IMG/VR virus record: IMGVR_UViG_3300008259_000011
Span: 70,144 to 134,143 of that record
DNA from: a virus
DNA length: 64,000 nucleotides
Reading direction: 5' to 3' (one strand)
Shown here: piece by piece, positions 1 to 64,000 of the stretch
Layout: each line of letters begins with the position of its first letter
How positions within the stretch are numbered: position 1 is the first letter of the stretch
Notes under the pieces: model-generated
Databases searched by the model: none
Told to the model about the DNA's origin: nothing
What the model saw: only the letters and a program-made list of their open reading frames with translations
Program-made: the position numbers and the translations under genes

Positions 1-61
1 AAAATCCCCCACTTCCGTTTTGAATGGGTAACGTCAACCCAATTGGATACAACGTAGTCAT
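1..61 (-). CDS. 5' part of gene running off the window; probable gp25/GPW-like baseplate wedge protein
   Basis: MTTLYPIGLTLPIQNGSGGF start; position after baseplate-like genes; only 20 codons visible. Confidence 0.4.
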   Translation of the reverse strand, partial: MTTLYPIGLTLPIQNGSGGF

Positions 62-62
62 A

Positions 63-482
63 TTACATCATTGATACTGAAGCAGATGTTGTTGTACCAC
101 CAGACTTCTTTTTATCAATCGCCTTCATCAATGCAGAATAATTTTTTGTCAAAGCTTGTGCCACCGGAGCAGGTGCATGATCCAAATTGTCCATCACAGA
201 TGGTGGTGACGATAATGACGATGCAACCATGTCACCTTCTCTTGGAATACCACCCACAGTTTCATTCAATGCTTTGTTTAAAAGTTCATTTTGTGTGTAC
301 TTTTTGAACTCTCTTTTGACTGGCTGTTCCTTAACAATCGGTTTCTTCGATGCACTAACCGTTGTTTCTGTGACTTTCTGACTCTTTTGAGTGAAAATCT
401 CAGCCATGACTTCTGGTAACGCGGCACGGACTTCTTCCTGTACCATCTCTCTTATTAGTTGTCTCAATGATTCTTTTGTCAT
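63..482 (-). CDS. hypothetical phage protein with MTxxxLRxLIRE N-terminal motif
   Basis: ORF; likely start MTKESLRQLIREMVQEE. Confidence 0.75.
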   Translation of the reverse strand: MTKESLRQLIREMVQEEVRAALPEVMAEIFTQKSQKVTETTVSASKKPIVKEQPVKREFKKYTQNELLNKALNETVGGIPREGDMVASSLSSPPSVMDNLDHAPAPVAQALTKNYSALMKAIDKKKSGGTTTSASVSMM

Positions 483-520
483 AGTAATATTAAATATCAA
501 ATTTGATAGTGTAAAATGAC

Positions 521-2236
521 TTATATTTGAATTTGACTTATATCGGAAACTTGTCTTCCACGTCTGTCAAAATTGTTAAATCCACCCGGAACACCCTCGC
601 CTGTTTCAGTATTGATACTAACAGGTTCGGCACCATCAGTTATTTTACCACCATTTTGACCCGGCGCATATCCACCACCAGTCAAAAATACACGTCTACT
701 CAATAATGTTGAAAGTCTTTTTTGGAGTTCTTCCAAATCAAATAACTGAACCGGTACTTGTGTAAAAGGTAAAACTGCCCCTCCAGCATCAGGATGTGAG
801 TGATAGTACCAATGAACGTGAGTTTTTAACCACTCACACAAGTCAAATAACCAATCAACAGCGGTTTGTCCAAGTAACGCTGGTTCATTAGTTTCGTTAT
901 ATTGACCCAAATAAATAGCAGGACTGTTAATTACTGTTTTTGTATTTGTACTAATCACTACCTGTTCATGTGCATCTACGGTATATTCGCTGTCGGTAAC
1001 AATAGCATATCTCTTCTTAGAAAAATGAAACGTTTCGGCAAATCTACTACTTAAGATTATACGATCCGTGTTAAGGACATATTGGTCCTTGTTCAATATT
1101 GGATAAGAAAACGTAGTGGCATTATTAGGAGCAAACGCAGTTACTTCTTCTCCCGTTTGATCTCCTGACACTCCAAACATCTTTTTGTAACATGTGGTTA
1201 CATATTTTGAAATCGTACAACCGGACGTAATATGAATCGATGTACCGTCATTGTTAATATCCTCCAACAAATAACCACCAGTATTTCTTTCTGGGTGAGT
1301 TAAATCATCTTCATCAATTGGAGTAATTTTAGGTAATTTTGGATGTAATTGAATTTCTTCTGTCTTTTTTAACGGACGTTGACGGTTCCTAAAAATAATC
1401 ATAGGATTACCACCACCGACTTCATATTTGTTGTTAAAAAAATTATTCTTTTTCTTATTACCTATGTTATAATCAAAATATCCATTTTTAAAATTGTGTG
1501 CGGGATTGTTATCATATGCTTTATCATTTTCACGATTATCGTCATATGCACCAAATCTTATTGATTGTCCAAACCTACTCTCTATTACGGTATCGCCTTC
1601 AAATCGTCTCAATGATCTGATATTTGGATTATGAAGAAAGTATCTTCCCAATGCTCCTTCAAATCCATATCCACCCTGAGCACGTAACTTACTTACTGGT
1701 CCTTTATAATCAATAAACGGATCCGTATCGCTTTTGTATTCCTCACGGTTACCCATATTGGCACCATAAGTCAATTCAAACGCTATATCAGCGTTGTTGT
1801 TTACAAAGTTCTTATAGTTTATTTTGCGGGTGTAATACAGATTGTTATTGTACTTAACCACACCCACAATTTCATTAACCAACGGATATTCAGAGATATT
1901 ATTCTCCAAAGGCATTGCCCATGACAATCCTTCCTTAGGCAAGGTTGTTTGAGAATTCAATAGACGTACTTTTACACGTCCTATCCATGTATAATCATAA
2001 TCATCAATAGAAGGTTTTTGACCGATGTAATTTTCAGGCCATTGATCCGGATCCAAATAGTGTCCATTTTCTATAATCTCAGGATGAGATTCGTCCAAAA
2101 TAATATCCAACACCACCGCTGGTTCATATTGAGGAGTGGATGCAACATCTGTTAACAAAAATTTAAGATCACGTTTTGTTGCCAAAAGATTTACATCTTT
2201 TGACTGATCCATTGCGATTGGAGAGTTTGTACTCAT
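521..2236 (-). CDS. putative baseplate hub/spike protein (gp5/gpV-like)
   Basis: IGRVKVR OB-fold-like N-terminus, EGD..IESRFGQSIRF motif, C-terminal HVH..HSH metal-binding tip motif. Confidence 0.6.
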   Translation of the reverse strand: MSTNSPIAMDQSKDVNLLATKRDLKFLLTDVASTPQYEPAVVLDIILDESHPEIIENGHYLDPDQWPENYIGQKPSIDDYDYTWIGRVKVRLLNSQTTLPKEGLSWAMPLENNISEYPLVNEIVGVVKYNNNLYYTRKINYKNFVNNNADIAFELTYGANMGNREEYKSDTDPFIDYKGPVSKLRAQGGYGFEGALGRYFLHNPNIRSLRRFEGDTVIESRFGQSIRFGAYDDNRENDKAYDNNPAHNFKNGYFDYNIGNKKKNNFFNNKYEVGGGNPMIIFRNRQRPLKKTEEIQLHPKLPKITPIDEDDLTHPERNTGGYLLEDINNDGTSIHITSGCTISKYVTTCYKKMFGVSGDQTGEEVTAFAPNNATTFSYPILNKDQYVLNTDRIILSSRFAETFHFSKKRYAIVTDSEYTVDAHEQVVISTNTKTVINSPAIYLGQYNETNEPALLGQTAVDWLFDLCEWLKTHVHWYYHSHPDAGGAVLPFTQVPVQLFDLEELQKRLSTLLSRRVFLTGGGYAPGQNGGKITDGAEPVSINTETGEGVPGGFNNFDRRGRQVSDISQIQI

Positions 2237-2237
2237 A

Positions 2238-2606
2238 TCAAGATTTGTTTATATTTATTTGACCGCCTGATTTTTCAATCACTTTAATTTCTTGCATAAT
2301 CTGACGTTTTTCTTCTTCGGTCAAAAACCCTGTCATTTCTCCGTCTGCACCAACTGTTTGTCGGCTCATGATACGTTGAATAACCGCAGCTAACTTAACT
2401 AATTGTTCGTCATTTTTTACTTGAACATCCAAATATTCCTTTATCAAAGGAACAATCATCAAAGCATCATTTGCAGTTTTAATCATCGAACGCAAATCAC
2501 TGATCAATATGTCAAGTTGATCCCGATTGTTCTCAGAATTCTTAACTATATCCTTACACAAATCAGAAAATTTCTTGTTTTTGTATATTTCAATATCATT
2601 GTCCAT
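2238..2606 (-). CDS. conserved jumbo-phage helical protein (possibly terminase small subunit-like)
   Basis: 122 aa ORF, coiled-coil character, TATTTATA motif upstream. Confidence 0.6.
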   Translation of the reverse strand: MDNDIEIYKNKKFSDLCKDIVKNSENNRDQLDILISDLRSMIKTANDALMIVPLIKEYLDVQVKNDEQLVKLAAVIQRIMSRQTVGADGEMTGFLTEEEKRQIMQEIKVIEKSGGQININKS

Positions 2607-2632
2607 ATTCAGTACTTACTGTTATAAATAGA

Positions 2633-2658
2633 AAAACCACCCCTTTTGGAGTGGTTTT
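2633..2658 (-). terminator. intrinsic terminator
   Basis: AAAACCAC..GTGGTTTT hairpin with U-tract after sigma-like gene. Confidence 0.7.
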
Positions 2659-2681
2659 CCTTATTTTATTTTAGCAGACTA

Positions 2682-3578
2682 CTAGAGGTTGCCATTATTT
2701 ACATACGACTTGGTGATATTGTTCTGATAGTTTTTCATTCGATTAATCACCTTAGTAATCTGTTGCGTCTTACATGAAGAAATCTCACGAATGTACAAGT
2801 ACAATGCCTTTTTGTTAAAGGCATCAATACGATCACTGTTGCGGAAAAGTTCAATCACCGCATTAGCAATATTGATATCACGTTGTTTGGTAAAAATCTT
2901 ACCCACATTCTTTTCCCAATAGTTCACCATTAGTTGAAGAAACTCACGGTTTTCTTCTTCTCTATAGTGACAATCTTCGTGTTGCAACTTGTAAGTATTT
3001 TCACCGTTATCATCGCCTATTTCAACATGTTGGTTGAATCGTTTGTAATTACTATTATTCTGAAAAATCAGATAGTTCTTAGCAATAATACTGAAATAAC
3101 TAAACGCCTTACCTTTACCGCTCTCAAACTTATGAATATTGGCAACCAAATGAGCAACAGTTTCCTTTTGTACTTCCAAAGGACTTGTCTCAAAATAACA
3201 GAACTTAAACGTGTTAAACACGTTTTCAACTAACTTTTCAAACGCATACTTGATCTTAGTATTGTAGATTTCATCACGTTGTGATTGATCATCACTGGTA
3301 TTATATTCGATAATTGCGTCCTCAGTCTCGGATGTAAAATACATCTTTTCCTTGGGTTTACGAACCCTCTTTGTTTTCTTAGTTTTTGTGGTTTCGATAA
3401 TCGGTGTTTCCGCAATAGTAACAACTGGGGTCTTAATTTTTGCGGAACGAATCTTCTTTGTCTTCTTTTTTACAACCTTGGTTACAGAACGAACTGGTGT
3501 TCGTTTGGTTTTCTTCTTTATGATCTTAGTATTCTTCTTGACTGTCTTTTTATTAGTTTGTTTCTTTGTCTTGAACAT
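2682..3578 (-). CDS. phage sigma-factor-like protein (gp55/late sigma-like) with very basic N-terminal tail
   Basis: KAFSYFSIIAKNYL region-2-like motif; Lys-rich first ~75 aa. Confidence 0.6.
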   Translation of the reverse strand: MFKTKKQTNKKTVKKNTKIIKKKTKRTPVRSVTKVVKKKTKKIRSAKIKTPVVTIAETPIIETTKTKKTKRVRKPKEKMYFTSETEDAIIEYNTSDDQSQRDEIYNTKIKYAFEKLVENVFNTFKFCYFETSPLEVQKETVAHLVANIHKFESGKGKAFSYFSIIAKNYLIFQNNSNYKRFNQHVEIGDDNGENTYKLQHEDCHYREEENREFLQLMVNYWEKNVGKIFTKQRDINIANAVIELFRNSDRIDAFNKKALYLYIREISSCKTQQITKVINRMKNYQNNITKSYVNNGNL

Positions 3579-3837
3579 TGGAGTTAGTCCTTTGATTGAG
3601 TTTTTCTAGTATCAAATATAAATCAGAAAAGACTCCGCCTACATCGTCGTCCTTTTCAAAAATCTGTTTATCATCAACCAACTTTATTTGACGATACACC
3701 TCATTTATATCATCCTTGAATTCTACTATCCAACTCTCATATATGTCAATTTTATTTTGACAATTATATGTCACATAACCAAGTATCACAGTTGTTGCAA
3801 CAAATAGTCCCAACAACAAACTTAAAATAATAATCAT
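3553..3837 (-). CDS. small membrane-anchored protein
   Basis: likely start MIIILSLLLGLF; N-terminal TM helix. Confidence 0.7.
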   Translation of the reverse strand: MIIILSLLLGLFVATTVILGYVTYNCQNKIDIYESWIVEFKDDINEVYRQIKLVDDKQIFEKDDDVGGVFSDLYLILEKLNQRTNSNVQDKETN

Positions 3838-3842
3838 AACTT

Positions 3843-3986
3843 TTATTCTTCTTCCTCGTTCTCGTCTTCTTCTTCCGTACAATAGTTTGTTAAATAGATC
3901 AACGCTTCATCAACTAAATCCCAATCTTTTGTAGTTTTGGCTTCTTTTAGAATTTGAACGATTTCGCAGGTTTCTTCTTGACTCAT
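3843..3986 (-). CDS. small acidic protein (47 aa; not in ORF track)
   Basis: MSQEETCEIVQILKEAKTTKDWDLVDEALIYLTNYCTEEEDENEEE fills the intergenic gap. Confidence 0.6.
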   Translation of the reverse strand: MSQEETCEIVQILKEAKTTKDWDLVDEALIYLTNYCTEEEDENEEEE

Positions 3987-4076
3987 ATACTGTTAACAAA
4001 ATTATTTTTAAGTCTGTACGTTTATACAGACAAAATTAAATAGTATTAATGAATGTAAACGTCAAAAAAAATTGAT

Positions 4077-5135
4077 TTATCTCTGTACGAAATATCTCTT
4101 AAAGAAGTCATCGCCCTGATTATCCATCTTTTTGAGTTCTTCTTTAGTTATATTTTGCAATTCAGTTTCGTCGATTTTACCGTCGTTATTTGTATCGTAT
4201 TTTTCAACGATTTGAGTTGCCTCTTGTGTGTTTACTGGTTCGATTGGTGTAATAGACTGTTCAACAACAGGTGTGGTTACAATCTTTTTGGGTGGCTCTT
4301 CAATTGGTTTTGGTGTCTGTTTCTTATCGTCCGGAATATAAATAGCGTATTCTTTACTAACTGCCATGTTGTATGCCAATATCAACGCAACCGCTAGTGG
4401 ATCGAATACAAAAATCAATACTAGAATAAACCATTTGACGACTGTATTTAAGTTCATATTCAGCTCGTCCGCAACAAATTTGAAAGTCTGAATGTCTTTA
4501 TTAGATGCAGTGTTCAACTTAAGATCTGCAATCTTTTTGTCAATAGTATCTATCGTGGCAGAATACCCGGATGACTTATCATTCTCCGTTTTAATGTTTT
4601 TGTCCGTTTGATCAATCAATTCCATAGTCTGATCTTGTACCTGACGAAACTGGATTGGATTACGTGCCAATAACGCATTTGTATTGATCTCACTTAATCT
4701 GGACTCCTGTGTTTTTCTTAATGCTGATAATGAATCAATACGTAATTTAACTTCATTGATTTTTGATTGTTCTTGTTTCTTTTGATCTTCCAACAATTTG
4801 ATACTGTCCATCATCATAGTGTATTTGATAGAAGACTGTTGATATGCACTGGTAAGATATCCAAATATACCCAACGACGTAATCAACATAAGAATGAATA
4901 CCGCACCACATAAATAAGATTTTAACATCCATTGGGACTTTTTCCAAAATCTATATAAGAATGATGTTGCAACCAATTTACCCAATTCAAGCGAAGAAGC
5001 CATCACCATAGCGGCAATAGACGCACCGGAAAACAATAATCCGATACCCCAAATGGAGAAAAAAGCGGCACATCCAGCAATGAATAATGCTGAAAAGCCA
5101 AGTAACAGATTAAAGTTCAGTATGTTTCTGTTCAT
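4077..5135 (-). CDS. multi-TM membrane protein with coiled coil and C-terminal EF-hand-like loop
   Basis: 3 N-terminal TM helices, coiled coil, FVFDPLAV TM, DTNNDGKIDETE. Confidence 0.75.
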   Translation of the reverse strand: MNRNILNFNLLLGFSALFIAGCAAFFSIWGIGLLFSGASIAAMVMASSLELGKLVATSFLYRFWKKSQWMLKSYLCGAVFILMLITSLGIFGYLTSAYQQSSIKYTMMMDSIKLLEDQKKQEQSKINEVKLRIDSLSALRKTQESRLSEINTNALLARNPIQFRQVQDQTMELIDQTDKNIKTENDKSSGYSATIDTIDKKIADLKLNTASNKDIQTFKFVADELNMNLNTVVKWFILVLIFVFDPLAVALILAYNMAVSKEYAIYIPDDKKQTPKPIEEPPKKIVTTPVVEQSITPIEPVNTQEATQIVEKYDTNNDGKIDETELQNITKEELKKMDNQGDDFFKRYFVQR

Positions 5136-5160
5136 AGTATATAAATATCAAACAAAGTAA

Positions 5161-5187
5161 AAAACCCCCACCTATTAGGGTGGGGGT
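5161..5187 (-). terminator. intrinsic terminator after Hsp20
   Basis: ACCCCCACC/GGTGGGGGT stem with U-tract. Confidence 0.75.
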
Positions 5188-5207
5188 CACATAACTTATT
5201 TGTTTAT

Positions 5208-5696
5208 TCACTTCACAGTGATCTTTTTGACATCTGGCTTAACCGGCTTAACCTTAGGTAACGTAATGGTTAACATACCATTTTGAAACTCGGCTTCAAC
5301 CTTGTCTTTAGAAATATTATCACCCAAAGTAAAACTTCGACGAAAACTTGAACGTTTCAACTCACGACGTATGTACGTTCCAGTTTCACCAGAAACCTTA
5401 TCTGGTACGGTTAACTTGTTTCCTACAACAGTCAAGACGTTAGCTTCAAGTTCGACATTTACATCCGATTTATCCAGACCGGGAATTTCAGCTTCAATTA
5501 CCACACGATCTGAAAAATCAATAACATTTACCTTTGGATACGATCCCTTTTCAAAAAAGTCCACACCAAAATCTTGCGTGAAGTTAGGGACGTTAGCAGC
5601 GAAGAATTCATCGAAGATTCTATCAAATGGAGTTAAAAACTCATCACGATGAACTGCACGAAGTGCATTTTTATTGATCTTACTTAGATTACTCAT
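5208..5696 (-). CDS. small heat shock protein Hsp20/alpha-crystallin
   Basis: PKVNV, EIPGLDK, SFRRSFTL, A.F.NGMLTITLPK motifs; AAAGGA RBS. Confidence 0.95.
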   Translation of the reverse strand: MSNLSKINKNALRAVHRDEFLTPFDRIFDEFFAANVPNFTQDFGVDFFEKGSYPKVNVIDFSDRVVIEAEIPGLDKSDVNVELEANVLTVVGNKLTVPDKVSGETGTYIRRELKRSSFRRSFTLGDNISKDKVEAEFQNGMLTITLPKVKPVKPDVKKITVK

Positions 5697-5802
5697 ATTA
5701 TATTTCCTTTCGTTAATAGTCCTTTTGGACCTATTATCTCTTAATCTTTTGGACTTAAGAGGGTAAAACGCTTTGTCTTACCAAACAATATATAGTGAAA
5801 AC

Positions 5803-6513
5803 CTAGATAAAATATTCAGTTTTGTTGGAAAAATCAAACTCTGGAATCCATATATTCATAGGACCATGTACCCCAAACGTATTTCTTTGTAGGTTCATAT
5901 CCACTGTACATTCTCTTGAGAATTTACACGCAACTTCGTATGGTGCAAATACACACCCATGTTTTTCATACAATAACGCATTGTGAACACATATAACAAG
6001 ATCCTCAGCACAGTAACCATTGTTGTGATGTTTATAGTAATCACCATGCGTTGTGGCAACAAAAGGAACATATTCTTTTGTAGGAACTTCCAAAAGTCTC
6101 TTTGATCTAAAAGAAAATCCTCCATTTCCAACACGTCGTGTGACTCCACTCGGATCTAAAAAATGACCTTCAATTAAAGGCCATGGTGCACCAATATAAT
6201 CATAATTGTAAAAATTATCATCCCAAGCATCGGCATTAACAATAAATCCATCTGTCTGAACTATTAAACAATATTTGGTATCAATGTATCGATGCAAGTC
6301 ATAAATCATAAAATGACTATATGCCTCCGTGGATGTTAAATGTGGACAGTGTTCTACTTTAATCCCGTCTTCATCAGAAACAGTATATTCATGTGTAATG
6401 AATTTTGCATCTGCAAATTCCATTTGATTCATACAATATCGCATAGACATCAACGATTGTTGAAGTCGTACTGAAGACACACACACCAAAGTTACATCGT
6501 TCAACTTTTTCAT
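5803..6513 (-). CDS. DUF5672-like glycosyltransferase-related protein
   Basis: LIVQTDG, YDYIGAPW, VGNGGFSFRS, AED motifs. Confidence 0.8.
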   Translation of the reverse strand: MKKLNDVTLVCVSSVRLQQSLMSMRYCMNQMEFADAKFITHEYTVSDEDGIKVEHCPHLTSTEAYSHFMIYDLHRYIDTKYCLIVQTDGFIVNADAWDDNFYNYDYIGAPWPLIEGHFLDPSGVTRRVGNGGFSFRSKRLLEVPTKEYVPFVATTHGDYYKHHNNGYCAEDLVICVHNALLYEKHGCVFAPYEVACKFSRECTVDMNLQRNTFGVHGPMNIWIPEFDFSNKTEYFI

Positions 6514-7790
6514 AAATTATTTTGCATTTGATGTATAGTTCTATCAAATTCATCCAAAATATACAATTTACAATAATATGACTCTTGCGTTATTACACTA
6601 AAATTAACAGAGACACTTGGAGAAGATGGTTGTTTCAATAACGTCTCAATTAAATTTTTTTCTAAAATTTGAGACACCATTAGTTTATGTTTTGAATTAT
6701 ATATTTCAACTCTCAAAGAGTGTGTATTATCACGATATAATACAGATGTATCAATAACAACGTTCTTGGTTATAGTTTTTAAATCGGAATAACTATTGGT
6801 TTTTCCACACACATAATTTTGATTATATGGTGTTGGTGCATTTTTTCCAGATAATGTATGTACAGAAACAGTCCGATCTAGAAAATTAATACCGGAATAC
6901 CTTTCGTAATCTCTAATCGATCTAACTGATCCCATTTGATATGTCTTAGGAATAGATACATTCACGTCATCTTCCATCTGAAATAACACTCTGTTTCTCT
7001 TATGCGATTGATTGTCACGTTCCCACCAAGATTTTTCTACAACCGAGTGTTTTGTTAAATCGTGATCATCCCAATGTTTTATTCTAGCAGACCGTGTATA
7101 TTCGTGCCACAAAACAACCTTATGTGGATGATACAAATCATAACCATGAGTGAACGCACGAACAGCAATGCTTATTTCTTCGCCATAAAAATAATACTCA
7201 GGATCATGTGGAACTTCATCACAAAAAGATCCATCAGTAAATGCAAAATGAGCAGAATAGAATCTTGCAGGAATAGGCCGAGTTAGTTTATCATGATCTG
7301 TAATCGGATTTGGTACGAATATTACAGTGCCTTCATCTGTAAACGTATGAAAGTCCATTTTCCAAGGAACTTGTTCAAAAGATTCTTTGAGTTCAAATGG
7401 ATCAAATGCAGGCGCATATGTGGTGATAATAGGCTTCTTACTTCCCATATCAACACACTGCGCATACATTTCTTTTAATAAGGTATCCCATCCCTGTACA
7501 AACCTGTGATGAGAGTCTAATTGTAATGTGTATCTTTCTCCGTTATAGTAACGTTGAATCAAATTTCTTGCCCAACATGCCCCTTTACTTTTATAGTAAG
7601 GAACATCGATGATATTGATGTTTGGATAGTTCTGTAAAAAACTTAAATTTTCAACATCATCATGTTGCCAACAAATACAGAGATTTAAATTTTCTGGATT
7701 ATTGGCAGTTTCAAACATATCCACAATGGTTGGTACCAATTCTGGATCTCTATAAGAGGCTATTTGTACAAAAATTGATTCATCGTTCAT
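6510..7790 (-). CDS. GlcNAc-transferase family glycosyltransferase (GT60/Skp1-GlcNAcT-like)
   Basis: IFVQIASYRDPE, GACWAR, LQLDSHHRF..WD, FYGEE, GYDLYHP motifs. Confidence 0.85.
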   Translation of the reverse strand: MNDESIFVQIASYRDPELVPTIVDMFETANNPENLNLCICWQHDDVENLSFLQNYPNINIIDVPYYKSKGACWARNLIQRYYNGERYTLQLDSHHRFVQGWDTLLKEMYAQCVDMGSKKPIITTYAPAFDPFELKESFEQVPWKMDFHTFTDEGTVIFVPNPITDHDKLTRPIPARFYSAHFAFTDGSFCDEVPHDPEYYFYGEEISIAVRAFTHGYDLYHPHKVVLWHEYTRSARIKHWDDHDLTKHSVVEKSWWERDNQSHKRNRVLFQMEDDVNVSIPKTYQMGSVRSIRDYERYSGINFLDRTVSVHTLSGKNAPTPYNQNYVCGKTNSYSDLKTITKNVVIDTSVLYRDNTHSLRVEIYNSKHKLMVSQILEKNLIETLLKQPSSPSVSVNFSVITQESYYCKLYILDEFDRTIHQMQNNL

Positions 7791-7793
7791 AAC

Positions 7794-8489
7794 TTAATTT
7801 TCGAGCTTCCACATATCATATTCACATCTACATGATATATAGTCAGCAACGTGAAGTAGACGCGGCAAATTTGTCTTCAGTTCATGTTCTGGATTATATG
7901 ACTTCAAATATGAAGAGTTAGCTTCATGGTACAAACCATCAGACAACTTGATTGCCAATGTCTCCTTCCAAGTACAAGGAATTTGATATTGTTGTAGAAT
8001 GAACAACGCACGATCAACCACGTCCATATATTGTAGATTGGGGTTGAACTTAAAAATCTCACCACGATTCTTTCGATGCCAATCGCTCTCTTGAATCTGA
8101 TAATACTCGCCCTGTTCCTTGTCACCCAACTTTCCAAGATCATGATGGATGGCAGAAAACGCCAACTCTTCATCAGTGAAGTCGATAGTACCACCACGGG
8201 CTTCATACAACTTCTTGACACCAAAGGAAGTAGTCAAAACATTCATGATGTGGTCAAGGTAACCACCAACATAAGCGTTGTGGAAATGTTCCTTTGCGCT
8301 CGCAGGTGCCATGATGGCACGATAACCGTACTCATTCTCACTATACAGGTATTGCAACTTTTGAAGTCGTTCACCGGAGAAGAATTTTTCGAGTTGTTTT
8401 AGAAATTTTTCGTAATTAGCAAAAAGCTCTTTTTCAGTATAAGATTTTGTCATGAAATACATCCTATACTGAAAAAGAGAATAAGTCAA
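7794..8489 (-). CDS. HD-domain phosphohydrolase (YhaM-like)
   Basis: APAS..HFHNAYVGGYLDH, HHDLGK, LHVAD motifs. Confidence 0.85.
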   Translation of the reverse strand: MTYSLFQYRMYFMTKSYTEKELFANYEKFLKQLEKFFSGERLQKLQYLYSENEYGYRAIMAPASAKEHFHNAYVGGYLDHIMNVLTTSFGVKKLYEARGGTIDFTDEELAFSAIHHDLGKLGDKEQGEYYQIQESDWHRKNRGEIFKFNPNLQYMDVVDRALFILQQYQIPCTWKETLAIKLSDGLYHEANSSYLKSYNPEHELKTNLPRLLHVADYISCRCEYDMWKLEN

Positions 8490-8504
8490 TTTTTTATTTA
8501 CGTG

Positions 8505-9293
8505 TTATAAAATTGCAACACTGCTCGTAAATTCAGCAGACCCGTATGGCGTAGTTAATAAAACTGATGTAATTACATCGTTCACGTTGATTTTAGAAAA
8601 TCCCCCAGACGTTGTAGTATAAACAAAAACGTTAACGGTCTTATTATCATCATATGTTAATGTAGTTTGGTCATTTACAAATTGTGTACCATCGACATAT
8701 ACCCAATTAGAACTTGAATCTGGATGATCACGTAAATTAGTAACCGTTGGTGTTACCGTTGCTGGTGCAAAAACATACTCAATACTACTTGTGAATTCGC
8801 CATCCGATGTTACAACTGTAAAAGTTCCATTTGTATTTACATCGGTTGGAATAGAAAATCCAATTTGATTATTGTTATATACATAAACCGGATCACATTT
8901 TGATGTATTAAAATATATTTGTGTATCACCTGTAATAAAGTGAGTTCCAAACATGTATATCCATTGACCAGATGGTCCAGATGTTGGAGCAAATGATGTA
9001 ATTGTAGGGGTGACAGGGGATGGTGGAACTGGTGTATTAACCGTTAATGTGGCAATATCACTTGTAGTAGTACCGTCAACATTAGTTACAGTTGCATTAT
9101 AATTGCCAGCGTCATTCAATGTAGTCGTTTGAATAATATAAGTATTACCCGTGGCGCCTACGATTTCGACATTATCTTTGAACCACTGATAACTAAGTGG
9201 ACCTTCATCTGAAACGTTAACATTAAATACAGCACCATCGCCCAGTAAAATTGTTTGACTGGATGGTTGTTCGATAATTATAGGAGTTGGCAT
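8505..9293 (-). CDS. Ig-like plus IPT/TIG domain protein (probable virion decoration)
   Basis: PLSYQWFKD, DAGNY Ig motif; PTITSFAPTSG IPT motif. Confidence 0.8.
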   Translation of the reverse strand: MPTPIIIEQPSSQTILLGDGAVFNVNVSDEGPLSYQWFKDNVEIVGATGNTYIIQTTTLNDAGNYNATVTNVDGTTTSDIATLTVNTPVPPSPVTPTITSFAPTSGPSGQWIYMFGTHFITGDTQIYFNTSKCDPVYVYNNNQIGFSIPTDVNTNGTFTVVTSDGEFTSSIEYVFAPATVTPTVTNLRDHPDSSSNWVYVDGTQFVNDQTTLTYDDNKTVNVFVYTTTSGGFSKINVNDVITSVLLTTPYGSAEFTSSVAIL

Positions 9294-9314
9294 ATTTTAA
9301 TATAAATACTAGTT

Positions 9315-10040
9315 TTATGTAGATCTTTTCAATTTTTTTATGATGAATCGAACTAAAGCACTTCTTACAATATCATCTTCATCAAACTTAAATGTATAAA
9401 TTCCATTTTCACAACTTTCTTGGTCGTCAAATGAATTCATCATTTTTAAAAACCCACTTTTTCCATTTATATCACTTTGATCCGGATCGCCCAATATAAA
9501 TACTTTGCTAAATTCACCAACACGTGTAACAAGGGTCACCAGTTCTTTGTATGTCATGTTTTGAGATTCGTCTGCGATAATACATCTAGCATTCCAATTT
9601 AATCCTCTCAAAAATCCAATGGGGATACTATCAATTCGTTGTTCTTTTTGAAGAGAATCAATACTGGCTTTATTCGTCAACTCAGACAACTTTTCAAGAA
9701 GTGGTTGAATGTATGGCGCCATCTTTTCATCAGCTTCACCTGGCAAAAAGCCAAGTTTACTATCAGAACTTTCAACGGCACTTCTCAAATATAAAAGATC
9801 ACTAACTCGTTTTTGATTGAGTAATAGTAACGAAGATAATATCGCCATATATGTTTTTGAAGTGCCGGCCGGACCACTTACAAACATCAATTTGGTGTTT
9901 TTGTCTAATGCGATATCTAAAAATTGTTTCTGTTTGGTTGTTAACTCTCGTTGATATATTTCAATCTCATTCTTAATTTTATGTTTTTGAGGGACTATTG
10001 GACTCTTATCTTCACCGGGTTGTTTTTTATTCTTTTTCAT
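9315..10040 (-). CDS. phoH: PhoH family ATPase
   Basis: GPAGTSKT Walker A variant, LGFLPG, FLRG, DESQN, TRVGE, GDPDQSD, DIVRS. Confidence 0.95.
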   Translation of the reverse strand: MKKNKKQPGEDKSPIVPQKHKIKNEIEIYQRELTTKQKQFLDIALDKNTKLMFVSGPAGTSKTYMAILSSLLLLNQKRVSDLLYLRSAVESSDSKLGFLPGEADEKMAPYIQPLLEKLSELTNKASIDSLQKEQRIDSIPIGFLRGLNWNARCIIADESQNMTYKELVTLVTRVGEFSKVFILGDPDQSDINGKSGFLKMMNSFDDQESCENGIYTFKFDEDDIVRSALVRFIIKKLKRST

Positions 10041-10362
10041 TCAGTTTTTTAGGTTTAACTGCATTATCCAATAACATTTCGACATGTTTTACTCGTCCAC
10101 ACAATTCATATTTTTCTTCTTGAAGATAAAAATTGTAAACATTTTGAATATTATCTCGAAATGCTTCTCGGGAAATAGTAATTACAAAATCGGAATTTTT
10201 AAAATTAAATACTTCTACCATCGGTAGATTTTTTTGAATCGCAAACTCAATAGATGATATAACACGTTCAGTTAAGTCCGTTTTATTAGACTGAACATAC
10301 AACTCCAATTCTTTGAAATCAGAGGGCAACACAAATGGTTTATATTTTGTTTTACCTGCCAT
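10027..10362 (-). CDS. hypothetical protein
   Basis: 111 aa ORF overlapping phoH start; EKYELC UVR-like tail. Confidence 0.7.
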   Translation of the reverse strand: MAGKTKYKPFVLPSDFKELELYVQSNKTDLTERVISSIEFAIQKNLPMVEVFNFKNSDFVITISREAFRDNIQNVYNFYLQEEKYELCGRVKHVEMLLDNAVKPKKLNEKE

Positions 10363-10457
10363 ATAACACTAATAAATATCCTTACGCGTCAGATAAAACC
10401 AATAAAAAACGCCATCGTAAGATGGCGTTTGTAAATCGTAGTAGTTTTACTTGTTGT

Positions 10458-10673
10458 TTAGTTCTTCTTAACCTTAGTCTTAGTTTTGACACTAAGATCA
10501 GGAGCGGTTTGTGCCGGAATCAGATTGCTCAACTCAACGATTCGGAACTTGGCAGTAGACTTCCAAGAATTCTTTGTTCTATCTGAAGCGTACTCAAAGG
10601 TCTTACTCTTTGCGATCAAATCATTGATCTCCGCAACAGATCCAGCGTTCTTAATTTGTTCACGTAGTCCCAT
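10458..10673 (-). CDS. hypothetical protein
   Basis: ORF followed by terminator hairpin near 10405-10430. Confidence 0.65.
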   Translation of the reverse strand: MGLREQIKNAGSVAEINDLIAKSKTFEYASDRTKNSWKSTAKFRIVELSNLIPAQTAPDLSVKTKTKVKKN

Positions 10674-10678
10674 AACTT

Positions 10679-10858
10679 TTACCAGATACGATGCTTCTTA
10701 TCATCCTTTTCAACCACCTCGACAACTGAGCCATCAGGCCAGCGTTTGACGATTGACTTCCAGTGCATCAGTTCCTCGGACGCATCTGCGGGGGTATCAT
10801 ACTCCGTATCAGACACTCGGAGACCACTACGTACAACTACATACTTCTTCTTTTCCAT
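10679..10858 (-). CDS. hypothetical protein (59 aa; not in ORF track)
   Basis: MEKKKYVVVRSGLRVSDTEY...KKHRIW, tightly coupled to the next gene. Confidence 0.65.
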   Translation of the reverse strand: MEKKKYVVVRSGLRVSDTEYDTPADASEELMHWKSIVKRWPDGSVVEVVEKDDKKHRIW

Positions 10859-10942
10859 ATGTGTAACTTCTTTATTTGTTAATGTTTGTACTACGACTTA
10901 CACCATCATCATATCTCAGAATTTAAAAATGTCAACATCTTT

Positions 10943-11257
10943 TTACCAAACTCGATGATTTTCTCTGATGACTTCGTATCCATCACGTTCCGATAGATGC
11001 CAATGTCTAACAACTCTTCCCATTTCATCTATTGTTTCAAGATCGTCAGGTACTGTTAACACTCTCAAATCCGCTCCTTCACCATTGACACGTTCCTGAA
11101 GGAATTCGACCGCATGAATTAATTCTGGCAATGTCCGGTCTTCATAACAATAATATGAATGTGGTTCATCAACATTTAGCAATTCACATGCTATGGTAGA
11201 CAGTTTATATCCACAATTTATTCCTCTTGAACGATTTACGACAATCTTCATATACAT
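10943..11257 (-). CDS. hypothetical phage protein
   Basis: ORF; MKIVVNR..G start, W....DGYE tail. Confidence 0.65.
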   Translation of the reverse strand: MYMKIVVNRSRGINCGYKLSTIACELLNVDEPHSYYCYEDRTLPELIHAVEFLQERVNGEGADLRVLTVPDDLETIDEMGRVVRHWHLSERDGYEVIRENHRVW

Positions 11258-11276
11258 AAATATATAATTATTTCAA

Positions 11277-11681
11277 TTATGTTTGAAATTTATAAGAACC
11301 ACCATCAGGATGAATGACCACACTTTCATAATAAAAGGATTGCATAATATCATCCGTCGCATTATAGATAGTTACTCCGCCAATCGGCCAACTCATTTCA
11401 TCTGGTGTATGTGTCTTATAAAGATAAAGTTTGTAATAATCTGGATATTTGGCAACTAAAACTCTCGTACCTTTCAACGTAAATCGGTCAACCTTACTAT
11501 CATCTTTTACATCCAAAAATATCCAATGTTCTGTACTTGAAGTCTTTGTGACCGTCCGTTGTACCGATTTGAAATATTTACTATTTCCTACATCATATAC
11601 AGGTTCATTTGCCTTTTGTTTTGGTTTTCTAGTAACCTTCTTAGGTTTATCTTTGTTTTTAGTTTTTACTGGTTTCTTCAT
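11277..11681 (-). CDS. hypothetical protein
   Basis: 134 aa ORF. Confidence 0.65.
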   Translation of the reverse strand: MKKPVKTKNKDKPKKVTRKPKQKANEPVYDVGNSKYFKSVQRTVTKTSSTEHWIFLDVKDDSKVDRFTLKGTRVLVAKYPDYYKLYLYKTHTPDEMSWPIGGVTIYNATDDIMQSFYYESVVIHPDGGSYKFQT

Positions 11682-11857
11682 TTTTAGTGCTTAGTAAAAA
11701 ATTGATAATTAGTAATAATTCGATCTTAACAATTGCGTTGAATACAATTTTAATAGTTCAATTTCGAATAACAGTTTGAATATAAGTACCTCCGTAAAAC
11801 AAAAAAACCAAAAACTTTCGTTTGTGGTTTGAATTTTCTATTTTGATAAATTAATTA

Positions 11858-12058
11858 CTATTCTGTCTCTACATCAGCCGCCAATGGAAGTCCTCCAGCA
11901 TCTTCCACAACCGCTTTGATTTCATTTTCCAACTCCTTGATGCGTTCCTTATATCCAGCTGCTACATCCTTAAAATCCTTCTTGGTATGTAGTAGTTTTT
12001 CAGTAAGTTCGTATACTTTCTTCTGTGCTTCTTGCTTTGATAATTTGATGTTACTCAT
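11858..12058 (-). CDS. small coiled-coil hypothetical protein
   Basis: ORF, likely start MSNIKLSK. Confidence 0.6.
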   Translation of the reverse strand: MSNIKLSKQEAQKKVYELTEKLLHTKKDFKDVAAGYKERIKELENEIKAVVEDAGGLPLAADVETE

Positions 12059-12071
12059 AACAAACATACAT

Positions 12072-12305
12072 ATGTATTGTGGTATGGAAGAGGTAAATTT
12101 TCACGATATAAATATTCACAACCATCGTATCACAATCTGGGCAGATCGATTCGTTGTACTACGTCACCCAGAAAAATGTGATCTATACGAAGATGAAACT
12201 TGTCGTGAGAAAATGATCAAGTACCTAACCGACGAAGGTTACATTGATCCCGAAAAACATAACTGTATCGTAATTGATAGTTACATCGACTTTGAACCGG
12301 AATAA
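12072..12305 (+). CDS. hypothetical protein
   Basis: 3' part of track ORF 11916..12305, divergent from previous gene; start uncertain. Confidence 0.55.
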   Translation: MYCGMEEVNFHDINIHNHRITIWADRFVVLRHPEKCDLYEDETCREKMIKYLTDEGYIDPEKHNCIVIDSYIDFEPE

Positions 12306-12308
12306 AAA

Positions 12309-12708
12309 TGGTGGACGTGGGCGGAGTCGAACCGCCGTCTTCAAAAATCGTTATACATCAGACTACACGCTTAGATACTTTTCGTTACGTCAACACACAT
12401 CTAAAATATCAAACTGTGTATGATCGGTGTTTGGAAAGATTTAAATGACAATCCCAAACGTATTGTCATCGTGCCTGATAGTTTACACTCATCACAATTA
12501 TCAGACATCATTGCAATGAATGTGCAGCAACTTAGGCTGCGAGTGCCAAACCACTCTTCTTAGAGGTCTTCTTAGAAGTGAAGTTGTAGCTGATTACCTT
12601 GCTCTTCTTATTAGCAGTTAATTTTTTGATAGATGATTTAAGAGGCCAACTATCGTCCTCTACGTGCCTAACGTACACTAACTCCTGAATCGAAACCAGT
12701 ACACGCCC
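12309..12708 (-). ncRNA. ssrA: tmRNA; tag ANKKSKVISYNFTSKKTSKKSGLALAA (12615-12532)
   Basis: 5' GGGCGTGTACTGGTTTCGA, 3' T-arm GGTTCGACTCC..CACGTCCACCA with G3:U70, TAACT-GCT resume context, tag ending LALAA-stop. Confidence 0.95.
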
Positions 12709-12731
12709 ATGAAAAAGAACACAAATAAATA

Positions 12732-13361
12732 TCAGATAAATTCTCTCTGATATCCAAATTCATTAAATACATCTTTGTATAGATCCCACACAAAATCAAG
12801 TTCTTTTTGAGTATAATAACTTTTATAATCTGTCATTTGTGAATTCTTCGGATCCCGTCGCAATTCAAACGTTTGAGAATTGCCTTCAAACTGATAATTA
12901 TTAGTAGTCAATCCATTTACCAAAGTGTTTGTGTGCGGATCTGTAAAATCTAAAAATGGCAATTTGTGCAAATCTTCAATCATATGTTCAACACGTATGT
13001 AAAAATCAGGTTTACTACTGTGTCTAATGATAAAATGTTCTTCAGACCTATCGTTACACTCTTCATTAAGATATTCTGAAAATGGTTTTTTTGCAACATA
13101 ATTTCCAGTTTCTGGATCCTCTCCAAAATGACGTAAATGCCATGTTGATACTATTTTTGCATAAGGATTTCTTATATTGCATACTAACGTATAATTATCA
13201 CACCCCGGTGGGATATCTGTTTCGTGTGTATATGACTCAGTAACCGGTATATTTAATCTATAATTATAGAATTTATAGTATGCAAGAATTTCAGATACAG
13301 ATCGACTAGCAGTTCGGGTTGGTAACCACCATACTACTTTTAAGTCGTGATTGACATTCAT
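12732..13361 (-). CDS. sulfotransferase family 2-like protein
   Basis: PTRTASRS PAPS-loop variant, IRNPYAK.VS, Y..DF..FGY C-terminus. Confidence 0.7.
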   Translation of the reverse strand: MNVNHDLKVVWWLPTRTASRSVSEILAYYKFYNYRLNIPVTESYTHETDIPPGCDNYTLVCNIRNPYAKIVSTWHLRHFGEDPETGNYVAKKPFSEYLNEECNDRSEEHFIIRHSSKPDFYIRVEHMIEDLHKLPFLDFTDPHTNTLVNGLTTNNYQFEGNSQTFELRRDPKNSQMTDYKSYYTQKELDFVWDLYKDVFNEFGYQREFI

Positions 13362-13369
13362 TATAATTT

Positions 13370-13443
13370 TGGAGCGGGTAGCCGGAATCGAACCGGCACA
13401 TCGACCTTGGCAAGGTTGCAGGCTACCACTACATCATACCCGC
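13370..13443 (-). tRNA. trnG: tRNA-Gly(GCC)
   Basis: cloverleaf, loop ttGCCaa, encoded CCA. Confidence 0.9.
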
Positions 13444-13455
13444 GCTCTTTAAATT

Positions 13456-13530
13456 TGGTGGACCGTAAGGGAATCGAACCCTTCCCTAAAGCTTGCAAAG
13501 CTCCTGTGCTACCACTATCACTAACAGCCC
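13456..13530 (-). tRNA. trnA: tRNA-Ala(TGC)
   Basis: loop ttTGCaa, G3:U70, CCA. Confidence 0.9.
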
Positions 13531-13579
13531 ATTAATGTCACATAAATAGTATTGATAAGTCTAAACCACAAAATTATAA

Positions 13580-14560
13580 TTAGGATTCTTTCCAACAAAA
13601 TAACAATCCATAATTAGAAAAATTAGTATTACCATCAATTTTAAACCCACATCTATCAATTTTTTTAACCATTTTATCATACATGATTTTATATTCATTA
13701 ATATTCATGAAATGATATTCAATTACCATTCTATCGACATTATATTTTAAATATGACTCTTCAATTCGGTCTATAATAGAATATTCGGATCCTTCACAAT
13801 CTAATTTTAGAAAATCGATTTTAGAAATATTATTGTCGAATATATATTGCATCACATCAATCGTTTGAACACTGGTCAACTCAAATATGTCATTATCTCT
13901 AATATAATTAGAGTCTTGTTTTTTTATAGTATTGTCAAACGTTTCAAGACATGACGATATACCATCCGATCTAATATAAAAGTTTTCAACGTGTGTTTTA
14001 TTACTCAATGCAATCGTATCAACTTTTACGTTTGTGAATTTATGACTGGCAATTGTATTTGATAATTTATAATTCGGTTCTATACTATAAACAAATTTAG
14101 CACCATCATACAAAGATTTATATGTAAAAAATCCAATATTTGATCCAACATCGACCACAACATCATTAGTTTTTACAAAACATTTAGGGTGATTATAAAC
14201 ACGATTACAAAAAATTTCATATAGTGGTATTGCAAGCAAATGAGTCGTCGTACATTTTAATCCAATATCTTTAAAATATCCACGTGAGTCGATGTTACTC
14301 AGATTGATACATCCATCAAAGTTTTCAACTTTAAATAAAAGTTCATTTTCATATTCGTCATACACTTCATATATTTTATGAACGACGTTTTGCGGAGTAC
14401 GAACCCATAACAACTCATTGGGATATACATCAACTAATATATTAAAAAAAATTAACTTGGTATAACCATCCAACACTTTTACTTTAACTTTATTTGGTCT
14501 ACCATCGTAAGTAAAATTTATTTTACAGCCGTTATCAGAAAAACTATGAAATGTAATCAT
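13580..14560 (-). CDS. FkbM family SAM methyltransferase
   Basis: VVDVGSNIGFF, SIEPN, IDFLKLDCEGSE, IEYH. Confidence 0.9.
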   Translation of the reverse strand: MITFHSFSDNGCKINFTYDGRPNKVKVKVLDGYTKLIFFNILVDVYPNELLWVRTPQNVVHKIYEVYDEYENELLFKVENFDGCINLSNIDSRGYFKDIGLKCTTTHLLAIPLYEIFCNRVYNHPKCFVKTNDVVVDVGSNIGFFTYKSLYDGAKFVYSIEPNYKLSNTIASHKFTNVKVDTIALSNKTHVENFYIRSDGISSCLETFDNTIKKQDSNYIRDNDIFELTSVQTIDVMQYIFDNNISKIDFLKLDCEGSEYSIIDRIEESYLKYNVDRMVIEYHFMNINEYKIMYDKMVKKIDRCGFKIDGNTNFSNYGLLFCWKES

Positions 14561-14636
14561 AACAATTTATATATTATGAGTCAAACCCTTATCTTTTATT
14601 ATTATTTATAAATAATTGCGTTATATACGATCAACT

Positions 14637-15371
14637 TTATGTAAATAACATCCATTGATTATCATATACTAAAACATTATCAATCACAATAGATCCAAAT
14701 AACTTATTTTCAATTTTATTACGCATTTTAATATTCAACTCAAACTGTTTTGCTGCCCGAATCACATCATGTCGTACATCGTCCCAATACCAGTCATCGC
14801 CAAACAATACCATATTAGGACGCATCAATTGTTCATAACAATCTATTATTTCATTATAAGTTTCATTCTTATAGTGTGCACTATCCAGAAAAATTATAGA
14901 TGGTAAACTAGATATACGATTATGATAACGCATTCTAGCTAACAATTTTATTCCAGTAAGAGATGTACAATTAATCGGTACAATTTTATTTCGATACTCG
15001 TAAGTATTTGCTAAAAACCGTTTGTAAATCGTAGGAATACCATTTTCAAACTGTAAAAACTTATATCCTTCACTCTTAGATTCCAAATCCCACATATTTG
15101 TGTCACCTGTAAATGGATCTATGCATACCACCGAAGAACTGTGTAATCCACATCTATTCAATGATTCAATAATCCGTATACAACTACCACCTACCATTGA
15201 TCCTATTTCTAGAACTGACTCTGGTAAATATTCAGTAAACAAACTATCTAATAAAGCAGGCGTTACATTCGTGTGTGGGTATGAGTTGTCTATATATTTT
15301 ATCACATCACAGTTTGTATACGGTGTGATATTATTATAAATCGTATGATTTAATTCTTTATATATTGACAT
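14637..15371 (-). CDS. class I SAM methyltransferase (Methyltransf_24-like)
   Basis: VLEIGSMVGGS, CIDPF, IFLDSAH, GDDW. Confidence 0.85.
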   Translation of the reverse strand: MSIYKELNHTIYNNITPYTNCDVIKYIDNSYPHTNVTPALLDSLFTEYLPESVLEIGSMVGGSCIRIIESLNRCGLHSSSVVCIDPFTGDTNMWDLESKSEGYKFLQFENGIPTIYKRFLANTYEYRNKIVPINCTSLTGIKLLARMRYHNRISSLPSIIFLDSAHYKNETYNEIIDCYEQLMRPNMVLFGDDWYWDDVRHDVIRAAKQFELNIKMRNKIENKLFGSIVIDNVLVYDNQWMLFT

Positions 15372-15693
15372 ACATTTTAAATATACTCAAATCAACTTCG
15401 TTAAACTTGATGTTGATTTTGTCACAACCCCAGTTGGTTGTCATGCATCTTTTTTAGCTTGATCAACAATTTTTTGTAATAAAATTGCGTGTTCCGATAA
15501 TAAACCTTTCAGTGTTTATATATAGTGTACGTCAAACTAAAAATTAAATTGGATGACCACGACTTGCGAATATACGAGGATTTCACGAAAACGTTCTTGA
15601 TTATCTGTTAACAGCTACATCAATATCTATCTCGTCAACTTCAGTCTTCTCCACCTCAACTGGTGGTGTTTTATAATTCTATATCACTAATGG

Positions 15694-15903
15694 TCAAATC
15701 TTTTCAACAATAATATTGTCTGTCACCGGTTTGCCAAGACATACTCTTGTGTTACAAACCATACAAATCAAATTATTCGTCATAACAGTTATTAAAGAAC
15801 CCTTGATAATACCAAGTTCCTGCAATCTTTGACTAACAACGTTAACCTCGACTATTCGTCCTTTTTCACCAGCTTTTAATTCGGTTAACTTATATCTCTT
15901 CAT
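15694..15903 (-). CDS. feoA: FeoA domain protein
   Basis: LTELKAGEKGRI, RLQELGI..GS.I SH3-like FeoA signature. Confidence 0.8.
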   Translation of the reverse strand: MKRYKLTELKAGEKGRIVEVNVVSQRLQELGIIKGSLITVMTNNLICMVCNTRVCLGKPVTDNIIVEKI

Positions 15904-15908
15904 TAAAA

Positions 15909-15982
15909 TGGTTGCCCGAACTGGATTTGAACCAATACAAAGAGAGTCAAAGTCTCTTGTGCTACCATTACACTATCGGGCA
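15909..15982 (-). tRNA. trnQ: tRNA-Gln(TTG)
   Basis: loop ctTTGac, U1-A72, CCA. Confidence 0.92.
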
Positions 15983-15994
15983 ATTAAAATCTAC

Positions 15995-16120
15995 TTACTT
16001 CTTACGTCGATGTCCTCTAACAGTACTCGACTTCACTCTAACATAAGATGTTCCACCTTTACGACGAATCTTTCGAACCGTCGATTTTCTATGATGTGTT
16101 CTTCTCCATGTTGTTGCCAT
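15995..16120 (-). CDS. 41 aa highly basic microprotein
   Basis: MATTWRRTHHRKSTVRKIRRKGGTSYVRVKSSTVRGHRRKK with TAAGGA RBS. Confidence 0.7.
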   Translation of the reverse strand: MATTWRRTHHRKSTVRKIRRKGGTSYVRVKSSTVRGHRRKK

Positions 16121-16128
16121 ATATTTCC

Positions 16129-16257
16129 TTACTTAGTACGACGTTTAGCGTGAACCGTCTTCGAATGTTTGACTCGGACTGTCTTAGTTCCAGTCTTCGT
16201 CTTGATCGTCCTATTATGTCCCTTTCGGGAGTGCGCCTTAACTGATTTAGTTCCCAT
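16129..16257 (-). CDS. 42 aa highly basic microprotein
   Basis: MGTKSVKAHSRKGHNRTIKTKTGTKTVRVKHSKTVHAKRRTK with AAAGGA RBS. Confidence 0.7.
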   Translation of the reverse strand: MGTKSVKAHSRKGHNRTIKTKTGTKTVRVKHSKTVHAKRRTK

Positions 16258-16276
16258 ATATTTTCCTTTCTTAAAT

Positions 16277-16350
16277 TGGAGCGGGTAGTGAGAATCGAAC
16301 TCACGCATAGGCTTTGGAAGAGCTTCAGGCTACCATTACATCATACCCGC
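16277..16350 (-). tRNA. trnG: tRNA-Gly(TCC)
   Basis: loop ctTCCaa, U73, CCA. Confidence 0.9.
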
Positions 16351-16355
16351 AAAAT

Positions 16356-16445
16356 TGGCGGTTGGGGAAGGATTTGAACCTTCGGGGGCTTTAAGACCCC
16401 GGAGCTTTAGCAAAGCTCTGCATTAGACCACTCTGCCACCCAACC
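16356..16445 (-). tRNA. trnS: tRNA-Ser(GCT)
   Basis: loop ttGCTaa, long V-arm, G73, CCA. Confidence 0.92.
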
Positions 16446-16450
16446 ATAAA

Positions 16451-16984
16451 TCATGTTTTATTTTGAACATTATATCCATTATGTTCAAGAACATCTTTAC
16501 ACAATTTAATAAAATCGTCAAGCAATAAATCTCCTTTTGCCATATTAGCATCTTTACACGCTAAACCCAAATTGTCAATATCACATCCACCACCTTTAGA
16601 TACTGGTATTATGTGATCACAATTGTAAGTTTTTGGCTCTAAAAGATCTATTTTTCTGCCTGTCAAATAACATACCGGATTGTTTGTTATTTTTGTTTCA
16701 AATTCTTTAATTGAAAAGTCTAAACTTTTTCGTTTTCCTTTTCCTATTCGTCTACCATTTACAAAACTAAAGTTATCTTTTTTCCGTCTCAATATACCTT
16801 TTAAGGTTTTTCTATTTGATTTGTTTCTTGTTTTTGTTTTTTCTTTTTGACCAACACCACAATGGTATGAAATAGTTCCTTTTGAACACTTCAACAACTT
16901 TTGTATCTCTTTGTACGATTTGCCTTGTTTTCTCAATTCTAATATTAATGGTTTCACATTAATATATAGTTTGGGTTCGAACAA
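16451..16984 (-). CDS. HNH endonuclease with N-terminal HTH (homing-endonuclease-like)
   Basis: CYLTG, DHIIPVSKGG..IDNL..AC..AN..K; lies between two tRNA-Ser genes; start uncertain. Confidence 0.85.
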   Translation of the reverse strand: MFEPKLYINVKPLILELRKQGKSYKEIQKLLKCSKGTISYHCGVGQKEKTKTRNKSNRKTLKGILRRKKDNFSFVNGRRIGKGKRKSLDFSIKEFETKITNNPVCYLTGRKIDLLEPKTYNCDHIIPVSKGGGCDIDNLGLACKDANMAKGDLLLDDFIKLCKDVLEHNGYNVQNKT

Positions 16985-17027
16985 AAATTAATAATAATTA
17001 TTCGAACTCGTTTTTATTTTCAAAGAA

Positions 17028-17115
17028 TGGCGGTGAAGGAGGGATTTGAACCCCCGGTGGTTTTACCCACTGCAGTTTTCAAGACTGCTGCAATAAACCG
17101 CTCTGCCACCTCACC
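17028..17115 (-). tRNA. trnS: tRNA-Ser(TGA)
   Basis: loop ctTGAaa, long V-arm, CCA. Confidence 0.93.
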
Positions 17116-17124
17116 GTTTAAAAT

Positions 17125-17216
17125 TGTCTACCGTTCGAAGCCGCCTTCATAGAATTACCTATGAGTCTAAGCGGAGTATATCTCCTCGTCCACCGTGTGG
17201 TTACGTTCAAACTAGC
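17125..17216 (-). ncRNA. unclassified multibranch structured RNA candidate
   Basis: closing stem GTTTGAA/TTCGAAC enclosing three hairpins; sits in a tRNA-sized slot. Confidence 0.35.
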
Positions 17217-17220
17217 AAAT

Positions 17221-17304
17221 TGGTGGGCGTAGTAGGATTTGAACCTACACGGATCGCTCCATGAGTTCCTAAGACTCACGTGTCTTCCATTTCACCATAC
17301 GCCC
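17221..17304 (-). tRNA. trnL: tRNA-Leu(TAG)
   Basis: loop ctTAGga, V-arm, CCA. Confidence 0.92.
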
Positions 17305-17310
17305 GTAAAT

Positions 17311-17387
17311 TGGTCGGAGTGACAGGATTTGAACCTGCAACAACTTGCTCCCAAAGCAAGTGCTCTACCAAGTTGAGCTACACTCCG
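17311..17387 (-). tRNA. trnP: tRNA-Pro(TGG)
   Basis: loop ttTGGga, C1-G72, CCA. Confidence 0.93.
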
Positions 17388-17397
17388 ATAAAAATTT

Positions 17398-17562
17398 TCA
17401 ATGAACACCAAGAAGATCCAAATACTTTGTCTCCGGTTGTGGTAGAATTTCATCTGCCACAGTCATAATTGCCTTATAGTAAGCATATGACGGATACTGT
17501 TCCGTAATCTTCATGTTCTTAAGATACTCGAAAAGAACTTTATTGTCAACATCAATTTCCAT
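17398..17562 (-). CDS. small hypothetical protein (54 aa)
   Basis: MEIDVDNKVLFEYLKN...LLGVH fills gap between tRNAs. Confidence 0.5.
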   Translation of the reverse strand: MEIDVDNKVLFEYLKNMKITEQYPSYAYYKAIMTVADEILPQPETKYLDLLGVH

Positions 17563-17582
17563 ATTTTTCTTTCTTTAAAAAT

Positions 17583-17657
17583 TGGTACACGGTGAGGGAT
17601 TTGAACCCCCGACAGCCACGGTGTAAACGTGGTGCTCTGCCGCTGAGCTAACCGTGC
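17583..17657 (-). tRNA. trnV: tRNA-Val(TAC)
   Basis: loop ttTACac, CCA. Confidence 0.92.
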
Positions 17658-17674
17658 ATCTCAATCGTTCATAC

Positions 17675-17702
17675 ATACTAACACCGAATCTGAAAATGTC
17701 AA
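17675..17702 (-). promoter_or_regulatory. sigma70-type promoter upstream of tRNA array 1
   Basis: TTGACA-16nt-TAGTAT. Confidence 0.65.
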
Positions 17703-17716
17703 TGATCTTTTCAAAC

Positions 17717-17781
17717 AAAAAACCGTTGATCTTTTGGACCAACGGTTTCAAATCTGAGCAATTGTTTTTTAACCGTTAGTC
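17717..17781 (-). terminator. attenuator 1: intrinsic terminator (17717-17748) with competing antiterminator strand (17771-17781)
   Basis: AAACCGTTGGTC-CAAAA-GATCAACGGTTTTTT; upstream GACTAACGGTT can pair with the terminator 5' arm. Confidence 0.8.
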
Positions 17782-17785
17782 TAGT

Positions 17786-17857
17786 TTAGCTTGCGCTAGG
17801 GAGTAGCGATGGACTTGGTTGTCCACTGGCTACACTTGACTGTACGGATAAATTCAT
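17786..17857 (-). CDS. leader peptide 1 MNLSVQSSVASGQPSPSLLPSAS (putative attenuation sensor)
   Basis: 23 codons; from codon 4 only Ser/Val/Gln/Ala/Gly/Pro/Leu(CUN), the amino acids of array 1 tRNAs. Confidence 0.8.
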   Translation of the reverse strand: MNLSVQSSVASGQPSPSLLPSAS

Positions 17858-17881
17858 TATGACAATACATATAGTTAAATT

Positions 17882-18814
17882 TCACAAATGTACATTATTT
17901 TTGAACCAAAAGTAAGTTTTTTCCAAACCGTCCATCAAATTTGTACGAGGTTTCCATCCCATCGATAAGATTTTAGAACTGTCCATGATCTTACGTGGCG
18001 TACCATCAGGTTTGGCAGTATCCCATACAACTTCACCTTCATACCCCACAACTTTACATACAGCTTCAGTTGCCTCTTTAATGGTAATATCAGATCCATA
18101 TCCCACGTTGATATGTTGATCAGCGCTGTAATTTTCCATCAAAAACACACACGCTTCCGCTAAATCATCAACATACAAAAACTCTCTCATAGGAGTTCCA
18201 CTTCCCCAACAAACAACTTGAGAATCATTCTTGATTTTTGCCAAATGGAATTTACGAATCAATGCGGGTAACACATGAGAGTTAATTGGATCGAAGTTGT
18301 CCTTGATACCATACAGATTGCATGGCATAGCACTGATAAAATCACACCCATATTGTTGACGATACGCTTGACATGTACGTATACCGGCAATCTTTGCAAG
18401 AGCATACCACTGATTGGTTGGTTCTAATTCACCGGTTAACAGATACTCTTCCTTAATTGGTTGCTGTGCAAACTTCGGATAAATACAACTGCTACCCAAA
18501 AACAACAATTTGTTTACGTTATATACGTATGACGCATTAATGATGTTATTTTGTATCTGTAAATTATTGTATATAAAATCAGCTGGGTATGTACTGTTGG
18601 CAATAATACCGCCAACTTTTGCTGCTGCCATTATCACATACTCTGGCTTTGTAGTTTCAAAAAATTTATTTACAGATTGTTGATTGGTAAGATCCAATCC
18701 ATTATGACCCACACCTATTAAATTCGTATAACCATTATTCAATAGTGTTCGCCAAATAGCAGATCCAACCATTCCGTTATGTCCGGCTACATAAATCTTC
18801 GAACCTTTATTCAT
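17882..18814 (-). CDS. fcl: GDP-L-fucose synthase
   Basis: AGHNGMVGSA, AAKVGGI, FLGSSCIYP, YALAK, SHVLPALIRK, WGSGTPMREF; likely start MNKGSK. Confidence 0.97.
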   Translation of the reverse strand: MNKGSKIYVAGHNGMVGSAIWRTLLNNGYTNLIGVGHNGLDLTNQQSVNKFFETTKPEYVIMAAAKVGGIIANSTYPADFIYNNLQIQNNIINASYVYNVNKLLFLGSSCIYPKFAQQPIKEEYLLTGELEPTNQWYALAKIAGIRTCQAYRQQYGCDFISAMPCNLYGIKDNFDPINSHVLPALIRKFHLAKIKNDSQVVCWGSGTPMREFLYVDDLAEACVFLMENYSADQHINVGYGSDITIKEATEAVCKVVGYEGEVVWDTAKPDGTPRKIMDSSKILSMGWKPRTNLMDGLEKTYFWFKNNVHL

Positions 18815-18884
18815 AGTCTTAATGGTACATATCAAATAACATATTATTAAAATGAAAAAACCACCCAAAGGTGGTTTTCTTTTT

Positions 18885-19118
18885 TCATCCATTCAAACGT
18901 GGCTTGTCACAACAATTGCTAAGTTTTAGAATTTCATCAAGTGACTCTTTAACCCGAATAGGTTCATGACGATTCTTGATAAAAATCAAACTGTGAACCT
19001 TGGACGGTTCAATGTTAATAACCATATCCAAGTTAATCAAATTTGGATTATACTCACGTTGCTTAGCGTTACCGTCATGACTAGGATCAAGTACGTTGAG
19101 TTTAATAAAGTGTGCCAT
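18885..19118 (-). CDS. FlbD-like small protein
   Basis: FIKL...IN.D.V..IE....VKESLDEI pattern. Confidence 0.55.
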   Translation of the reverse strand: MAHFIKLNVLDPSHDGNAKQREYNPNLINLDMVINIEPSKVHSLIFIKNRHEPIRVKESLDEILKLSNCCDKPRLNG

Positions 19119-19195
19119 AAATTGTGTCTATAAATAGTTAACCGGCAATGACATTACATCATTGCCGGTTGTTTGTCAACTATTATCGTCTAGAA

Positions 19196-19891
19196 TTAGA
19201 AGGTCAACTTAAGACCACCGGAATAAACGACGGTTCCAGAGAACTCACGATTTGCCCAATTATACTTGGCAGCATTGAAATCGTTATCGAACCATCCAAC
19301 TTCAGCAAATGGAGTCAAAGTACCCCAAGCAAAAGTGAACGGACGAGCAACAGTGCCCTTAAAGCTAAGGGACTTGTAGTCATTAACGTATCCATACTCA
19401 GCAGCTGGGGTGACAGTCACACCATAAAACAAATTCTGAGTACGGCTAAGTCCAACGAACACGCCTTGCTGATTAAGGTCAATATCGAATGCACCACGAA
19501 CATATGGAGTAACATATGGGTTGTTCAAGGCAACCTTGGCACCAAACTCAGTAGAGTTAGGAATACCAAATCCGCCAGCTTGGTGACGAGTAACATCAGC
19601 GGTAGTACGCAATGAAAACTTCTCGGTCAAACCAAAACTCTTACCAGCACCAAGTGTCCAGTGACTCTGATCTTGATCACCAGTTGGTAGCAACACACCA
19701 CCAGCATACACATCAGCATACTTTAGACTCTTGATTGCGTTGACACCAACAAACGGAGTTCCCCCAGAACGAGAAACACCATTGACCACATAGTGGTTAT
19801 TATAGCCAGCTTCGACTCCAATACTAGAGTCATTAGCCTTAGCGATTAGGGCAGCACAAAGAACTGCCAATACTGCGATCATCTTCTTCAT
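19196..19891 (-). CDS. outer-membrane beta-barrel protein with signal peptide
   Basis: MKK..AKA signal peptide, alternating beta-strands, C-terminal GGLKLTF. Confidence 0.8.
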   Translation of the reverse strand: MKKMIAVLAVLCAALIAKANDSSIGVEAGYNNHYVVNGVSRSGGTPFVGVNAIKSLKYADVYAGGVLLPTGDQDQSHWTLGAGKSFGLTEKFSLRTTADVTRHQAGGFGIPNSTEFGAKVALNNPYVTPYVRGAFDIDLNQQGVFVGLSRTQNLFYGVTVTPAAEYGYVNDYKSLSFKGTVARPFTFAWGTLTPFAEVGWFDNDFNAAKYNWANREFSGTVVYSGGLKLTF

Positions 19892-20140
19892 ATATGTTTA
19901 TTTCCTTTCGTTACTACACTTTTTATAACTACCTTAACACTCATTAAGTTTGTTATAGATTGATGTGATTCAAAGATACACATTCAATCATGTACGTGGA
20001 CAATATACCGTTAAACACCAAAAGTGTCAACGAATTTTTTCCAGTGATATATAGTTTTTACTTTTTTGAAAACTACGACGTTTTTTAGACCATATATACG
20101 CACAAAAAAAGCCAAACAACTTAATGTTTGACTTTAAATT

Positions 20141-20229
20141 TGGTACCACCGGCCGGACTTGAACCGGCACAGGATTTTACTCCCTGCGGATTTTAAGTCC
20201 GCTGTGTCTGCCTATTTCACCACGGTGGC
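20141..20229 (-). tRNA. trnL: tRNA-Leu(TAA)
   Basis: loop ctTAAaa, V-arm, CCA. Confidence 0.92.
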
Positions 20230-20239
20230 ACTATTAAAT

Positions 20240-20323
20240 TGGTGGGTATGGAGGGAGTCGAACCCCCACGCCTTTCGGCGGTTGATTTTGAGTCAACTAC
20301 GTCTGCCATTCCGTCACATACCC
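20240..20323 (-). tRNA. trnL: tRNA-Leu(CAA)
   Basis: loop ctCAAaa, V-arm, CCA. Confidence 0.92.
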
Positions 20324-20331
20324 GTAAATCA

Positions 20332-20418
20332 TCAAACTCATCGTGCTTCCTACCTACACTACGCCTCCTCATTGATTTGAGAGAGTGACGGACCTTGAAC
20401 CCGTCCCTATGCGTTTGA
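20332..20418 (-). ncRNA. circularly permuted tRNA-like RNA (YrlA/Y-RNA-like arm order)
   Basis: T-arm GGTTCAA precedes a closed acceptor-like hairpin and a D-arm-like segment; ends pair TCAAAC/GTTTGA. Confidence 0.5.
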
Positions 20419-20422
20419 AAAA

Positions 20423-20514
20423 TGGTAGCCTCATGCAGAATCGAACTGCCCAGAACGCCAATCGAGCGATTATAGAGATTATAAGTCTCCCCATGCACCT
20501 TACATCTTGAGGCC
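20423..20514 (-). tRNA. trnI: tRNA-Ile(TAT) with long variable arm
   Basis: loop ctTATaa, ~22 nt extra arm, T-arm, CCA. Confidence 0.75.
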
Positions 20515-20720
20515 ACTAAATGGTAGCGGGGCAGTCCTATTAAATTTTAAAGAACCAAATTGAAATTGGGTCGGATGTATCTATTGAACACTTTATCCAT
20601 CCGACAAACAAAGTGTACCATGTACTAGCCCCGCAACCAAGAAGTTTTTTAAGAGATCTTCAATACTCTAGGGGTTGTGGTTTAACCCTCCACCATGTTG
20701 TTTACGAGAAACAACCAAAT

Positions 20721-20796
20721 TGGTAGTCCATAGGAGAATCGAACTCCTATTAACAGGTTGAAAACCTGCTGTCCTAAACCATTAGACGAATGGACC
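20721..20796 (-). tRNA. trnE: tRNA-Glu(TTC)
   Basis: loop ttTTCaa, CCA. Confidence 0.9.
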
Positions 20797-20804
20797 GTTA
20801 AAAT

Positions 20805-20877
20805 TGGAGCAGGTCCGAGGAATCACACCTCACCAACTCACTAGAATGTGAGCATGCTCTCATTACATCTGACCCGC
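20805..20877 (-). tRNA. aberrant Gly-like tRNA, anticodon undetermined
   Basis: Gly-type acceptor and U73-CCA, but 6-nt loop ATTCTA and T-loop TGTGATT. Confidence 0.5.
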
Positions 20878-20886
20878 GTTAAAATT

Positions 20887-21175
20887 CTGGAAGGACTCCT
20901 GACTACCTTCAATTTTCACAATACTACATGCATTCGTCCACAGTCCACATGGTCAATTACTCCGTGTGTTGATGACTGGTGGGCCTTATTTTCCCCACAA
21001 CGACCTACGATATATCAGATATTATATTAGCTACGATGTCGTTACGCTTGGATTTCGGTTGATCGACCTAGATCCGCCATAGACTTGCCACATAGTATTA
21101 TTACTCATACCTTGCCTTGGTTCTTCACCTCAGCAGTGCGTTACCCCTATAAGAAGAGTTATTCCGCCACTAGAA
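20887..21175 (-). ncRNA. ~290 nt structured ncRNA candidate
   Basis: no plausible ORF, several helices, TTGACA..TATACT promoter just upstream (~21203-21230). Confidence 0.45.
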
Positions 21176-21240
21176 ATTGTCAAAGATCTAATATACCCTA
21201 GAGTATATATAGAGTGTTGAACTTGTCAACACAAAAAATT

Positions 21241-21315
21241 TGGTGCGTCCGGCGAGACTTGAACTCGCAACCAACAGATTAAAAGTCTGCTGCTCTACCA
21301 TTGAGCTACGAACGC
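21241..21315 (-). tRNA. trnK: tRNA-Lys(TTT)
   Basis: loop ctTTTaa, CCA. Confidence 0.93.
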
Positions 21316-21321
21316 GTTTGT

Positions 21322-21432
21322 TTAAAGATCATCATCTTCGTACCTAGAATTCATACCACAGAACCTAGCAACCATCAAGAGAAAAATGATGTAAATTGTA
21401 AGTCCGATAAGAAGTCCAAGTGCCAGTTTCAT
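21322..21432 (-). CDS. 36 aa single-TM microprotein
   Basis: MKLALGLLIGLTIYIIFLLMVARFCGMNSRYEDDDL downstream of a TTGACA promoter. Confidence 0.5.
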   Translation of the reverse strand: MKLALGLLIGLTIYIIFLLMVARFCGMNSRYEDDDL

Positions 21433-21466
21433 TATGGATACATCCTACACCGAGAATGTTGTTCTG

Positions 21467-21649
21467 TCAACTGTTTTTGTGAGAATTTTCTTTGATCCAA
21501 TCAAGACGGTGTTTGTTCACCCAATCTGTTAGTGCTTTTTCAAATCCAATATCAGCGTTGGCTTTTTCAGATTCGATCCACTTGTGTTTAAGAATTTCAT
21601 CCCGTATCTTAAGATATTTTGCATATGAAGATGTCGGTTTGGAACTCAT
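21467..21649 (-). CDS. DUF4032-like small protein
   Basis: EILKHKWIESEKA..DIGFE.AL.DW motif. Confidence 0.75.
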   Translation of the reverse strand: MSSKPTSSYAKYLKIRDEILKHKWIESEKANADIGFEKALTDWVNKHRLDWIKENSHKNS

Positions 21650-21706
21650 ACTCAAATAAATAGTTGTTCGTAACAAAACCGTTACATTTGAATGTATAAA
21701 TAAAAT

Positions 21707-21781
21707 TGGAGTTCCGTGTTGGATTTGCACCAACCTAATGCTGTTTTGCAGACAGCCGCCTAACTACTCGACCAACGAAAC
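21707..21781 (-). tRNA. trnC: tRNA-Cys(GCA)
   Basis: loop ctGCAaa, U73, T-loop TGCAAAT. Confidence 0.88.
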
Positions 21782-21787
21782 ATAAAG

Positions 21788-21866
21788 TGGGGTGTACGGC
21801 GGGATTCGAACCCGTATCTGCCAGACTCACAATCTGGGGCATTAAACCAGTTATGCTACATACACC
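21788..21866 (-). tRNA. trnH: tRNA-His(GTG)
   Basis: loop ttGTGag, G-1:C73, CCA. Confidence 0.92.
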
Positions 21867-21874
21867 ATTAAAAA

Positions 21875-21948
21875 TGGAGCCTCCAGCTGGTATCGATCCA
21901 GCGTTTCATCATTACCAATGATGTGTAATACCTTTATACTATGAAGGC
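21875..21948 (-). tRNA. trnT: tRNA-Thr(GGT)
   Basis: loop ttGGTaa, T-loop ATCGATA, CCA. Confidence 0.88.
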
Positions 21949-21953
21949 AAAAG

Positions 21954-22031
21954 TGGTACTGCCGGTAGGAGTCGAACCTACAACCTTCTGATCCGTAGTC
22001 AGATGCTCTAATCCAATTGAGCTACGACAGC
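21954..22031 (-). tRNA. trnR: tRNA-Arg(ACG)
   Basis: loop ctACGga, CCA. Confidence 0.93.
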
Positions 22032-22040
22032 ATTATAAAT

Positions 22041-22117
22041 TGGCGCACCCGGAGGGACTCTAACCCCCAACCTTTCCGGTAGAAACGGATGGCTCTATAC
22101 AATTGAGCTACGAGTGC
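22041..22117 (-). tRNA. trnR: tRNA-Arg(TCT)
   Basis: loop ttTCTac, T-loop TTAGAGT, CCA. Confidence 0.85.
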
Positions 22118-22127
22118 GTTAAAATTA

Positions 22128-22529
22128 TTAGTTATGCATATTACTACCAGCTCCATATCCATTTTGTAATTTTGGAGTATTTAAGATTTCATCTTTTGGA
22201 TCTGGATACACACTGAAAAAATAATGAATGTCATCATTCTTTTTATTTGTGGAATATAATAAAAAATTTACATTACCATTTGGATGTCCTCTACCGTCAA
22301 ATATATAATAATATTCAGGATCAGTGCCAGATAAGGCTGCTTTTGGCACATCTTTAACATATTTAAAGAACACCTCCGAAGATATTCTATATACATTATC
22401 ATCATCACCTAATGTATTTTGCATCCACATAGCCGGTTCTGTAGAATCATCACCCAATCCAAATTGACATATTAATCCTACACAATTACCCAAATATTGT
22501 TCTTTTAGTAAACTTGATAATTTAATCAT
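22128..22529 (-). CDS. hypothetical protein with MIKLxxLLxE motif
   Basis: likely start MIKLSSLLKE just after TATTTATA. Confidence 0.7.
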   Translation of the reverse strand: MIKLSSLLKEQYLGNCVGLICQFGLGDDSTEPAMWMQNTLGDDDNVYRISSEVFFKYVKDVPKAALSGTDPEYYYIFDGRGHPNGNVNFLLYSTNKKNDDIHYFFSVYPDPKDEILNTPKLQNGYGAGSNMHN

Positions 22530-22558
22530 AACTATAAATATATCAAACTTATTTAAGA

Positions 22559-22632
22559 TGGTAGGCAATCACGGTTCCGCCCCGTGGTCTTTCGATTATC
22601 AGTCGAATGCTCTACTATTGAGCTAAATGCCT
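22559..22632 (-). tRNA. trnI: tRNA-Ile(GAT)
   Basis: loop ctGATaa, atypical T-loop GGCGGAA, CCA. Confidence 0.85.
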
Positions 22633-22638
22633 ATTAAA

Positions 22639-22717
22639 TGGCGAGGGTAGCCGGATTCGAACCGAGCAAGTCTGCACAGTGACAGTGTGCTATGTTAGCC
22701 AATTACACTATACCCCC
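22639..22717 (-). tRNA. trnD: tRNA-Asp(GTC)
   Basis: loop ctGTCac, G73, CCA. Confidence 0.88.
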
Positions 22718-22728
22718 ATTAAAATTAA

Positions 22729-22833
22729 TCACCAACACGATAGTTAGCTCATAGGCATATTCGGTTATTGTTCGTCGTCAACAATAATCCCGCTATCTCT
22801 TTTACCACACGACCTGCTTCATAGAGTTGGTGA
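22729..22833 (-). ncRNA. structured RNA candidate
   Basis: perfect 8-bp terminal stem TCACCAAC/GTTGGTGA plus internal hairpin, exactly filling a tRNA spacer. Confidence 0.35.
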
Positions 22834-22836
22834 AAT

Positions 22837-22914
22837 TGGTGCAAGTGATGGGATTTGAACCCACAACCTTTCGGGTAAGAGCCGAATACTCTGATCCAGT
22901 TGAGTTACACTTGC
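22837..22914 (-). tRNA. trnK: tRNA-Lys(CTT)
   Basis: loop ctCTTac, CCA. Confidence 0.88.
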
Positions 22915-23100
22915 ATAAATGGTTTTCCTAGGATTTCACAGTTGTTCTCTTGTTTCGTGCCCTACTCCAAGATCTATCTAGTTCCGCCAGGTGCACCGAA
23001 ATTTTGGTATCACCTGTAAAATTTGTATCTATTATTGTCAACGAACGATAAACATCTTACCACACTTTATTGTTCCGTCAACAATATTCTTAAAAAAATT

Positions 23101-23853
23101 TTAAGTACTAACTGGTTTCTTTGGATAAGGTTGAACTGGTTTAACCAAGTTTGCCAGAATGTTCTTTCCTTCACTAGAGTTTGTACCGGATAAAATGTAA
23201 ATATACTTATGTTTACCGTAATCAATCCGTAATTCAAACGGACTGTCAGGATTTGTTTTTAAATCACGAACTGCATCTCCAGCAGTTTTAAATCCATATT
23301 TTTCTATCTGCGGTTTTCTATTAACCCATCTATCTTCATTTTTATCCCACAAACGTTTTCTAGTTCTACTCTTACCTAGATAAATTGCGTTTGTAGCTTG
23401 ATATACAGTGCCAGTGTGTCCTTGTTCACTATCAGACCGAGTAATAATTACTTTTACTTTAGGATAATTTTGTTTGATCGTTTTATTACCTAATCCAATT
23501 ACGTATGATGCCAAATTATTTTTTAATTCAGGTATTTCTTTCACTTCTGGTTTTAGATATAATCTTAACAATTCTAATAATTCATTCTGTTTAAGTAAAC
23601 TATTACCTTTATCATCCACAGCTATTTCTTGAAAATCTTGTGGCTTGGTAGTCTGTCCATATACAATAACCCCAACCATATCTACATTGCCATCAGGCAT
23701 CTTGTACATCACACCATAATTAACAGTAACCGCTGTTGGATACTTCTTTAGATAATGTTTGTTTATAAAGTCTATAACCTCAGACTTACTCTTTGGTTCT
23801 AGATATACACTATCTTTTAGAGATTCTATCAACAAACTCTTAAATGTTATCAT
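23101..23853 (-). CDS. Mom-like (GNAT-fold) DNA modification protein with MITFKSLLIE motif
   Basis: INKHY, GVIVYG, LELLRLY, SD.EQGHTGTVYQATN.IYLG match the Mu Mom family pattern. Confidence 0.7.
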   Translation of the reverse strand: MITFKSLLIESLKDSVYLEPKSKSEVIDFINKHYLKKYPTAVTVNYGVMYKMPDGNVDMVGVIVYGQTTKPQDFQEIAVDDKGNSLLKQNELLELLRLYLKPEVKEIPELKNNLASYVIGLGNKTIKQNYPKVKVIITRSDSEQGHTGTVYQATNAIYLGKSRTRKRLWDKNEDRWVNRKPQIEKYGFKTAGDAVRDLKTNPDSPFELRIDYGKHKYIYILSGTNSSEGKNILANLVKPVQPYPKKPVST

Positions 23854-24156
23854 ATCGTATAAATAGTAAACATTGAGGATTTCACGGGGGATAATTACTT
23901 CTAGAGAGTAAGTCCCAAACGGCTGTATAGCCTTACCGTTCCACATTTTATACTCCTTCACCAGAGGGAATCGAACCCCAGAGAAATGTGTCTATCTCAA
24001 AAATATATGAGTGGTAGCTGCACCCACTCTCCGTCTTCCCAAGTTTCTCGTCTGGCCACATCTAAGGGCATCCACTTGGATAGTTGATATCGGAGTATAG
24101 AGGCAATAACTCTTTGTTCAGATATGAACAATCCTTTACAAGTCTTGTTCAAAAAA

Positions 24157-24232
24157 TGGCCCGATAGGTTGGTAACGCTCCAACGTCCCTTCGTCTTCAG
24201 CGAAGTGCTAATACTATCTCAGCTACTACCGG
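24157..24232 (-). tRNA. trnF: tRNA-Phe(GAA), atypical
   Basis: loop ctGAAga, T-loop AGCGTTA, G73, CCA. Confidence 0.8.
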
Positions 24233-24245
24233 ATTATAAATTAAA

Positions 24246-24328
24246 TTGACAAGTCAAAGGAATCGAACCTTTTCGGAACAGCAGCATCACTGCTCCTTTA
24301 CCACGCCCTGCGCACTAGCACCTGTCAA
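24246..24328 (-). ncRNA. tRNA-like RNA without CCA
   Basis: terminal stem TTGACAGG/CTTGTCAA, canonical T-arm AAAGG-TTCGATT-CCTTT, no standard anticodon loop. Confidence 0.45.
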
Positions 24329-24334
24329 AGTAAA

Positions 24335-24433
24335 TAACAGAGTGGTTTTGAACCAATCCCATAGAGAATCGTGCATCTTGCCTGGCGTCAAACTCCAAGC
24401 CTTCATTGCTAATTCGATCTATACACTCTGTCA
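24335..24433 (-). ncRNA. structured RNA with T-loop-like hairpin
   Basis: 10-bp terminal stem TGACAGAGTG/CACTCTGTTA, GGTTCAAAACC. Confidence 0.4.
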
Positions 24434-24450
24434 AATCGTTTTTTGATACA

Positions 24451-25278
24451 TTAAAATCTAATATCATCAGTGGAATCGTCAAATCTTTTCTCTAATGGAA
24501 TTGGAACTCCATCGTCATCATAAGTAATCAACTCCGCTGATTTAACTTGATTTGGGTTAAAAACTGCATATACAATTCCTGTACCCGAATGAATTTTTCC
24601 TTCAAATCCACGATTTTCAATTTGAATAAATCCTGTGTATCCTTTGTTCTGAATCCATTCTCTTAAAGACAGCCACTTTCCACCATTTCGGAAAGCCCAT
24701 AATTCTATAATAGACCAAGAAGATTCATCAATAGCTTGATATACAGAATCTATAACTTTAACTTTATTAGAGTCGTCGTATCGTCTATAATCTGGATCTC
24801 TCCACGCCCATTCATGTTCATATTCATCTGTTAATTCTTGAGGTATGTAGTGTGTTGGATTATCCGTTCCAGACATTCCGAATAAAGAGTATTCTGTTCC
24901 AGGCATCATTCCATTTTCTTTCTCTTTTTGAAGTTGCCATTCATAACATTTTTTTATAACAGATTTTAAAAACTGTTTCGTTTTTGAATCTCTCAAATCA
25001 AAGAAATTGGCTTTTAGATAAACTTTGTAAATTTTACTATTTTTACCGAACGACGTTGTACCTTGTCCTGTCTCTTTTTTATAAATTTCCGCATGTTCTT
25101 TATTATCAGTAAAATATAACGCTCCTCTTTTTGAGACTCTAAAATTGTTAAAGGATTTATCACCTATAACAGTTCCGTGAAATAAAGGTCCGACAGTATA
25201 ACCTTTACTATTTGCTGCTTTTTTAACGTCGGCTTCATCCCATTGAGATTCCACAATTAGAGATTTAAGTTTAATCAT
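24451..25278 (-). CDS. ADP-ribosyltransferase-like (ART-PolyVal-type) protein with MIKLKSLIVE motif
   Basis: FHGT, LYFTDN...A..Y, VYLK, GYTG, YAVFNPNQVKSA. Confidence 0.7.
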   Translation of the reverse strand: MIKLKSLIVESQWDEADVKKAANSKGYTVGPLFHGTVIGDKSFNNFRVSKRGALYFTDNKEHAEIYKKETGQGTTSFGKNSKIYKVYLKANFFDLRDSKTKQFLKSVIKKCYEWQLQKEKENGMMPGTEYSLFGMSGTDNPTHYIPQELTDEYEHEWAWRDPDYRRYDDSNKVKVIDSVYQAIDESSWSIIELWAFRNGGKWLSLREWIQNKGYTGFIQIENRGFEGKIHSGTGIVYAVFNPNQVKSAELITYDDDGVPIPLEKRFDDSTDDIRF

Positions 25279-25309
25279 ATATCATATAAATATAACAAAT
25301 CAAAAAAAC

Positions 25310-25418
25310 TAATCTGCATGGTTGGAATTGAACCAACGGCCCGTGCTTATTCACACTTTTACGGTGTCATTTACCATCATAGTGAGCACTGATCTACCTC
25401 TGAACTACACACAGATTA
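25310..25418 (-). ncRNA. tRNA-like RNA with ~37 nt expanded anticodon loop, no CCA
   Basis: acceptor, D and T arms present; GTGCT/AGCAC stem encloses a long insert. Confidence 0.55.
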
Positions 25419-25421
25419 AAA

Positions 25422-25484
25422 TGGTGGGGAGCCTTTCAGCGCCAGATTTACAGTCTGGACCATCTCTTTAATGGTATAATACCC
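25422..25484 (-). pseudogene. truncated tRNA-Tyr(GTA) lacking the T-arm
   Basis: CCAGA-ctGTAaa-TCTGG anticodon arm and CCCCACCA end, no TTCRA arm. Confidence 0.6.
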
Positions 25485-25494
25485 CGAAAAATTT

Positions 25495-25764
25495 AACGTC
25501 ATATGTTTGTTTCACCATATGACAGTGACTGAGGTTCTTCTTTCACCGTTACGTTCTAGTTATCCTCACCTATGCACAGGTAGAACGGCTTTAGTCACTT
25601 CAGAAGATGGCTATTCGATGTTGGGTTACGGGATGACTTACACAGTCTAATTATAACCTACAGTCAGATATCTTGTTGTAGATCAACCCACTCACTCTCC
25701 ACGACTGCCTCACTTGCAATTGAAGCATCTTTCTTCAGCATCGTGAGTCTGCTGACATCGAATA
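25495..25764 (-). ncRNA. ~270 nt multi-domain structured RNA candidate
   Basis: long-range stems TATTCGATGT/ACATCGAATA, AGTGACT/AGTCACT, GTCATATG/CATATGAC; no ORF. Confidence 0.5.
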
Positions 25765-25768
25765 AAAT

Positions 25769-25894
25769 TGGCTCCAGAGGAAGGGCTCGAACCTTCAACA
25801 TTTCGGTTAACTTCAGCCTTGTGAGATTTGCACTCTCTATTAAATAGTACTTTATAGCCCACAGCCGAACGCTCTACCATTGAGCTACTCTGGA
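25769..25894 (-). tRNA. trnN: tRNA-Asn(GTT) interrupted by 51-nt insert in the anticodon loop
   Basis: removing 51 nt restores a canonical 75-nt tRNA with loop ctGTTaa. Confidence 0.8.
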
Positions 25895-25902
25895 ATTGAA
25901 AA

Positions 25903-25976
25903 TGGCTCTCGGAAAAGGAATCGCACCCTTATCATTCGGGTAACAACCGAAGGTAATACTATTATACGATCCGAGA
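25903..25976 (-). tRNA. trnN: tRNA-Asn(GTT), atypical
   Basis: loop ttGTTac, T-loop TGCGATT, G73, CCA. Confidence 0.82.
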
Positions 25977-26146
25977 ATTAAAAATTGATTTGAAAGCGTG
26001 GATTCTCTTACCACTACTTGGGGTGCGTTGCACTTCCGTTCTGATTTCAACAGACTCTCTTTCAAAAATGTTTACTGGATTTCACAATTGTTCCACTTAC
26101 TAATCACAATCTCGTCAGACTGTGATTTTCAATGTCTATCAGTGTC

Positions 26147-26265
26147 AATACATTACTTACTACTTCATCACCTTTTATTGATCGGATTCGAACCGATACT
26201 TCCACCGTATCGTGGTGTTGTTCTACCATTTAAACTACGTGTGTGTTGCCTTCACCTAATGTATT
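26147..26265 (-). ncRNA. tRNA-core mimic on a long stem
   Basis: D-arm, anticodon-like arm and T-arm GGTTCGAATCC without acceptor/CCA; closed by AATACATTA/TAATGTATT. Confidence 0.5.
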
Positions 26266-26272
26266 TGAAAAT

Positions 26273-26347
26273 TGGCATGGACGGTGGGTAACGCTCCCAC
26301 ATTAGGCAGTTTTGGAGACTGCTACATTTCTTGTCTGTCACGTCCAT
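26273..26347 (-). tRNA. trnW: tRNA-Trp(CCA), atypical
   Basis: loop ctCCAaa, G73, T-loop AGCGTTA, D-loop lacking GG. Confidence 0.8.
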
Positions 26348-26355
26348 ATTAAAAA

Positions 26356-26434
26356 TGGCAGCCTCACTCGGAGTCAAACCGAGTTCTCCGGATTGAGAAT
26401 CCAGAATCCTATTACATTCGTAGACGATGAGGCC
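26356..26434 (-). tRNA. trnE: tRNA-Glu(CTC)
   Basis: loop ttCTCaa, CCA. Confidence 0.82.
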
Positions 26435-26498
26435 ATTACATGAGAGTTTTGATGGAACGCATCAACATCGGTCATCTACCGATACTCTCGAAAAAGTG

Positions 26499-26587
26499 AG
26501 CCTCCAGTCAGGTTCGAACTGACAAAGGATTATTAGTCCATTCTCGATTACAAATCGAGGCCGATAGCCAATTCCGGTCATGGAGGC
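26499..26587 (-). tRNA. trnT: tRNA-Thr(TGT) with long variable arm, CCA not encoded
   Basis: loop ttTGTaa, GCC/GGC acceptor, ~18 nt extra arm. Confidence 0.78.
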
Positions 26588-26758
26588 ATAAAAAATTTTC
26601 ACTTACTTCCAATGGATTTTTCACCTATCGTTGGTAGCCATACTATTCCCAGTACGACCGGCGTCTCCTATTCCTTGGCCCGCCTCTACGGTGTTTTGAT
26701 AAGTTCAAAACTTCAAAAAACTCAAGGACAACCGTGTGCCGTCCTTCATCATGTAAAC

Positions 26759-26787
26759 ACTCTATCACCGACTTCCCTCGCCGTCAA
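26759..26787 (-). promoter_or_regulatory. sigma70-type promoter upstream of tRNA array 2
   Basis: TTGACG-17nt-TAGAGT. Confidence 0.6.
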
Positions 26788-26788
26788 C

Positions 26789-26873
26789 AAAAAACCGTCA
26801 CTTTTTTAGGGTGACGGTTGATATTGTTCAAGAAAGGTAAAAGATGAGTCAGAGTACACAATATCAGCCGTCA
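26789..26873 (-). terminator. attenuator 2: terminator (26789-26819) with 16-bp antiterminator (26858-26873 pairing 26812-26827)
   Basis: AACCGTCAC-loop-GTGACGGTTTTTT; TGACGGCTGATATTGT pairs ACAATATCAACCGTCA and overlaps the leader stop codon. Confidence 0.85.
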
Positions 26874-26935
26874 ACACATTCACAATCTCTTGTAAATGTA
26901 TTCCAGCGTTTAATATTGGTATACAAATGGTTCAT
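26864..26935 (-). CDS. leader peptide 2 MNHLYTNIKRWNTFTRDCECVDG (putative attenuation sensor)
   Basis: 23 codons; codons 2-20 all match anticodons present in array 2; TATTTATA motif 7 nt upstream. Confidence 0.85.
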   Translation of the reverse strand: MNHLYTNIKRWNTFTRDCECVDG

Positions 26936-26969
26936 TTTCAAGTATAAATATACGTAAATTTCGAAAACA

Positions 26970-28421
26970 TCAATTTATTTGTATTTTTCCACCTTTTATT
27001 ACAAACGTATGTGGTTGTTGATCATTCAACTTCGCAAGTGTGGCAGGATCTTTGAACGCTGCACCAATCGATCCCATGAACTCTCCAAGTTTGGCTTGTA
27101 ACGATGACAAAAACTTCTCTGCAGCACCTTTAACGTTGGCAACAACTTTCTTAACGGCATCTACACCACGTTGTATAATTCCAGCTTCACTTATTCCCGC
27201 CAACTCCATCAAACGTGGATGACTGTACTCGACACTTTCTTTTCTCCACAAATCACTACCTTTAGTCCACGAACTAAACTTTTCCATACCACTAAATATT
27301 TTATCAATAGTAGAATCAGGAACACCTTGTGTAAGTTGACGAACACGTGTGGCAAGATCTATCTGTAATCCACTCACTTTAGTGCTTGTAATGTCAACCA
27401 CATCAACTTTGTCACGGGTAACATTATAACTTACCTGTTGTACTTTACTAATAACCACACCATTGTGTGTAAATTCACAATTTGATACAACTAATTGGTT
27501 ACTAGAATTAGTTTTAACGGTTCCAGTTATTGTACCATCTTCTCCCAATATGTCATTAAAATCTCTAAGTGAATGGGTTTTCATAGAAACATTGGCCGAC
27601 ATCTGTGTTCCTTTAAATGATTGTTCCTCCAACATTCTATTCAACTTAGCCAAGTTAACGATACGACGAACGGTGTCATCACCTTTAAGATTCTTGATTT
27701 CATCCATCGCACTTTGAAAATCCGCATAAGCAGGATCATTCATCAAATCTGTAGGAGCAATACCATGATCCGCATGTGATATGGCTCTAGCACTATCTTT
27801 ATCCAAAAATTGAGGATCATTCACATCCATTCCCATATCAGCTACCGCTTGACTAATTCTATCTTTCAACGTCTCATCATTCATGTTATTCAACCGTTCC
27901 AAATTATCCAGTTGATCACGTAGATCATCAGCATCACCCACGTTACTTGCATCCATATCAATACCCAACTTTTCAAATATATCATTGAACGCATCCGGAT
28001 TTTGTGAACTCTCAAACCCAGCAACTGCACTTCCAATCAAAGTCAAAACCATCATCGCTAAACGAATCTTGATGAATGCCAACTTTGGATTCTTGGCAAA
28101 AAAACTAACAACCTTTCCAAGAATACTCAACACCAACCCCTGTTTCTTATCTTTTGATTTGTTCTTTAACGACTCAATAGTGGTTGCTAATTTATTTGCA
28201 GACGCTGCATAAATTTTTAAAGAAGCATCATTCAACGCACTACCGGTCTTATTCACTGCAAATGAAATCAAATCACTTGCCTTTTTACCAGCATCCTTAA
28301 TATTAAACTCATTGATCTGACGACCCTCTTTCAACAAAAAAGAATAATCATAAAATTCATTAATGGCACGTTGCGTATCAACATCAATATTTTCAACAAG
28401 AAGAGGTTTTAACTTGATCAT
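26970..28421 (-). CDS. hypothetical, probable virion-internal protein (MIKLKPLLVE motif, one hydrophobic helix)
   Basis: 483 aa ORF. Confidence 0.75.
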   Translation of the reverse strand: MIKLKPLLVENIDVDTQRAINEFYDYSFLLKEGRQINEFNIKDAGKKASDLISFAVNKTGSALNDASLKIYAASANKLATTIESLKNKSKDKKQGLVLSILGKVVSFFAKNPKLAFIKIRLAMMVLTLIGSAVAGFESSQNPDAFNDIFEKLGIDMDASNVGDADDLRDQLDNLERLNNMNDETLKDRISQAVADMGMDVNDPQFLDKDSARAISHADHGIAPTDLMNDPAYADFQSAMDEIKNLKGDDTVRRIVNLAKLNRMLEEQSFKGTQMSANVSMKTHSLRDFNDILGEDGTITGTVKTNSSNQLVVSNCEFTHNGVVISKVQQVSYNVTRDKVDVVDITSTKVSGLQIDLATRVRQLTQGVPDSTIDKIFSGMEKFSSWTKGSDLWRKESVEYSHPRLMELAGISEAGIIQRGVDAVKKVVANVKGAAEKFLSSLQAKLGEFMGSIGAAFKDPATLAKLNDQQPHTFVIKGGKIQIN

Positions 28422-28439
28422 ATATCATAATAAATATAA

Positions 28440-29042
28440 TCAATAACGTGAATCCATCAAAGGTGCAAAGTTATTTCGTATTGTCTGTAACAACTCAATA
28501 TCTTTGCTGACTACTCCCAATCCATACGAATTGGTGAAATTTAATTTTGGTTCTTGTATTTCATGAAACCATTCTTTCACCGAAAGCCATTCAGTGCACG
28601 TATCATGTAATAACACCACGCCATTTGGTTTCAAAAATTTTGTCCATTCACGATAATCGTGACTTACAGCATCATACGCATGATATCCATCAATATGTAA
28701 AATATCAATTGGCAAAGTCCAATCACGTAATGCATCATCAAATGACATGTGCATTATATTAACATTGAACAAATCTAACACATTTATATGCTTCATCACT
28801 TCAATTTTAGTCTTTTCATCTCGGTATCCAGTATTAGGATCTCCTCTGAACCAATCAATACCATATACAGTGCCTATTCCACAAACAGCAAAACTAAACG
28901 TACTACACCCAGAATCAACACCCAAATCGACCATCACTGATGGATTTTTGTAACGCATCAACCAATCGGCAAATTTACTGTGTCCCGACCATACACTGGG
29001 TACAAATTCTTTTATATAATTACACTTTTCTTGTATTGTCAT
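28440..29042 (-). CDS. class I SAM methyltransferase (Methyltransf_24-like)
   Basis: VDLGVDSG.S, GIDWF.GD, IDILHIDGYH.Y, GVVLLHD; start uncertain. Confidence 0.88.
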   Translation of the reverse strand: MTIQEKCNYIKEFVPSVWSGHSKFADWLMRYKNPSVMVDLGVDSGCSTFSFAVCGIGTVYGIDWFRGDPNTGYRDEKTKIEVMKHINVLDLFNVNIMHMSFDDALRDWTLPIDILHIDGYHAYDAVSHDYREWTKFLKPNGVVLLHDTCTEWLSVKEWFHEIQEPKLNFTNSYGLGVVSKDIELLQTIRNNFAPLMDSRY

Positions 29043-29063
29043 TATTGTTTTATATATATCAAT

Positions 29064-29339
29064 ATGACCGAAAAAACTAAAAAGATTACTGAACATAACG
29101 AACTTATCGCAACCAGAGTACCACCCGGAGATAGATGGACACTCGTTTCAGACGCACGAAAAGTAATCTATGGCAGCATCACCGACGCTCTTGAAGCCTA
29201 TTTCAACTACTGCCAATTCAAAGGCGAATACAGACTCGCCCCACTCGAAAGCAAACTATTCGCAATAAAAACCGTAGAGGAAGAAGTTAAGCCAGAACCG
29301 CCTAAACGTCTCAACCTCTACGGTGATAGACCCGAATAA
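29064..29339 (+). CDS. conserved hypothetical phage protein
   Basis: likely start MTEKTKK; RVPPGDRW motif. Confidence 0.65.
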   Translation: MTEKTKKITEHNELIATRVPPGDRWTLVSDARKVIYGSITDALEAYFNYCQFKGEYRLAPLESKLFAIKTVEEEVKPEPPKRLNLYGDRPE

Positions 29340-29344
29340 GTTAG

Positions 29345-29905
29345 TTACTTTTTCTTCTTTTTATAAAACATCTTCCAAGCAGTGGCATACACCACGCCCA
29401 ATCCCTTTTTCTCACCATACTGTTTAACAAAACGCTCCTTGTTGGCTTTAACCCACGGTTCCATGCCAGGAGGAGCCTTCTCTGTCAATATATCTTCTTC
29501 CAATTGACCACTCGAAATCGCCTCTTCCCATGTCTCACTCATATAAGGCTTCTCACCACCATGACTGCCACGATATCCATGAACTTGTCCCAACAAACCT
29601 TCCAACTCACTATCGTTGTTAACAATATCCTTCTCTTCTTGGGAAATATTACGATTCTCTATAAAATCGTTGACCTTCTCCGCATCTTGAAACATTCCTT
29701 CATAATGATCACCATTAGGATCTTGGTCGTTATCAACCATTTTCAAGTGAGTTTTCAACGAATCTTTAAGATCATTCAACCACTCACCAACATGATCCTC
29801 CGCAGAATCCATCGGCTCATATTCATCATAATCAACAGCGCCAATCTCATTAATAACTTCATCGACGCTCTCTCTAATAAGTTTCTTTAGTTGTTCTCTG
29901 TTCAT
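29345..29905 (-). CDS. hypothetical protein with MNREQLKKLIRE motif
   Basis: acidic ORF; C-terminal F.KQYG......YATAWK module. Confidence 0.75.
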   Translation of the reverse strand: MNREQLKKLIRESVDEVINEIGAVDYDEYEPMDSAEDHVGEWLNDLKDSLKTHLKMVDNDQDPNGDHYEGMFQDAEKVNDFIENRNISQEEKDIVNNDSELEGLLGQVHGYRGSHGGEKPYMSETWEEAISSGQLEEDILTEKAPPGMEPWVKANKERFVKQYGEKKGLGVVYATAWKMFYKKKKK

Positions 29906-29909
29906 AAAA

Positions 29910-30299
29910 TTATTTCTTTAAATTTTCAAAATCCAGAACAAGATTTAGACGATCAATCTCCAATTGCGTCTTTTGTTTCAAAATAGGAATAACACGTTCG
30001 TAATACTCATCTTCACTTTCATCGTCTTTCTTAGGAACATAAAACTCCAATTCCTCAATTTTATACGATAATTGCTTTATACGTGCAATAATATTTACAG
30101 CCTTTGATAAAGTACTCGCAGGCTTCATCTGTGCCAACTTTTCATCGTCAGCTTTAGACTTTGCATCCTTATCAGCCTGTTGTTGCTTAAACTTCTCAGC
30201 AGCAGCACGTATCGCAGCGTTGTATCCCATGGGACTGCTACGAATACGACTCTCAGCGATAACTTGCTTGATTACCTCTTTCAATTCATTTCTCGTCAT
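29910..30299 (-). CDS. hypothetical protein with MTRNELKEVIKQ motif
   Basis: ORF after TATTTATA. Confidence 0.7.
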   Translation of the reverse strand: MTRNELKEVIKQVIAESRIRSSPMGYNAAIRAAAEKFKQQQADKDAKSKADDEKLAQMKPASTLSKAVNIIARIKQLSYKIEELEFYVPKKDDESEDEYYERVIPILKQKTQLEIDRLNLVLDFENLKK

Positions 30300-30341
30300 A
30301 TGATTTATAAATATGACACAAATAATAAAATCCCTCTTTTT

Positions 30342-30551
30342 TCAAAGAAGTTCCACTCCAATTACATAACTGTTCTCGATATTCCTCAATACCTTGACTT
30401 TATCAGTACTACACAACTGTTGCAACGCAATGCAAACAAACTCACTGTCCCCACCAACACACGTCAGTTCCAAATAATCAAATCGTTCATGAATTATACA
30501 TTCGGTCACACCATAATGCGTCTTTAAAGTTTGTACGATGGTCTCTCTCAT
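30342..30551 (-). CDS. hypothetical protein
   Basis: 69 aa ORF. Confidence 0.55.
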   Translation of the reverse strand: MRETIVQTLKTHYGVTECIIHERFDYLELTCVGGDSEFVCIALQQLCSTDKVKVLRNIENSYVIGVELL

Positions 30552-30592
30552 ATATAATAAACATACACCAAATCATAACCATCGTCAACTTA

Positions 30593-31060
30593 TTATAACC
30601 CAGCCGTCTTGTAGTCCATCTTTACATCACCACGATCAATCAATAACTTGCGGTTTGCCATATGCTTATCACGTACACTTTCCTTGTTCTCACCCATATA
30701 CTTTACAGCATAGTTCTTAGCAATCAACTGTTCATTCAATACTTCCTTGGTATCAGGATTAACAATCTCACCCAATAGTCTTCCAAACTTCTCACGCCCA
30801 CTATCATCAGTACCCTCACTAATATGTGTACGTATAATCACCTTGTTCTTACACGCAGCCACAAACTTCTTACAAAAATCCTTGCTGGCCATTCCAAATA
30901 CCTTCTCCACTTTGTCGCTGGTTCTACTCTCAGGTGTATCAACTCCCAATAAACGAACTTTCTGGTTCGTAAACATCACGTCAAAACCCAAATCAATGTC
31001 AACAACAATCGTATCACCGTCAACCACTTCAGTCACGGTAGCATTATATTCATATGGCAT
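30593..31060 (-). CDS. thermonuclease (SNase-like) family protein
   Basis: VVDGDT, VRLLGVDTPE, KFGRLLG. Confidence 0.92.
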   Translation of the reverse strand: MPYEYNATVTEVVDGDTIVVDIDLGFDVMFTNQKVRLLGVDTPESRTSDKVEKVFGMASKDFCKKFVAACKNKVIIRTHISEGTDDSGREKFGRLLGEIVNPDTKEVLNEQLIAKNYAVKYMGENKESVRDKHMANRKLLIDRGDVKMDYKTAGL

Positions 31061-31091
31061 AATGCCACATACATATTATAAATATACCCAA

Positions 31092-31589
31092 TCAATTCAA
31101 CTTCTTTATCAGCTTGTGCGCAGCGTTCTCACGCATATAACGGTTAAAATCAACCACCATCTTACGACTCTTCAACCGAGCCTCAATCTCCCAAGGAGCA
31201 GTAAAGTAATCCATATGAGTCTCAAAAGTGTCATACTTCACACCGTTAAACTCATACGTCATATCAGCATCATTCTTGCCAAAAGCCTTCAAACGACCAT
31301 CACGATGCTGCGTCACATGAATCAACTCATGAGCAACACTCTCCACAACCAAATCACCACTAATACCCTCCCGGTTGCTAAGAGAAACACAATAACGTTT
31401 ACGACGACCACCAGGCATCTCTACACACGCAACCGTCTCAGTGTCACCATACACATTCTCAACACCCTCGTTCTCATTCAACTTCGTAGGATCAACAAAA
31501 CGCAAAACAACCTTGGTACGATCAATCCCCAAAATCTCACAAAAATAACCAAACGCCTTAGTAGCACGCTTCTTGCAAATGTCGTTCAT
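31092..31589 (-). CDS. HEXXH zinc metallopeptidase-like protein
   Basis: VAHELIHVTQ..G, Y...PWEIEA. Confidence 0.75.
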   Translation of the reverse strand: MNDICKKRATKAFGYFCEILGIDRTKVVLRFVDPTKLNENEGVENVYGDTETVACVEMPGGRRKRYCVSLSNREGISGDLVVESVAHELIHVTQHRDGRLKAFGKNDADMTYEFNGVKYDTFETHMDYFTAPWEIEARLKSRKMVVDFNRYMRENAAHKLIKKLN

Positions 31590-31767
31590 CGTGAGTACAC
31601 TCTACAACAAGAGTTACTCCACGTCAACACTTTTTTGAAACTTTGCCCTCCGACAATACACCTTTCGACTGTCAATCCTACGAGTGCAAGGATTCATCTC
31701 ACCCCACGTCTTCCTAACCTTTATCTTAACTTTCATACACGCCACCCTACCACAACTATAAAATAAG

Positions 31768-32346
31768 TCAATCACCTTTTTCTTCGTCATGATACTCAAC
31801 CATAAACGTTGGGTTTTCCTTGATAATCTTGCTCAAACGCTCATCCAAACGACCATCACTCTCCTGCAACTTGGTTCTCAAATAATCCTTCAAAGCAACC
31901 AAATGCTTACACAAACTCGGCTTTCTGCGGGGATTAGTCTTGTTCGGAGGATTACCATTACACTGATTCAACGTATCTGCACCAGTATCACCCGCTTCCT
32001 GCGCAGCATTCGCATACGCCCACCTATACTTGTAATCAGGACAACTACAGTCAACCTTACACATCACATCATCCATACTACGCTTATTCTTGTACTTCAC
32101 ATAAGCATCCTTCTCAAACGATATACGACCAGTATGAGGACGCATCGTTGTAATGTGATCACGGTCACTCTTGTATCCGAAATTCCACTGCTCCTCATCC
32201 TCATTGGCAGTTCCAGCCAAACTACGCACCCTCATACGACTGCCACGATCAATACGACCATCGTCCGTTTGTGACAACAACTGCTTGAAACTCATCTTCT
32301 CAAACAATAATGACGGGTTTCTCAATATCTCCATTAACTTGATCAT
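31768..32346 (-). CDS. SWIM zinc-finger protein with MIKLMEIL motif
   Basis: CSCPD.....CKHL. Confidence 0.75.
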   Translation of the reverse strand: MIKLMEILRNPSLLFEKMSFKQLLSQTDDGRIDRGSRMRVRSLAGTANEDEEQWNFGYKSDRDHITTMRPHTGRISFEKDAYVKYKNKRSMDDVMCKVDCSCPDYKYRWAYANAAQEAGDTGADTLNQCNGNPPNKTNPRRKPSLCKHLVALKDYLRTKLQESDGRLDERLSKIIKENPTFMVEYHDEEKGD

Positions 32347-32395
32347 AAACAATAAATATACCCAGTTATACTTATATCACCATATTTATAAACAA

Positions 32396-33928
32396 ATGAA
32401 CGTGGAAAATATCAAAGAAGAAGCACGCACGGTATTCAAAAAGAACAAAAATCACATCCATATCATGGACGTACCAATGTTCTCACTATACATCCACAAA
32501 GACTTGCTCAAAAATACAAATATAGCAAACCAAGACTTCAATATAATGATCTATAGCATGTTTGCTATCGCAGATAAAAACTTCCCCGGACAACTTCCAA
32601 AAGATTGGCAACCAAATTACCCATCAGATGCTCCAAAAGACGAATACCTGAAAAAAGTAGAAAACTTCCTCAAAACCATATTCTCAAAAGCAAAAAATCA
32701 AATAAACGACATCGGCTTTAGTTCAGCTCACGCAAATGTCGTATTTAACGAAATGGAAGATTTAGGTACCGCTTCATACGCAGGATATATATCCTTAAAC
32801 GTAAAATACGTAGACACCAGTGTACAAGATAACCCATCATTCATATCCACCATCGTTCACGAATGGGCACACCTGTTCATGTTCAATAGATCCGCCCAAT
32901 TCAAAAACGCAGTAATTACTCTATACAAAGACATTCTATCCAAATCCAAAGACAAATTCAAAGATCCCACTATAAACCCTTTCGATATCGTTAAACCAGA
33001 AAAACTATCACCAACACTCGAAAACGTGATTCTAAAATACTGGACCGGTATCATCGCAAACATACCAGCCAATATATCACACCTAAAATCAACCACCATT
33101 AAAATATTCTCCAAACACCCCTTCAACTTTGACCTATACCACCACCTACCTCACCTCATAGAATTTAACGGTAAACTCAAAGACAATACCACACTGTCCA
33201 CCTATAATTACGATTCCATCACACTGCCAAAAAACTCACAAGTATATATACTAAAAGGATCAACCGGCTGGATCATCGGCGCTAGACAAAATAACAAACG
33301 ATACGAAATCGTATGTAAACCAAACGAACTCGAAAATTACGTCACCGGTACCAATACCCCTTCCATCCTACCAGATATACAAAAAGCCATCGCCACTTAC
33401 ATAAACAAAATACCACCCCAAGATCGAATATCAAACATTCCAGAAAAAATTCACGAACATATGCAATCATCATTCAAACAAATGATGTCCAATATATTCG
33501 CATACATACCCTCCAAATCAGAACTAGATGACATAAAAGATTTCACAGACGAATACATAATACCAAGAGTATATGACATGATCAATGACCCAGAAGCAAT
33601 AACCCTCACCAATAGAGACAAAATATACGACTACCTATGGGTACAAAACCCCCACAAACCCTTCGGTACAAGCATACTCAAATATATCGACTCCAATATA
33701 TACAAAAATATACAACTCAAAAACCTTAAACAAGACCTAGATAAACCAGACTTCACAGGCCCATTTTTCGAAAAACATAGAACAATCCTCCAAAAATTAT
33801 CCAATTGGATCAACTCCTACGGTATGTCCAATAACCTTGAACTGTGGTCCACAGCAATCGAATACTTCTTCCAATTACCAAAAAATTATAGAAAAGATAT
33901 AGTCAAACTCATGTATATGGCAGAATAA
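32396..33928 (+). CDS. large hypothetical protein with HEXXH motif
   Basis: TIVHEWAH plus distal Y...N..E; likely start MNVENIK after TATTTATA. Confidence 0.7.
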   Translation: MNVENIKEEARTVFKKNKNHIHIMDVPMFSLYIHKDLLKNTNIANQDFNIMIYSMFAIADKNFPGQLPKDWQPNYPSDAPKDEYLKKVENFLKTIFSKAKNQINDIGFSSAHANVVFNEMEDLGTASYAGYISLNVKYVDTSVQDNPSFISTIVHEWAHLFMFNRSAQFKNAVITLYKDILSKSKDKFKDPTINPFDIVKPEKLSPTLENVILKYWTGIIANIPANISHLKSTTIKIFSKHPFNFDLYHHLPHLIEFNGKLKDNTTLSTYNYDSITLPKNSQVYILKGSTGWIIGARQNNKRYEIVCKPNELENYVTGTNTPSILPDIQKAIATYINKIPPQDRISNIPEKIHEHMQSSFKQMMSNIFAYIPSKSELDDIKDFTDEYIIPRVYDMINDPEAITLTNRDKIYDYLWVQNPHKPFGTSILKYIDSNIYKNIQLKNLKQDLDKPDFTGPFFEKHRTILQKLSNWINSYGMSNNLELWSTAIEYFFQLPKNYRKDIVKLMYMAE

Positions 33929-34496
33929 ATACCATATATACAAAACCCCCATCAAAAAATCTACCCCGCCGCCAAATTCAGATTTAACCCAAATCAGTGC
34001 AAAAAGTACCCCATAAAAACAGGGTCATATAACCAAAATAACAGGTAAAACGCTGCGCAGCGTATATATAAAAGTCCCCATAGAATTTTTACCATGTTGG
34101 GGGCAAAGGTCAGGGGGGGTGGGAGGGGTCGCGCGACCCCCATGTTCAGAAGTAAAACCGGGGGGGTGGGGTGGGGGGATCCCCCTGTTTTTGACGCGTA
34201 AAACAAGGGTATGGGTGGGTAGGGGACACCCCGGTTTTGTCAAGTAAAATAAGGGGGTGCCCCCGGAGGGGTCATTATTGAAAGTACACGTCCGGCCATT
34301 TGCCGGAATAGGTTCCCGTGACGGGACACCTTTTCAAGTGTCTTACCCCAGCCGCAACAGCCATGTGGCAGACCAGCGATAGCCACCGGCAGATAAACCG
34401 CCGGTCCCCGGTGGTTTGGATGAAGGATCGAATCCCTCAGCCGTTCCGCTGCGAGTGAATGAATGGTGTTCTTCATAGGACGAGGACAGTCTAGGT

Positions 34497-34512
34497 TGTT
34501 CCATGTGGAACA
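34497..34512. promoter_or_regulatory. parS-like palindrome
   Basis: TGTTCCATGTGGAACA. Confidence 0.6.
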
Positions 34513-34686
34513 CAACACTTTTTTTCAATTATTTTGAGTAGTCAGCGTAGGTGACGGAGTGGACAACTGACGCGTAAAACTTTTGAGGTTGACAAAGATG
34601 AGCGACGGTGGTAAACGGGTCTGACGCGTAAAACTTTTGAGGTTGACAAAAGGCCCGTGGACGTATCCACGGGTTTGATTACCCCG

Positions 34687-34821
34687 TCACTCTAGTGAGT
34701 CCCCATCGAGGACTTCCACCCCGGTGTAGATGACTATCTGCCCGGTGTTGTCGAAATCGACCTGACAACCAAGTGCTTGAAGTTGTCGGGTCAGCTCAAG
34801 AATCTGCCTTGTTTCGTCCAT
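34687..34821 (-). CDS. 44 aa protein, paralog of 36859..36999
   Basis: MDETRQILELTRQLQALGCQVDFDNTGQIVIYTGVEVLDGDSLE with own promoter and terminator. Confidence 0.7.
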   Translation of the reverse strand: MDETRQILELTRQLQALGCQVDFDNTGQIVIYTGVEVLDGDSLE

Positions 34822-35040
34822 GGTAGTGTTTGAGTAGTCAATAACCAACGGACCAGACCCTACCAGACATCATCGAACCGTCAATTGTTTTTTCACAATT
34901 TTTCCTACCGGGGGACGCGTAAAACTAATGACCTTGACCAAGTAGAGAGCCGATGGTAAACGAGTCTGACGCGTAAAACTTTTGAGGTTGACAAAAAAAA
35001 TACTGTTTACCAGATGAGTGATAAACAGTATCTTTGTGTA

Positions 35041-35238
35041 TTAGAAGTCCATTCCTCGTTCTATCTTATCTGCACAACTATTGCAATAAGCGTAGTGTGG
35101 TTGAATATTGACCATTCGTTCACAACCTCGACATTTCTTATTGACGTTGGTTTTCTGGCAATGGTGATAGAACGATACCATTTCAGGATCGTCCATTTCG
35201 TCCCAAGTGCCGAAGTTATCATCGTGATAAATAGGCAT
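35041..35238 (-). CDS. small CxxC zinc-binding protein
   Basis: MPIYHDDNFG...CRGC...CNSC. Confidence 0.65.
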   Translation of the reverse strand: MPIYHDDNFGTWDEMDDPEMVSFYHHCQKTNVNKKCRGCERMVNIQPHYAYCNSCADKIERGMDF

Positions 35239-35702
35239 AATAGTAATAGTAGTAGTGTAACCGACGTTGATGGAAAGAACAAACCGACGTTGAAACTGTC
35301 TCAAATCGAAATCTGGTTGTCTACATTTATTTCAAATTATTTTTACCGGGGGACGCGTAAAACTTATGTTCTTGCCAAAAGCGTTCGACTGTGGTAACGG
35401 CTGACGTAAAACTTTGGGTGTTGACAAAGATGGACAACGATGGTAAACGAGTCTGGATTGTGGTAACGGCTGACGCGTAAAACTTTTGGGGTTGACAAAG
35501 TTGACCGACGATAGTAAATGAGTCTGGATCGTGGTAACGACTGACGCGTAAAACTTTGGTGATTGACAAATCGTGGGTTTTTATCAAGGAACCCACAAAC
35601 CTTTGTCGATTTACTACTACTCTACTACCCCTCTATTACTAGAGGAGAAATTGATAAACAGGGGTATTTGTGATATTGATACCCCTCTAGTGATAGTGGG
35701 AG

Positions 35703-35897
35703 TTATTTAGATACTTTACGTTTGGCACTACGAAGTGCCATACCTCTCATGGGTGTGACAGTATCTTCTGTTCTAAATCCTCGACGTAGTTCCCAATCAC
35801 GGAACTTCTTATTGAAGTCTTCGATATTGATACGAGTATCAGTATGTCCAACGGTATCAGTAACGTAGTTTTCTCTTTTGAAACTTGGTTTGTGCAT
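35703..35897 (-). CDS. hypothetical protein
   Basis: 64 aa ORF. Confidence 0.55.
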   Translation of the reverse strand: MHKPSFKRENYVTDTVGHTDTRINIEDFNKKFRDWELRRGFRTEDTVTPMRGMALRSAKRKVSK

Positions 35898-36096
35898 TGT
35901 AGTAGAATAGTAATTGGGTTTTTAGGATTACCCACAACCTTTTATGGATACGGTGAATGCTGTGATGATTCACACCTGTAGATACCACAAAGTATTTACA
36001 AGTTGACGCAATATCCAAAGTGATAAAGTAACGTGGGTTTTTATCAAGGAACCCACAAAACCTTTACCTATGAACCAACAAACAACACTAACCTAC

Positions 36097-36654
36097 CTAT
36101 TCCCGAAACAATTTATCGAGATTTAGAACCTCGGTATTTATGTTCCGAAAAGTGATTTTGAGGATACTATCCATCGAAAACGTAATAACACTACGTTTGA
36201 AAGGTTTGATACTCGCGGGTTTATTGATAAAGGTCTTGAGAACTTCAACCTCTTTATCTGTTAGACGAATACCGTTATGGTAGTATGTATTGTTGTAAGA
36301 CCGGAATGGGAAATACTGCAGATATTTCTTGGTATGGTCTTTCTTTGATTGACAAAGGGCAAGTGCATTACCATTAGTGTCATGCTCATGGACATACCAT
36401 ATTTTACCGGGAACATAAACGGGTTGTTCAATACCCGCCTCTTTCATTCGACGGATGATTCCGTCGAGGTAGTTGATATTTACAAGTCCATTCCGACGGG
36501 ACCGTTTGGTCGCGCCGACAAATGGGTTGTTGGTTTTTCTGGCATCAACCTCGACTTCCGTTTCCATGGAGATAAACCGGCAAGCGGTTCCCAAGGTGCG
36601 GAGGTAGTCTGGCAGACTCTCGACTGGAACTTTCTGGGTAGGTAGGTTTTTCAT
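36097..36654 (-). CDS. hypothetical phage protein
   Basis: likely start MKNLPTQ after TTGACG promoter. Confidence 0.7.
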   Translation of the reverse strand: MKNLPTQKVPVESLPDYLRTLGTACRFISMETEVEVDARKTNNPFVGATKRSRRNGLVNINYLDGIIRRMKEAGIEQPVYVPGKIWYVHEHDTNGNALALCQSKKDHTKKYLQYFPFRSYNNTYYHNGIRLTDKEVEVLKTFINKPASIKPFKRSVITFSMDSILKITFRNINTEVLNLDKLFRE

Positions 36655-36858
36655 ATCGACGGAGACACAGTAGCCCGAAACCGTGTTTCCGTCAAAACAT
36701 TTCGCCACTTTTCTCCAACTATTTTCACCATGACCACCACCGTCCCGACGCGTAAAACTAATGACCTTGACAAAGTTGAACGACGATGGTAGACGAGTCT
36801 GACGCGTAAAACTTTTTGGATTGACAAAAGACCCGTGGACGTATCCACGGGTTTGATG

Positions 36859-36999
36859 TCAACCTATGCTGTTCTCGTCTAACACCTCAACTCCGGTGTA
36901 GATGAGGAGTTGGTTGTTGTTGTCCATCCCAACCTCACAACCAAGTTGATGGAGTTGTCGGGTCAGCTCAAGGATCTTTCGTTTCGTTTCTTCGTCCAT
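36859..36999 (-). CDS. 46 aa protein, paralog of 34687..34821
   Basis: MDEETKRKILELTRQLHQLGCEVGMDNNNQLLIYTGVEVLDENSIG. Confidence 0.7.
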   Translation of the reverse strand: MDEETKRKILELTRQLHQLGCEVGMDNNNQLLIYTGVEVLDENSIG

Positions 37000-37090
37000 G
37001 GTAGTATTTTTAGGTAGTTCGGTAACCGACGATGAGACCCTAACACAACCACCAACGGAGTAAATATGTATTTTGAACTATCTTTGACCA

Positions 37091-37106
37091 TGTTCCGCAT
37101 GGAACA
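37091..37106. promoter_or_regulatory. degenerate parS-like palindrome
   Basis: TGTTCCGCATGGAACA. Confidence 0.45.
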
Positions 37107-37245
37107 ACAACCTGACGCGTAAAACTTTTGATCTTGCCAAAAGCGTTCAACTGTGGTACCGACTGACGCGTAAAACTTTTGGGGTTGACAAAGTTAGGTA
37201 CTGTCTATCCGGTTATTGATAAACAGTACCTATGTTAGTGATTTA

Positions 37246-37635
37246 TCACACTTTTCGTTCGTAAATGTATGTACATACAGTATCAGGTAGTGGATGTGAC
37301 ATACCATGTGTCACTGCTACTACATCTCGACCTTCTCGTCGTGCGTCTCTTATGTAATTGAATATAGCAGTAGATTCGTGTTCCCATAGATATCTGTAGC
37401 CAGTGCAATTCTGACGACAATGAAACATAACTCCGTTCCGTACATAGCCCCGTTTTATTGCACTACGGTATTGCAGTGTCACACTTTTGATCATGTCTTC
37501 TGTTACACAGTTGTAATAATACAGAGATTTGTTGTATTTGTAGGACGTAGGGTGATAGTGAAACGTGGGTTTGACAGTAGCAGTATCAGTCGCAGTGGCG
37601 GTAGCAGTGGCAGTAGCGGTAGCAGTGGAGTTCAT
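37246..37635 (-). CDS. hypothetical protein with (Thr-Ala)n N-terminus
   Basis: 129 aa ORF. Confidence 0.65.
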   Translation of the reverse strand: MNSTATATATATATATDTATVKPTFHYHPTSYKYNKSLYYYNCVTEDMIKSVTLQYRSAIKRGYVRNGVMFHCRQNCTGYRYLWEHESTAIFNYIRDARREGRDVVAVTHGMSHPLPDTVCTYIYERKV

Positions 37636-37722
37636 ACGGTAGTAGGTAGGATGTGAACCGACGATGAGACCCTACCACGTCCATCAACGGTGTAAACATG
37701 TATTTGCAACTATCTTTGACCA

Positions 37723-37738
37723 TGTTCCACGTGGAACA
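37723..37738. promoter_or_regulatory. parS palindrome (perfect)
   Basis: TGTTCCACGTGGAACA matches the bacterial chromosomal parS consensus. Confidence 0.7.
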
Positions 37739-37876
37739 ACAACCCGACGCGTAAAACTTTGGTGGTTGACCGTATTGACCAACCATGATATTGATTGGGG
37801 AGGGGGTTCGATCTGACGCGTAAAACTTTTGGGGTTGACAAAAGTGAGTGGGGGGTGTACCCCCACCCCTCTCCTA

Positions 37877-38302
37877 CTAGGATATCTTACACACTTGTGG
37901 AGTCAGTTCTCTCCAATTAGACTCTCCACTACGGTATTTCCATTGACCATTGTCAAATAGATATTGATAGTCACACCACCCTTTGTTTCGTGACATCTTG
38001 TATTCAATGTCACTACTGACAGTCTGTTTCTCGTTACCCATCTCATTACGTTCCCGAAAGTAAAACACACAAACATTGTCTTGTGATTTACCAAACGTGT
38101 GAGGTTTATCAGGAGAAGGATCAATTTGTTCTCCCAACGAACTAATGTTACCGTTATCCAGTAACTTGTTGATAATCTCCTTGTTGTTGTAGTGATTCAA
38201 CAGAATCCTACCATTATGTTCAGGATAACCGTCCCAATGACAATAGACATAGGTAACTGTATTATCTTCGTTGACAATACCAATGTGTGAACGAGTTGAC
38301 AT
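37877..38302 (-). CDS. conserved phage hypothetical protein
   Basis: MSTRS.IG...YCHWDGYP..NG motif. Confidence 0.8.
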   Translation of the reverse strand: MSTRSHIGIVNEDNTVTYVYCHWDGYPEHNGRILLNHYNNKEIINKLLDNGNISSLGEQIDPSPDKPHTFGKSQDNVCVFYFRERNEMGNEKQTVSSDIEYKMSRNKGWCDYQYLFDNGQWKYRSGESNWRELTPQVCKIS

Positions 38303-38324
38303 AGTAGTTTAGTAGTGTAATAGT

Positions 38325-38645
38325 TTATTGTGAAATGTAACCGACTCCGAGTTTCAAGAACGGACTGACAATATCAAAGAAAAGGTCCGTGTCAAACGTA
38401 ATCCGACCGTCCAAGTCAAAACCGTACCCTTCCAAGACACGTCGATCAAAACCCACGGTGTCAAGAGTTTTCGAGTGGTAGATTCGGAGACCCCGATACC
38501 CCTCCCAATAGGGTGAGAGGAACAGAAACGTACCATCCTCCAATTTGACATGGAGGACACCTTCATGGGATTCAATCTTGTGAGGGAAACGGTATTCATG
38601 TTGAGTCGATAGGATGTTCTGATAAAGACGGTCCAAGTAGGACAT
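38325..38645 (-). CDS. hypothetical protein
   Basis: ORF after TTGACA promoter. Confidence 0.6.
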   Translation of the reverse strand: MSYLDRLYQNILSTQHEYRFPHKIESHEGVLHVKLEDGTFLFLSPYWEGYRGLRIYHSKTLDTVGFDRRVLEGYGFDLDGRITFDTDLFFDIVSPFLKLGVGYISQ

Positions 38646-38694
38646 GACCCGACACTACAGACCCCCATAGGGTTGTCAAAACTTTTTTCAAAAA

Positions 38695-38710
38695 AGTTCC
38701 ACATGGAACA
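38695..38710. promoter_or_regulatory. parS-like palindrome
   Basis: AGTTCCACATGGAACA. Confidence 0.5.
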
Positions 38711-38904
38711 TCCTCACCGACGCGTAAAACTTATGTTCTTGACACCAACCACGGTTTCTAATCTAGTCCGACGCGTAAAACTTTTGTCCTTGACACCATG
38801 AACCAACCGTGATACTCACCATCACAACTTCTGACGCGTAAAACTTTGAGGGTTGAAAAACTTGTGAGGGTTTATGGTTTACCCCCAACCTTTTGTATTG
38901 ACTT

Positions 38905-39135
38905 TCAGATAATCCCGAGTGCGATCAACGGACTCGGACATCCATGTTCACACGTTCCATCCGGTTCCACTTCACAACCTTCCGTGCAACAAGCCGGAAC
39001 CACGCTGTCATCACAAGCCTCTGTGATGAACTCGGTTACGTCGTCGTACCCATAACTCTTGGCCAGTTTGGACAGTTTGATACGATACGGGTTGGACTTC
39101 TCAACACGCTTTACAATGTCGTTCAAGTTGCTCAT
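38905..39135 (-). CDS. small Cys-rich protein
   Basis: CC...CEVEPDG.CEHGCPS. Confidence 0.65.
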   Translation of the reverse strand: MSNLNDIVKRVEKSNPYRIKLSKLAKSYGYDDVTEFITEACDDSVVPACCTEGCEVEPDGTCEHGCPSPLIALGII

Positions 39136-39433
39136 GTCGATGTTTAGGTTAGTTGGTTCAGTACAGTTGTCAATCCACAATCAAAAACTTTTTGCGTCCA
39201 ATCCTCGCCACTTCATCCAACGCTTCAGCGTTCCATTCTCCGTTGAACTGTTTGGCCTGCCATCGAATCACCTTGGCCACGGCTGCAATCGTCGTGTGAA
39301 CGGGTTTGAAGTGCGCGGTGAATAGGTTAGGTGGTTTTAGAACAAAGTCAATGGGTAGTTTGGCAAAAAGAGAGAGGGGGGTGGTGGTACTCCTCTAGTG
39401 GGGGTGGGCATCCACCCCTCTCTCTATGGTGAG

Positions 39434-39661
39434 TCAAGTCACATAACACGGTAGTGGTTTTCCATCGATTTCAACAATGATGACACCAGAACCACCATCA
39501 TGTTTGGCCTGTTCCTTGGATTCCTTGGCCTCCGCTTCGGTGGCATCACGAAGGAAACTGCCGTCAAAATAAGCGTGCAGTTTCAACGTGTCAATGTCGG
39601 TTGGGATTTCATCGTAGAGTTCCCGATAATCCTGTCGGATAAGGTCGTAGAGTTCGTTCAT
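39434..39661 (-). CDS. hypothetical protein
   Basis: ORF; start uncertain. Confidence 0.55.
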   Translation of the reverse strand: MNELYDLIRQDYRELYDEIPTDIDTLKLHAYFDGSFLRDATEAEAKESKEQAKHDGGSGVIIVEIDGKPLPCYVT

Positions 39662-39680
39662 AACGGTGATGAAACTAGGA

Positions 39681-40025
39681 TCAACCGGCCCAGATGTCAA
39701 TCCACCTTTTTGCGTTTTTCAACTTTTTTTCGGTGGGAAAACCGATTGACATACTCTTCATTTCAGGAATGAAGTTGAAGATCGTTTCACTCCAAACTTC
39801 CCTTTCAAGGGCATAAACCAGTCCATGAGTCCTGTCAAAGTAAGTGCAGTTGCCATTGCAATCCCTGAAAACCACACCCTTGTAACTCTTGTTAGCGTTA
39901 CGAAAGAATCCAACCGGAACGTAGGTTGCGTTACGCTGACACAAATCGTCTCCGGTGAAATCACGATACAGGTCCACACCTTCAACCGACTTGTCCTTGC
40001 GAATCTTCAATGAAGCCGTTTTCAT
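39681..40025 (-). CDS. hypothetical protein
   Basis: likely start MKTASLK. Confidence 0.55.
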   Translation of the reverse strand: MKTASLKIRKDKSVEGVDLYRDFTGDDLCQRNATYVPVGFFRNANKSYKGVVFRDCNGNCTYFDRTHGLVYALEREVWSETIFNFIPEMKSMSIGFPTEKKLKNAKRWIDIWAG

Positions 40026-40391
40026 TGGACTCAATCTATCAGAACTGTCACCACCGTCAAAACTTTTTTCAAACTTTCTCACCAACCCGACGCGTAAAAA
40101 TAATAACCTCGACAACCACCACGATTTAGTATCCATCACCACCGACGCGTAAAACTTATGGGTTTGACTTTTTCTAAAAAACCACGCTTAAAGCGCTTGC
40201 TTATGCTTATTGCTTGATATTATCTAAAAGATTAGAGAAGCTTGATTTTGTTTGTTGAACTTGACTGCGCATCATGCGCTTGTTGCGCTAATAGGTAGTT
40301 TTAGAAAAAGTCAAGTAATTATTTTATTTTAGAGATAATAGTAGATACAGTTAGGGGCTTGTTGCGCTGACCCCAAGCGTAGCGCTTACAA

Positions 40392-40715
40392 TCAAAAAGG
40401 CTGATTGTCAACACTATTCGTATTTTTATCTGCATCAGTAGCAATACGATACAGAATCGTAGGCTTGCCACGAACGCTCTTGCGAGTGCCACAGATAACC
40501 ATAAGGCCAAGTCTCACTTGATCCTTGACGTAGTGGTAAATGGTCGCATGAGACACAGGCTTATTCATGGCCATGGCTTCGTTGATGCTCCATTCTCCGG
40601 AACCAAAGATCAGCGTGCTTCGATCAATGATGCGTCCACGGCGCTTTGGCGTTGCGGTTTCGATAGACGTTTCAGTGGTTGCGGTTTCAGCTGCGGTTTC
40701 AATGGTGTTTTCCAT
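40392..40715 (-). CDS. small winged-helix-like DNA-binding protein
   Basis: basic; SHATIY..V, RGKPT.LY. Confidence 0.5.
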   Translation of the reverse strand: MENTIETAAETATTETSIETATPKRRGRIIDRSTLIFGSGEWSINEAMAMNKPVSHATIYHYVKDQVRLGLMVICGTRKSVRGKPTILYRIATDADKNTNSVDNQPF

Positions 40716-40756
40716 AGAGTCTTTAGAATAACTGGTTATTTTAGGTTGTCAACGGT

Positions 40757-41020
40757 TCAATCAAACGAATTGTTTGATCCAAAGCTCACCTGATATTCAT
40801 GGTAATACCTTGAATCATAGGTGTGGTCATCGCACTCCTCTCCTACTGGAGGGGGTGGAAACACTTCAGAGTGAATCTGCTCCAGCAGGTCCATCTTGTC
40901 TTGGTAAGCCCTCTCCATATCGGGAGAGAGCGGTGGAAGTAGCGCCACATACGCGGATAGCTCTTCCAGAAATTGCAAGTCTGCAATTCGTGTTAGTTCA
41001 TCATCTGTTAGTTCTTCCAT
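40757..41020 (-). CDS. hypothetical protein
   Basis: 87 aa ORF coupled to upstream gene. Confidence 0.55.
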   Translation of the reverse strand: MEELTDDELTRIADLQFLEELSAYVALLPPLSPDMERAYQDKMDLLEQIHSEVFPPPPVGEECDDHTYDSRYYHEYQVSFGSNNSFD

Positions 41021-41361
41021 CAGGGTTCCTCATAATAATAGTCAGACGGTTCTGGTTCATCACCGTCACAGTCATCACCGGCTTCATCTGTAATGCTATT
41101 GGCCCAGTCATCCAACATTGTTTCAATCATGGAGTCAATGGTCTTGATCTCCTCGGCAGTCATTCCGGTCTTGTCGTAACTGTAATCCTCAATGGTCACA
41201 TAATCGTGACCACGGTCGAATCCAACAGATCCCCAGTACTCATAGGGACCAATACCATCGTTCTCCCAGTAGTAGGAGAGTGTGACTTCGATTGACGTAA
41301 CATCAGGACGGGAAGCAATTTCAACTTCATCCAGCGTTCGATAGGCAGTGCGTGTGCTCAT
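41020..41361 (-). CDS. very acidic hypothetical protein
   Basis: NDGIG.YEYWG motif, D/E-rich. Confidence 0.7.
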   Translation of the reverse strand: MSTRTAYRTLDEVEIASRPDVTSIEVTLSYYWENDGIGPYEYWGSVGFDRGHDYVTIEDYSYDKTGMTAEEIKTIDSMIETMLDDWANSITDEAGDDCDGDEPEPSDYYYEEP

Positions 41362-41394
41362 AGTTCGTGCAGGTTATCTACAGTTTAGAGAAAG

Positions 41395-41625
41395 TCAAGC
41401 CCCCACCAACACTTTTTCCAAAAGTTTCTGCGCCCCCGTCTTGGTGTTGTTCCATCCCATGAATTGGGTGGCCTCACCGATGCCACGGTGGATGCGCCAT
41501 TCGTTCTTGTCAGTCTTGGTGTCGTGAGGCTTGTAAACGAAGCCAACCTCCACGCCCTCCACATACAACACGTTGAGGTTCGGCAGGCTCGACTGGACAC
41601 GCTTCCAAGCAAACTTGATCTTCAT
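41395..41625 (-). CDS. hypothetical protein
   Basis: ORF after TTGACT promoter. Confidence 0.6.
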   Translation of the reverse strand: MKIKFAWKRVQSSLPNLNVLYVEGVEVGFVYKPHDTKTDKNEWRIHRGIGEATQFMGWNNTKTGAQKLLEKVLVGA

Positions 41626-41667
41626 GGACAAGAGACTAAACGAGTGAATGGTGGAGTCAACAACTTT

Positions 41668-42186
41668 TTAGAAAAAATCACTCTGCTTTCGTGGGGTTGT
41701 CCTGACGTTTGTCAAGCACAAATCGCACATATTCCATCTCGACATTGCCAACCATTGCTCGTATGATGCAAGGTTTGGTCCGTCTAACGTGTAGTGAATA
41801 GGTCCATCGGCATCCAGCGTTACCATATCGTTGTCAATGATAACTCGGATGGCTGGATTGTAGGTGATTGCAACGCTTCGACTGGTGACTGTGGTGTGGC
41901 CATTGTTTGCAACAACGTGGTATGTACCCGCATCACCTTCTAGGAAATAGTCAAGCACAAAAGTGGCGTTAGTTGCACCTGGCAACACTTGACCATCCTT
42001 GAACCATTGATAACTGCATGGTTGGTTGGCTTGACTACGCAACACATACCATGACGCTTCTGTTACTGTGTCAGCGTGTGGTTCCAACGTGAATGTCAAC
42101 GGACGTTCGGTGGATATCCAGACAGACAACGCTAGTGTGATAATCATCATCAGTGCAATCTTCATGCGGTGAAGACTACACTTCAA
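41668..42186 (-). CDS. signal-anchored Ig-like domain protein
   Basis: SYQWFKDG..LPGAT, DAGTYHVVA. Confidence 0.7.
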   Translation of the reverse strand: MKCSLHRMKIALMMIITLALSVWISTERPLTFTLEPHADTVTEASWYVLRSQANQPCSYQWFKDGQVLPGATNATFVLDYFLEGDAGTYHVVANNGHTTVTSRSVAITYNPAIRVIIDNDMVTLDADGPIHYTLDGPNLASYEQWLAMSRWNMCDLCLTNVRTTPRKQSDFF

Positions 42187-42207
42187 AGATGTACCGTCAA
42201 TACCTTT

Positions 42208-42402
42208 TTATTCTTTGTCTTTGGGATCGACGCGTAAAATTGAGACCCACAAAGCGATGACATCACCGATCTTGTCGATGAGCATGGTACAGAAACTTGT
42301 CAAGAGAAAATAAGCGAGGATCATCATCAGTAGCACGCTGAGATAATTGGGGATGCTCTCAAGCATGAACTTGACTAGATCGTTGATGTTTAGAATAATC
42401 AT
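42208..42402 (-). CDS. small membrane protein
   Basis: hydrophobic 64 aa ORF. Confidence 0.5.
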   Translation of the reverse strand: MIILNINDLVKFMLESIPNYLSVLLMMILAYFLLTSFCTMLIDKIGDVIALWVSILRVDPKDKE

Positions 42403-42435
42403 GGTCTCCCAGTGTAACCTAGGAGACCATGTTTG

Positions 42436-42753
42436 TCAAGCAGTGATCTTGACTTTGAGTTGTTCCTGCTTTTCAGGAGGAATGAAACCGATCACTTGAC
42501 GAGAGTACTTTGGCAGTTTCCGATGTGCGATTGCCAGTTGTTTGGCTGTAAGGGATCGACCCTTGAGCAGTTGTTCTGCGAAACTGGAGAGGATTACCGC
42601 ATCCAATCCGTTGAATCCGACACCATTGTTCTCTTTGGTGAGACCGGAACATTGTTCGTCCATGGTCTGGCACTCATAGAGTTTCACGATGGCACGGCAG
42701 GCCCATGCGGGATCCGAGGATAGTTTTTCCTTGACATAATCGACGAGCTTCAT
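42436..42753 (-). CDS. conserved phage hypothetical protein
   Basis: QT.DEQ, N.VGF...DA, KY..Q motifs; likely start MKLVDY. Confidence 0.7.
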   Translation of the reverse strand: MKLVDYVKEKLSSDPAWACRAIVKLYECQTMDEQCSGLTKENNGVGFNGLDAVILSSFAEQLLKGRSLTAKQLAIAHRKLPKYSRQVIGFIPPEKQEQLKVKITA

Positions 42754-43230
42754 GTTAGTCCTTGAGTTTGATGTTGAGAGTGGCACGAAACCGAGCGTAG
42801 TCCCGTGCGACCCGGATGGCATTAGCACGAGCAACACGTTCAGTCAACGACAATCGTTGGTTGATGGAAACCCGAAGGTTGTCCTTGAGATGGTAGCGAG
42901 CAGTAGACTTCATACAGAAGACACAGTAGTTTGGCATTATCGGGAAATCAACAACTCTTTTCAGAAATCTTTGGGTTGGGGGGACGCGTAAAACTTTGAG
43001 CGTTGACTTTGATGGGTGGTTAGTATCTAGGACGACGCGTAAAATCTTTTCCGTTGACAAAGTTGGTCCGGTAGTATCCAGAAACGGTCATAATGCCAAA
43101 CCAATCATTAGATAAAAAAGTTGTAGAATTGTGTGGACTCCGGTGCGACTAGGTGGTAGATTGTACTCGTCAAGTCGGTAATGGATACCGATGAGGACAC
43201 AGAAAACAAAAATTGTAACATAAACTCAAT

Positions 43231-43773
43231 ATGAGCAATACTAATACGATCCTGTTCGGATCATACATCAACAAGAACAAGAACATCAACACCGTCGTTT
43301 CGGCGCCATCCCTGACTCTTGAAAGTCAAATGGCCAATGAACTGAGCGACTTTCGAGCCAAGCTGGGTTTGACTTCCGTTCGTAACGTGTATCCGTGGTG
43401 GACATACACCTTGGCTGCCTTGACCTACTTTCCCAAGGGTCATTATTCTTCACTCATTGACATTGACGCGTTTCTTCAAGATGCGAACATTCGTATTCGT
43501 AATCTTACGAAGCACGCGACTCTGTTGAACAATTCTATCGAAGGACAGGCACCTTCCAAGGTGGCCCGTGAGTACACCGGGAAACTTCCCAAGATGGTCC
43601 GTATGTTGAAGTTGAAGAGTGAACGGATGACGGCCAATCATTACGGCCGTGGCCGGAAACCCATCGGTTTCTCGTATGTCGATCCGGTTGCTGCGAGGGC
43701 TACCCTGTTGGAACAGTACCCCGATACTCTCCATCTCTTCGAGCAGCTTGACTACTTTGTGAAGGGGAACTAA
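43231..43773 (+). CDS. hypothetical protein
   Basis: 180 aa ORF, first gene of plus-strand early block. Confidence 0.7.
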   Translation: MSNTNTILFGSYINKNKNINTVVSAPSLTLESQMANELSDFRAKLGLTSVRNVYPWWTYTLAALTYFPKGHYSSLIDIDAFLQDANIRIRNLTKHATLLNNSIEGQAPSKVAREYTGKLPKMVRMLKLKSERMTANHYGRGRKPIGFSYVDPVAARATLLEQYPDTLHLFEQLDYFVKGN

Positions 43774-43889
43774 ACACCCCTCTCACTATGGTTAGGGGTT
43801 ACCCAAGAAAACCCCGGTACACCTACCCCCAAACTTTTTCTAAAATCCTCTGGACAACCCCTCTCCCACACACTAGAGTCGTCTCCGTT

Positions 43890-44585
43890 ATGCCAAACCA
43901 TACCGCTAACAACTTCACCATCACCGGACCCAAGGATACTGTTCTGGCATTTATCGAACGTGCCAAGGATAAGAATCCCGATGAACTGGACCCTCAACAG
44001 TTGTCGTTCAACTCCCTACTTCCTCTTCCGAAAGAGTTGAAGGGTATTGCAAGTCCCGTGAGGATTATGACCCAAGACCAAATTGATGAAGTCTGGGCTG
44101 TGTGGAACGAACGCAAGAGTCAAGGAAAACTTGGTGCGTTTGAAAAGAACGGTCCCTTTGGATTGGGATTGACAAGGGAGCAGAGTGAGGAACTGATTTC
44201 CAAATACGGCGATTGTGACTGGTACAGCTGGTGCGTCTCTAACTGGGGAACCAAATGGAACTGTTACGACGTTACCGAGTGGAACGTCCATGATAAGGGG
44301 GATGGAACCATGAGTGCGACCATCTACTATGAAACCGCATGGAGTCCTGCCACCATTTTGTGGCTCAAGGTTTCCACAGAGTACCCTGACTGTGAGTTTT
44401 ACCATGAGTTTGCGGATGAGGGTGGCGGTTTCTTGGGTAGTGAGGTTATTCTGAATGGCGGGGTTATTTCGGAGGAAGAGCTTGACTGGAACAGTTCCGA
44501 TGGCATTGAACTGCGTGAAGGACTGGGAAGGTACTGGCCGGGTGAGGAAGAAGAAAACGTGGATGAGGCTCGGGTGAACGAGTAA
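43890..44585 (+). CDS. DUF1281/YubB ferredoxin-like fold protein
   Basis: MPNH..N, WY.W...NWGTKW, ETAWSP. Confidence 0.8.
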   Translation: MPNHTANNFTITGPKDTVLAFIERAKDKNPDELDPQQLSFNSLLPLPKELKGIASPVRIMTQDQIDEVWAVWNERKSQGKLGAFEKNGPFGLGLTREQSEELISKYGDCDWYSWCVSNWGTKWNCYDVTEWNVHDKGDGTMSATIYYETAWSPATILWLKVSTEYPDCEFYHEFADEGGGFLGSEVILNGGVISEEELDWNSSDGIELREGLGRYWPGEEEENVDEARVNE

Positions 44586-44665
44586 AAGTCAAGAACAAAA
44601 AAACCTTGGGGTTAGGTGAAAAAGCCCCTTGACTCTTTCCAATACCCTGATAACTTGAACCCGAC

Positions 44666-45175
44666 ATGAAGATTCGCAAGAACAACATTGTAAAGACCAA
44701 CATCCCTCTGACCGTGGGAGTCTACGACATCAAGACGCTTCCGGTAGGTACTCTCCTACAGGTTTGGAAGACTACCAAGCAAGGTGAACTGTACTGTACG
44801 ACTCTGGACAGGAAACTGTGCAGCCATACCGTTATCACCAACGAAGCGTCTGTTACCAAGGAAGAACAACCGCTTCCCACGGTCAAGGTTGGTGACATCT
44901 TTGTTTCGAGCTGGGGATACGATCAAACCAACATTGATTTTTACAAGGTGTTGAATGTCAAGAACAAAACTGCGATTCTGGCAGAAATCGGTCAGAAACG
45001 TGAGTACACCGGGCACATGAATGGCAGGTGCGTTCCCAATCCTGATGTGGTTGGAAAAAAGACCTTGACAAAACGGATTATGTCGATGCAGGGGTTGCCC
45101 TGTTTCAAGATTACCAATTACGCTTCGGCGTATCCTTGGAGTGGTTTACCCTGTGGATTTTCAGAATGGGCTTGA
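44666..45175 (+). CDS. hypothetical phage protein
   Basis: GDIFVSSWGYDQTNIDFY motif. Confidence 0.75.
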   Translation: MKIRKNNIVKTNIPLTVGVYDIKTLPVGTLLQVWKTTKQGELYCTTLDRKLCSHTVITNEASVTKEEQPLPTVKVGDIFVSSWGYDQTNIDFYKVLNVKNKTAILAEIGQKREYTGHMNGRCVPNPDVVGKKTLTKRIMSMQGLPCFKITNYASAYPWSGLPCGFSEWA

Positions 45176-45209
45176 CAATTTGACTGAATCGTCTAACCTG
45201 TTCCTGACA

Positions 45210-45437
45210 ATGAAAACGACCTTTGTTGACCGTCAAAAGACCACACTCTACAAGTACGAAGTGGACTTCCGTAACAAGACCTACTCGGTGGAATACTTCA
45301 CCGATGGTAGTGGAAAGTGTGTCAAGGTGGACATCCTGAACGAATGGGGTGTGAGTCAGTTTGAAGTGGAAGACGATGACGTACTTTCAGAAATCTTCAA
45401 TGCTGTCAAGTACGAAGTTGACAATTTGGACAGGTAG
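45210..45437 (+). CDS. hypothetical protein
   Basis: likely start MKTTFV. Confidence 0.6.
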   Translation: MKTTFVDRQKTTLYKYEVDFRNKTYSVEYFTDGSGKCVKVDILNEWGVSQFEVEDDDVLSEIFNAVKYEVDNLDR

Positions 45438-45518
45438 GACATAGGGGTGGAAAAGGTTGTGGGTGATCCGTAAAAACCCTCTTGACTTTCTCTAAAACTT
45501 CTCTAAACTGTACACACG

Positions 45519-45824
45519 ATGAATAAAGATAAGATCAAAATTATCCTCGGACTTTTCAGAAACTATCAGGTTTGGATCAATCAAGACTTTTTTTACATTG
45601 ACAATGTAAATGTACACCTCGCTGAGGTTGAGTTTGAACCAAACAACGAAGTGGTGTATCTTTCTTGGGAAGGATCGGACGGTGAAGAATACCGTATCAA
45701 GTTTGATGAATCGGGATTGTCCAACGCCCGTGTCAAAGATGGAAACTTGATTGTCGAAGATACCGAAGGTGATGAAATTGAACTCACCTTCAACAAACTC
45801 ACAAAATACGTTGTTCAACTGTAA
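45519..45824 (+). CDS. acidic hypothetical protein
   Basis: ORF after TTGACT..TAAACT promoter. Confidence 0.65.
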   Translation: MNKDKIKIILGLFRNYQVWINQDFFYIDNVNVHLAEVEFEPNNEVVYLSWEGSDGEEYRIKFDESGLSNARVKDGNLIVEDTEGDEIELTFNKLTKYVVQL

Positions 45825-45870
45825 GAAACCCGTTGACTTTCTCTAAAACTTCCTATACCTTATTTAAACG

Positions 45871-46251
45871 ATGAACATTGAACTTGCCGTGGGTGACAAA
45901 TTCATTCATACTGACATTCTTGGCAAAAAATGGGAGTTAACGTATACTGGAACTCGCCGTGAAGTCAAAGGTTGTGAGTTTGAATTTTTTGTAGATGATA
46001 AAGGTGTTGGTTGTTTCTTTACAGATAGTGAAGTAGCTAAAATGGAGAAGATTACCCCCCAAATGAAAACCTACAAAGTTCCCGTGGTTTGGCAGATGTA
46101 CGGCTACGTTGAAATGCCTGCCAATTCGATTGACGAGGCAGTCAAAAAGGTGGAGAATGGTTACGGCGACGTTCCACTTCCCGCTGACGCTGACTACGTT
46201 GAAGGAAGTTTTGAAATCGACTACGAAGCTGTTGACTTCTCCGCAAACTGA
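45871..46251 (+). CDS. hypothetical protein
   Basis: ORF after TTGACT..TATACC promoter. Confidence 0.65.
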   Translation: MNIELAVGDKFIHTDILGKKWELTYTGTRREVKGCEFEFFVDDKGVGCFFTDSEVAKMEKITPQMKTYKVPVVWQMYGYVEMPANSIDEAVKKVENGYGDVPLPADADYVEGSFEIDYEAVDFSAN

Positions 46252-46595
46252 ACTAGAATGATACCCACGATGAACGAACCGCTTTCATTTTCTGAATGGT
46301 GTTATGAGGTTGATATTGAAACTCAGTATCAACAATTTTATGATGAATATGGTGATGCGGCTTGTTTACTTTGTGAATACAAAGATCGTCATTACCGAGA
46401 ATATTTAGAGAATTTTGAAAAAAGCTGTTGACTTTCTGAAAAAAGCTGATAATCTATTACCACGATGAAGATCAAAGTTACTGACATTGTTTATGACACT
46501 ACTGACAATGAGGAGCTATATCTGAATATGGATCTTCCTACTGAGTTAGTGTTTGACATTGATGGTGATAGTGATGATATTGAGTATGAGATCGT

Positions 46596-46955
46596 TTGAC
46601 ACCGTTGAAACACGCTGAGAGTTCTGTACGACGATGGGGTGGTTCCGTTACCGACTACATCGACCTACATGACTGGTTTGACGAGACCAAAGCCTTTACC
46701 GGAGATTGGACCCATCGAGCGCTTCGGCATCACTCGGCTGGTATTCAATGGGCTGTTGAGAAGTTTGGTCATGTGATTGTCAACAGTAAAGGTAACAATG
46801 TTCCTGTCAAGATGTTGGCGGAGCAGCACGTGGAAGAGGATTGTGGATTTATTCCCACGGTTCAGGATTACCTCAAGGCGTTGTCCAAGAGTCCTGAACC
46901 GTGGATGTTGAAGGTTGGCAAAAAAACTATGACAGCCACCCTAGAAATCGTTTGA
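46596..46955 (+). CDS. DUF6915-like protein
   Basis: P..HA.SS..RWGG, H.WFDETK, HRALRHH..GI, EQHV.EDC. Confidence 0.75.
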   Translation: MTPLKHAESSVRRWGGSVTDYIDLHDWFDETKAFTGDWTHRALRHHSAGIQWAVEKFGHVIVNSKGNNVPVKMLAEQHVEEDCGFIPTVQDYLKALSKSPEPWMLKVGKKTMTATLEIV

Positions 46956-46987
46956 CTTTCGGTAATAAACAACTAGACTAGAAACGT

Positions 46988-47338
46988 ATGGAAATTGAAC
47001 CGCTGAGCAAAGAAATCTACAACAAGGCCAAGGCGTTGGGAATCACCAAGATTGTTCTCAACTTCTCCGGTGGCAGTGATGAGGGTTACCTCAACGTCAC
47101 GTTGTACCCGTGGGACCAAAACAAGTCTGATGAGCACAACAAGTTGAACGCCGAGGTTGAGAACTGGGCGTGGGATGTTTATTCCTACTCTGGCGCTGGT
47201 GATGGTAGTGACTATGGTGATGACATTGAGTACGACCTTGAGAACAACAAGGTTTCGTCTCAAGAGTGGTACACGGCAAGGACCGATGGTGATAGTGCCG
47301 AGATTGACTTGGTTCTTGACGAGAACGAACAAGATTGA
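46988..47338 (+). CDS. DUF6878-like acidic protein
   Basis: FSGGSDEG motif; adjacent to DUF6915-like gene. Confidence 0.6.
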   Translation: MEIEPLSKEIYNKAKALGITKIVLNFSGGSDEGYLNVTLYPWDQNKSDEHNKLNAEVENWAWDVYSYSGAGDGSDYGDDIEYDLENNKVSSQEWYTARTDGDSAEIDLVLDENEQD

Positions 47339-47590
47339 GTGGTAGGGGTTTATTCTCTTCCCCTTCATTATGGGTTTGCGGTTATCCCACCACAAAAAAC
47401 CGTTTGATCTTTGTGGGAGAATATGGAGTATCGTGACACCATAGGTTGCTTTGTGTTTCTACTTTCGTTCCTATGTAATGTTTGGTAATACTTAGCGGTT
47501 CATTTGTTTTTCTCATTTTGCAACGTGGTTACCGCACATATTCTTTTTATCATAGGTTTTTGGTTATCCTATCACAACAAAACCATCTAC

Positions 47591-47667
47591 GGGCCATTAG
47601 CTCAATTGGTTAGAGCAGGGAACTCATAATTCCTTGGTTGTCGGTTCAAGTCCGGCATGGCCCACCA
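47591..47667 (+). tRNA. tRNA with CAT anticodon (Ile2-lysidine or elongator Met)
   Basis: canonical cloverleaf, loop ctCATaa, G1-C72 paired so not initiator. Confidence 0.9.
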
Positions 47668-47714
47668 TTTTTCCCCTTGACTTTCTCTAAAATCCTCCTA
47701 GACTGTACACCGTT

Positions 47715-47966
47715 ATGACAAAGACCTATCAACGTATTTGTGACCCCGGACACTCTTGGCTTGAAGTGCCCGTCGAAGACGTGCGTGACCTTGCCGGGGT
47801 GTTTGATGAAATTACCAACTACTCTCCTATCAAGAAACGTAAGTTCTATCTTGAGGAAGATTGTGACCTTGATACCTTCTTTATGGCAATGCGTAACAAA
47901 GGATACACGGTCAACATGATAAATATCAATGTGCCAGACTTTGATTCGTATCTGGCCAATCAGTAA
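47715..47966 (+). CDS. hypothetical phage protein
   Basis: DPGH.WL.V, YLEEDCD motifs; terminator follows. Confidence 0.75.
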   Translation: MTKTYQRICDPGHSWLEVPVEDVRDLAGVFDEITNYSPIKKRKFYLEEDCDLDTFFMAMRNKGYTVNMININVPDFDSYLANQ

Positions 47967-48055
47967 AACTTACAAATGCCAAACTAACCACCTGTAAAAA
48001 GGTGGTTTTTTTATGTTGACAAATCTACACTATCCTGATAGACTTATGGTGTAAT

Positions 48056-48406
48056 ATGACTAAAATCTCAAATAACTTTACCGGAAACATTGATGAACTT
48101 CTCAACCATTGCGCTAGCGTTGATGACGCTACTATTGACCAAGCTCTTGAACTTGAACGTGCAATCGAACACGTTATGACTGAATTGGAAATGGACCGTG
48201 AGGAAGCCATGCAGCTTATCCAAGACATTCATCTTGCCGAAGTTCAACAGACAGTTCTTGATATGGTTGACAAGGGATTGTTGGAAGTGACTGGATTCAA
48301 TGAAGATGGTGAACCTCTTTATGGCCAAACTGAACTTGGTAAGAAGTTGTCTCAAGATAGCGATATTCTTGGTTCCATCGACCAACAACGTAAGTCCGAC
48401 GCGTAA
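48056..48406 (+). CDS. hypothetical protein
   Basis: 116 aa ORF. Confidence 0.65.
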   Translation: MTKISNNFTGNIDELLNHCASVDDATIDQALELERAIEHVMTELEMDREEAMQLIQDIHLAEVQQTVLDMVDKGLLEVTGFNEDGEPLYGQTELGKKLSQDSDILGSIDQQRKSDA

Positions 48407-48703
48407 AACTTATTGTCTGGACACAATCAAGTCAGGGTTGACGCGTAAAAGTTTCAACCTTGACTTTCTTCATGCGTTGGTGTATTGGACGCGTAAAAGA
48501 CGACGCGTAAAACCCACAATGGTTGACTTTTCCATTGTGGGTTGTTATGTTATCTGGCTAAACAAAAAACAGCATATTGCTATGCTGTTGCAGTATCTTG
48601 CGTCAATAGGATTTACCGAAGGATGTCAGTTATGAATGAATACCGAAGACCTATTGATCACAGATGAACTCCGCAAGCGGTCATAGCAATATACTGTCAA
48701 AGA

Positions 48704-48892
48704 TCACTTGATACGTAGCAATTGATTACCACGACCAATTGCAACACCTTTACTATCAACTGTAGTATCAGTTTTACTATTATACGTGCCAATCGTTCGA
48801 TTGTTACTGTCGTTCAACCGAGTGATGTTACCTTGCGTTTGGACGCTAGCAACAGTTCGGTTATTCATGTCCTTGATATATGATTTACTCAT
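48704..48892 (-). CDS. hypothetical protein
   Basis: 62 aa ORF with repeated D.NNRT. Confidence 0.6.
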   Translation of the reverse strand: MSKSYIKDMNNRTVASVQTQGNITRLNDSNNRTIGTYNSKTDTTVDSKGVAIGRGNQLLRIK

Positions 48893-48926
48893 GTTGAATA
48901 TATACTACTATGGTTTACTAACAAAG

Positions 48927-49355
48927 TCAACGCTTTTTCTTGCGTTTTTCCAGCTTACTTTGCAATTCCAAGAACTGTTTTACCTTTTCCGGTTCTTGCA
49001 ATTCTCCTTCTTTGGCATATTGTACATTGATAGGTTGAGCAGCGTTTTCAAACACTTTGCTGGTCAAAAACGGTTTATACATAGATGGTTTATCTACGTC
49101 TTTGGCTTTACATACCAACGTTACCAAGCTAAACATGGGTGTGGCTGGATATGGTGCGTCACAATCGGGGTGAAAGTAATCTACTCCAGTTGAACTATCC
49201 ACTAAACTGATCAATTCACATTGATTGTTTAGTTCTTTCATACCAAACACTGCTTCTATAGCCTGGGTAGCCGCCTCCATATAGGGAGAGGGGTGCTTTG
49301 TATCAATAGATACCCTTACCTTCCAATTGCCAGTATCAACAATGTAGTCAGTCAT
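48927..49355 (-). CDS. hypothetical protein
   Basis: 142 aa ORF after TATTTATA. Confidence 0.65.
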   Translation of the reverse strand: MTDYIVDTGNWKVRVSIDTKHPSPYMEAATQAIEAVFGMKELNNQCELISLVDSSTGVDYFHPDCDAPYPATPMFSLVTLVCKAKDVDKPSMYKPFLTSKVFENAAQPINVQYAKEGELQEPEKVKQFLELQSKLEKRKKKR

Positions 49356-49389
49356 AGTTACAATATAAATATGACCAACTACATCTGTT

Positions 49390-49641
49390 TTACTCCAAAA
49401 GTGTCATGTATGGATGATATTGTATAATCGTCCGACTATAGTTCTTATCCGTCATCGGTTCACATATATACAATACATTGTTGTACTTCAACAAACACTG
49501 ATTCATATGATCAGTAAACAACATACGATCAATAGTACCCTTTACCGCAGATAACTCCACATCCTCAATAACAGGATACTTCTGCAACGTAGCGTTAGAC
49601 GACTTTGGCCAAGTAATACCAATAACTTTAGTGGTGGTCAT
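49390..49641 (-). CDS. hypothetical protein
   Basis: 83 aa ORF. Confidence 0.55.
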   Translation of the reverse strand: MTTTKVIGITWPKSSNATLQKYPVIEDVELSAVKGTIDRMLFTDHMNQCLLKYNNVLYICEPMTDKNYSRTIIQYHPYMTLLE

Positions 49642-49644
49642 ATA

Positions 49645-51060
49645 TTACCAAATACGAATATCTCCAGTCAAATCACCATCGTTCAACAAATCCATGTTGT
49701 CAATCTTGAACTGTACACGTTCACAACAACGTTCCTCAATCGTACCAGACGCAAATATAATCTTTTGGATACACGGTGTCTTTCCTTCAGCCCGATGTAT
49801 ACGTCCCAACGCCTGTGACAAATGTATAGCACTAAACGATGGATTCAATATAGCACCCCTAGCATACTTGCCATTCAAATCATGTAACCCAATACCATCA
49901 TTACCCGCAGCCATATTCACCAACATAATACGTTTACGATCCTCCTGAAACGCATCAATAATGCTTTGACGTTTCTTACTACTCTGCCCACCCACAATAA
50001 TGCCAACCTCATCACCATACAACGCTTCTAACCTCGTCTGCAACGCTTCAATAGTCTCAGTGAAGTTCACAAACACAACCGGACTAATATTCTCCCGGTA
50101 CCATTCAGTAACCATATCAATCATCGTTGGTACCTTCAAAACTTCAGCCATACGACGAGCCCTAACCATCTGCGCAAATACATGAGAACTATACTCACTA
50201 GCATCCTTGTCCAACCTGTCAATCTCCGCCTGCATCAACTCATACACCCGTTGAATCTTTGAAGTATTATCACCCATATCCACACACTCAGCAAATACAC
50301 GATTATCAGGAAACAAAGACTTCATCTGTTCCCGCGTCAACCTACTAGCCAATTGCTGAACATTAAACAAACTATTATGTATAGTCCTCATTCCCTGTTG
50401 AGTACGTGCACTAGCCAAATTCAATTGCTGTCCAAATTGTGTCTGCACAACATCACAAACACCATCCACCCACGCCTTAAACGTATACCCACTATGCAAA
50501 TTAGTAGCATACCCAAACGCCCTCATCTCCGTAGGCATAGTAGCAGCACTAGCACTCATCATCAATACCTTATAACCCTCACGCTTAAACCGTATCGGTA
50601 TCACACTCGTAAGACTACTGCCACCCTTACAACGATGAATCTCATCCATGATAACCAAACTGTTCTTGGGTATCTTGATCTTAATACCACATTCCTTGTC
50701 CCATATACTAGAACGCATAAACGTATTGTTATTGAATTCCAATAAATGGTGACACTTTGTCCCACGAATCAATTGCTCATAGTTGACAATATGGTTGTTA
50801 CAATAACCATCAAACGCCACCGCCTTACCATTCAAAGCACTATTAACCTTAATGCCAACGCTATTCAATATACGTTGCCATACCGGAATAACACCTTTAG
50901 GACAAATAACCGTGATAGGCACATTCATCTGTTTGGCAATCCATGTTGCCACATACGTTTTGCCACATCCAGTTTCACTCAAATCTGCAGCAACTCCATT
51001 GAGATACAAACTATCCAACAGACGCTTAGCATGATCCACCTGCGGTTCCAATAATGTCAT
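49645..51060 (-). CDS. SF2 (SNF2-like) helicase
   Basis: ETGCGKT, DEIH, SAS, GIGL, QALGRIHR. Confidence 0.9.
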   Translation of the reverse strand: MTLLEPQVDHAKRLLDSLYLNGVAADLSETGCGKTYVATWIAKQMNVPITVICPKGVIPVWQRILNSVGIKVNSALNGKAVAFDGYCNNHIVNYEQLIRGTKCHHLLEFNNNTFMRSSIWDKECGIKIKIPKNSLVIMDEIHRCKGGSSLTSVIPIRFKREGYKVLMMSASAATMPTEMRAFGYATNLHSGYTFKAWVDGVCDVVQTQFGQQLNLASARTQQGMRTIHNSLFNVQQLASRLTREQMKSLFPDNRVFAECVDMGDNTSKIQRVYELMQAEIDRLDKDASEYSSHVFAQMVRARRMAEVLKVPTMIDMVTEWYRENISPVVFVNFTETIEALQTRLEALYGDEVGIIVGGQSSKKRQSIIDAFQEDRKRIMLVNMAAGNDGIGLHDLNGKYARGAILNPSFSAIHLSQALGRIHRAEGKTPCIQKIIFASGTIEERCCERVQFKIDNMDLLNDGDLTGDIRIW

Positions 51061-51091
51061 AAATTTTATAGAAAGTAGAGTCTACCACACT

Positions 51092-51832
51092 TTAGACGGT
51101 TGTCAACCCCTTACGACCCTGATTCTTATCGGAATAACCCATAATGCCAACCTTCCTCAATTCACTAATAGCCTTGCTGGCTTTGCTACCCTTCGGCTGC
51201 TTTCCATGAATCAATAACGCAAAATCACCCCCGGTACCATACGCATGACTATCATCATGATCAATAGCTAACCCCATATCACTCGCTTCCTTCTCACTAT
51301 ACACCACAACTGCACTACGCAAATCATGTTGCTTAATCAAATAATCATGCTTGCCACCATAACTAGCAGTCAATCGAAAGTTAGCCGGTATCTTATCCAA
51401 CCTATTCACCCAATACACCAAACTTTTCGTATAAGCATAAAAGATACAGTCAGGACGCTCAATTGCCACCCTCAACCAAGCATCAAAGTACTCCTGACTA
51501 TAAAAGTCACCAGCCACATGAATACGCACCTTCTTAGCCTTACGACTCAAACTGATATCAATCAACTCATACATACAGTCCTTGGCAGCCACCAACAAAT
51601 CAAAGTTATGCCACCTGCTAATCCTCACATTAGGATACAAATTCTCCTGACTAGCACTAAAACACCGAAATACAGCATTCTTTCCATCAACCAAATGGCC
51701 ACCCCCACGATTCACTTTTGCCAAACATTGTTCCGCAAACGGACAAGTCCATCCACTCGGTAAACTAAACGTGTAAATCTCCTTGTCCAGTTTAGCGTTA
51801 CCACGTCCAAACGAAAGCGTTTCAATCATCAC
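51092..51832 (-). CDS. GP88 family protein
   Basis: FSLPSGWTCP.A..C, RIHVAGDFYS..Y...W, FYAYTKS. Confidence 0.8.
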   Translation of the reverse strand: MMIETLSFGRGNAKLDKEIYTFSLPSGWTCPFAEQCLAKVNRGGGHLVDGKNAVFRCFSASQENLYPNVRISRWHNFDLLVAAKDCMYELIDISLSRKAKKVRIHVAGDFYSQEYFDAWLRVAIERPDCIFYAYTKSLVYWVNRLDKIPANFRLTASYGGKHDYLIKQHDLRSAVVVYSEKEASDMGLAIDHDDSHAYGTGGDFALLIHGKQPKGSKASKAISELRKVGIMGYSDKNQGRKGLTTV

Positions 51833-52139
51833 GAACGCAGTGTAAACGACCCACAGCCACTTTCAACACCTTTCTTCAACTTTCTCACACACCCCCAGAC
51901 GCGTAAAACCCAAACACCCAAACAACCCATCGACGCGTAAAACCTTTAGTCTTGACCAAACCTAAGCGTTAGCGTATCCACCCAGACGCGTAAAACCATA
52001 CCCCTTGACAAAACACACCAACCATGATACCCCAAGACGCGTAAAACTTTAGCGCTTGACATCCTACCCAAACCATGATAAACTATTAGCGTACACCCCC
52101 TGCGCAAATTCGATAACCACAACCCCATCACTACCATTG

Positions 52140-52980
52140 TTTCACCAACGCTAGCGTTTGTCAACAGCAAACATACCTAGTGCCAAACTTGGTCGTCCCT
52201 TTACCAAAAATCGCTTGCTCTGTCAAGCACTTTCTAACGCAGCGTTTGTCAACCTCAAAAGCGTTCGTGAAGCGTTCGTGACGCAGCGTTGGTAGCGTTT
52301 GTCAAGCGTCAAAGTAGCGTTAGTGAAGATAGTATCGTAAGTAACGTAAGTATCGTGAGTTCATAACCACCAACGCTTGTCAAGCGTATTCGTATTACGC
52401 GTCGTGGTCATATAACGCTTTGTTGTAGCGTCAGCGTCATAGCGTAGCGTTGGTTAATGCAGCGTTAGTAGCGTTTGTCAAGCACATTGCTTATGTTAGT
52501 ACCGTAAGTACCATACTATCTTTACTCACGTTATTGACACAAATAACGCTTGACAAACATACGCTTTTGTGGGAAAATGAGAGGTTTGACGCTATATATA
52601 CGAAATTCGTATGAAAAATGGGGTTCGACGCTAACGTCTGGTTATTATTGAGCGTTCAACCATATATACGTATATACAGTTTTGTATATATGAGTTTATA
52701 GTAATGTAGTATATATACAAGCGTTTGATCATATATACGGATACTTTTTATAAAATAGTTATGTTAACTGGGGGTATATTTGTGGGGGTATTTGGGTAAT
52801 TATTTAGCGTTGGGGAGGGGGTATTGTGAGCGTTAGTGGGGTAGTGTATATATGAGTGTAGGGTAATATATATAGCGTTGGTTGGGGGTGAGTGTTGTGG
52901 TTGTGTGTGTGTGTGGGGGTGGGGGCAATCCTCTCCCTATGGGGAGGGAGGGTGTTTTGAATTGACGTTATGAGGTGGGT
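52140..52980. other. non-coding repeat-rich region at a GC-skew inversion (origin or terminus candidate)
   Basis: repeated AGCGTT/GCGTTTGTCAA, TATATA-rich stretch, C-rich to G-rich switch, divergent genes. Confidence 0.5.
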
Positions 52981-52988
52981 GTGGTAGT

Positions 52989-53513
52989 GTGTGTTGTATG
53001 AGTGTGGATAGTGTTATGGATAGGCAATTTATGAAGGTGGAGAGGGTTATGAATATGCATATGGAGTATGCGGTGAGCAATGGGGAGTGGGTGCGTAGCA
53101 ATGGTTATTATACGTTGTCACAGTTTATACAGAATGAGTTGTGTATAGTGGGAGATGGCATGAGTTTGTATTCGTATAGGGGGGTGGGGTATTATTATGT
53201 GCGTAATGTGTATGGGTTAGAGTATAGGAGTTGTAGTGGTAGGTATGTTGGTGGAGTGGAGACTGGCAGGGCGATATTGGATCCGTGGGGTAGGGTATTT
53301 AGTGTATTTCCGTATCAGCGTAGGATGGGTGGTAATATTATACATGGGTATGATGGGTATTATAGTGGGGTGGTGAGTAGTGTGGTATATCATGATGAGC
53401 GTAAGGTGGATAGAGATAGAATAGTGGATAATGTTATGGTATTGGTTACGAGTGTGAGTGGGGTTGCGGTGTATTGTGTGGATATATTGGCTGGTGAGTA
53501 TGATGGAGTATGA
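52989..53513 (+). CDS. hypothetical protein, paralog family A
   Basis: YYVRN.YG.EY, DPW.R.F.VFP, VYC.DILAGEY; start uncertain. Confidence 0.7.
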   Translation: MCCMSVDSVMDRQFMKVERVMNMHMEYAVSNGEWVRSNGYYTLSQFIQNELCIVGDGMSLYSYRGVGYYYVRNVYGLEYRSCSGRYVGGVETGRAILDPWGRVFSVFPYQRRMGGNIIHGYDGYYSGVVSSVVYHDERKVDRDRIVDNVMVLVTSVSGVAVYCVDILAGEYDGV

Positions 53514-53539
53514 TGTGATATTTTATTTTATCTGTATAT

Positions 53540-54016
53540 ATGAAGAGTGATAATAATAGTCATTTGGAATACCCGGTGGTTAATGTTGAGTGGGTATTGA
53601 ATAATAGTGGGCATACGTTATGTAATTTGATGGGCAACTGGTTAGATATTAAAAATAGGGATACCGGGCGTGATTTGTTGAGGTATGCTGGAATAACGGA
53701 TTATTATGTTAGGAATGAGTATGGGTATGAGTATAAGAGCAGTAGGGATGTTCATGGTTTATTAACTAATAGGTATATGAAGGATCCGTGGAACCGGGAG
53801 TTTTTGGTATTTCCGGGTGATATGAGTGGCAAGGTAGGCAAGCATGGGTATGAGCGTTATTATAGTGGTGTTGTGTATAAGACTGTGTATCACAATGAGT
53901 TTAAGGGAGGTGATACGAGTTATATTAGGCACAATGTGATGTTATTGACTACTACTGTTAATGGTAGCGTTGTGTATTGTTTGGATATATTGGCTGGGGA
54001 GTACAAGCATTTTTAA
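53540..54016 (+). CDS. hypothetical protein, paralog family A
   Basis: same motifs as the upstream gene. Confidence 0.75.
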   Translation: MKSDNNSHLEYPVVNVEWVLNNSGHTLCNLMGNWLDIKNRDTGRDLLRYAGITDYYVRNEYGYEYKSSRDVHGLLTNRYMKDPWNREFLVFPGDMSGKVGKHGYERYYSGVVYKTVYHNEFKGGDTSYIRHNVMLLTTTVNGSVVYCLDILAGEYKHF

Positions 54017-54112
54017 GTCATATATATTGGTGTACCGGGCGAAGAAATGAGGGTGGGTGGGCACAAATAAACCTCTCTATATGGGGGGATGGTTATATTT
54101 ATTTGATAATAT

Positions 54113-54526
54113 ATGAACTACCGGGATTTTTATAAGGATTTATTATTAGAACTTGAATTTAATGTTGCACCATATCCTGAACATCCGCATGGGTTTATTG
54201 GATGGAAAGGAAAAATGGTATGGATGTCACCGGACAAGTTTCTTTCATTGGCTAGAAAGTTGGATTTTCCATATGAAGATTCATTGGAATCGTTAAGACA
54301 GGCAATGAAACTAGGTCAACCTATTCCTCATCTTATGTTGGGGGTTGATATGGTAAAGAGAAAAGTTGTTGATCATGAGGGTAGGCATCGTGCGACAGTT
54401 GCCAAAGAGTTGGGTATAGAGAAGGTTCCTGTGTTTATTTATACTGGAAACTACACAAGAACTCCGAGTTGGACTGAAGAGGACCATGATGTTGTTGATA
54501 ATTTGAAATTTGACCGTGAGGGTTAA
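54113..54526 (+). CDS. ParB/Srx-like domain protein with MNYRDFY motif
   Basis: HEGRHRA..A..LG...VPV. Confidence 0.75.
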   Translation: MNYRDFYKDLLLELEFNVAPYPEHPHGFIGWKGKMVWMSPDKFLSLARKLDFPYEDSLESLRQAMKLGQPIPHLMLGVDMVKRKVVDHEGRHRATVAKELGIEKVPVFIYTGNYTRTPSWTEEDHDVVDNLKFDREG

Positions 54527-54562
54527 AAAGTATAAAAGGTGACGAACATATATTTATAGCGT

Positions 54563-55078
54563 ATGCAATACCGTGATTTTTTTATTGAAAGTTTGAGTGA
54601 TTCGTATCGTTATAGTGATGGTTTCAAAACTGAGACTATTGATTATGAGGATGAGGATACCGGGGAAGTTTATAAGAAAGATGTATTACAACCGGTTCAG
54701 ATAATTCGTTTTGTTGGTGGTGATGGTACGCCCTATATATGGTATGCTCGGCAAAATCATTATGACAATACGTTGTGGACTATAGCGTTTGGTATATTTA
54801 CTGGTATTGATGCACGTGGGTCTAACAAGTTGGACATTAATTTGAGCAACAAGAATGATGCTTTTAGGGTATTATCTACTGTGATTGACATTACCAATGA
54901 TTTTGTGGATTTTGATGGAGATAATTATGAGGTACAGCGTATGATGTTTACGTCTGAGGGTGATAAGCGTACATCGTTGTATTTGAAGCGAGTTGTTCCA
55001 CGTATTAGGAATTTCAAAGTTGACAGTGTGGATAAGGTTGGAACTGAGAGTACGGTTATGTTAGTGAGGACCAATTAA
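54563..55078 (+). CDS. hypothetical protein with MQYRDFFIE motif
   Basis: 171 aa ORF after TATTTATA. Confidence 0.7.
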   Translation: MQYRDFFIESLSDSYRYSDGFKTETIDYEDEDTGEVYKKDVLQPVQIIRFVGGDGTPYIWYARQNHYDNTLWTIAFGIFTGIDARGSNKLDINLSNKNDAFRVLSTVIDITNDFVDFDGDNYEVQRMMFTSEGDKRTSLYLKRVVPRIRNFKVDSVDKVGTESTVMLVRTN

Positions 55079-55087
55079 AGTTTTGGT

Positions 55088-55525
55088 TTAGTGTTTATTG
55101 ATGATTCTCCATACGGTTACTTCTGACCATGGTTTACTGTATCTGGTTTTGATATTTTGTTGGTTTAGGGTATGGGCTATTTGTTTGAGGGTATGGCCTT
55201 GGTTGTAGTATTGTACTATGGTGGGTTTGATATTTTTGTAGAAGTCCAGGCATTTTTGTCTATTTGCGACTCTGCCTATTTTTGATACTTCGTTTATGTT
55301 GGGACTGCCGAATGTTCTATCTGGGTGTTGTTGTTTCCATTTTTGCATACCGTTTTTGATTAGGGATGACAGCGATATATTTCTTGGTTTGAGACTGTGC
55401 ACTTTATCGTGGCATGGTTGACATAGAGGTATGGTATTTTTGCCACCTAGGGATTGTGGTACTACGTGGTGGTGTACGATATTGTTTGGTGATTGGCATT
55501 CGAAGCAGTTGTGTATATTTTTCAT
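55088..55525 (-). CDS. HNH endonuclease with recombinase-type DNA-binding C-terminus
   Basis: CFEC, HHVVP.SLGG, LCQPCH..VH; IA..LN...I.T....W....V. Confidence 0.8.
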   Translation of the reverse strand: MKNIHNCFECQSPNNIVHHHVVPQSLGGKNTIPLCQPCHDKVHSLKPRNISLSSLIKNGMQKWKQQHPDRTFGSPNINEVSKIGRVANRQKCLDFYKNIKPTIVQYYNQGHTLKQIAHTLNQQNIKTRYSKPWSEVTVWRIINKH

Positions 55526-55604
55526 AGTTGATGTGTATGATATATAGGGTACTATGAATATATAAAAATTGTATTGATAAACTATAACAGTATTTATAGT
55601 TTAT

Positions 55605-56627
55605 ATGGAGGGTGTTATAAGTGATAATGATAATTGTGTAAGTACCGGGGGTGAAAAAGCGTTAGAGAGTGAGGTTGGTGTTGGTGGGTGGTTTGTTGAC
55701 AATCGTGATCGGGTGATATGGTGTAAGCGTGGTGGGCGAGTTATCAATGTGTGGGATGAGTATGTGGCGATGTTGGGTAGTATACGGGAGTTTTTGTTTG
55801 GTGGTGAGTTTTTGAGTAATGAGAAGTATCGGCGTGGCAGTAAGAAGACGTTGGATGTACAGACTGCGGTTAGGAGGTATATACGTGATGTTTATGGTTG
55901 TAGTTTTTCACAGACGTATAGTCTTGTGCATGGTGTTAGTGTGAATGTGAATCACAATGTTATATATGATGCGTTGATTGATTATTATGGTATAGATGGT
56001 ATGGATTGGGGGTATTTGTCTAGGGGTGTGAGGTGTTTTTATACGGACAATGACAAGATACTGGAGTATATTGCGAATGACACGTTGGTTAAGGGAGGAA
56101 TGTATGATTATTTTATTAAGAACCACGCGTTAAAAGTTGATGGTGTTGGTATTAATACGAGTCGTAGAGATGGTCGTTCACGTAAGGTGATACGGTTGAA
56201 GTGGAGAGATGGTGGTAGGACGTGTGATTTATCAGAGTTGGTGGTTAACAAGCGTCATGCGTGGAAACATATGACTAAGGATGAGGATCGTGTTGGCATA
56301 CGTGATTATGATAGATTTTTGGATGGTAGAGATGAGAGTTTGGTGATGCCAGATCGTTGTCCTGTGTTTGGAAATGTTGTTTTGAATTATACCGGGATTG
56401 ATTTCAACAATGGAATGAAGAACAAGAAGCGTTGTAGTTTGACGGTGTATGAGGGCAGCAATGAAATTGAGTGGAGTGCGGCTAGTATAGATAGAATTGA
56501 TAGTAACAAGGGGTATACGTATGACAACATACGGGTTATTAGTGATTTTGCGAATGGGTTAAAGAATTGTTATAGTGAGTATCATTTTGAGCGTGTGTTG
56601 GAGTATGTTAGGAGTAACCCGAAGTAG
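55605..56627 (+). CDS. putative HNH-like endonuclease
   Basis: CPVFG, SIDRIDSNKGY..DNIRVIS..AN..K. Confidence 0.75.
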   Translation: MEGVISDNDNCVSTGGEKALESEVGVGGWFVDNRDRVIWCKRGGRVINVWDEYVAMLGSIREFLFGGEFLSNEKYRRGSKKTLDVQTAVRRYIRDVYGCSFSQTYSLVHGVSVNVNHNVIYDALIDYYGIDGMDWGYLSRGVRCFYTDNDKILEYIANDTLVKGGMYDYFIKNHALKVDGVGINTSRRDGRSRKVIRLKWRDGGRTCDLSELVVNKRHAWKHMTKDEDRVGIRDYDRFLDGRDESLVMPDRCPVFGNVVLNYTGIDFNNGMKNKKRCSLTVYEGSNEIEWSAASIDRIDSNKGYTYDNIRVISDFANGLKNCYSEYHFERVLEYVRSNPK

Positions 56628-56720
56628 ATTTGGTATATGTGTGTGGTGCAATGCCCCTCTATATGGGGTGGGAGGATGTTTGTATGGTGTTTGTTACTTT
56701 GTTATTATATTTATGTTGAT

Positions 56721-57446
56721 ATGACCGGGAATAATAACAAACAACGTTGTAATGAAATAGGTGTTGGTGATGTTATCAGTATTGCAAGTGGTATTGTGTT
56801 GGCTATATTGGCGATACCGGTGGTGGGTGCTGCGTTTTTGAATGTGATTAAAGCGATGATTGGGTACATGATACCAATTGACAAGATCAAGGCGAAGATT
56901 GGATACAAGAAGGGTACGATGAGATTTGCCAATGATAAACGTGGTCATTTGGATGTGCAGAGACATCCTGAGGAGTTACCGATTAACAATGTGTTTACTA
57001 ATTATATATTTCCGTTTGTGGAGTCGATAGTTGAGTATGCTGATCAGATTGCGATTGCGTATATTAATGGTATAATGAGGATATTGAAGAAGGTACCTAA
57101 ATTAAAGAACAAAAGTGATAGTGATTTGAAGCATATAGCGTTGACTTTGTATTATACGTTGACTGTGGGGTTGATAATGAAGTTGGTGAAGTTATTGATG
57201 TTAAAGAAAGGATTGGTGGGTGATACTGCTGCGTATAAGAGTATACGTGATATAATCACCAATGGTTTGAAGTTTGGCAGTTATGATTTGGATTTTGATG
57301 ATATGGAAAGAGAGAGCAACATTATGTTTTCTCACAAGTCACTTGCGCCTATTGTGAAGGAGTTGACTGATAGAGTTGGTAGTATGTTACATATATTTGA
57401 GGATCAAAGTGTGAGTTACCGTGATTTTTATGATGATTCAAAGTGA
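56721..57446 (+). CDS. hypothetical protein with hydrophobic helix; C-terminal YRDFY
   Basis: likely start MTGNNNK. Confidence 0.65.
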   Translation: MTGNNNKQRCNEIGVGDVISIASGIVLAILAIPVVGAAFLNVIKAMIGYMIPIDKIKAKIGYKKGTMRFANDKRGHLDVQRHPEELPINNVFTNYIFPFVESIVEYADQIAIAYINGIMRILKKVPKLKNKSDSDLKHIALTLYYTLTVGLIMKLVKLLMLKKGLVGDTAAYKSIRDIITNGLKFGSYDLDFDDMERESNIMFSHKSLAPIVKELTDRVGSMLHIFEDQSVSYRDFYDDSK

Positions 57447-57532
57447 TTTGTATATATGATTTAAGAACCCCGTTCATTTTGAAGTGGACGGGGTTTTTTG
57501 TTGACATTTATGGTGTGGGTGGTAAGTTTAGA

Positions 57533-57911
57533 TATGATACGTACATCAAGTGTTATAAAGGATGGTGCATTGGTTAAGAGTCATACTGATTATCCGGTGA
57601 CCAATAAAACGTGGAAGTTGATGGAAATTGAGTTATCTGTGTATTTGGACAGTTTAAATTTAACGGATCCAACGAATAGTATATTTGAAAATTATAATGA
57701 TATTTGGAATTGGTATTTAAGGTCACCAAATCGTAATGAGTCAAATTTGGATCCGTGGAATCGATTTTTTGTATTTTATCCGCCTGAAAAGATACCTTCT
57801 CAAGCTGCTTTGTATAAGTATCAAATTCTTACCCACGACAATTTTGCTGTGTATGTCATTGTGACTACTGTAAATGGTGAGCGGGTATACTGTGTAGATA
57901 TAATATTGTGA
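57533..57911 (+). CDS. hypothetical protein, paralog family A (divergent)
   Basis: DPWNRFFVFYP, VTTVNGERVYCVDI; start approximate. Confidence 0.65.
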
Positions 57912-57953
57912 TAAGTTATATTTTATGTTATTGGTTATGTATTTATTTAATAT

Positions 57954-58436
57954 ATGACCAAAAACGAATTAAAACAGTTGATCCGTGAGATAATTGAACA
58001 ACAGATTAGTGAAGGTGGCGTATCAAGATTCTTTCCCGGTAAAGATTTCAGTGGAATACCGGGCGGAGAACATCCTGATGCTGTGGATGCTGGTGATGAA
58101 CGATTGCATCCTAGAGTAATACCACCAGAGGCATTGCGGTCAGATGAAATTACACCAGAGTATTTGAAAAACCCTAAATTTTTCAAGTTATTGGCATTAA
58201 AAGGTGGCTTAACTGACAAAGAAAGGGATGTTATTAATTTTCGATATGGCAGTCTAACAACTGAGTTTGATTCTCTTGCGAATACTGCTATTGCAATGTC
58301 CCGTAAGTATAAGAAGAAGTTTACTAAAGAACATATCATTCAGCTTCAGGCTAGGGCGATACATAAGTTAAGAGTTGGGTTATCCAAGTTGAACAGTGCT
58401 GAAAGGGCGGAGTTTGAGTTTGGAGCTGAGAACTGA
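57954..58436 (+). CDS. sigma70 region-4-like HTH protein with MTKNELKQLIRE motif
   Basis: LTDKERDVINFRYG...TKEHIIQLQARAIHKLR. Confidence 0.7.
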   Translation: MTKNELKQLIREIIEQQISEGGVSRFFPGKDFSGIPGGEHPDAVDAGDERLHPRVIPPEALRSDEITPEYLKNPKFFKLLALKGGLTDKERDVINFRYGSLTTEFDSLANTAIAMSRKYKKKFTKEHIIQLQARAIHKLRVGLSKLNSAERAEFEFGAEN

Positions 58437-58520
58437 CATGTAATGTTTATGAAATACCGCAATTTTTAATTTGGGTATTGGAAACTTAGATATTGTGAGT
58501 GTTTGATTTGGTATACTTAT

Positions 58521-61500
58521 ATGGATATGACACAAGATATTATACCGTTGACAGAGGAGTTGTATTTTCAAAACGACACCGCAACGTTGTTTCACAGAAC
58601 GAGACTTGAATTAGATAAAATATCTCAAATTTTAAACAGTGGGTGGTCTGATAGTGGTAGTGGATTGTATGGTCGAGGTATTTATACAACATACAAGATA
58701 GACCAACAGTTTACCGGTAAAATGTCCGGTTATGGTGATCGACTATTGAAATTTAAACGCACTACACTTAAAAATATTATTTTCTTTTCTGAGAAATTGG
58801 CTAAAAAAGTACATCCAGATGGTCCATCTCTCAAAGATCAGTTTAACAAGATTTATCCAAAACACAGAATTACCGATGCGGAGTTTGAAGACTATCAAAA
58901 ACAGGTTGAGTCAAGTGTATATTCAGCGGATGTTGCAAAAAGAGTATATGATGATCATCCTGACATAGCTATGCATGTGCCAGGAATTGAATATTTTGGA
59001 AGACAAGATGGTCCATGTATGTTGATATATCCTCCTGCCAAAGATACGATTTTATTGGCTGCAGCGAATGTTTCTGGTACAGAAAAAATTGATTTTGATG
59101 ATATCCCATGGATAAGTGTTGGTGGTGCCCGTCAAGTGAGTCAAAAAGCATTTGATAGTGGTTTGTATGGAGTTCCAAAACATGTATTGCAATTAAATTT
59201 AAAGAAATTAGACAAGTCATCATTTCAAATTTTTAAAAGAATAACAAGCAAAGAAAAGTGGTCTTTGGAGGACATGAAAAGTTTAGTTCAAACTCTAAAT
59301 CCTACATTCGCATTTAATATCATAAGTAATAATGAACACAAGTTTCCCAATCCATATGATATTGACTATACACTTTTGATAGAAATGATTGCTATAAATC
59401 AGAACAGTAAATTGCTTACTAAAATTATTAAACACGTGGTTGATAGCAAACTATTGGACGAAAGACAAAAAAATATATTTGTTAGTCGATTACATCATCA
59501 TGCGATCAATATTCCACAACTTCCTCCGTTAAATTTAGAGGATATAAATGAACTAATTAATTTAGCAAGTCAATATCCATCTGTTGTTGGGTTTTACAGT
59601 TACGCGGTGTTATTATTTACACGTAGTAATGTATTTAATAATGTTTCGGATCATATAAGTACGTTTAATAGATTTGAACAAATTAAACAAGGTGGACTGA
59701 ATCTTAAGACTACGGTTGCATATAATTCATTCAAGTCACTTTCTAGTGTTTATCTTATACGTTTAATTCAAAACGGTACTATTTTTAATCAAATAATATC
59801 ACATATACAAAACACGTATAAAAATTATGGCCTATCTATATACTTTAAATTTGTAGACACTCTTTTACAAGATTCGCCTAACATAGAGTTTTTAAAATTA
59901 ATTGTGTCGATTTTGGACGGTCCAAGTCACGATCAGTTAGATCCATCGTTTTTTGCTGCTTTTGAGTCATCGAAGACGCAATATAGACGATATATTGCGG
60001 ATTATCTTATCAGTTTTAAGTTTAATCAATTAAAAACCGACAGTCATTTGTTTATAATAAAGACATATGTCGATGACGACGCTGCTGATAATTTACAAAA
60101 CTATCTGCAAAAACTAGAACCAAAAACTGGAGAGATTTTAAGTTCGGTATTAAAACAAAGTTCCAGTGAATTGATGACCCGGTTTTTAAATTTAAATTCG
60201 GAGTTCACAAAATACATCCCCGATATTGATGGATTCGATTTAGCTGATTATTTACGTAAATCTGACGGCGCAACTTTTCAACGAAATGTAAATGGAGTAA
60301 TTAACGCTTTTTCTACTAAACGTTTACTGTCTTTTTCAGATCTTAGTGGTATTGTTTTTGCAGCAGATTCAAAAAACGAACTTTTTAATATTTTTATCGA
60401 TAAGGTTTTTCCTGATTTGTACTCAAAAAAATCACTTTTTGAACAGAATGTATTTGACTTGGAAAATGTAATATTTTTGGCAACAGATTCAGTTCAAAGA
60501 CAATATGAATCGATACCACGTCTGATACAAGAGTTTTATAAGGTTGCTCCTAATGAGTTTACTGTTTATAAAAATGCTGCAGATGGACCTAAATGGTTTT
60601 CGGACACGATTGGACTATTGTCAGAAGGACTTGACAGAAACGCAATAATGGTTGGCATTACACTATTGTCTGATCCTATATCACTGTTTCCTCCATCAAA
60701 ACTTGATCCGAAACTCATTAATTTATTTTTAAATTCCGTCAGTCAACGATCATTAACTTTTGGTTTATTATCACAAATAGTGAATGACGATAACATGTTT
60801 ATTCCAAAAAAAGAAGATAATGATGAAGTTAATAGTATTTTGATGATACTTTTTTCAAGTCCACTTTCAAATGAAACATTAATTAAAATTAAAAAGTTTA
60901 ACCCGACTTTTTTTGAAACGATTGATGATAGCAATTTAATAAAAATAACAGGCGATATAGGATCAACACTAAGAAATACGGTAAGACCGGAAGGGACAGA
61001 TAAACTTAGTTGGGATGGATATTTGATTCAGAACTTAAGGTCTATATTCGACCAATTGAAAAAGAACCCAAATTTATCCAATATCGATACCTTTGTTGCG
61101 TTTTATTTAAAAACATTACGAGTGTCATCCAATCCAGAAAAGTTTGTGGAATTTGTAAAATTTCTTGTGGACTGGAAAGGCGCATCTTTAGGTATACGAA
61201 ACATAAATACAATTGTCGGTTCATTGGATCAAACAGATTACAAAACAAAACGTGAATTACTTTATAATAACAAAGGATTATCTGAAGTAATTTTTACAAT
61301 TTTAGGTGATCTATTGAGATTCGCTAATGATCCTGTTTTCAAGTTTGTTTATAGATTCTCAGTGAACAAAATGTTTATTCTTTCTAAATATTTGGAGTCC
61401 AGAGAAGAATCCGCAGATTCAAATATCGTTAGTGACATGTATGATTATACCCCTGATAATTTAAAGGGAGAGTTTGTAAAGAAAATATACGCTGATAACA

Positions 61501-63242
61501 AAGTGGTGTTCGACGCAGATTTAACTGGTAAATTACTCGCGTCAACTCAAACACCACAAACAGCTGAACTTTTATTGAATCGCACAGATCTTGATAACTG
61601 GAAAGTGTGGCAAATATTAGAACTTTTTAGATATAATGATTCTATTAAATCGACTGGAGTAAAAACATATGTATATAAAAGACTCGCAAAGTATTTTCCA
61701 AAGTTTACTGAAGATGACTCTCAAGATTTTATTTTCGGGTTGTATAGCTTTAACTCCTTGCTTTTCTTTTTAGCCAATAAACCTAACATTACAAAGAACT
61801 CGATTTACGTTTTATTTAATAAGGCTTTGTCTGACGATATCTCCAAAGATAACGTTTTTAGTCGAACAGAATCAATCGCTAAAGTAATTAACCGATATCA
61901 CAATCCAATGGTTATGACTTGGTTTATAGAAGCAGCTAATTCATCTGCGGCGAGTTCAGTTTATTATTCTACGTCGTATGATGATTTATATTTGAAGATT
62001 TTAGATTTACAAAAAAATAGAATCTCACCATTTACGGTAAGAGAAATGTTAAATGGTATTTCACGTGAAACCAAAGATGTCAATGATAAACTTTTTAAAT
62101 ACGTAATATCGTTTGCAACGTCTTTAATTAAAAATAACGGATCTAATATCAATCCAGATATAATTGAACAGGTTTTAAATTATACGAGCAAACGTTTAAC
62201 TTCAAAAAATAAGTTTAAAGAAATACTAAATTTGTTTCTGACAGCCACAAAACCAAATCTAAATGACCGTTTGGTTTATTTGTTCATGGACACTTTAAAT
62301 GCAAGCGCTGATTCCGATCAATCATATGAAGTAGCTAAACAGATAATTAGAAGTGTTGGTCCATCTATAACTACATCAATGATCCACAATATTATTACAA
62401 AAGGAATTGATCCCACACATGACATTAAATTTCAAAATAAAGAGTTAGTGACTAAAATCATAAACTTAAAAAACAATAAGTTAACAAGAGATGATATTAA
62501 AACATTGGTGTTGGGATCTAATGATCCCAAAGATACTGTTAACAAAGTTAAGGATTATGTGGACAATAATTGGCTTAAACAACTGGCATCAGTGTATCGT
62601 ATTCCGGTTGATGAAAGTTTAATTAAATATTCAGATTATTACAATATTATGAACGAGGACAAAAAACAAGCATATCAAATGGATTTAAATCAAGCATTCG
62701 ATGTTTTTGATCAATCCTATAAAAAAGCAACAGGAAAGAGTTGGGATAAACAAAAGTTTATTTCACGTGCTCAATCGTGGACATTCTTTGGCGATGACGC
62801 TGGATATGTTGCTGTACGTGAACAACGTGGGGGTATGGTTAAATTAGTAGGTGTTGCTGGCAATCCAAAAAGTGTATTACGTGGGTTTCGTGAAATGACA
62901 GCCGAATACGCAGGTAAATCAATATGGGGTGCTGTCAGTTCTGATATAGCAGATATGACAATAAGAATTGATCCGAACTTTAAAAAATTAACTGTGCCAT
63001 CAGGTATGGTGGGTAAATTAATGTTTAATGCAATTAAAGCAATTATCCCCCCTCAAGTATTCGGAGGCGCTGTAATCAAACAAGTTAATGCTGATGGTAC
63101 AATTACTTTCGATTATCCGGATGTGGGTGAAACTAACAAAGTATTGCTTGGAAACACAGAATATTTCGATTTTCTTAAGACACAAGTATTGAGTGATCCA
63201 AGAATCGCACCATATAAAAACATCATACAGAAATTGTTTTAA
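58521..63242 (+). CDS. very large protein with N-terminal ADP-ribosyltransferase-like domain
   Basis: LFHRT, GLYGRGIYTT motifs, then long helical region; start uncertain. Confidence 0.6.
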   Translation: MDMTQDIIPLTEELYFQNDTATLFHRTRLELDKISQILNSGWSDSGSGLYGRGIYTTYKIDQQFTGKMSGYGDRLLKFKRTTLKNIIFFSEKLAKKVHPDGPSLKDQFNKIYPKHRITDAEFEDYQKQVESSVYSADVAKRVYDDHPDIAMHVPGIEYFGRQDGPCMLIYPPAKDTILLAAANVSGTEKIDFDDIPWISVGGARQVSQKAFDSGLYGVPKHVLQLNLKKLDKSSFQIFKRITSKEKWSLEDMKSLVQTLNPTFAFNIISNNEHKFPNPYDIDYTLLIEMIAINQNSKLLTKIIKHVVDSKLLDERQKNIFVSRLHHHAINIPQLPPLNLEDINELINLASQYPSVVGFYSYAVLLFTRSNVFNNVSDHISTFNRFEQIKQGGLNLKTTVAYNSFKSLSSVYLIRLIQNGTIFNQIISHIQNTYKNYGLSIYFKFVDTLLQDSPNIEFLKLIVSILDGPSHDQLDPSFFAAFESSKTQYRRYIADYLISFKFNQLKTDSHLFIIKTYVDDDAADNLQNYLQKLEPKTGEILSSVLKQSSSELMTRFLNLNSEFTKYIPDIDGFDLADYLRKSDGATFQRNVNGVINAFSTKRLLSFSDLSGIVFAADSKNELFNIFIDKVFPDLYSKKSLFEQNVFDLENVIFLATDSVQRQYESIPRLIQEFYKVAPNEFTVYKNAADGPKWFSDTIGLLSEGLDRNAIMVGITLLSDPISLFPPSKLDPKLINLFLNSVSQRSLTFGLLSQIVNDDNMFIPKKEDNDEVNSILMILFSSPLSNETLIKIKKFNPTFFETIDDSNLIKITGDIGSTLRNTVRPEGTDKLSWDGYLIQNLRSIFDQLKKNPNLSNIDTFVAFYLKTLRVSSNPEKFVEFVKFLVDWKGASLGIRNINTIVGSLDQTDYKTKRELLYNNKGLSEVIFTILGDLLRFANDPVFKFVYRFSVNKMFILSKYLESREESADSNIVSDMYDYTPDNLKGEFVKKIYADNKVVFDADLTGKLLASTQTPQTAELLLNRTDLDNWKVWQILELFRYNDSIKSTGVKTYVYKRLAKYFPKFTEDDSQDFIFGLYSFNSLLFFLANKPNITKNSIYVLFNKALSDDISKDNVFSRTESIAKVINRYHNPMVMTWFIEAANSSAASSVYYSTSYDDLYLKILDLQKNRISPFTVREMLNGISRETKDVNDKLFKYVISFATSLIKNNGSNINPDIIEQVLNYTSKRLTSKNKFKEILNLFLTATKPNLNDRLVYLFMDTLNASADSDQSYEVAKQIIRSVGPSITTSMIHNIITKGIDPTHDIKFQNKELVTKIINLKNNKLTRDDIKTLVLGSNDPKDTVNKVKDYVDNNWLKQLASVYRIPVDESLIKYSDYYNIMNEDKKQAYQMDLNQAFDVFDQSYKKATGKSWDKQKFISRAQSWTFFGDDAGYVAVREQRGGMVKLVGVAGNPKSVLRGFREMTAEYAGKSIWGAVSSDIADMTIRIDPNFKKLTVPSGMVGKLMFNAIKAIIPPQVFGGAVIKQVNADGTITFDYPDVGETNKVLLGNTEYFDFLKTQVLSDPRIAPYKNIIQKLF

Positions 63243-63263
63243 TTTTACATAATAAATAATATT

Positions 63264-64000
63264 ATGACAAAAGACGAACTTAAAAATTTGATTAGACATC
63301 CTGATACAATTAAGAAGGTTACTGATCTATTGAAGAACAGTAAAGTTGACTTTGACTTGTATTTTGTAAATAAACCGGGATTAAGAAAATTTAGTGAACG
63401 TGGTAGAGTTACTTATGATTTTATTAAGAACCCATATCCTGATGGATTGGGATTAAGTCCAGATGAAATCAAAATAAACAGCGATAATATTACCGTTTTC
63501 TTTGTAAGTAATACCGCAGCGGATAAGGTTCCAATGACTCCTTGGACAATTGTTCATAGAATTGGACATGCATTGAACCGAGTTGATCCATTTCAGGAGT
63601 ATACCAAGTGGTTAGATAAAGAATTTGATGAATTACTTGCTTTATATGGTAAACAAAAAGTAAGTAGAACCTATGATAATGATTACAAAAAGATAAGAAA
63701 ATATGAATTAGCTAAGGGTAGATTGTTTGAACTTATAGGAACAATGAACAGTGCTAGAACTGGTAGACTACATCTTAGACCATATGAGTTTTATTATGAG
63801 TTGTTTGTACAGTATATGAAAGATGGTGAAATCGAGTTTAATCCGTTAACCCAAAATATATTGGTTGGGTTTGGTCCGTATGGTCGAAAATCTATTGCCA
63901 AAACACAAAACTTGGAAGAGGCACAAGACAAGTTGGATATGATTGCTAGAACCATACCTTATTATCTTAATGATGTATTGTATGCTAATGTCGGTGAGAT
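63264..64000 (+). CDS. partial hypothetical protein (MTKDELKNLIR start), runs off window
   Basis: reading frame appears open to the end of the window. Confidence 0.7.
   Translation, partial: MTKDELKNLIRHPDTIKKVTDLLKNSKVDFDLYFVNKPGLRKFSERGRVTYDFIKNPYPDGLGLSPDEIKINSDNITVFFVSNTAADKVPMTPWTIVHRIGHALNRVDPFQEYTKWLDKEFDELLALYGKQKVSRTYDNDYKKIRKYELAKGRLFELIGTMNSARTGRLHLRPYEFYYELFVQYMKDGEIEFNPLTQNILVGFGPYGRKSIAKTQNLEEAQDKLDMIARTIPYYLNDVLYANVGE

What the first reader, a model, noticed from the sequence alone, without database searches (positions are those of the whole stretch)
34193..52046. 30 same-orientation GACGCGTAAAA..TTGAC boxes, often paired ~51-55 bp apart
Seen: all copies are on the + strand even though gene direction flips at about 43 kb. 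They cluster in twos to fours, mostly between transcription units. Pair spacings include 54, 54, 54, 51, 51, 55, 51, 53 and 51 bp, about 5 helical turns. I saw none outside 34-52 kb. Inference: polar protein-binding array with helical phasing, possibly for staged DNA ejection, replication iterons, nucleoid organisation, or titration of a host protein.
Basis: partly seen in the sequence, partly recalled or inferred. Interest (0 to 1): 0.75.

Follow-up and report, generated by a model that had tools for sequence, protein, structure and literature searches.

The report
One-way promoter-like repeats in lake phage
A large T4-type lake phage carries 30 copies of a promoter-like module with an invariant 11-base box, all pointing the same way whatever the direction of the neighbouring genes; they mark the borders of swappable small-gene cassettes and probably dock the transcription machinery, but most are not ordinary gene promoters.

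Summary
There are 30 exact GACGCGTAAAA boxes, all on the + strand. They lie only at 34193-52046 of the window and nowhere else in the 134-kb contig.

Each box heads a ~51-54-bp module. TTGACA follows 9 nt after the box (25 of 30 within one mismatch). About 17 nt later comes TGnTA, but only 1 of 30 has a proper TAnnnT. The 51-55-bp pair spacing is simply the unit length of head-to-tail copies, not a separate phasing signal.

The phage is a distant T4-type myovirus. Its real gene promoters are a different class that flips with gene direction and sits 6-12 nt before the ATG. The box units do not flip. Nine of 13 clusters point against leftward genes, back-to-back with those genes' own promoters and facing the previous gene's terminator.

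In relatives about 82% identical, 81 of 87 homologous boxes are intact. Box and -35 are 95-96% conserved, against 76-85% for the flanks. Cassette deletions and moves between relatives have their junctions at the boxes. A relative with a 57%-identical helicase keeps a box variant upstream of normal promoters.

Best reading: these are multiplied promoter upstream halves (a factor or RNAP docking site), a new variant of the PeSL cassettes of T4-type phages. The scan has noted PeSL-like cassettes before on other DNA. No transcript evidence exists.

The parts
34193..34203 (+). Cluster A: lone box with no TTGAC at +20. It lies between a + strand terminator-like hairpin (34173-34185) and a - strand one (34252-34264).
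   Evidence: The box is conserved in relative L019.
34569..34673 (+). Cluster B: two units 54 bp apart (boxes at 34569 and 34623). The second abuts hairpin 34654-34673, which reads as a - strand terminator.
34914..35031 (+). Cluster C: two units 54 bp apart (34914, 34968), then a hairpin at about 35000-35031 with an 8-T run on the - strand.
35352..35596 (+). Cluster D: units at 35352, 35472 and 35543, plus a degenerate copy lacking one base at about 35403. A hairpin follows at about 35573-35596.
36747..36852 (+). Cluster E: two units 54 bp apart (36747, 36801), then hairpin 36831-36852 (- strand terminator-like).
37114..37232 (+). Cluster F: two units 51 bp apart (37114, 37165), then a hairpin at about 37195-37232.
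37746..37868 (+). Cluster G: two units 69 bp apart (37746, 37815), then hairpin 37846-37868 (- strand terminator-like).
38719..38890 (+). Cluster H: three units (38719, 38770, 38833; spacings 51 and 63).
40089..40196 (+). Cluster I: two units 55 bp apart (40089, 40144), then hairpin 40184-40196 (- strand terminator-like).
42229..42239 (+). Cluster J: lone box with no TTGAC. It lies 28 nt from the -35 of the leftward promoter at 42200.
   Evidence: Conserved in relative L057.
42983..43085 (+). Cluster K: two units 51 bp apart (42983, 43034) in the divergent region before the rightward operon that starts at 43231.
48398..48541 (+). Cluster L: four boxes (48398, 48440, 48488, 48502) at the 3' end of the rightward operon. 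The first overlaps the stop codon of gene 48056-48406. The last has TTGAC in the loop of hairpin 48513-48541 and a proper TATGTT.
51898..52090 (+). Cluster M: four boxes (51898, 51932, 51985, 52036). The last unit (M4) is a full promoter, TTGACA-N17-TAAACT with TG. It is the ancestral copy conserved in relatives L143/L144.
52378..52403 (-). The only reverse-oriented unit: a 1-mismatch box with TTGACA 9 nt after it. It is an exact box in relatives L037 and L112.
   Evidence: and 50 (pair I4).
38650..38681 (-). Example of the phage's ordinary promoter class: TTGACA-N16-TAGTGT, then ATG 6 nt later. It lies back-to-back with cluster H.
34498..34511 (.). 14-bp palindrome GTTCCAYRTGGAAC, a candidate operator. 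Further copies at 37092, 37724 and 38696. It lies between box clusters B, F, G, H and the leftward gene starts.
   Evidence: Also present in distant relative L136.
52100..52960 (.). Non-coding control or origin-like region downstream of M4. It holds repeated AGCGTTTGTCAA and ATATATAC motifs and G-rich runs. The GC skew changes sign here.
   Evidence: The same layout is seen in L144.

Best explanation
The repeats are multiplied copies of the upstream half of a phage promoter.

Unit anatomy:
- An invariant box, GACGCGTAAAAC.
- A sigma-70-type -35 hexamer (TTGACA) 9 bp later.
- Usually TGnTA at -10 distance, but without the final T of a -10.

The box lies at about -55 to -45, if a 17-bp spacer is assumed. 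It is most likely the binding site of a transcription factor (phage-encoded or host) or of the polymerase alpha C-terminal domain. Together with the -35 it docks RNA polymerase holoenzyme.

The ancestral copy is the promoter at the control region (M4, 52036-52090), which has a full -10 and fires rightward. In this phage lineage the box/-35 module has spread as head-to-tail direct repeats (unit length 51 or 54 bp) to the borders of small-gene cassettes in an 18-kb hyperplastic island.

Because the module spreads and recombines as a direct repeat, every copy keeps one orientation whatever the gene direction.

Shown:
- The unit anatomy.
- The polarity.
- Purifying selection on box and -35.
- Separateness from the ordinary promoters.
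- Cassette junctions at the boxes.
- Ancestry of the box at normal promoters.

Inferred:
- That polymerase or a factor binds.
- That most copies initiate weakly or only with a factor.
- That in clusters B-I and L they fire (or hold polymerase) against the leftward genes, giving antisense RNA, interference or insulation.
- That clusters K and M feed rightward transcription.
For: Anatomy:
- 25 of 30 units are within one mismatch of TTGACA exactly 9 nt after the box, and 13 of 30 have TA at 16-18 nt.
- Over 105 distinct units from the window plus 20 relative loci, the hexamer is TTGACA in 51, TTGACT in 15 and TTGACC in 8.
- M4 and L4 are full promoters by the consensus scan.

Selection:
- 81 of 87 homologous box positions are intact in 20 relative loci whose alignments average 81.9% identity.
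- Per-base identity is 0.962 for the box and 0.948 for the -35. It is 0.757 upstream, 0.792 in the spacer and 0.848 in the -10 region.

Ancestry: relatives L143/L144 (helicase 57% identical) have a one-base box variant in two places. It occurs twice upstream of a TTGACA-N17-TATACT promoter at the M-equivalent site, with the same downstream tag CTGCGCAAATT. It also lies 12 nt upstream of the -35 of an ordinary sense promoter that follows a stem-loop.

Separate class:
- Of 42 TTGACN-N16/17-TAnnnT sites in 14-53.5 kb, 24 are followed by an ATG-ORF 6-12 nt after the -10.
- All 24 are co-oriented with the genes: 13 on the - strand before 43 kb and 9 on the + strand at 43-48.5 kb.
- Only two of the 42 carry a box.
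- These promoter repeats occur in both orientations (pair I1).

Cassette borders:
- L019 joins B1 to D4.
- L075 joins D1 to about 37672.
- L017/L034 join E to C.
- A relative in run X18 skips 34534-37744 and 40171-43020.

The island lacks the late-type motif TATTTATA. The phage is T4-type, and for such phages repeated promoter/stem-loop cassettes that shuffle genes are documented (PMC4122927, text read; PMC2839356, passages).
Against: - There is no transcript, 5'-end or binding evidence of any kind. The only RNA run was available as unstranded contigs and tells nothing about strand or starts.
- Only 1 of 30 units has TAnnnT at 16-18 nt (2 if L4 with its shifted -35 is counted). By the sigma-70 rule most should be poor at opening DNA.
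- Five boxes have no -35-like hexamer at the fixed distance, and two of those stand alone (34193, 42229).
- Nine of 13 clusters point into the 3' ends of converging genes, where a promoter has no obvious product. Only 1 of 30 is followed by a + strand ORF.
- The host and its sigma specificity are unknown. The nearest cultured relatives by capsid protein infect Flavobacterium and, as labelled, Microcystis. Only 15 of 91 long ORFs have a Shine-Dalgarno-like 4-mer.
- No candidate box-binding protein was identified.
- The 20 relative loci were found through the box pattern, so at least one box per locus is there by selection. Dropping one per locus leaves 61 of 67.
Confidence: 0.55

Rival explanations
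1. The array binds a sequence-specific DNA-binding protein that is not part of initiation. Sitting after each leftward terminator, it could act as a polar roadblock or insulator between leftward transcription units, or organise the island. TTGAC would be a second half-site.
For: - The box is invariant while -10-like parts are not.
- Lone boxes without TTGAC (34193, 42229) are conserved in relatives.
- In 8 clusters (B-I) the array directly follows a - strand terminator-like hairpin, whose T-run is the complement of the As after TTGACA.
- The first box lies 24-31 nt from the -35 of the leftward promoter in clusters C, I, J, K and M.
Against: - The second conserved element is exactly the -35 consensus at promoter-like distance from TGnTA.
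- In L143/L144 the box variant sits 11-12 nt, not 9 nt, from the -35 of promoters with proper -10s. This fits a separate upstream element better than a fixed bipartite site.
- Clusters K and M have no leftward transcription to block from the right.
Confidence: 0.15
2. The copies are functionless by-products: decayed promoter fragments left by recombination slippage between cassette borders and kept alike by gene conversion.
For: - The PeSL paper describes degraded copies with only the -35 left, and multiple weak copies ascribed to recombinational slippage (PMC4122927, legend of its figure 5).
- Junctions lie at the boxes.
- Odd fusions exist at 14 and 22 nt spacing, where a box starts inside or right after another element.
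- The arrays are absent from more distant relatives.
Against: - Conservation is position-specific: box 0.962 and -35 0.948, against 0.76-0.85 around them, across lineages only about 82% identical.
- Unit classes with quite different spacers share the same exact box. Conversion of whole units does not explain that.
Confidence: 0.1
3. The units are genes for a family of short RNAs. Each internal unit would start transcription at the next box, so the box would be the common 5' end of RNAs that end at the hairpin.
For: - In the 54-bp class the next box begins 5 nt after the -10-like hexamer, near the expected start.
- Strong hairpins follow the last unit in clusters B-G (-11 to -24 kcal/mol).
Against: - In the 51-bp class the box begins 2 nt after the hexamer, so the start would fall inside the box.
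- The first box of every cluster has no promoter before it.
- The hairpins lack T-runs on the + strand.
- No Rfam family matches in the island apart from one tRNA.
Confidence: 0.05
4. The boxes have a DNA-level polar function unrelated to transcription: guidance of DNA entry or packaging, replication iterons or fork barriers, protection sites against a host exonuclease, or strand-specific nick sites.
For: - Orientation is fixed relative to the genome rather than to the genes.
- The single reverse copy lies on the other side of the origin-like region, so all copies point towards about 52.1-52.4 kb.
Against: - Every cluster is intergenic and tied to -35 and TGnTA elements at fixed distances.
- There are 13 clusters over 18 kb rather than one origin.
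- T4-type packaging genes argue, by inference, against a fixed entering end.
- The box variant in L143/L144 is an upstream part of normal promoters.
Confidence: 0.05

Closest known systems
PeSLs (promoter-early stem-loops) of T4-type phages (Arbiol et al. 2010, PMC2839356, passages read; Comeau et al. 2014, PMC4122927, parts 1-2 of the text read)
   Same: - The setting is a T4-type phage.
- Short conserved promoter-plus-stem-loop repeats are concentrated between small genes of unknown function in a hyperplastic region.
- Insertions, deletions and moves between relatives have their borders at the repeats.
- Degraded copies keep only the -35.
   Different: - A PeSL is stem-loop, then early promoter, then the gene start, all co-oriented with the gene.
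- Here that role is played by the ordinary promoters. The box units are an extra element between stem-loop and promoter, on the opposite strand in 9 of 13 clusters.
- The box units come in head-to-tail arrays, share an invariant 11-base upstream box, and mostly lack a functional -10.
- Mini-circles were not tested.
T4 early promoters with UP, -35, TGn and -10 elements plus extra upstream consensus (review PMC2988021, passages read)
   Same: These are strong host-type -35 and TGn elements with conserved sequence further upstream in the alpha-subunit contact zone. This phage also has an ADP-ribosyltransferase-domain gene (24451-25278).
   Different: - The box is G+C-rich in its first half and invariant, so it is not a general A/T-rich upstream element.
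- The phage's ordinary promoters have their own A-rich stretch next to the -35.
- Most box units lack the last T of the -10.
Box-defined, factor-dependent promoter classes of phages, such as T4 middle promoters with the MotA box (PMC2988021, passages)
   Same: A phage-specific box near the -35 region defines a promoter class distinct from the early promoters. A weak core element would make initiation depend on a factor.
   Different: - The MotA box replaces the -35 at about -30 and works with AsiA.
- Here the -35 is intact and the box lies further upstream.
- No factor was identified. No MotA or AsiA family was reported among the ORFs scanned with Pfam, but ORFs under 110 aa outside 27-64 kb were not scanned.
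Iterons and polar chromosomal sites such as fork-barrier or exonuclease-control sites (recalled; no call)
   Same: They are short oriented repeats whose direction is set relative to the chromosome rather than to genes.
   Different: Such sites are not tied to -35 and TGnTA elements at fixed distance, do not sit only at transcription-unit borders, and are not confined to a cassette island.

Membership tests
PeSL cassettes of T4-type phages | Located in a hyperplastic region of small, variable genes of a T4-type phage. | tested here: met
   The phage has T4-type capsid, portal, terminase, gp25 and prohead protease. The island holds mostly ORFs of 44-265 aa with few family hits.
PeSL cassettes of T4-type phages | Stem-loop just upstream of a sigma-70-like early promoter that drives the next gene in the same direction (as defined in PMC4122927). 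| tested here: not met
   For the box units, the stem-loop lies downstream of the unit on its own strand. Only 1 of 30 is followed by a + strand ORF, and 9 of 13 clusters oppose the neighbouring genes. The ordinary promoters of the island do fit this feature.
PeSL cassettes of T4-type phages | Conserved repeats found at the borders of insertions, deletions or replacements between close relatives. | tested here: met
   Junctions fall at boxes in L019, L075 and L017/L034 and in two joints of run X18.
PeSL cassettes of T4-type phages | Excised mini-circles formed by recombination between flanking repeats. | not testable with these tools
   This needs inverse PCR or long reads from infected cells.
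Sigma-70-type promoter | -35 hexamer close to TTGACA. | tested here: met
   25 of 30 are within one mismatch at a fixed distance from the box.
Sigma-70-type promoter | -10 hexamer TAnnnT 16-18 nt after the -35. | tested here: not met
   Only 1 of 30 meets it (M4), or 2 counting L4 with its -35 shifted by one. 13 of 30 have only TA.
Sigma-70-type promoter | Mapped transcription start. | not testable with these tools
   Only unstranded contigs of one RNA run were available.
Replication iterons | Direct repeats clustered at one origin next to an AT-rich unwinding region and an initiator gene. | tested here: not met
   There are 13 clusters over 18 kb. Only cluster M adjoins an AT-rich repeat region. 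No initiator gene was identified.

The most novel reading that the evidence does not exclude
The arrays are a polar, box-factor-controlled system of antisense promoters or polymerase docking sites, placed head-on behind each leftward early transcription unit. When the factor (or a modified polymerase) engages the boxes, rightward firing or polymerase capture switches off or insulates the leftward early genes. At the same time it feeds the rightward operons and the control region. [quoted passage not shown]
Probability: 0.15. Interest if true: 0.8.

Novelty: new variant of a known kind. Interest (0 to 1): 0.55.

Why it matters
If the reading holds, T4-type phages can multiply only the polymerase-docking half of a promoter and place it, always in one direction, at the borders of swappable gene cassettes.

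That would separate two jobs that PeSLs combine: driving a gene, and serving as a recombination handle. It also raises a testable idea, that head-on promoter-like arrays regulate or insulate early genes.

The invariant box gives a precise handle for finding the protein that reads it. The phage is widespread in lakes: its DNA is held in runs of 15 studies. Stranded metatranscriptomes could therefore test the model without a culture.

Tried and rejected
Searches that gave nothing useful:
- GenBank phages, megablast of 34000-44000: no match.
- IMG/VR pattern scan: two unrelated single hits, taken as chance.
- IMG/VR search with helicase peptides: nothing.
- Flavobacterium phage immuto, the nearest cultured relative by capsid protein: 0 boxes with up to 1 mismatch. 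I did not search that genome for repeats of its own.
- Literature: the box and its complement occur in 16 papers. The 8 listed all concern unrelated subjects. Searches on antisense or convergent early promoters in T4-like phages, and on the nearest cultured phages, gave nothing relevant.

Host-derived promoter element: a scan of one genome per species with the 19-base extended unit gave 2 hits. Both lie inside the same conserved coding gene of two Crocinitomicaceae MAGs. That is one chance event and is not host evidence.

Transcript evidence:
- 20 of the 24 listed runs hold the DNA, but only one is on record as RNA (X20). Two more are only guessed to be RNA.
- All four laid runs were contigs, so they give no strand, start or level.
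- X20 has no cover over several arrays, which proves nothing.

Other readings of the unit that I considered from the sequence and dropped:
- The complement strand as an ECF-type or Bacteroidota-type promoter. The base after GTCAA is variable and the -7-type motif is absent.
- A polymerase promoter on the - strand. No -10 at a usable distance.
- An RNA element. See the short-RNA rival.

Distant relatives: a 10-mer count in 20 loci showed only sense-oriented promoter repeats and no antisense polar array. The count required at least 4 copies, so weaker arrays could be missed.

The one-orientation TTTAGGTACCCC repeat in L136, L140 and L147 is co-oriented with its genes and is not an analogue.

A script meant to show the region upstream of the GP88 gene in distant loci printed far too much because of a coordinate bug. 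From what was readable, only L143/L144 have the M-type promoter; L135, L138 and L139 do not.

Full report
**Observation.** The motif GACGCGTAAAA occurs 30 times exactly, always on the + strand, from 34193 to 52046. With one mismatch allowed there are 33 matches, against 0.99 expected and a maximum of 4 in 100 shuffles. The window is the last 64 kb of a single 134,143-bp contig. In the whole contig there are 30 copies on +, none on -, and none outside the island. 30 of the 35 ACGCGT sites of the genome lie in the boxes.

**Anatomy of the unit.**
- Aligned on the box, the copies share GACGCGTAAAAC, a T-rich stretch, and TTGAC 9 nt after the box.
- TTGAC is exact in 20 of 30, and 25 of 30 are within one mismatch of TTGACA.
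- 13 of 30 have TA 16-18 nt after that hexamer, often preceded by TG.
- Only 1 of 30 (M4 at 52036) has TAnnnT. L4 at 48502 has a -35 shifted by one base and TATGTT.
- The usual -10-like words are TGGTAAACG, TATCCA and TGATACCC, that is TA without the final T.
- If a 17-bp spacer is assumed, the box lies at about -55 to -45.

**Why the spacing is 51-55 bp.** In clusters the next box starts 2-5 nt after the -10-like word. The 51- and 54-bp spacings are therefore simply the unit lengths of head-to-tail copies. Among 57 internal units from the window and 20 relative loci, 16 are spaced 51 and 15 are spaced 54. The rest are scattered from 14 to 71. This explains the roughly 5-turn spacing without a separate phasing rule.

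**The genome.**
- Pfam finds the T4 major capsid protein, T4-type portal, T4-type large terminase, gp25, the prohead protease, a fused nuclease/ATPase, PhoH and Hsp20.
- The window holds 27 tRNA genes by ARAGORN and a tmRNA.
- By capsid protein the nearest cultured phages are Flavobacterium phage immuto (57.4%), a phage labelled as infecting Microcystis (55.8%) and Rhodothermus phage RM378 (36.8%).
- Only 15 of 91 long ORFs have a Shine-Dalgarno-like 4-mer.
- The host is unknown. The DNA is held in runs of 15 studies, mostly freshwater.

**The phage's ordinary promoters are a different class.**
- In 14-53.5 kb there are 42 sites of the form TTGACN-N16/17-TAnnnT.
- 24 of them are followed by an ATG that opens an ORF of at least 40 codons, 6-12 nt after the -10. 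That means almost leaderless genes.
- All 24 are co-oriented with the genes: 13 on the - strand before 43 kb, 9 on the + strand at 43-48.5 kb, one on the - strand at 48.5-52 kb and one on the + strand beyond 52 kb.
- Only two of the 42 (L4, M4) carry a box.
- These promoters often have an A-rich stretch next to the -35. As repeats they occur in both orientations (pair I1).
- The same promoter type, with the same start context, is the commonest repeat in distant relatives.
- By contrast, only 1 of 30 box units is followed by a + strand ORF at promoter distance.

**Position of the clusters.**
- Genes are on the - strand at 34-43 kb. This is supported by PHROG hits for three of them, by paralogous 44/45-aa genes and by a zinc-ribbon ORF. 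They are on the + strand at 43.2-48.4 kb, the - strand at 48.7-51.8 kb (helicase, GP88) and the + strand after about 52.5 kb.
- Clusters B to I sit in intergenic gaps of the leftward block. On their left is the ordinary promoter of the next leftward gene, back-to-back with them. The first box lies 24-31 nt from that -35 in clusters C, I, J, K and M, and 38-54 nt in E, F, G and H.
- On their right is a hairpin that reads as the terminator of the previous leftward gene. Its T-run is the complement of the As after the last TTGACA. On the + strand there is no T-run.
- K and M precede rightward operons. L lies at the end of the rightward operon, before its hairpin.
- The single reverse unit (52378-52403, one mismatch in the box) lies in the non-coding region right of M. 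It is an exact box in relatives L037 and L112.

**Relatives and selection.** 23 loci carry two or more boxes and match the island at 70-93% identity. In all of them the boxes are on one strand, except the one reverse copy in L037 and L112.

To avoid selecting on the box, I aligned 20 of these loci to the window and read off the positions homologous to window boxes.
- 81 of 87 positions are intact, although the alignments average 81.9% identity.
- Per-base identity:

| Segment | Identity |
|---|---|
| Box | 0.962 |
| -35 | 0.948 |
| 40 nt upstream | 0.757 |
| Stretch between box and -35 | 0.799 |
| Spacer | 0.792 |
| -10 region | 0.848 |
| Downstream | 0.839 |

- The losses are 40144 in L017, 48488 in four loci and 48502 in one.
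- The loci were found through the box, so one box per locus is there by selection. Without one per locus the count is 61 of 67.
- Box and -35 are therefore under purifying selection. The -10-like part is only weakly so.

**Cassette exchange.**
- L019 joins B1 directly to D4, skipping 34594-35541.
- L075 joins D1 to about 37672, skipping about 2.2 kb.
- L017 and L034 join E to C, so the zinc-ribbon gene lies on the other side of the 203-aa gene.
- A relative in run X18 skips 34534-37744 and 40171-43020, both between clusters.
- Assemblies of X15 and X17 break at the boxes, for example contigs 35473-37192 and 37166-38765.
- This is the behaviour described for PeSLs of T4-type phages, including degraded copies that keep only the -35 (PMC4122927; PMC2839356).

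**Ancestry.** Through an alignment of helicase homologues I fetched 20 IMG/VR loci with helicases 36-57% identical. A 10-mer count found no antisense polar array in them.

The two closest loci, L143/L144, are syntenic with the island and carry a one-base box variant in two places.
- At the M-equivalent site the variant occurs twice about 30 nt apart, then TTGACA-N17-TATACT, then the same tag CTGCGCAAATT as after M4. This is followed by the same kind of TTTGTCAA and ATATATAC-type repeats.
- The variant also lies 12 nt upstream of the -35 of an ordinary sense promoter that follows a stem-loop and precedes an ATG.
- The K- and L-equivalent gaps of L144 have no box.

So the box is an old upstream element of normal promoters. 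The arrays of box/-35 modules are a recent expansion in this lineage.

**Interpretation.** The simplest account is that the unit is the upstream half of a promoter: a site for a factor or for the polymerase alpha subunit, plus a -35. This module has been copied as direct repeats to cassette borders.
- Direct repeats keep one orientation through unequal crossing-over and through excision and insertion of cassettes. That explains polarity without invoking DNA entry or replication.
- What the copies do today is inferred, not shown. With a perfect -35 and TG but no final T in the -10, they should bind holoenzyme well but open DNA poorly. They may then fire only with a box factor, or mainly hold polymerase.
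- Their head-on placement behind each leftward unit would then give antisense RNA, interference or insulation.
- M4, and perhaps K, would feed rightward transcription into the control region and operons.
- The T4 review notes that early promoters carry extra upstream consensus and that the way early transcription is shut off is unknown (PMC2988021). The arrays offer one candidate mechanism, which I rate as possible but unproven.

**Rivals.**
- A non-initiating DNA-binding protein acting as roadblock or insulator fits the lone boxes and the placement after terminators. It does not explain the exact -35 at promoter geometry or the looser spacing in L144.
- Functionless recombination scars are contradicted by position-specific conservation.
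- Short RNAs starting at the box fit the 54-bp class only.
- DNA-level functions (entry, iterons, fork or exonuclease sites, nicks) do not explain the tie to promoter elements and to transcription-unit borders. A fixed entering end is unlikely for a phage with T4-type packaging genes, though that is an inference.

**Limits.**
- There is no stranded RNA, no 5' ends, no host and no binding protein.
- The unit positions relative to a start site are assumptions.
- The relatives come from short metagenome contigs.
- Supplementary files of the papers were not opened.
- The box and its complement occur in 16 papers of the searched library. The 8 listed all concern unrelated subjects.
- Earlier notes of this scan report PeSL-like cassettes on other phage DNA. 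They did not enter the evidence.

Noticed in passing
window 14000-53500 (e.g. 38650-38681 -, 47677-47705 +, 45482-45510 +): The ordinary promoters are TTGACN-N16/17-TAnnnT with the ATG only 6-12 nt after the -10 (24 of 42 sites), so many early genes look almost leaderless. The same promoter and start context (CCACGATGAA) is the top repeat in relatives with only 40-57% helicase identity.
   Followed up: partly
window 34498-34511, 37092-37105, 37724-37737, 38696-38709; L136 about 6880: A 14-bp palindrome GTTCCAYRTGGAAC lies near four leftward gene starts, once inside a promoter spacer. It recurs in a distant relative. It is a candidate operator of a conserved dimeric regulator.
   Followed up: no
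window 52100-52960: A non-coding region of about 860 bp lies at the point where the GC skew changes sign. It holds five AGCGTTTGTCAA-type repeats, several ATATATAC repeats and G-rich runs. The layout is conserved in L144. It may be a replication origin or a master control region, fed by promoter M4.
   Followed up: partly
genome C1 0-104 kb (window 1-34000 and upstream): TATTTATA occurs 33 times in the sense of the leftward genes against 10 on the other strand, often a few bases before the ATG. It is nearly absent from the island. It is probably the late promoter or start context.
   Followed up: no
window 40200-40390: A conserved non-coding stretch with repeated GCTTGTTGCGCT-like words lies right of cluster I. 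An RNA-run contig (X20) covers 40230-40380. It may be a small RNA or a 3' UTR.
   Followed up: no
window 34687-34821 and 36865-36999 (- strand): Two paralogous genes for 44-45-aa proteins (both start MDE and share LELTRQL) each lie between two box clusters with the same terminator hairpin. They are an example of a duplicated cassette.
   Followed up: no
window 32396-33928 (+ strand): A 511-aa ORF with an HEWAH zinc-protease-like motif and very skewed base composition (GC skew about -0.39, AT skew +0.26). It has no family hit.
   Followed up: no
window 34000-48000: The island has 43-47% G+C against 30-40% in the flanks, and its ORFs score poorly with a codon model trained on the rest of the genome. 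This suggests foreign or fast-turnover gene content.
   Followed up: partly
window 24451-25278, 23101-23961, 57954-58436: An ADP-ribosyltransferase-domain protein and a Mom-family protein lie left of the island. A 160-aa protein right of it has a weak sigma-70 region 4 hit (E 7e-4). All three could bear on transcription control.
   Followed up: no
L136, L140, L147 (upstream of the helicase): A different one-orientation repeat, AATTTAGGTACCCC, occurs 5-7 times and is co-oriented with the genes. It may be another promoter class in those phages.
   Followed up: partly
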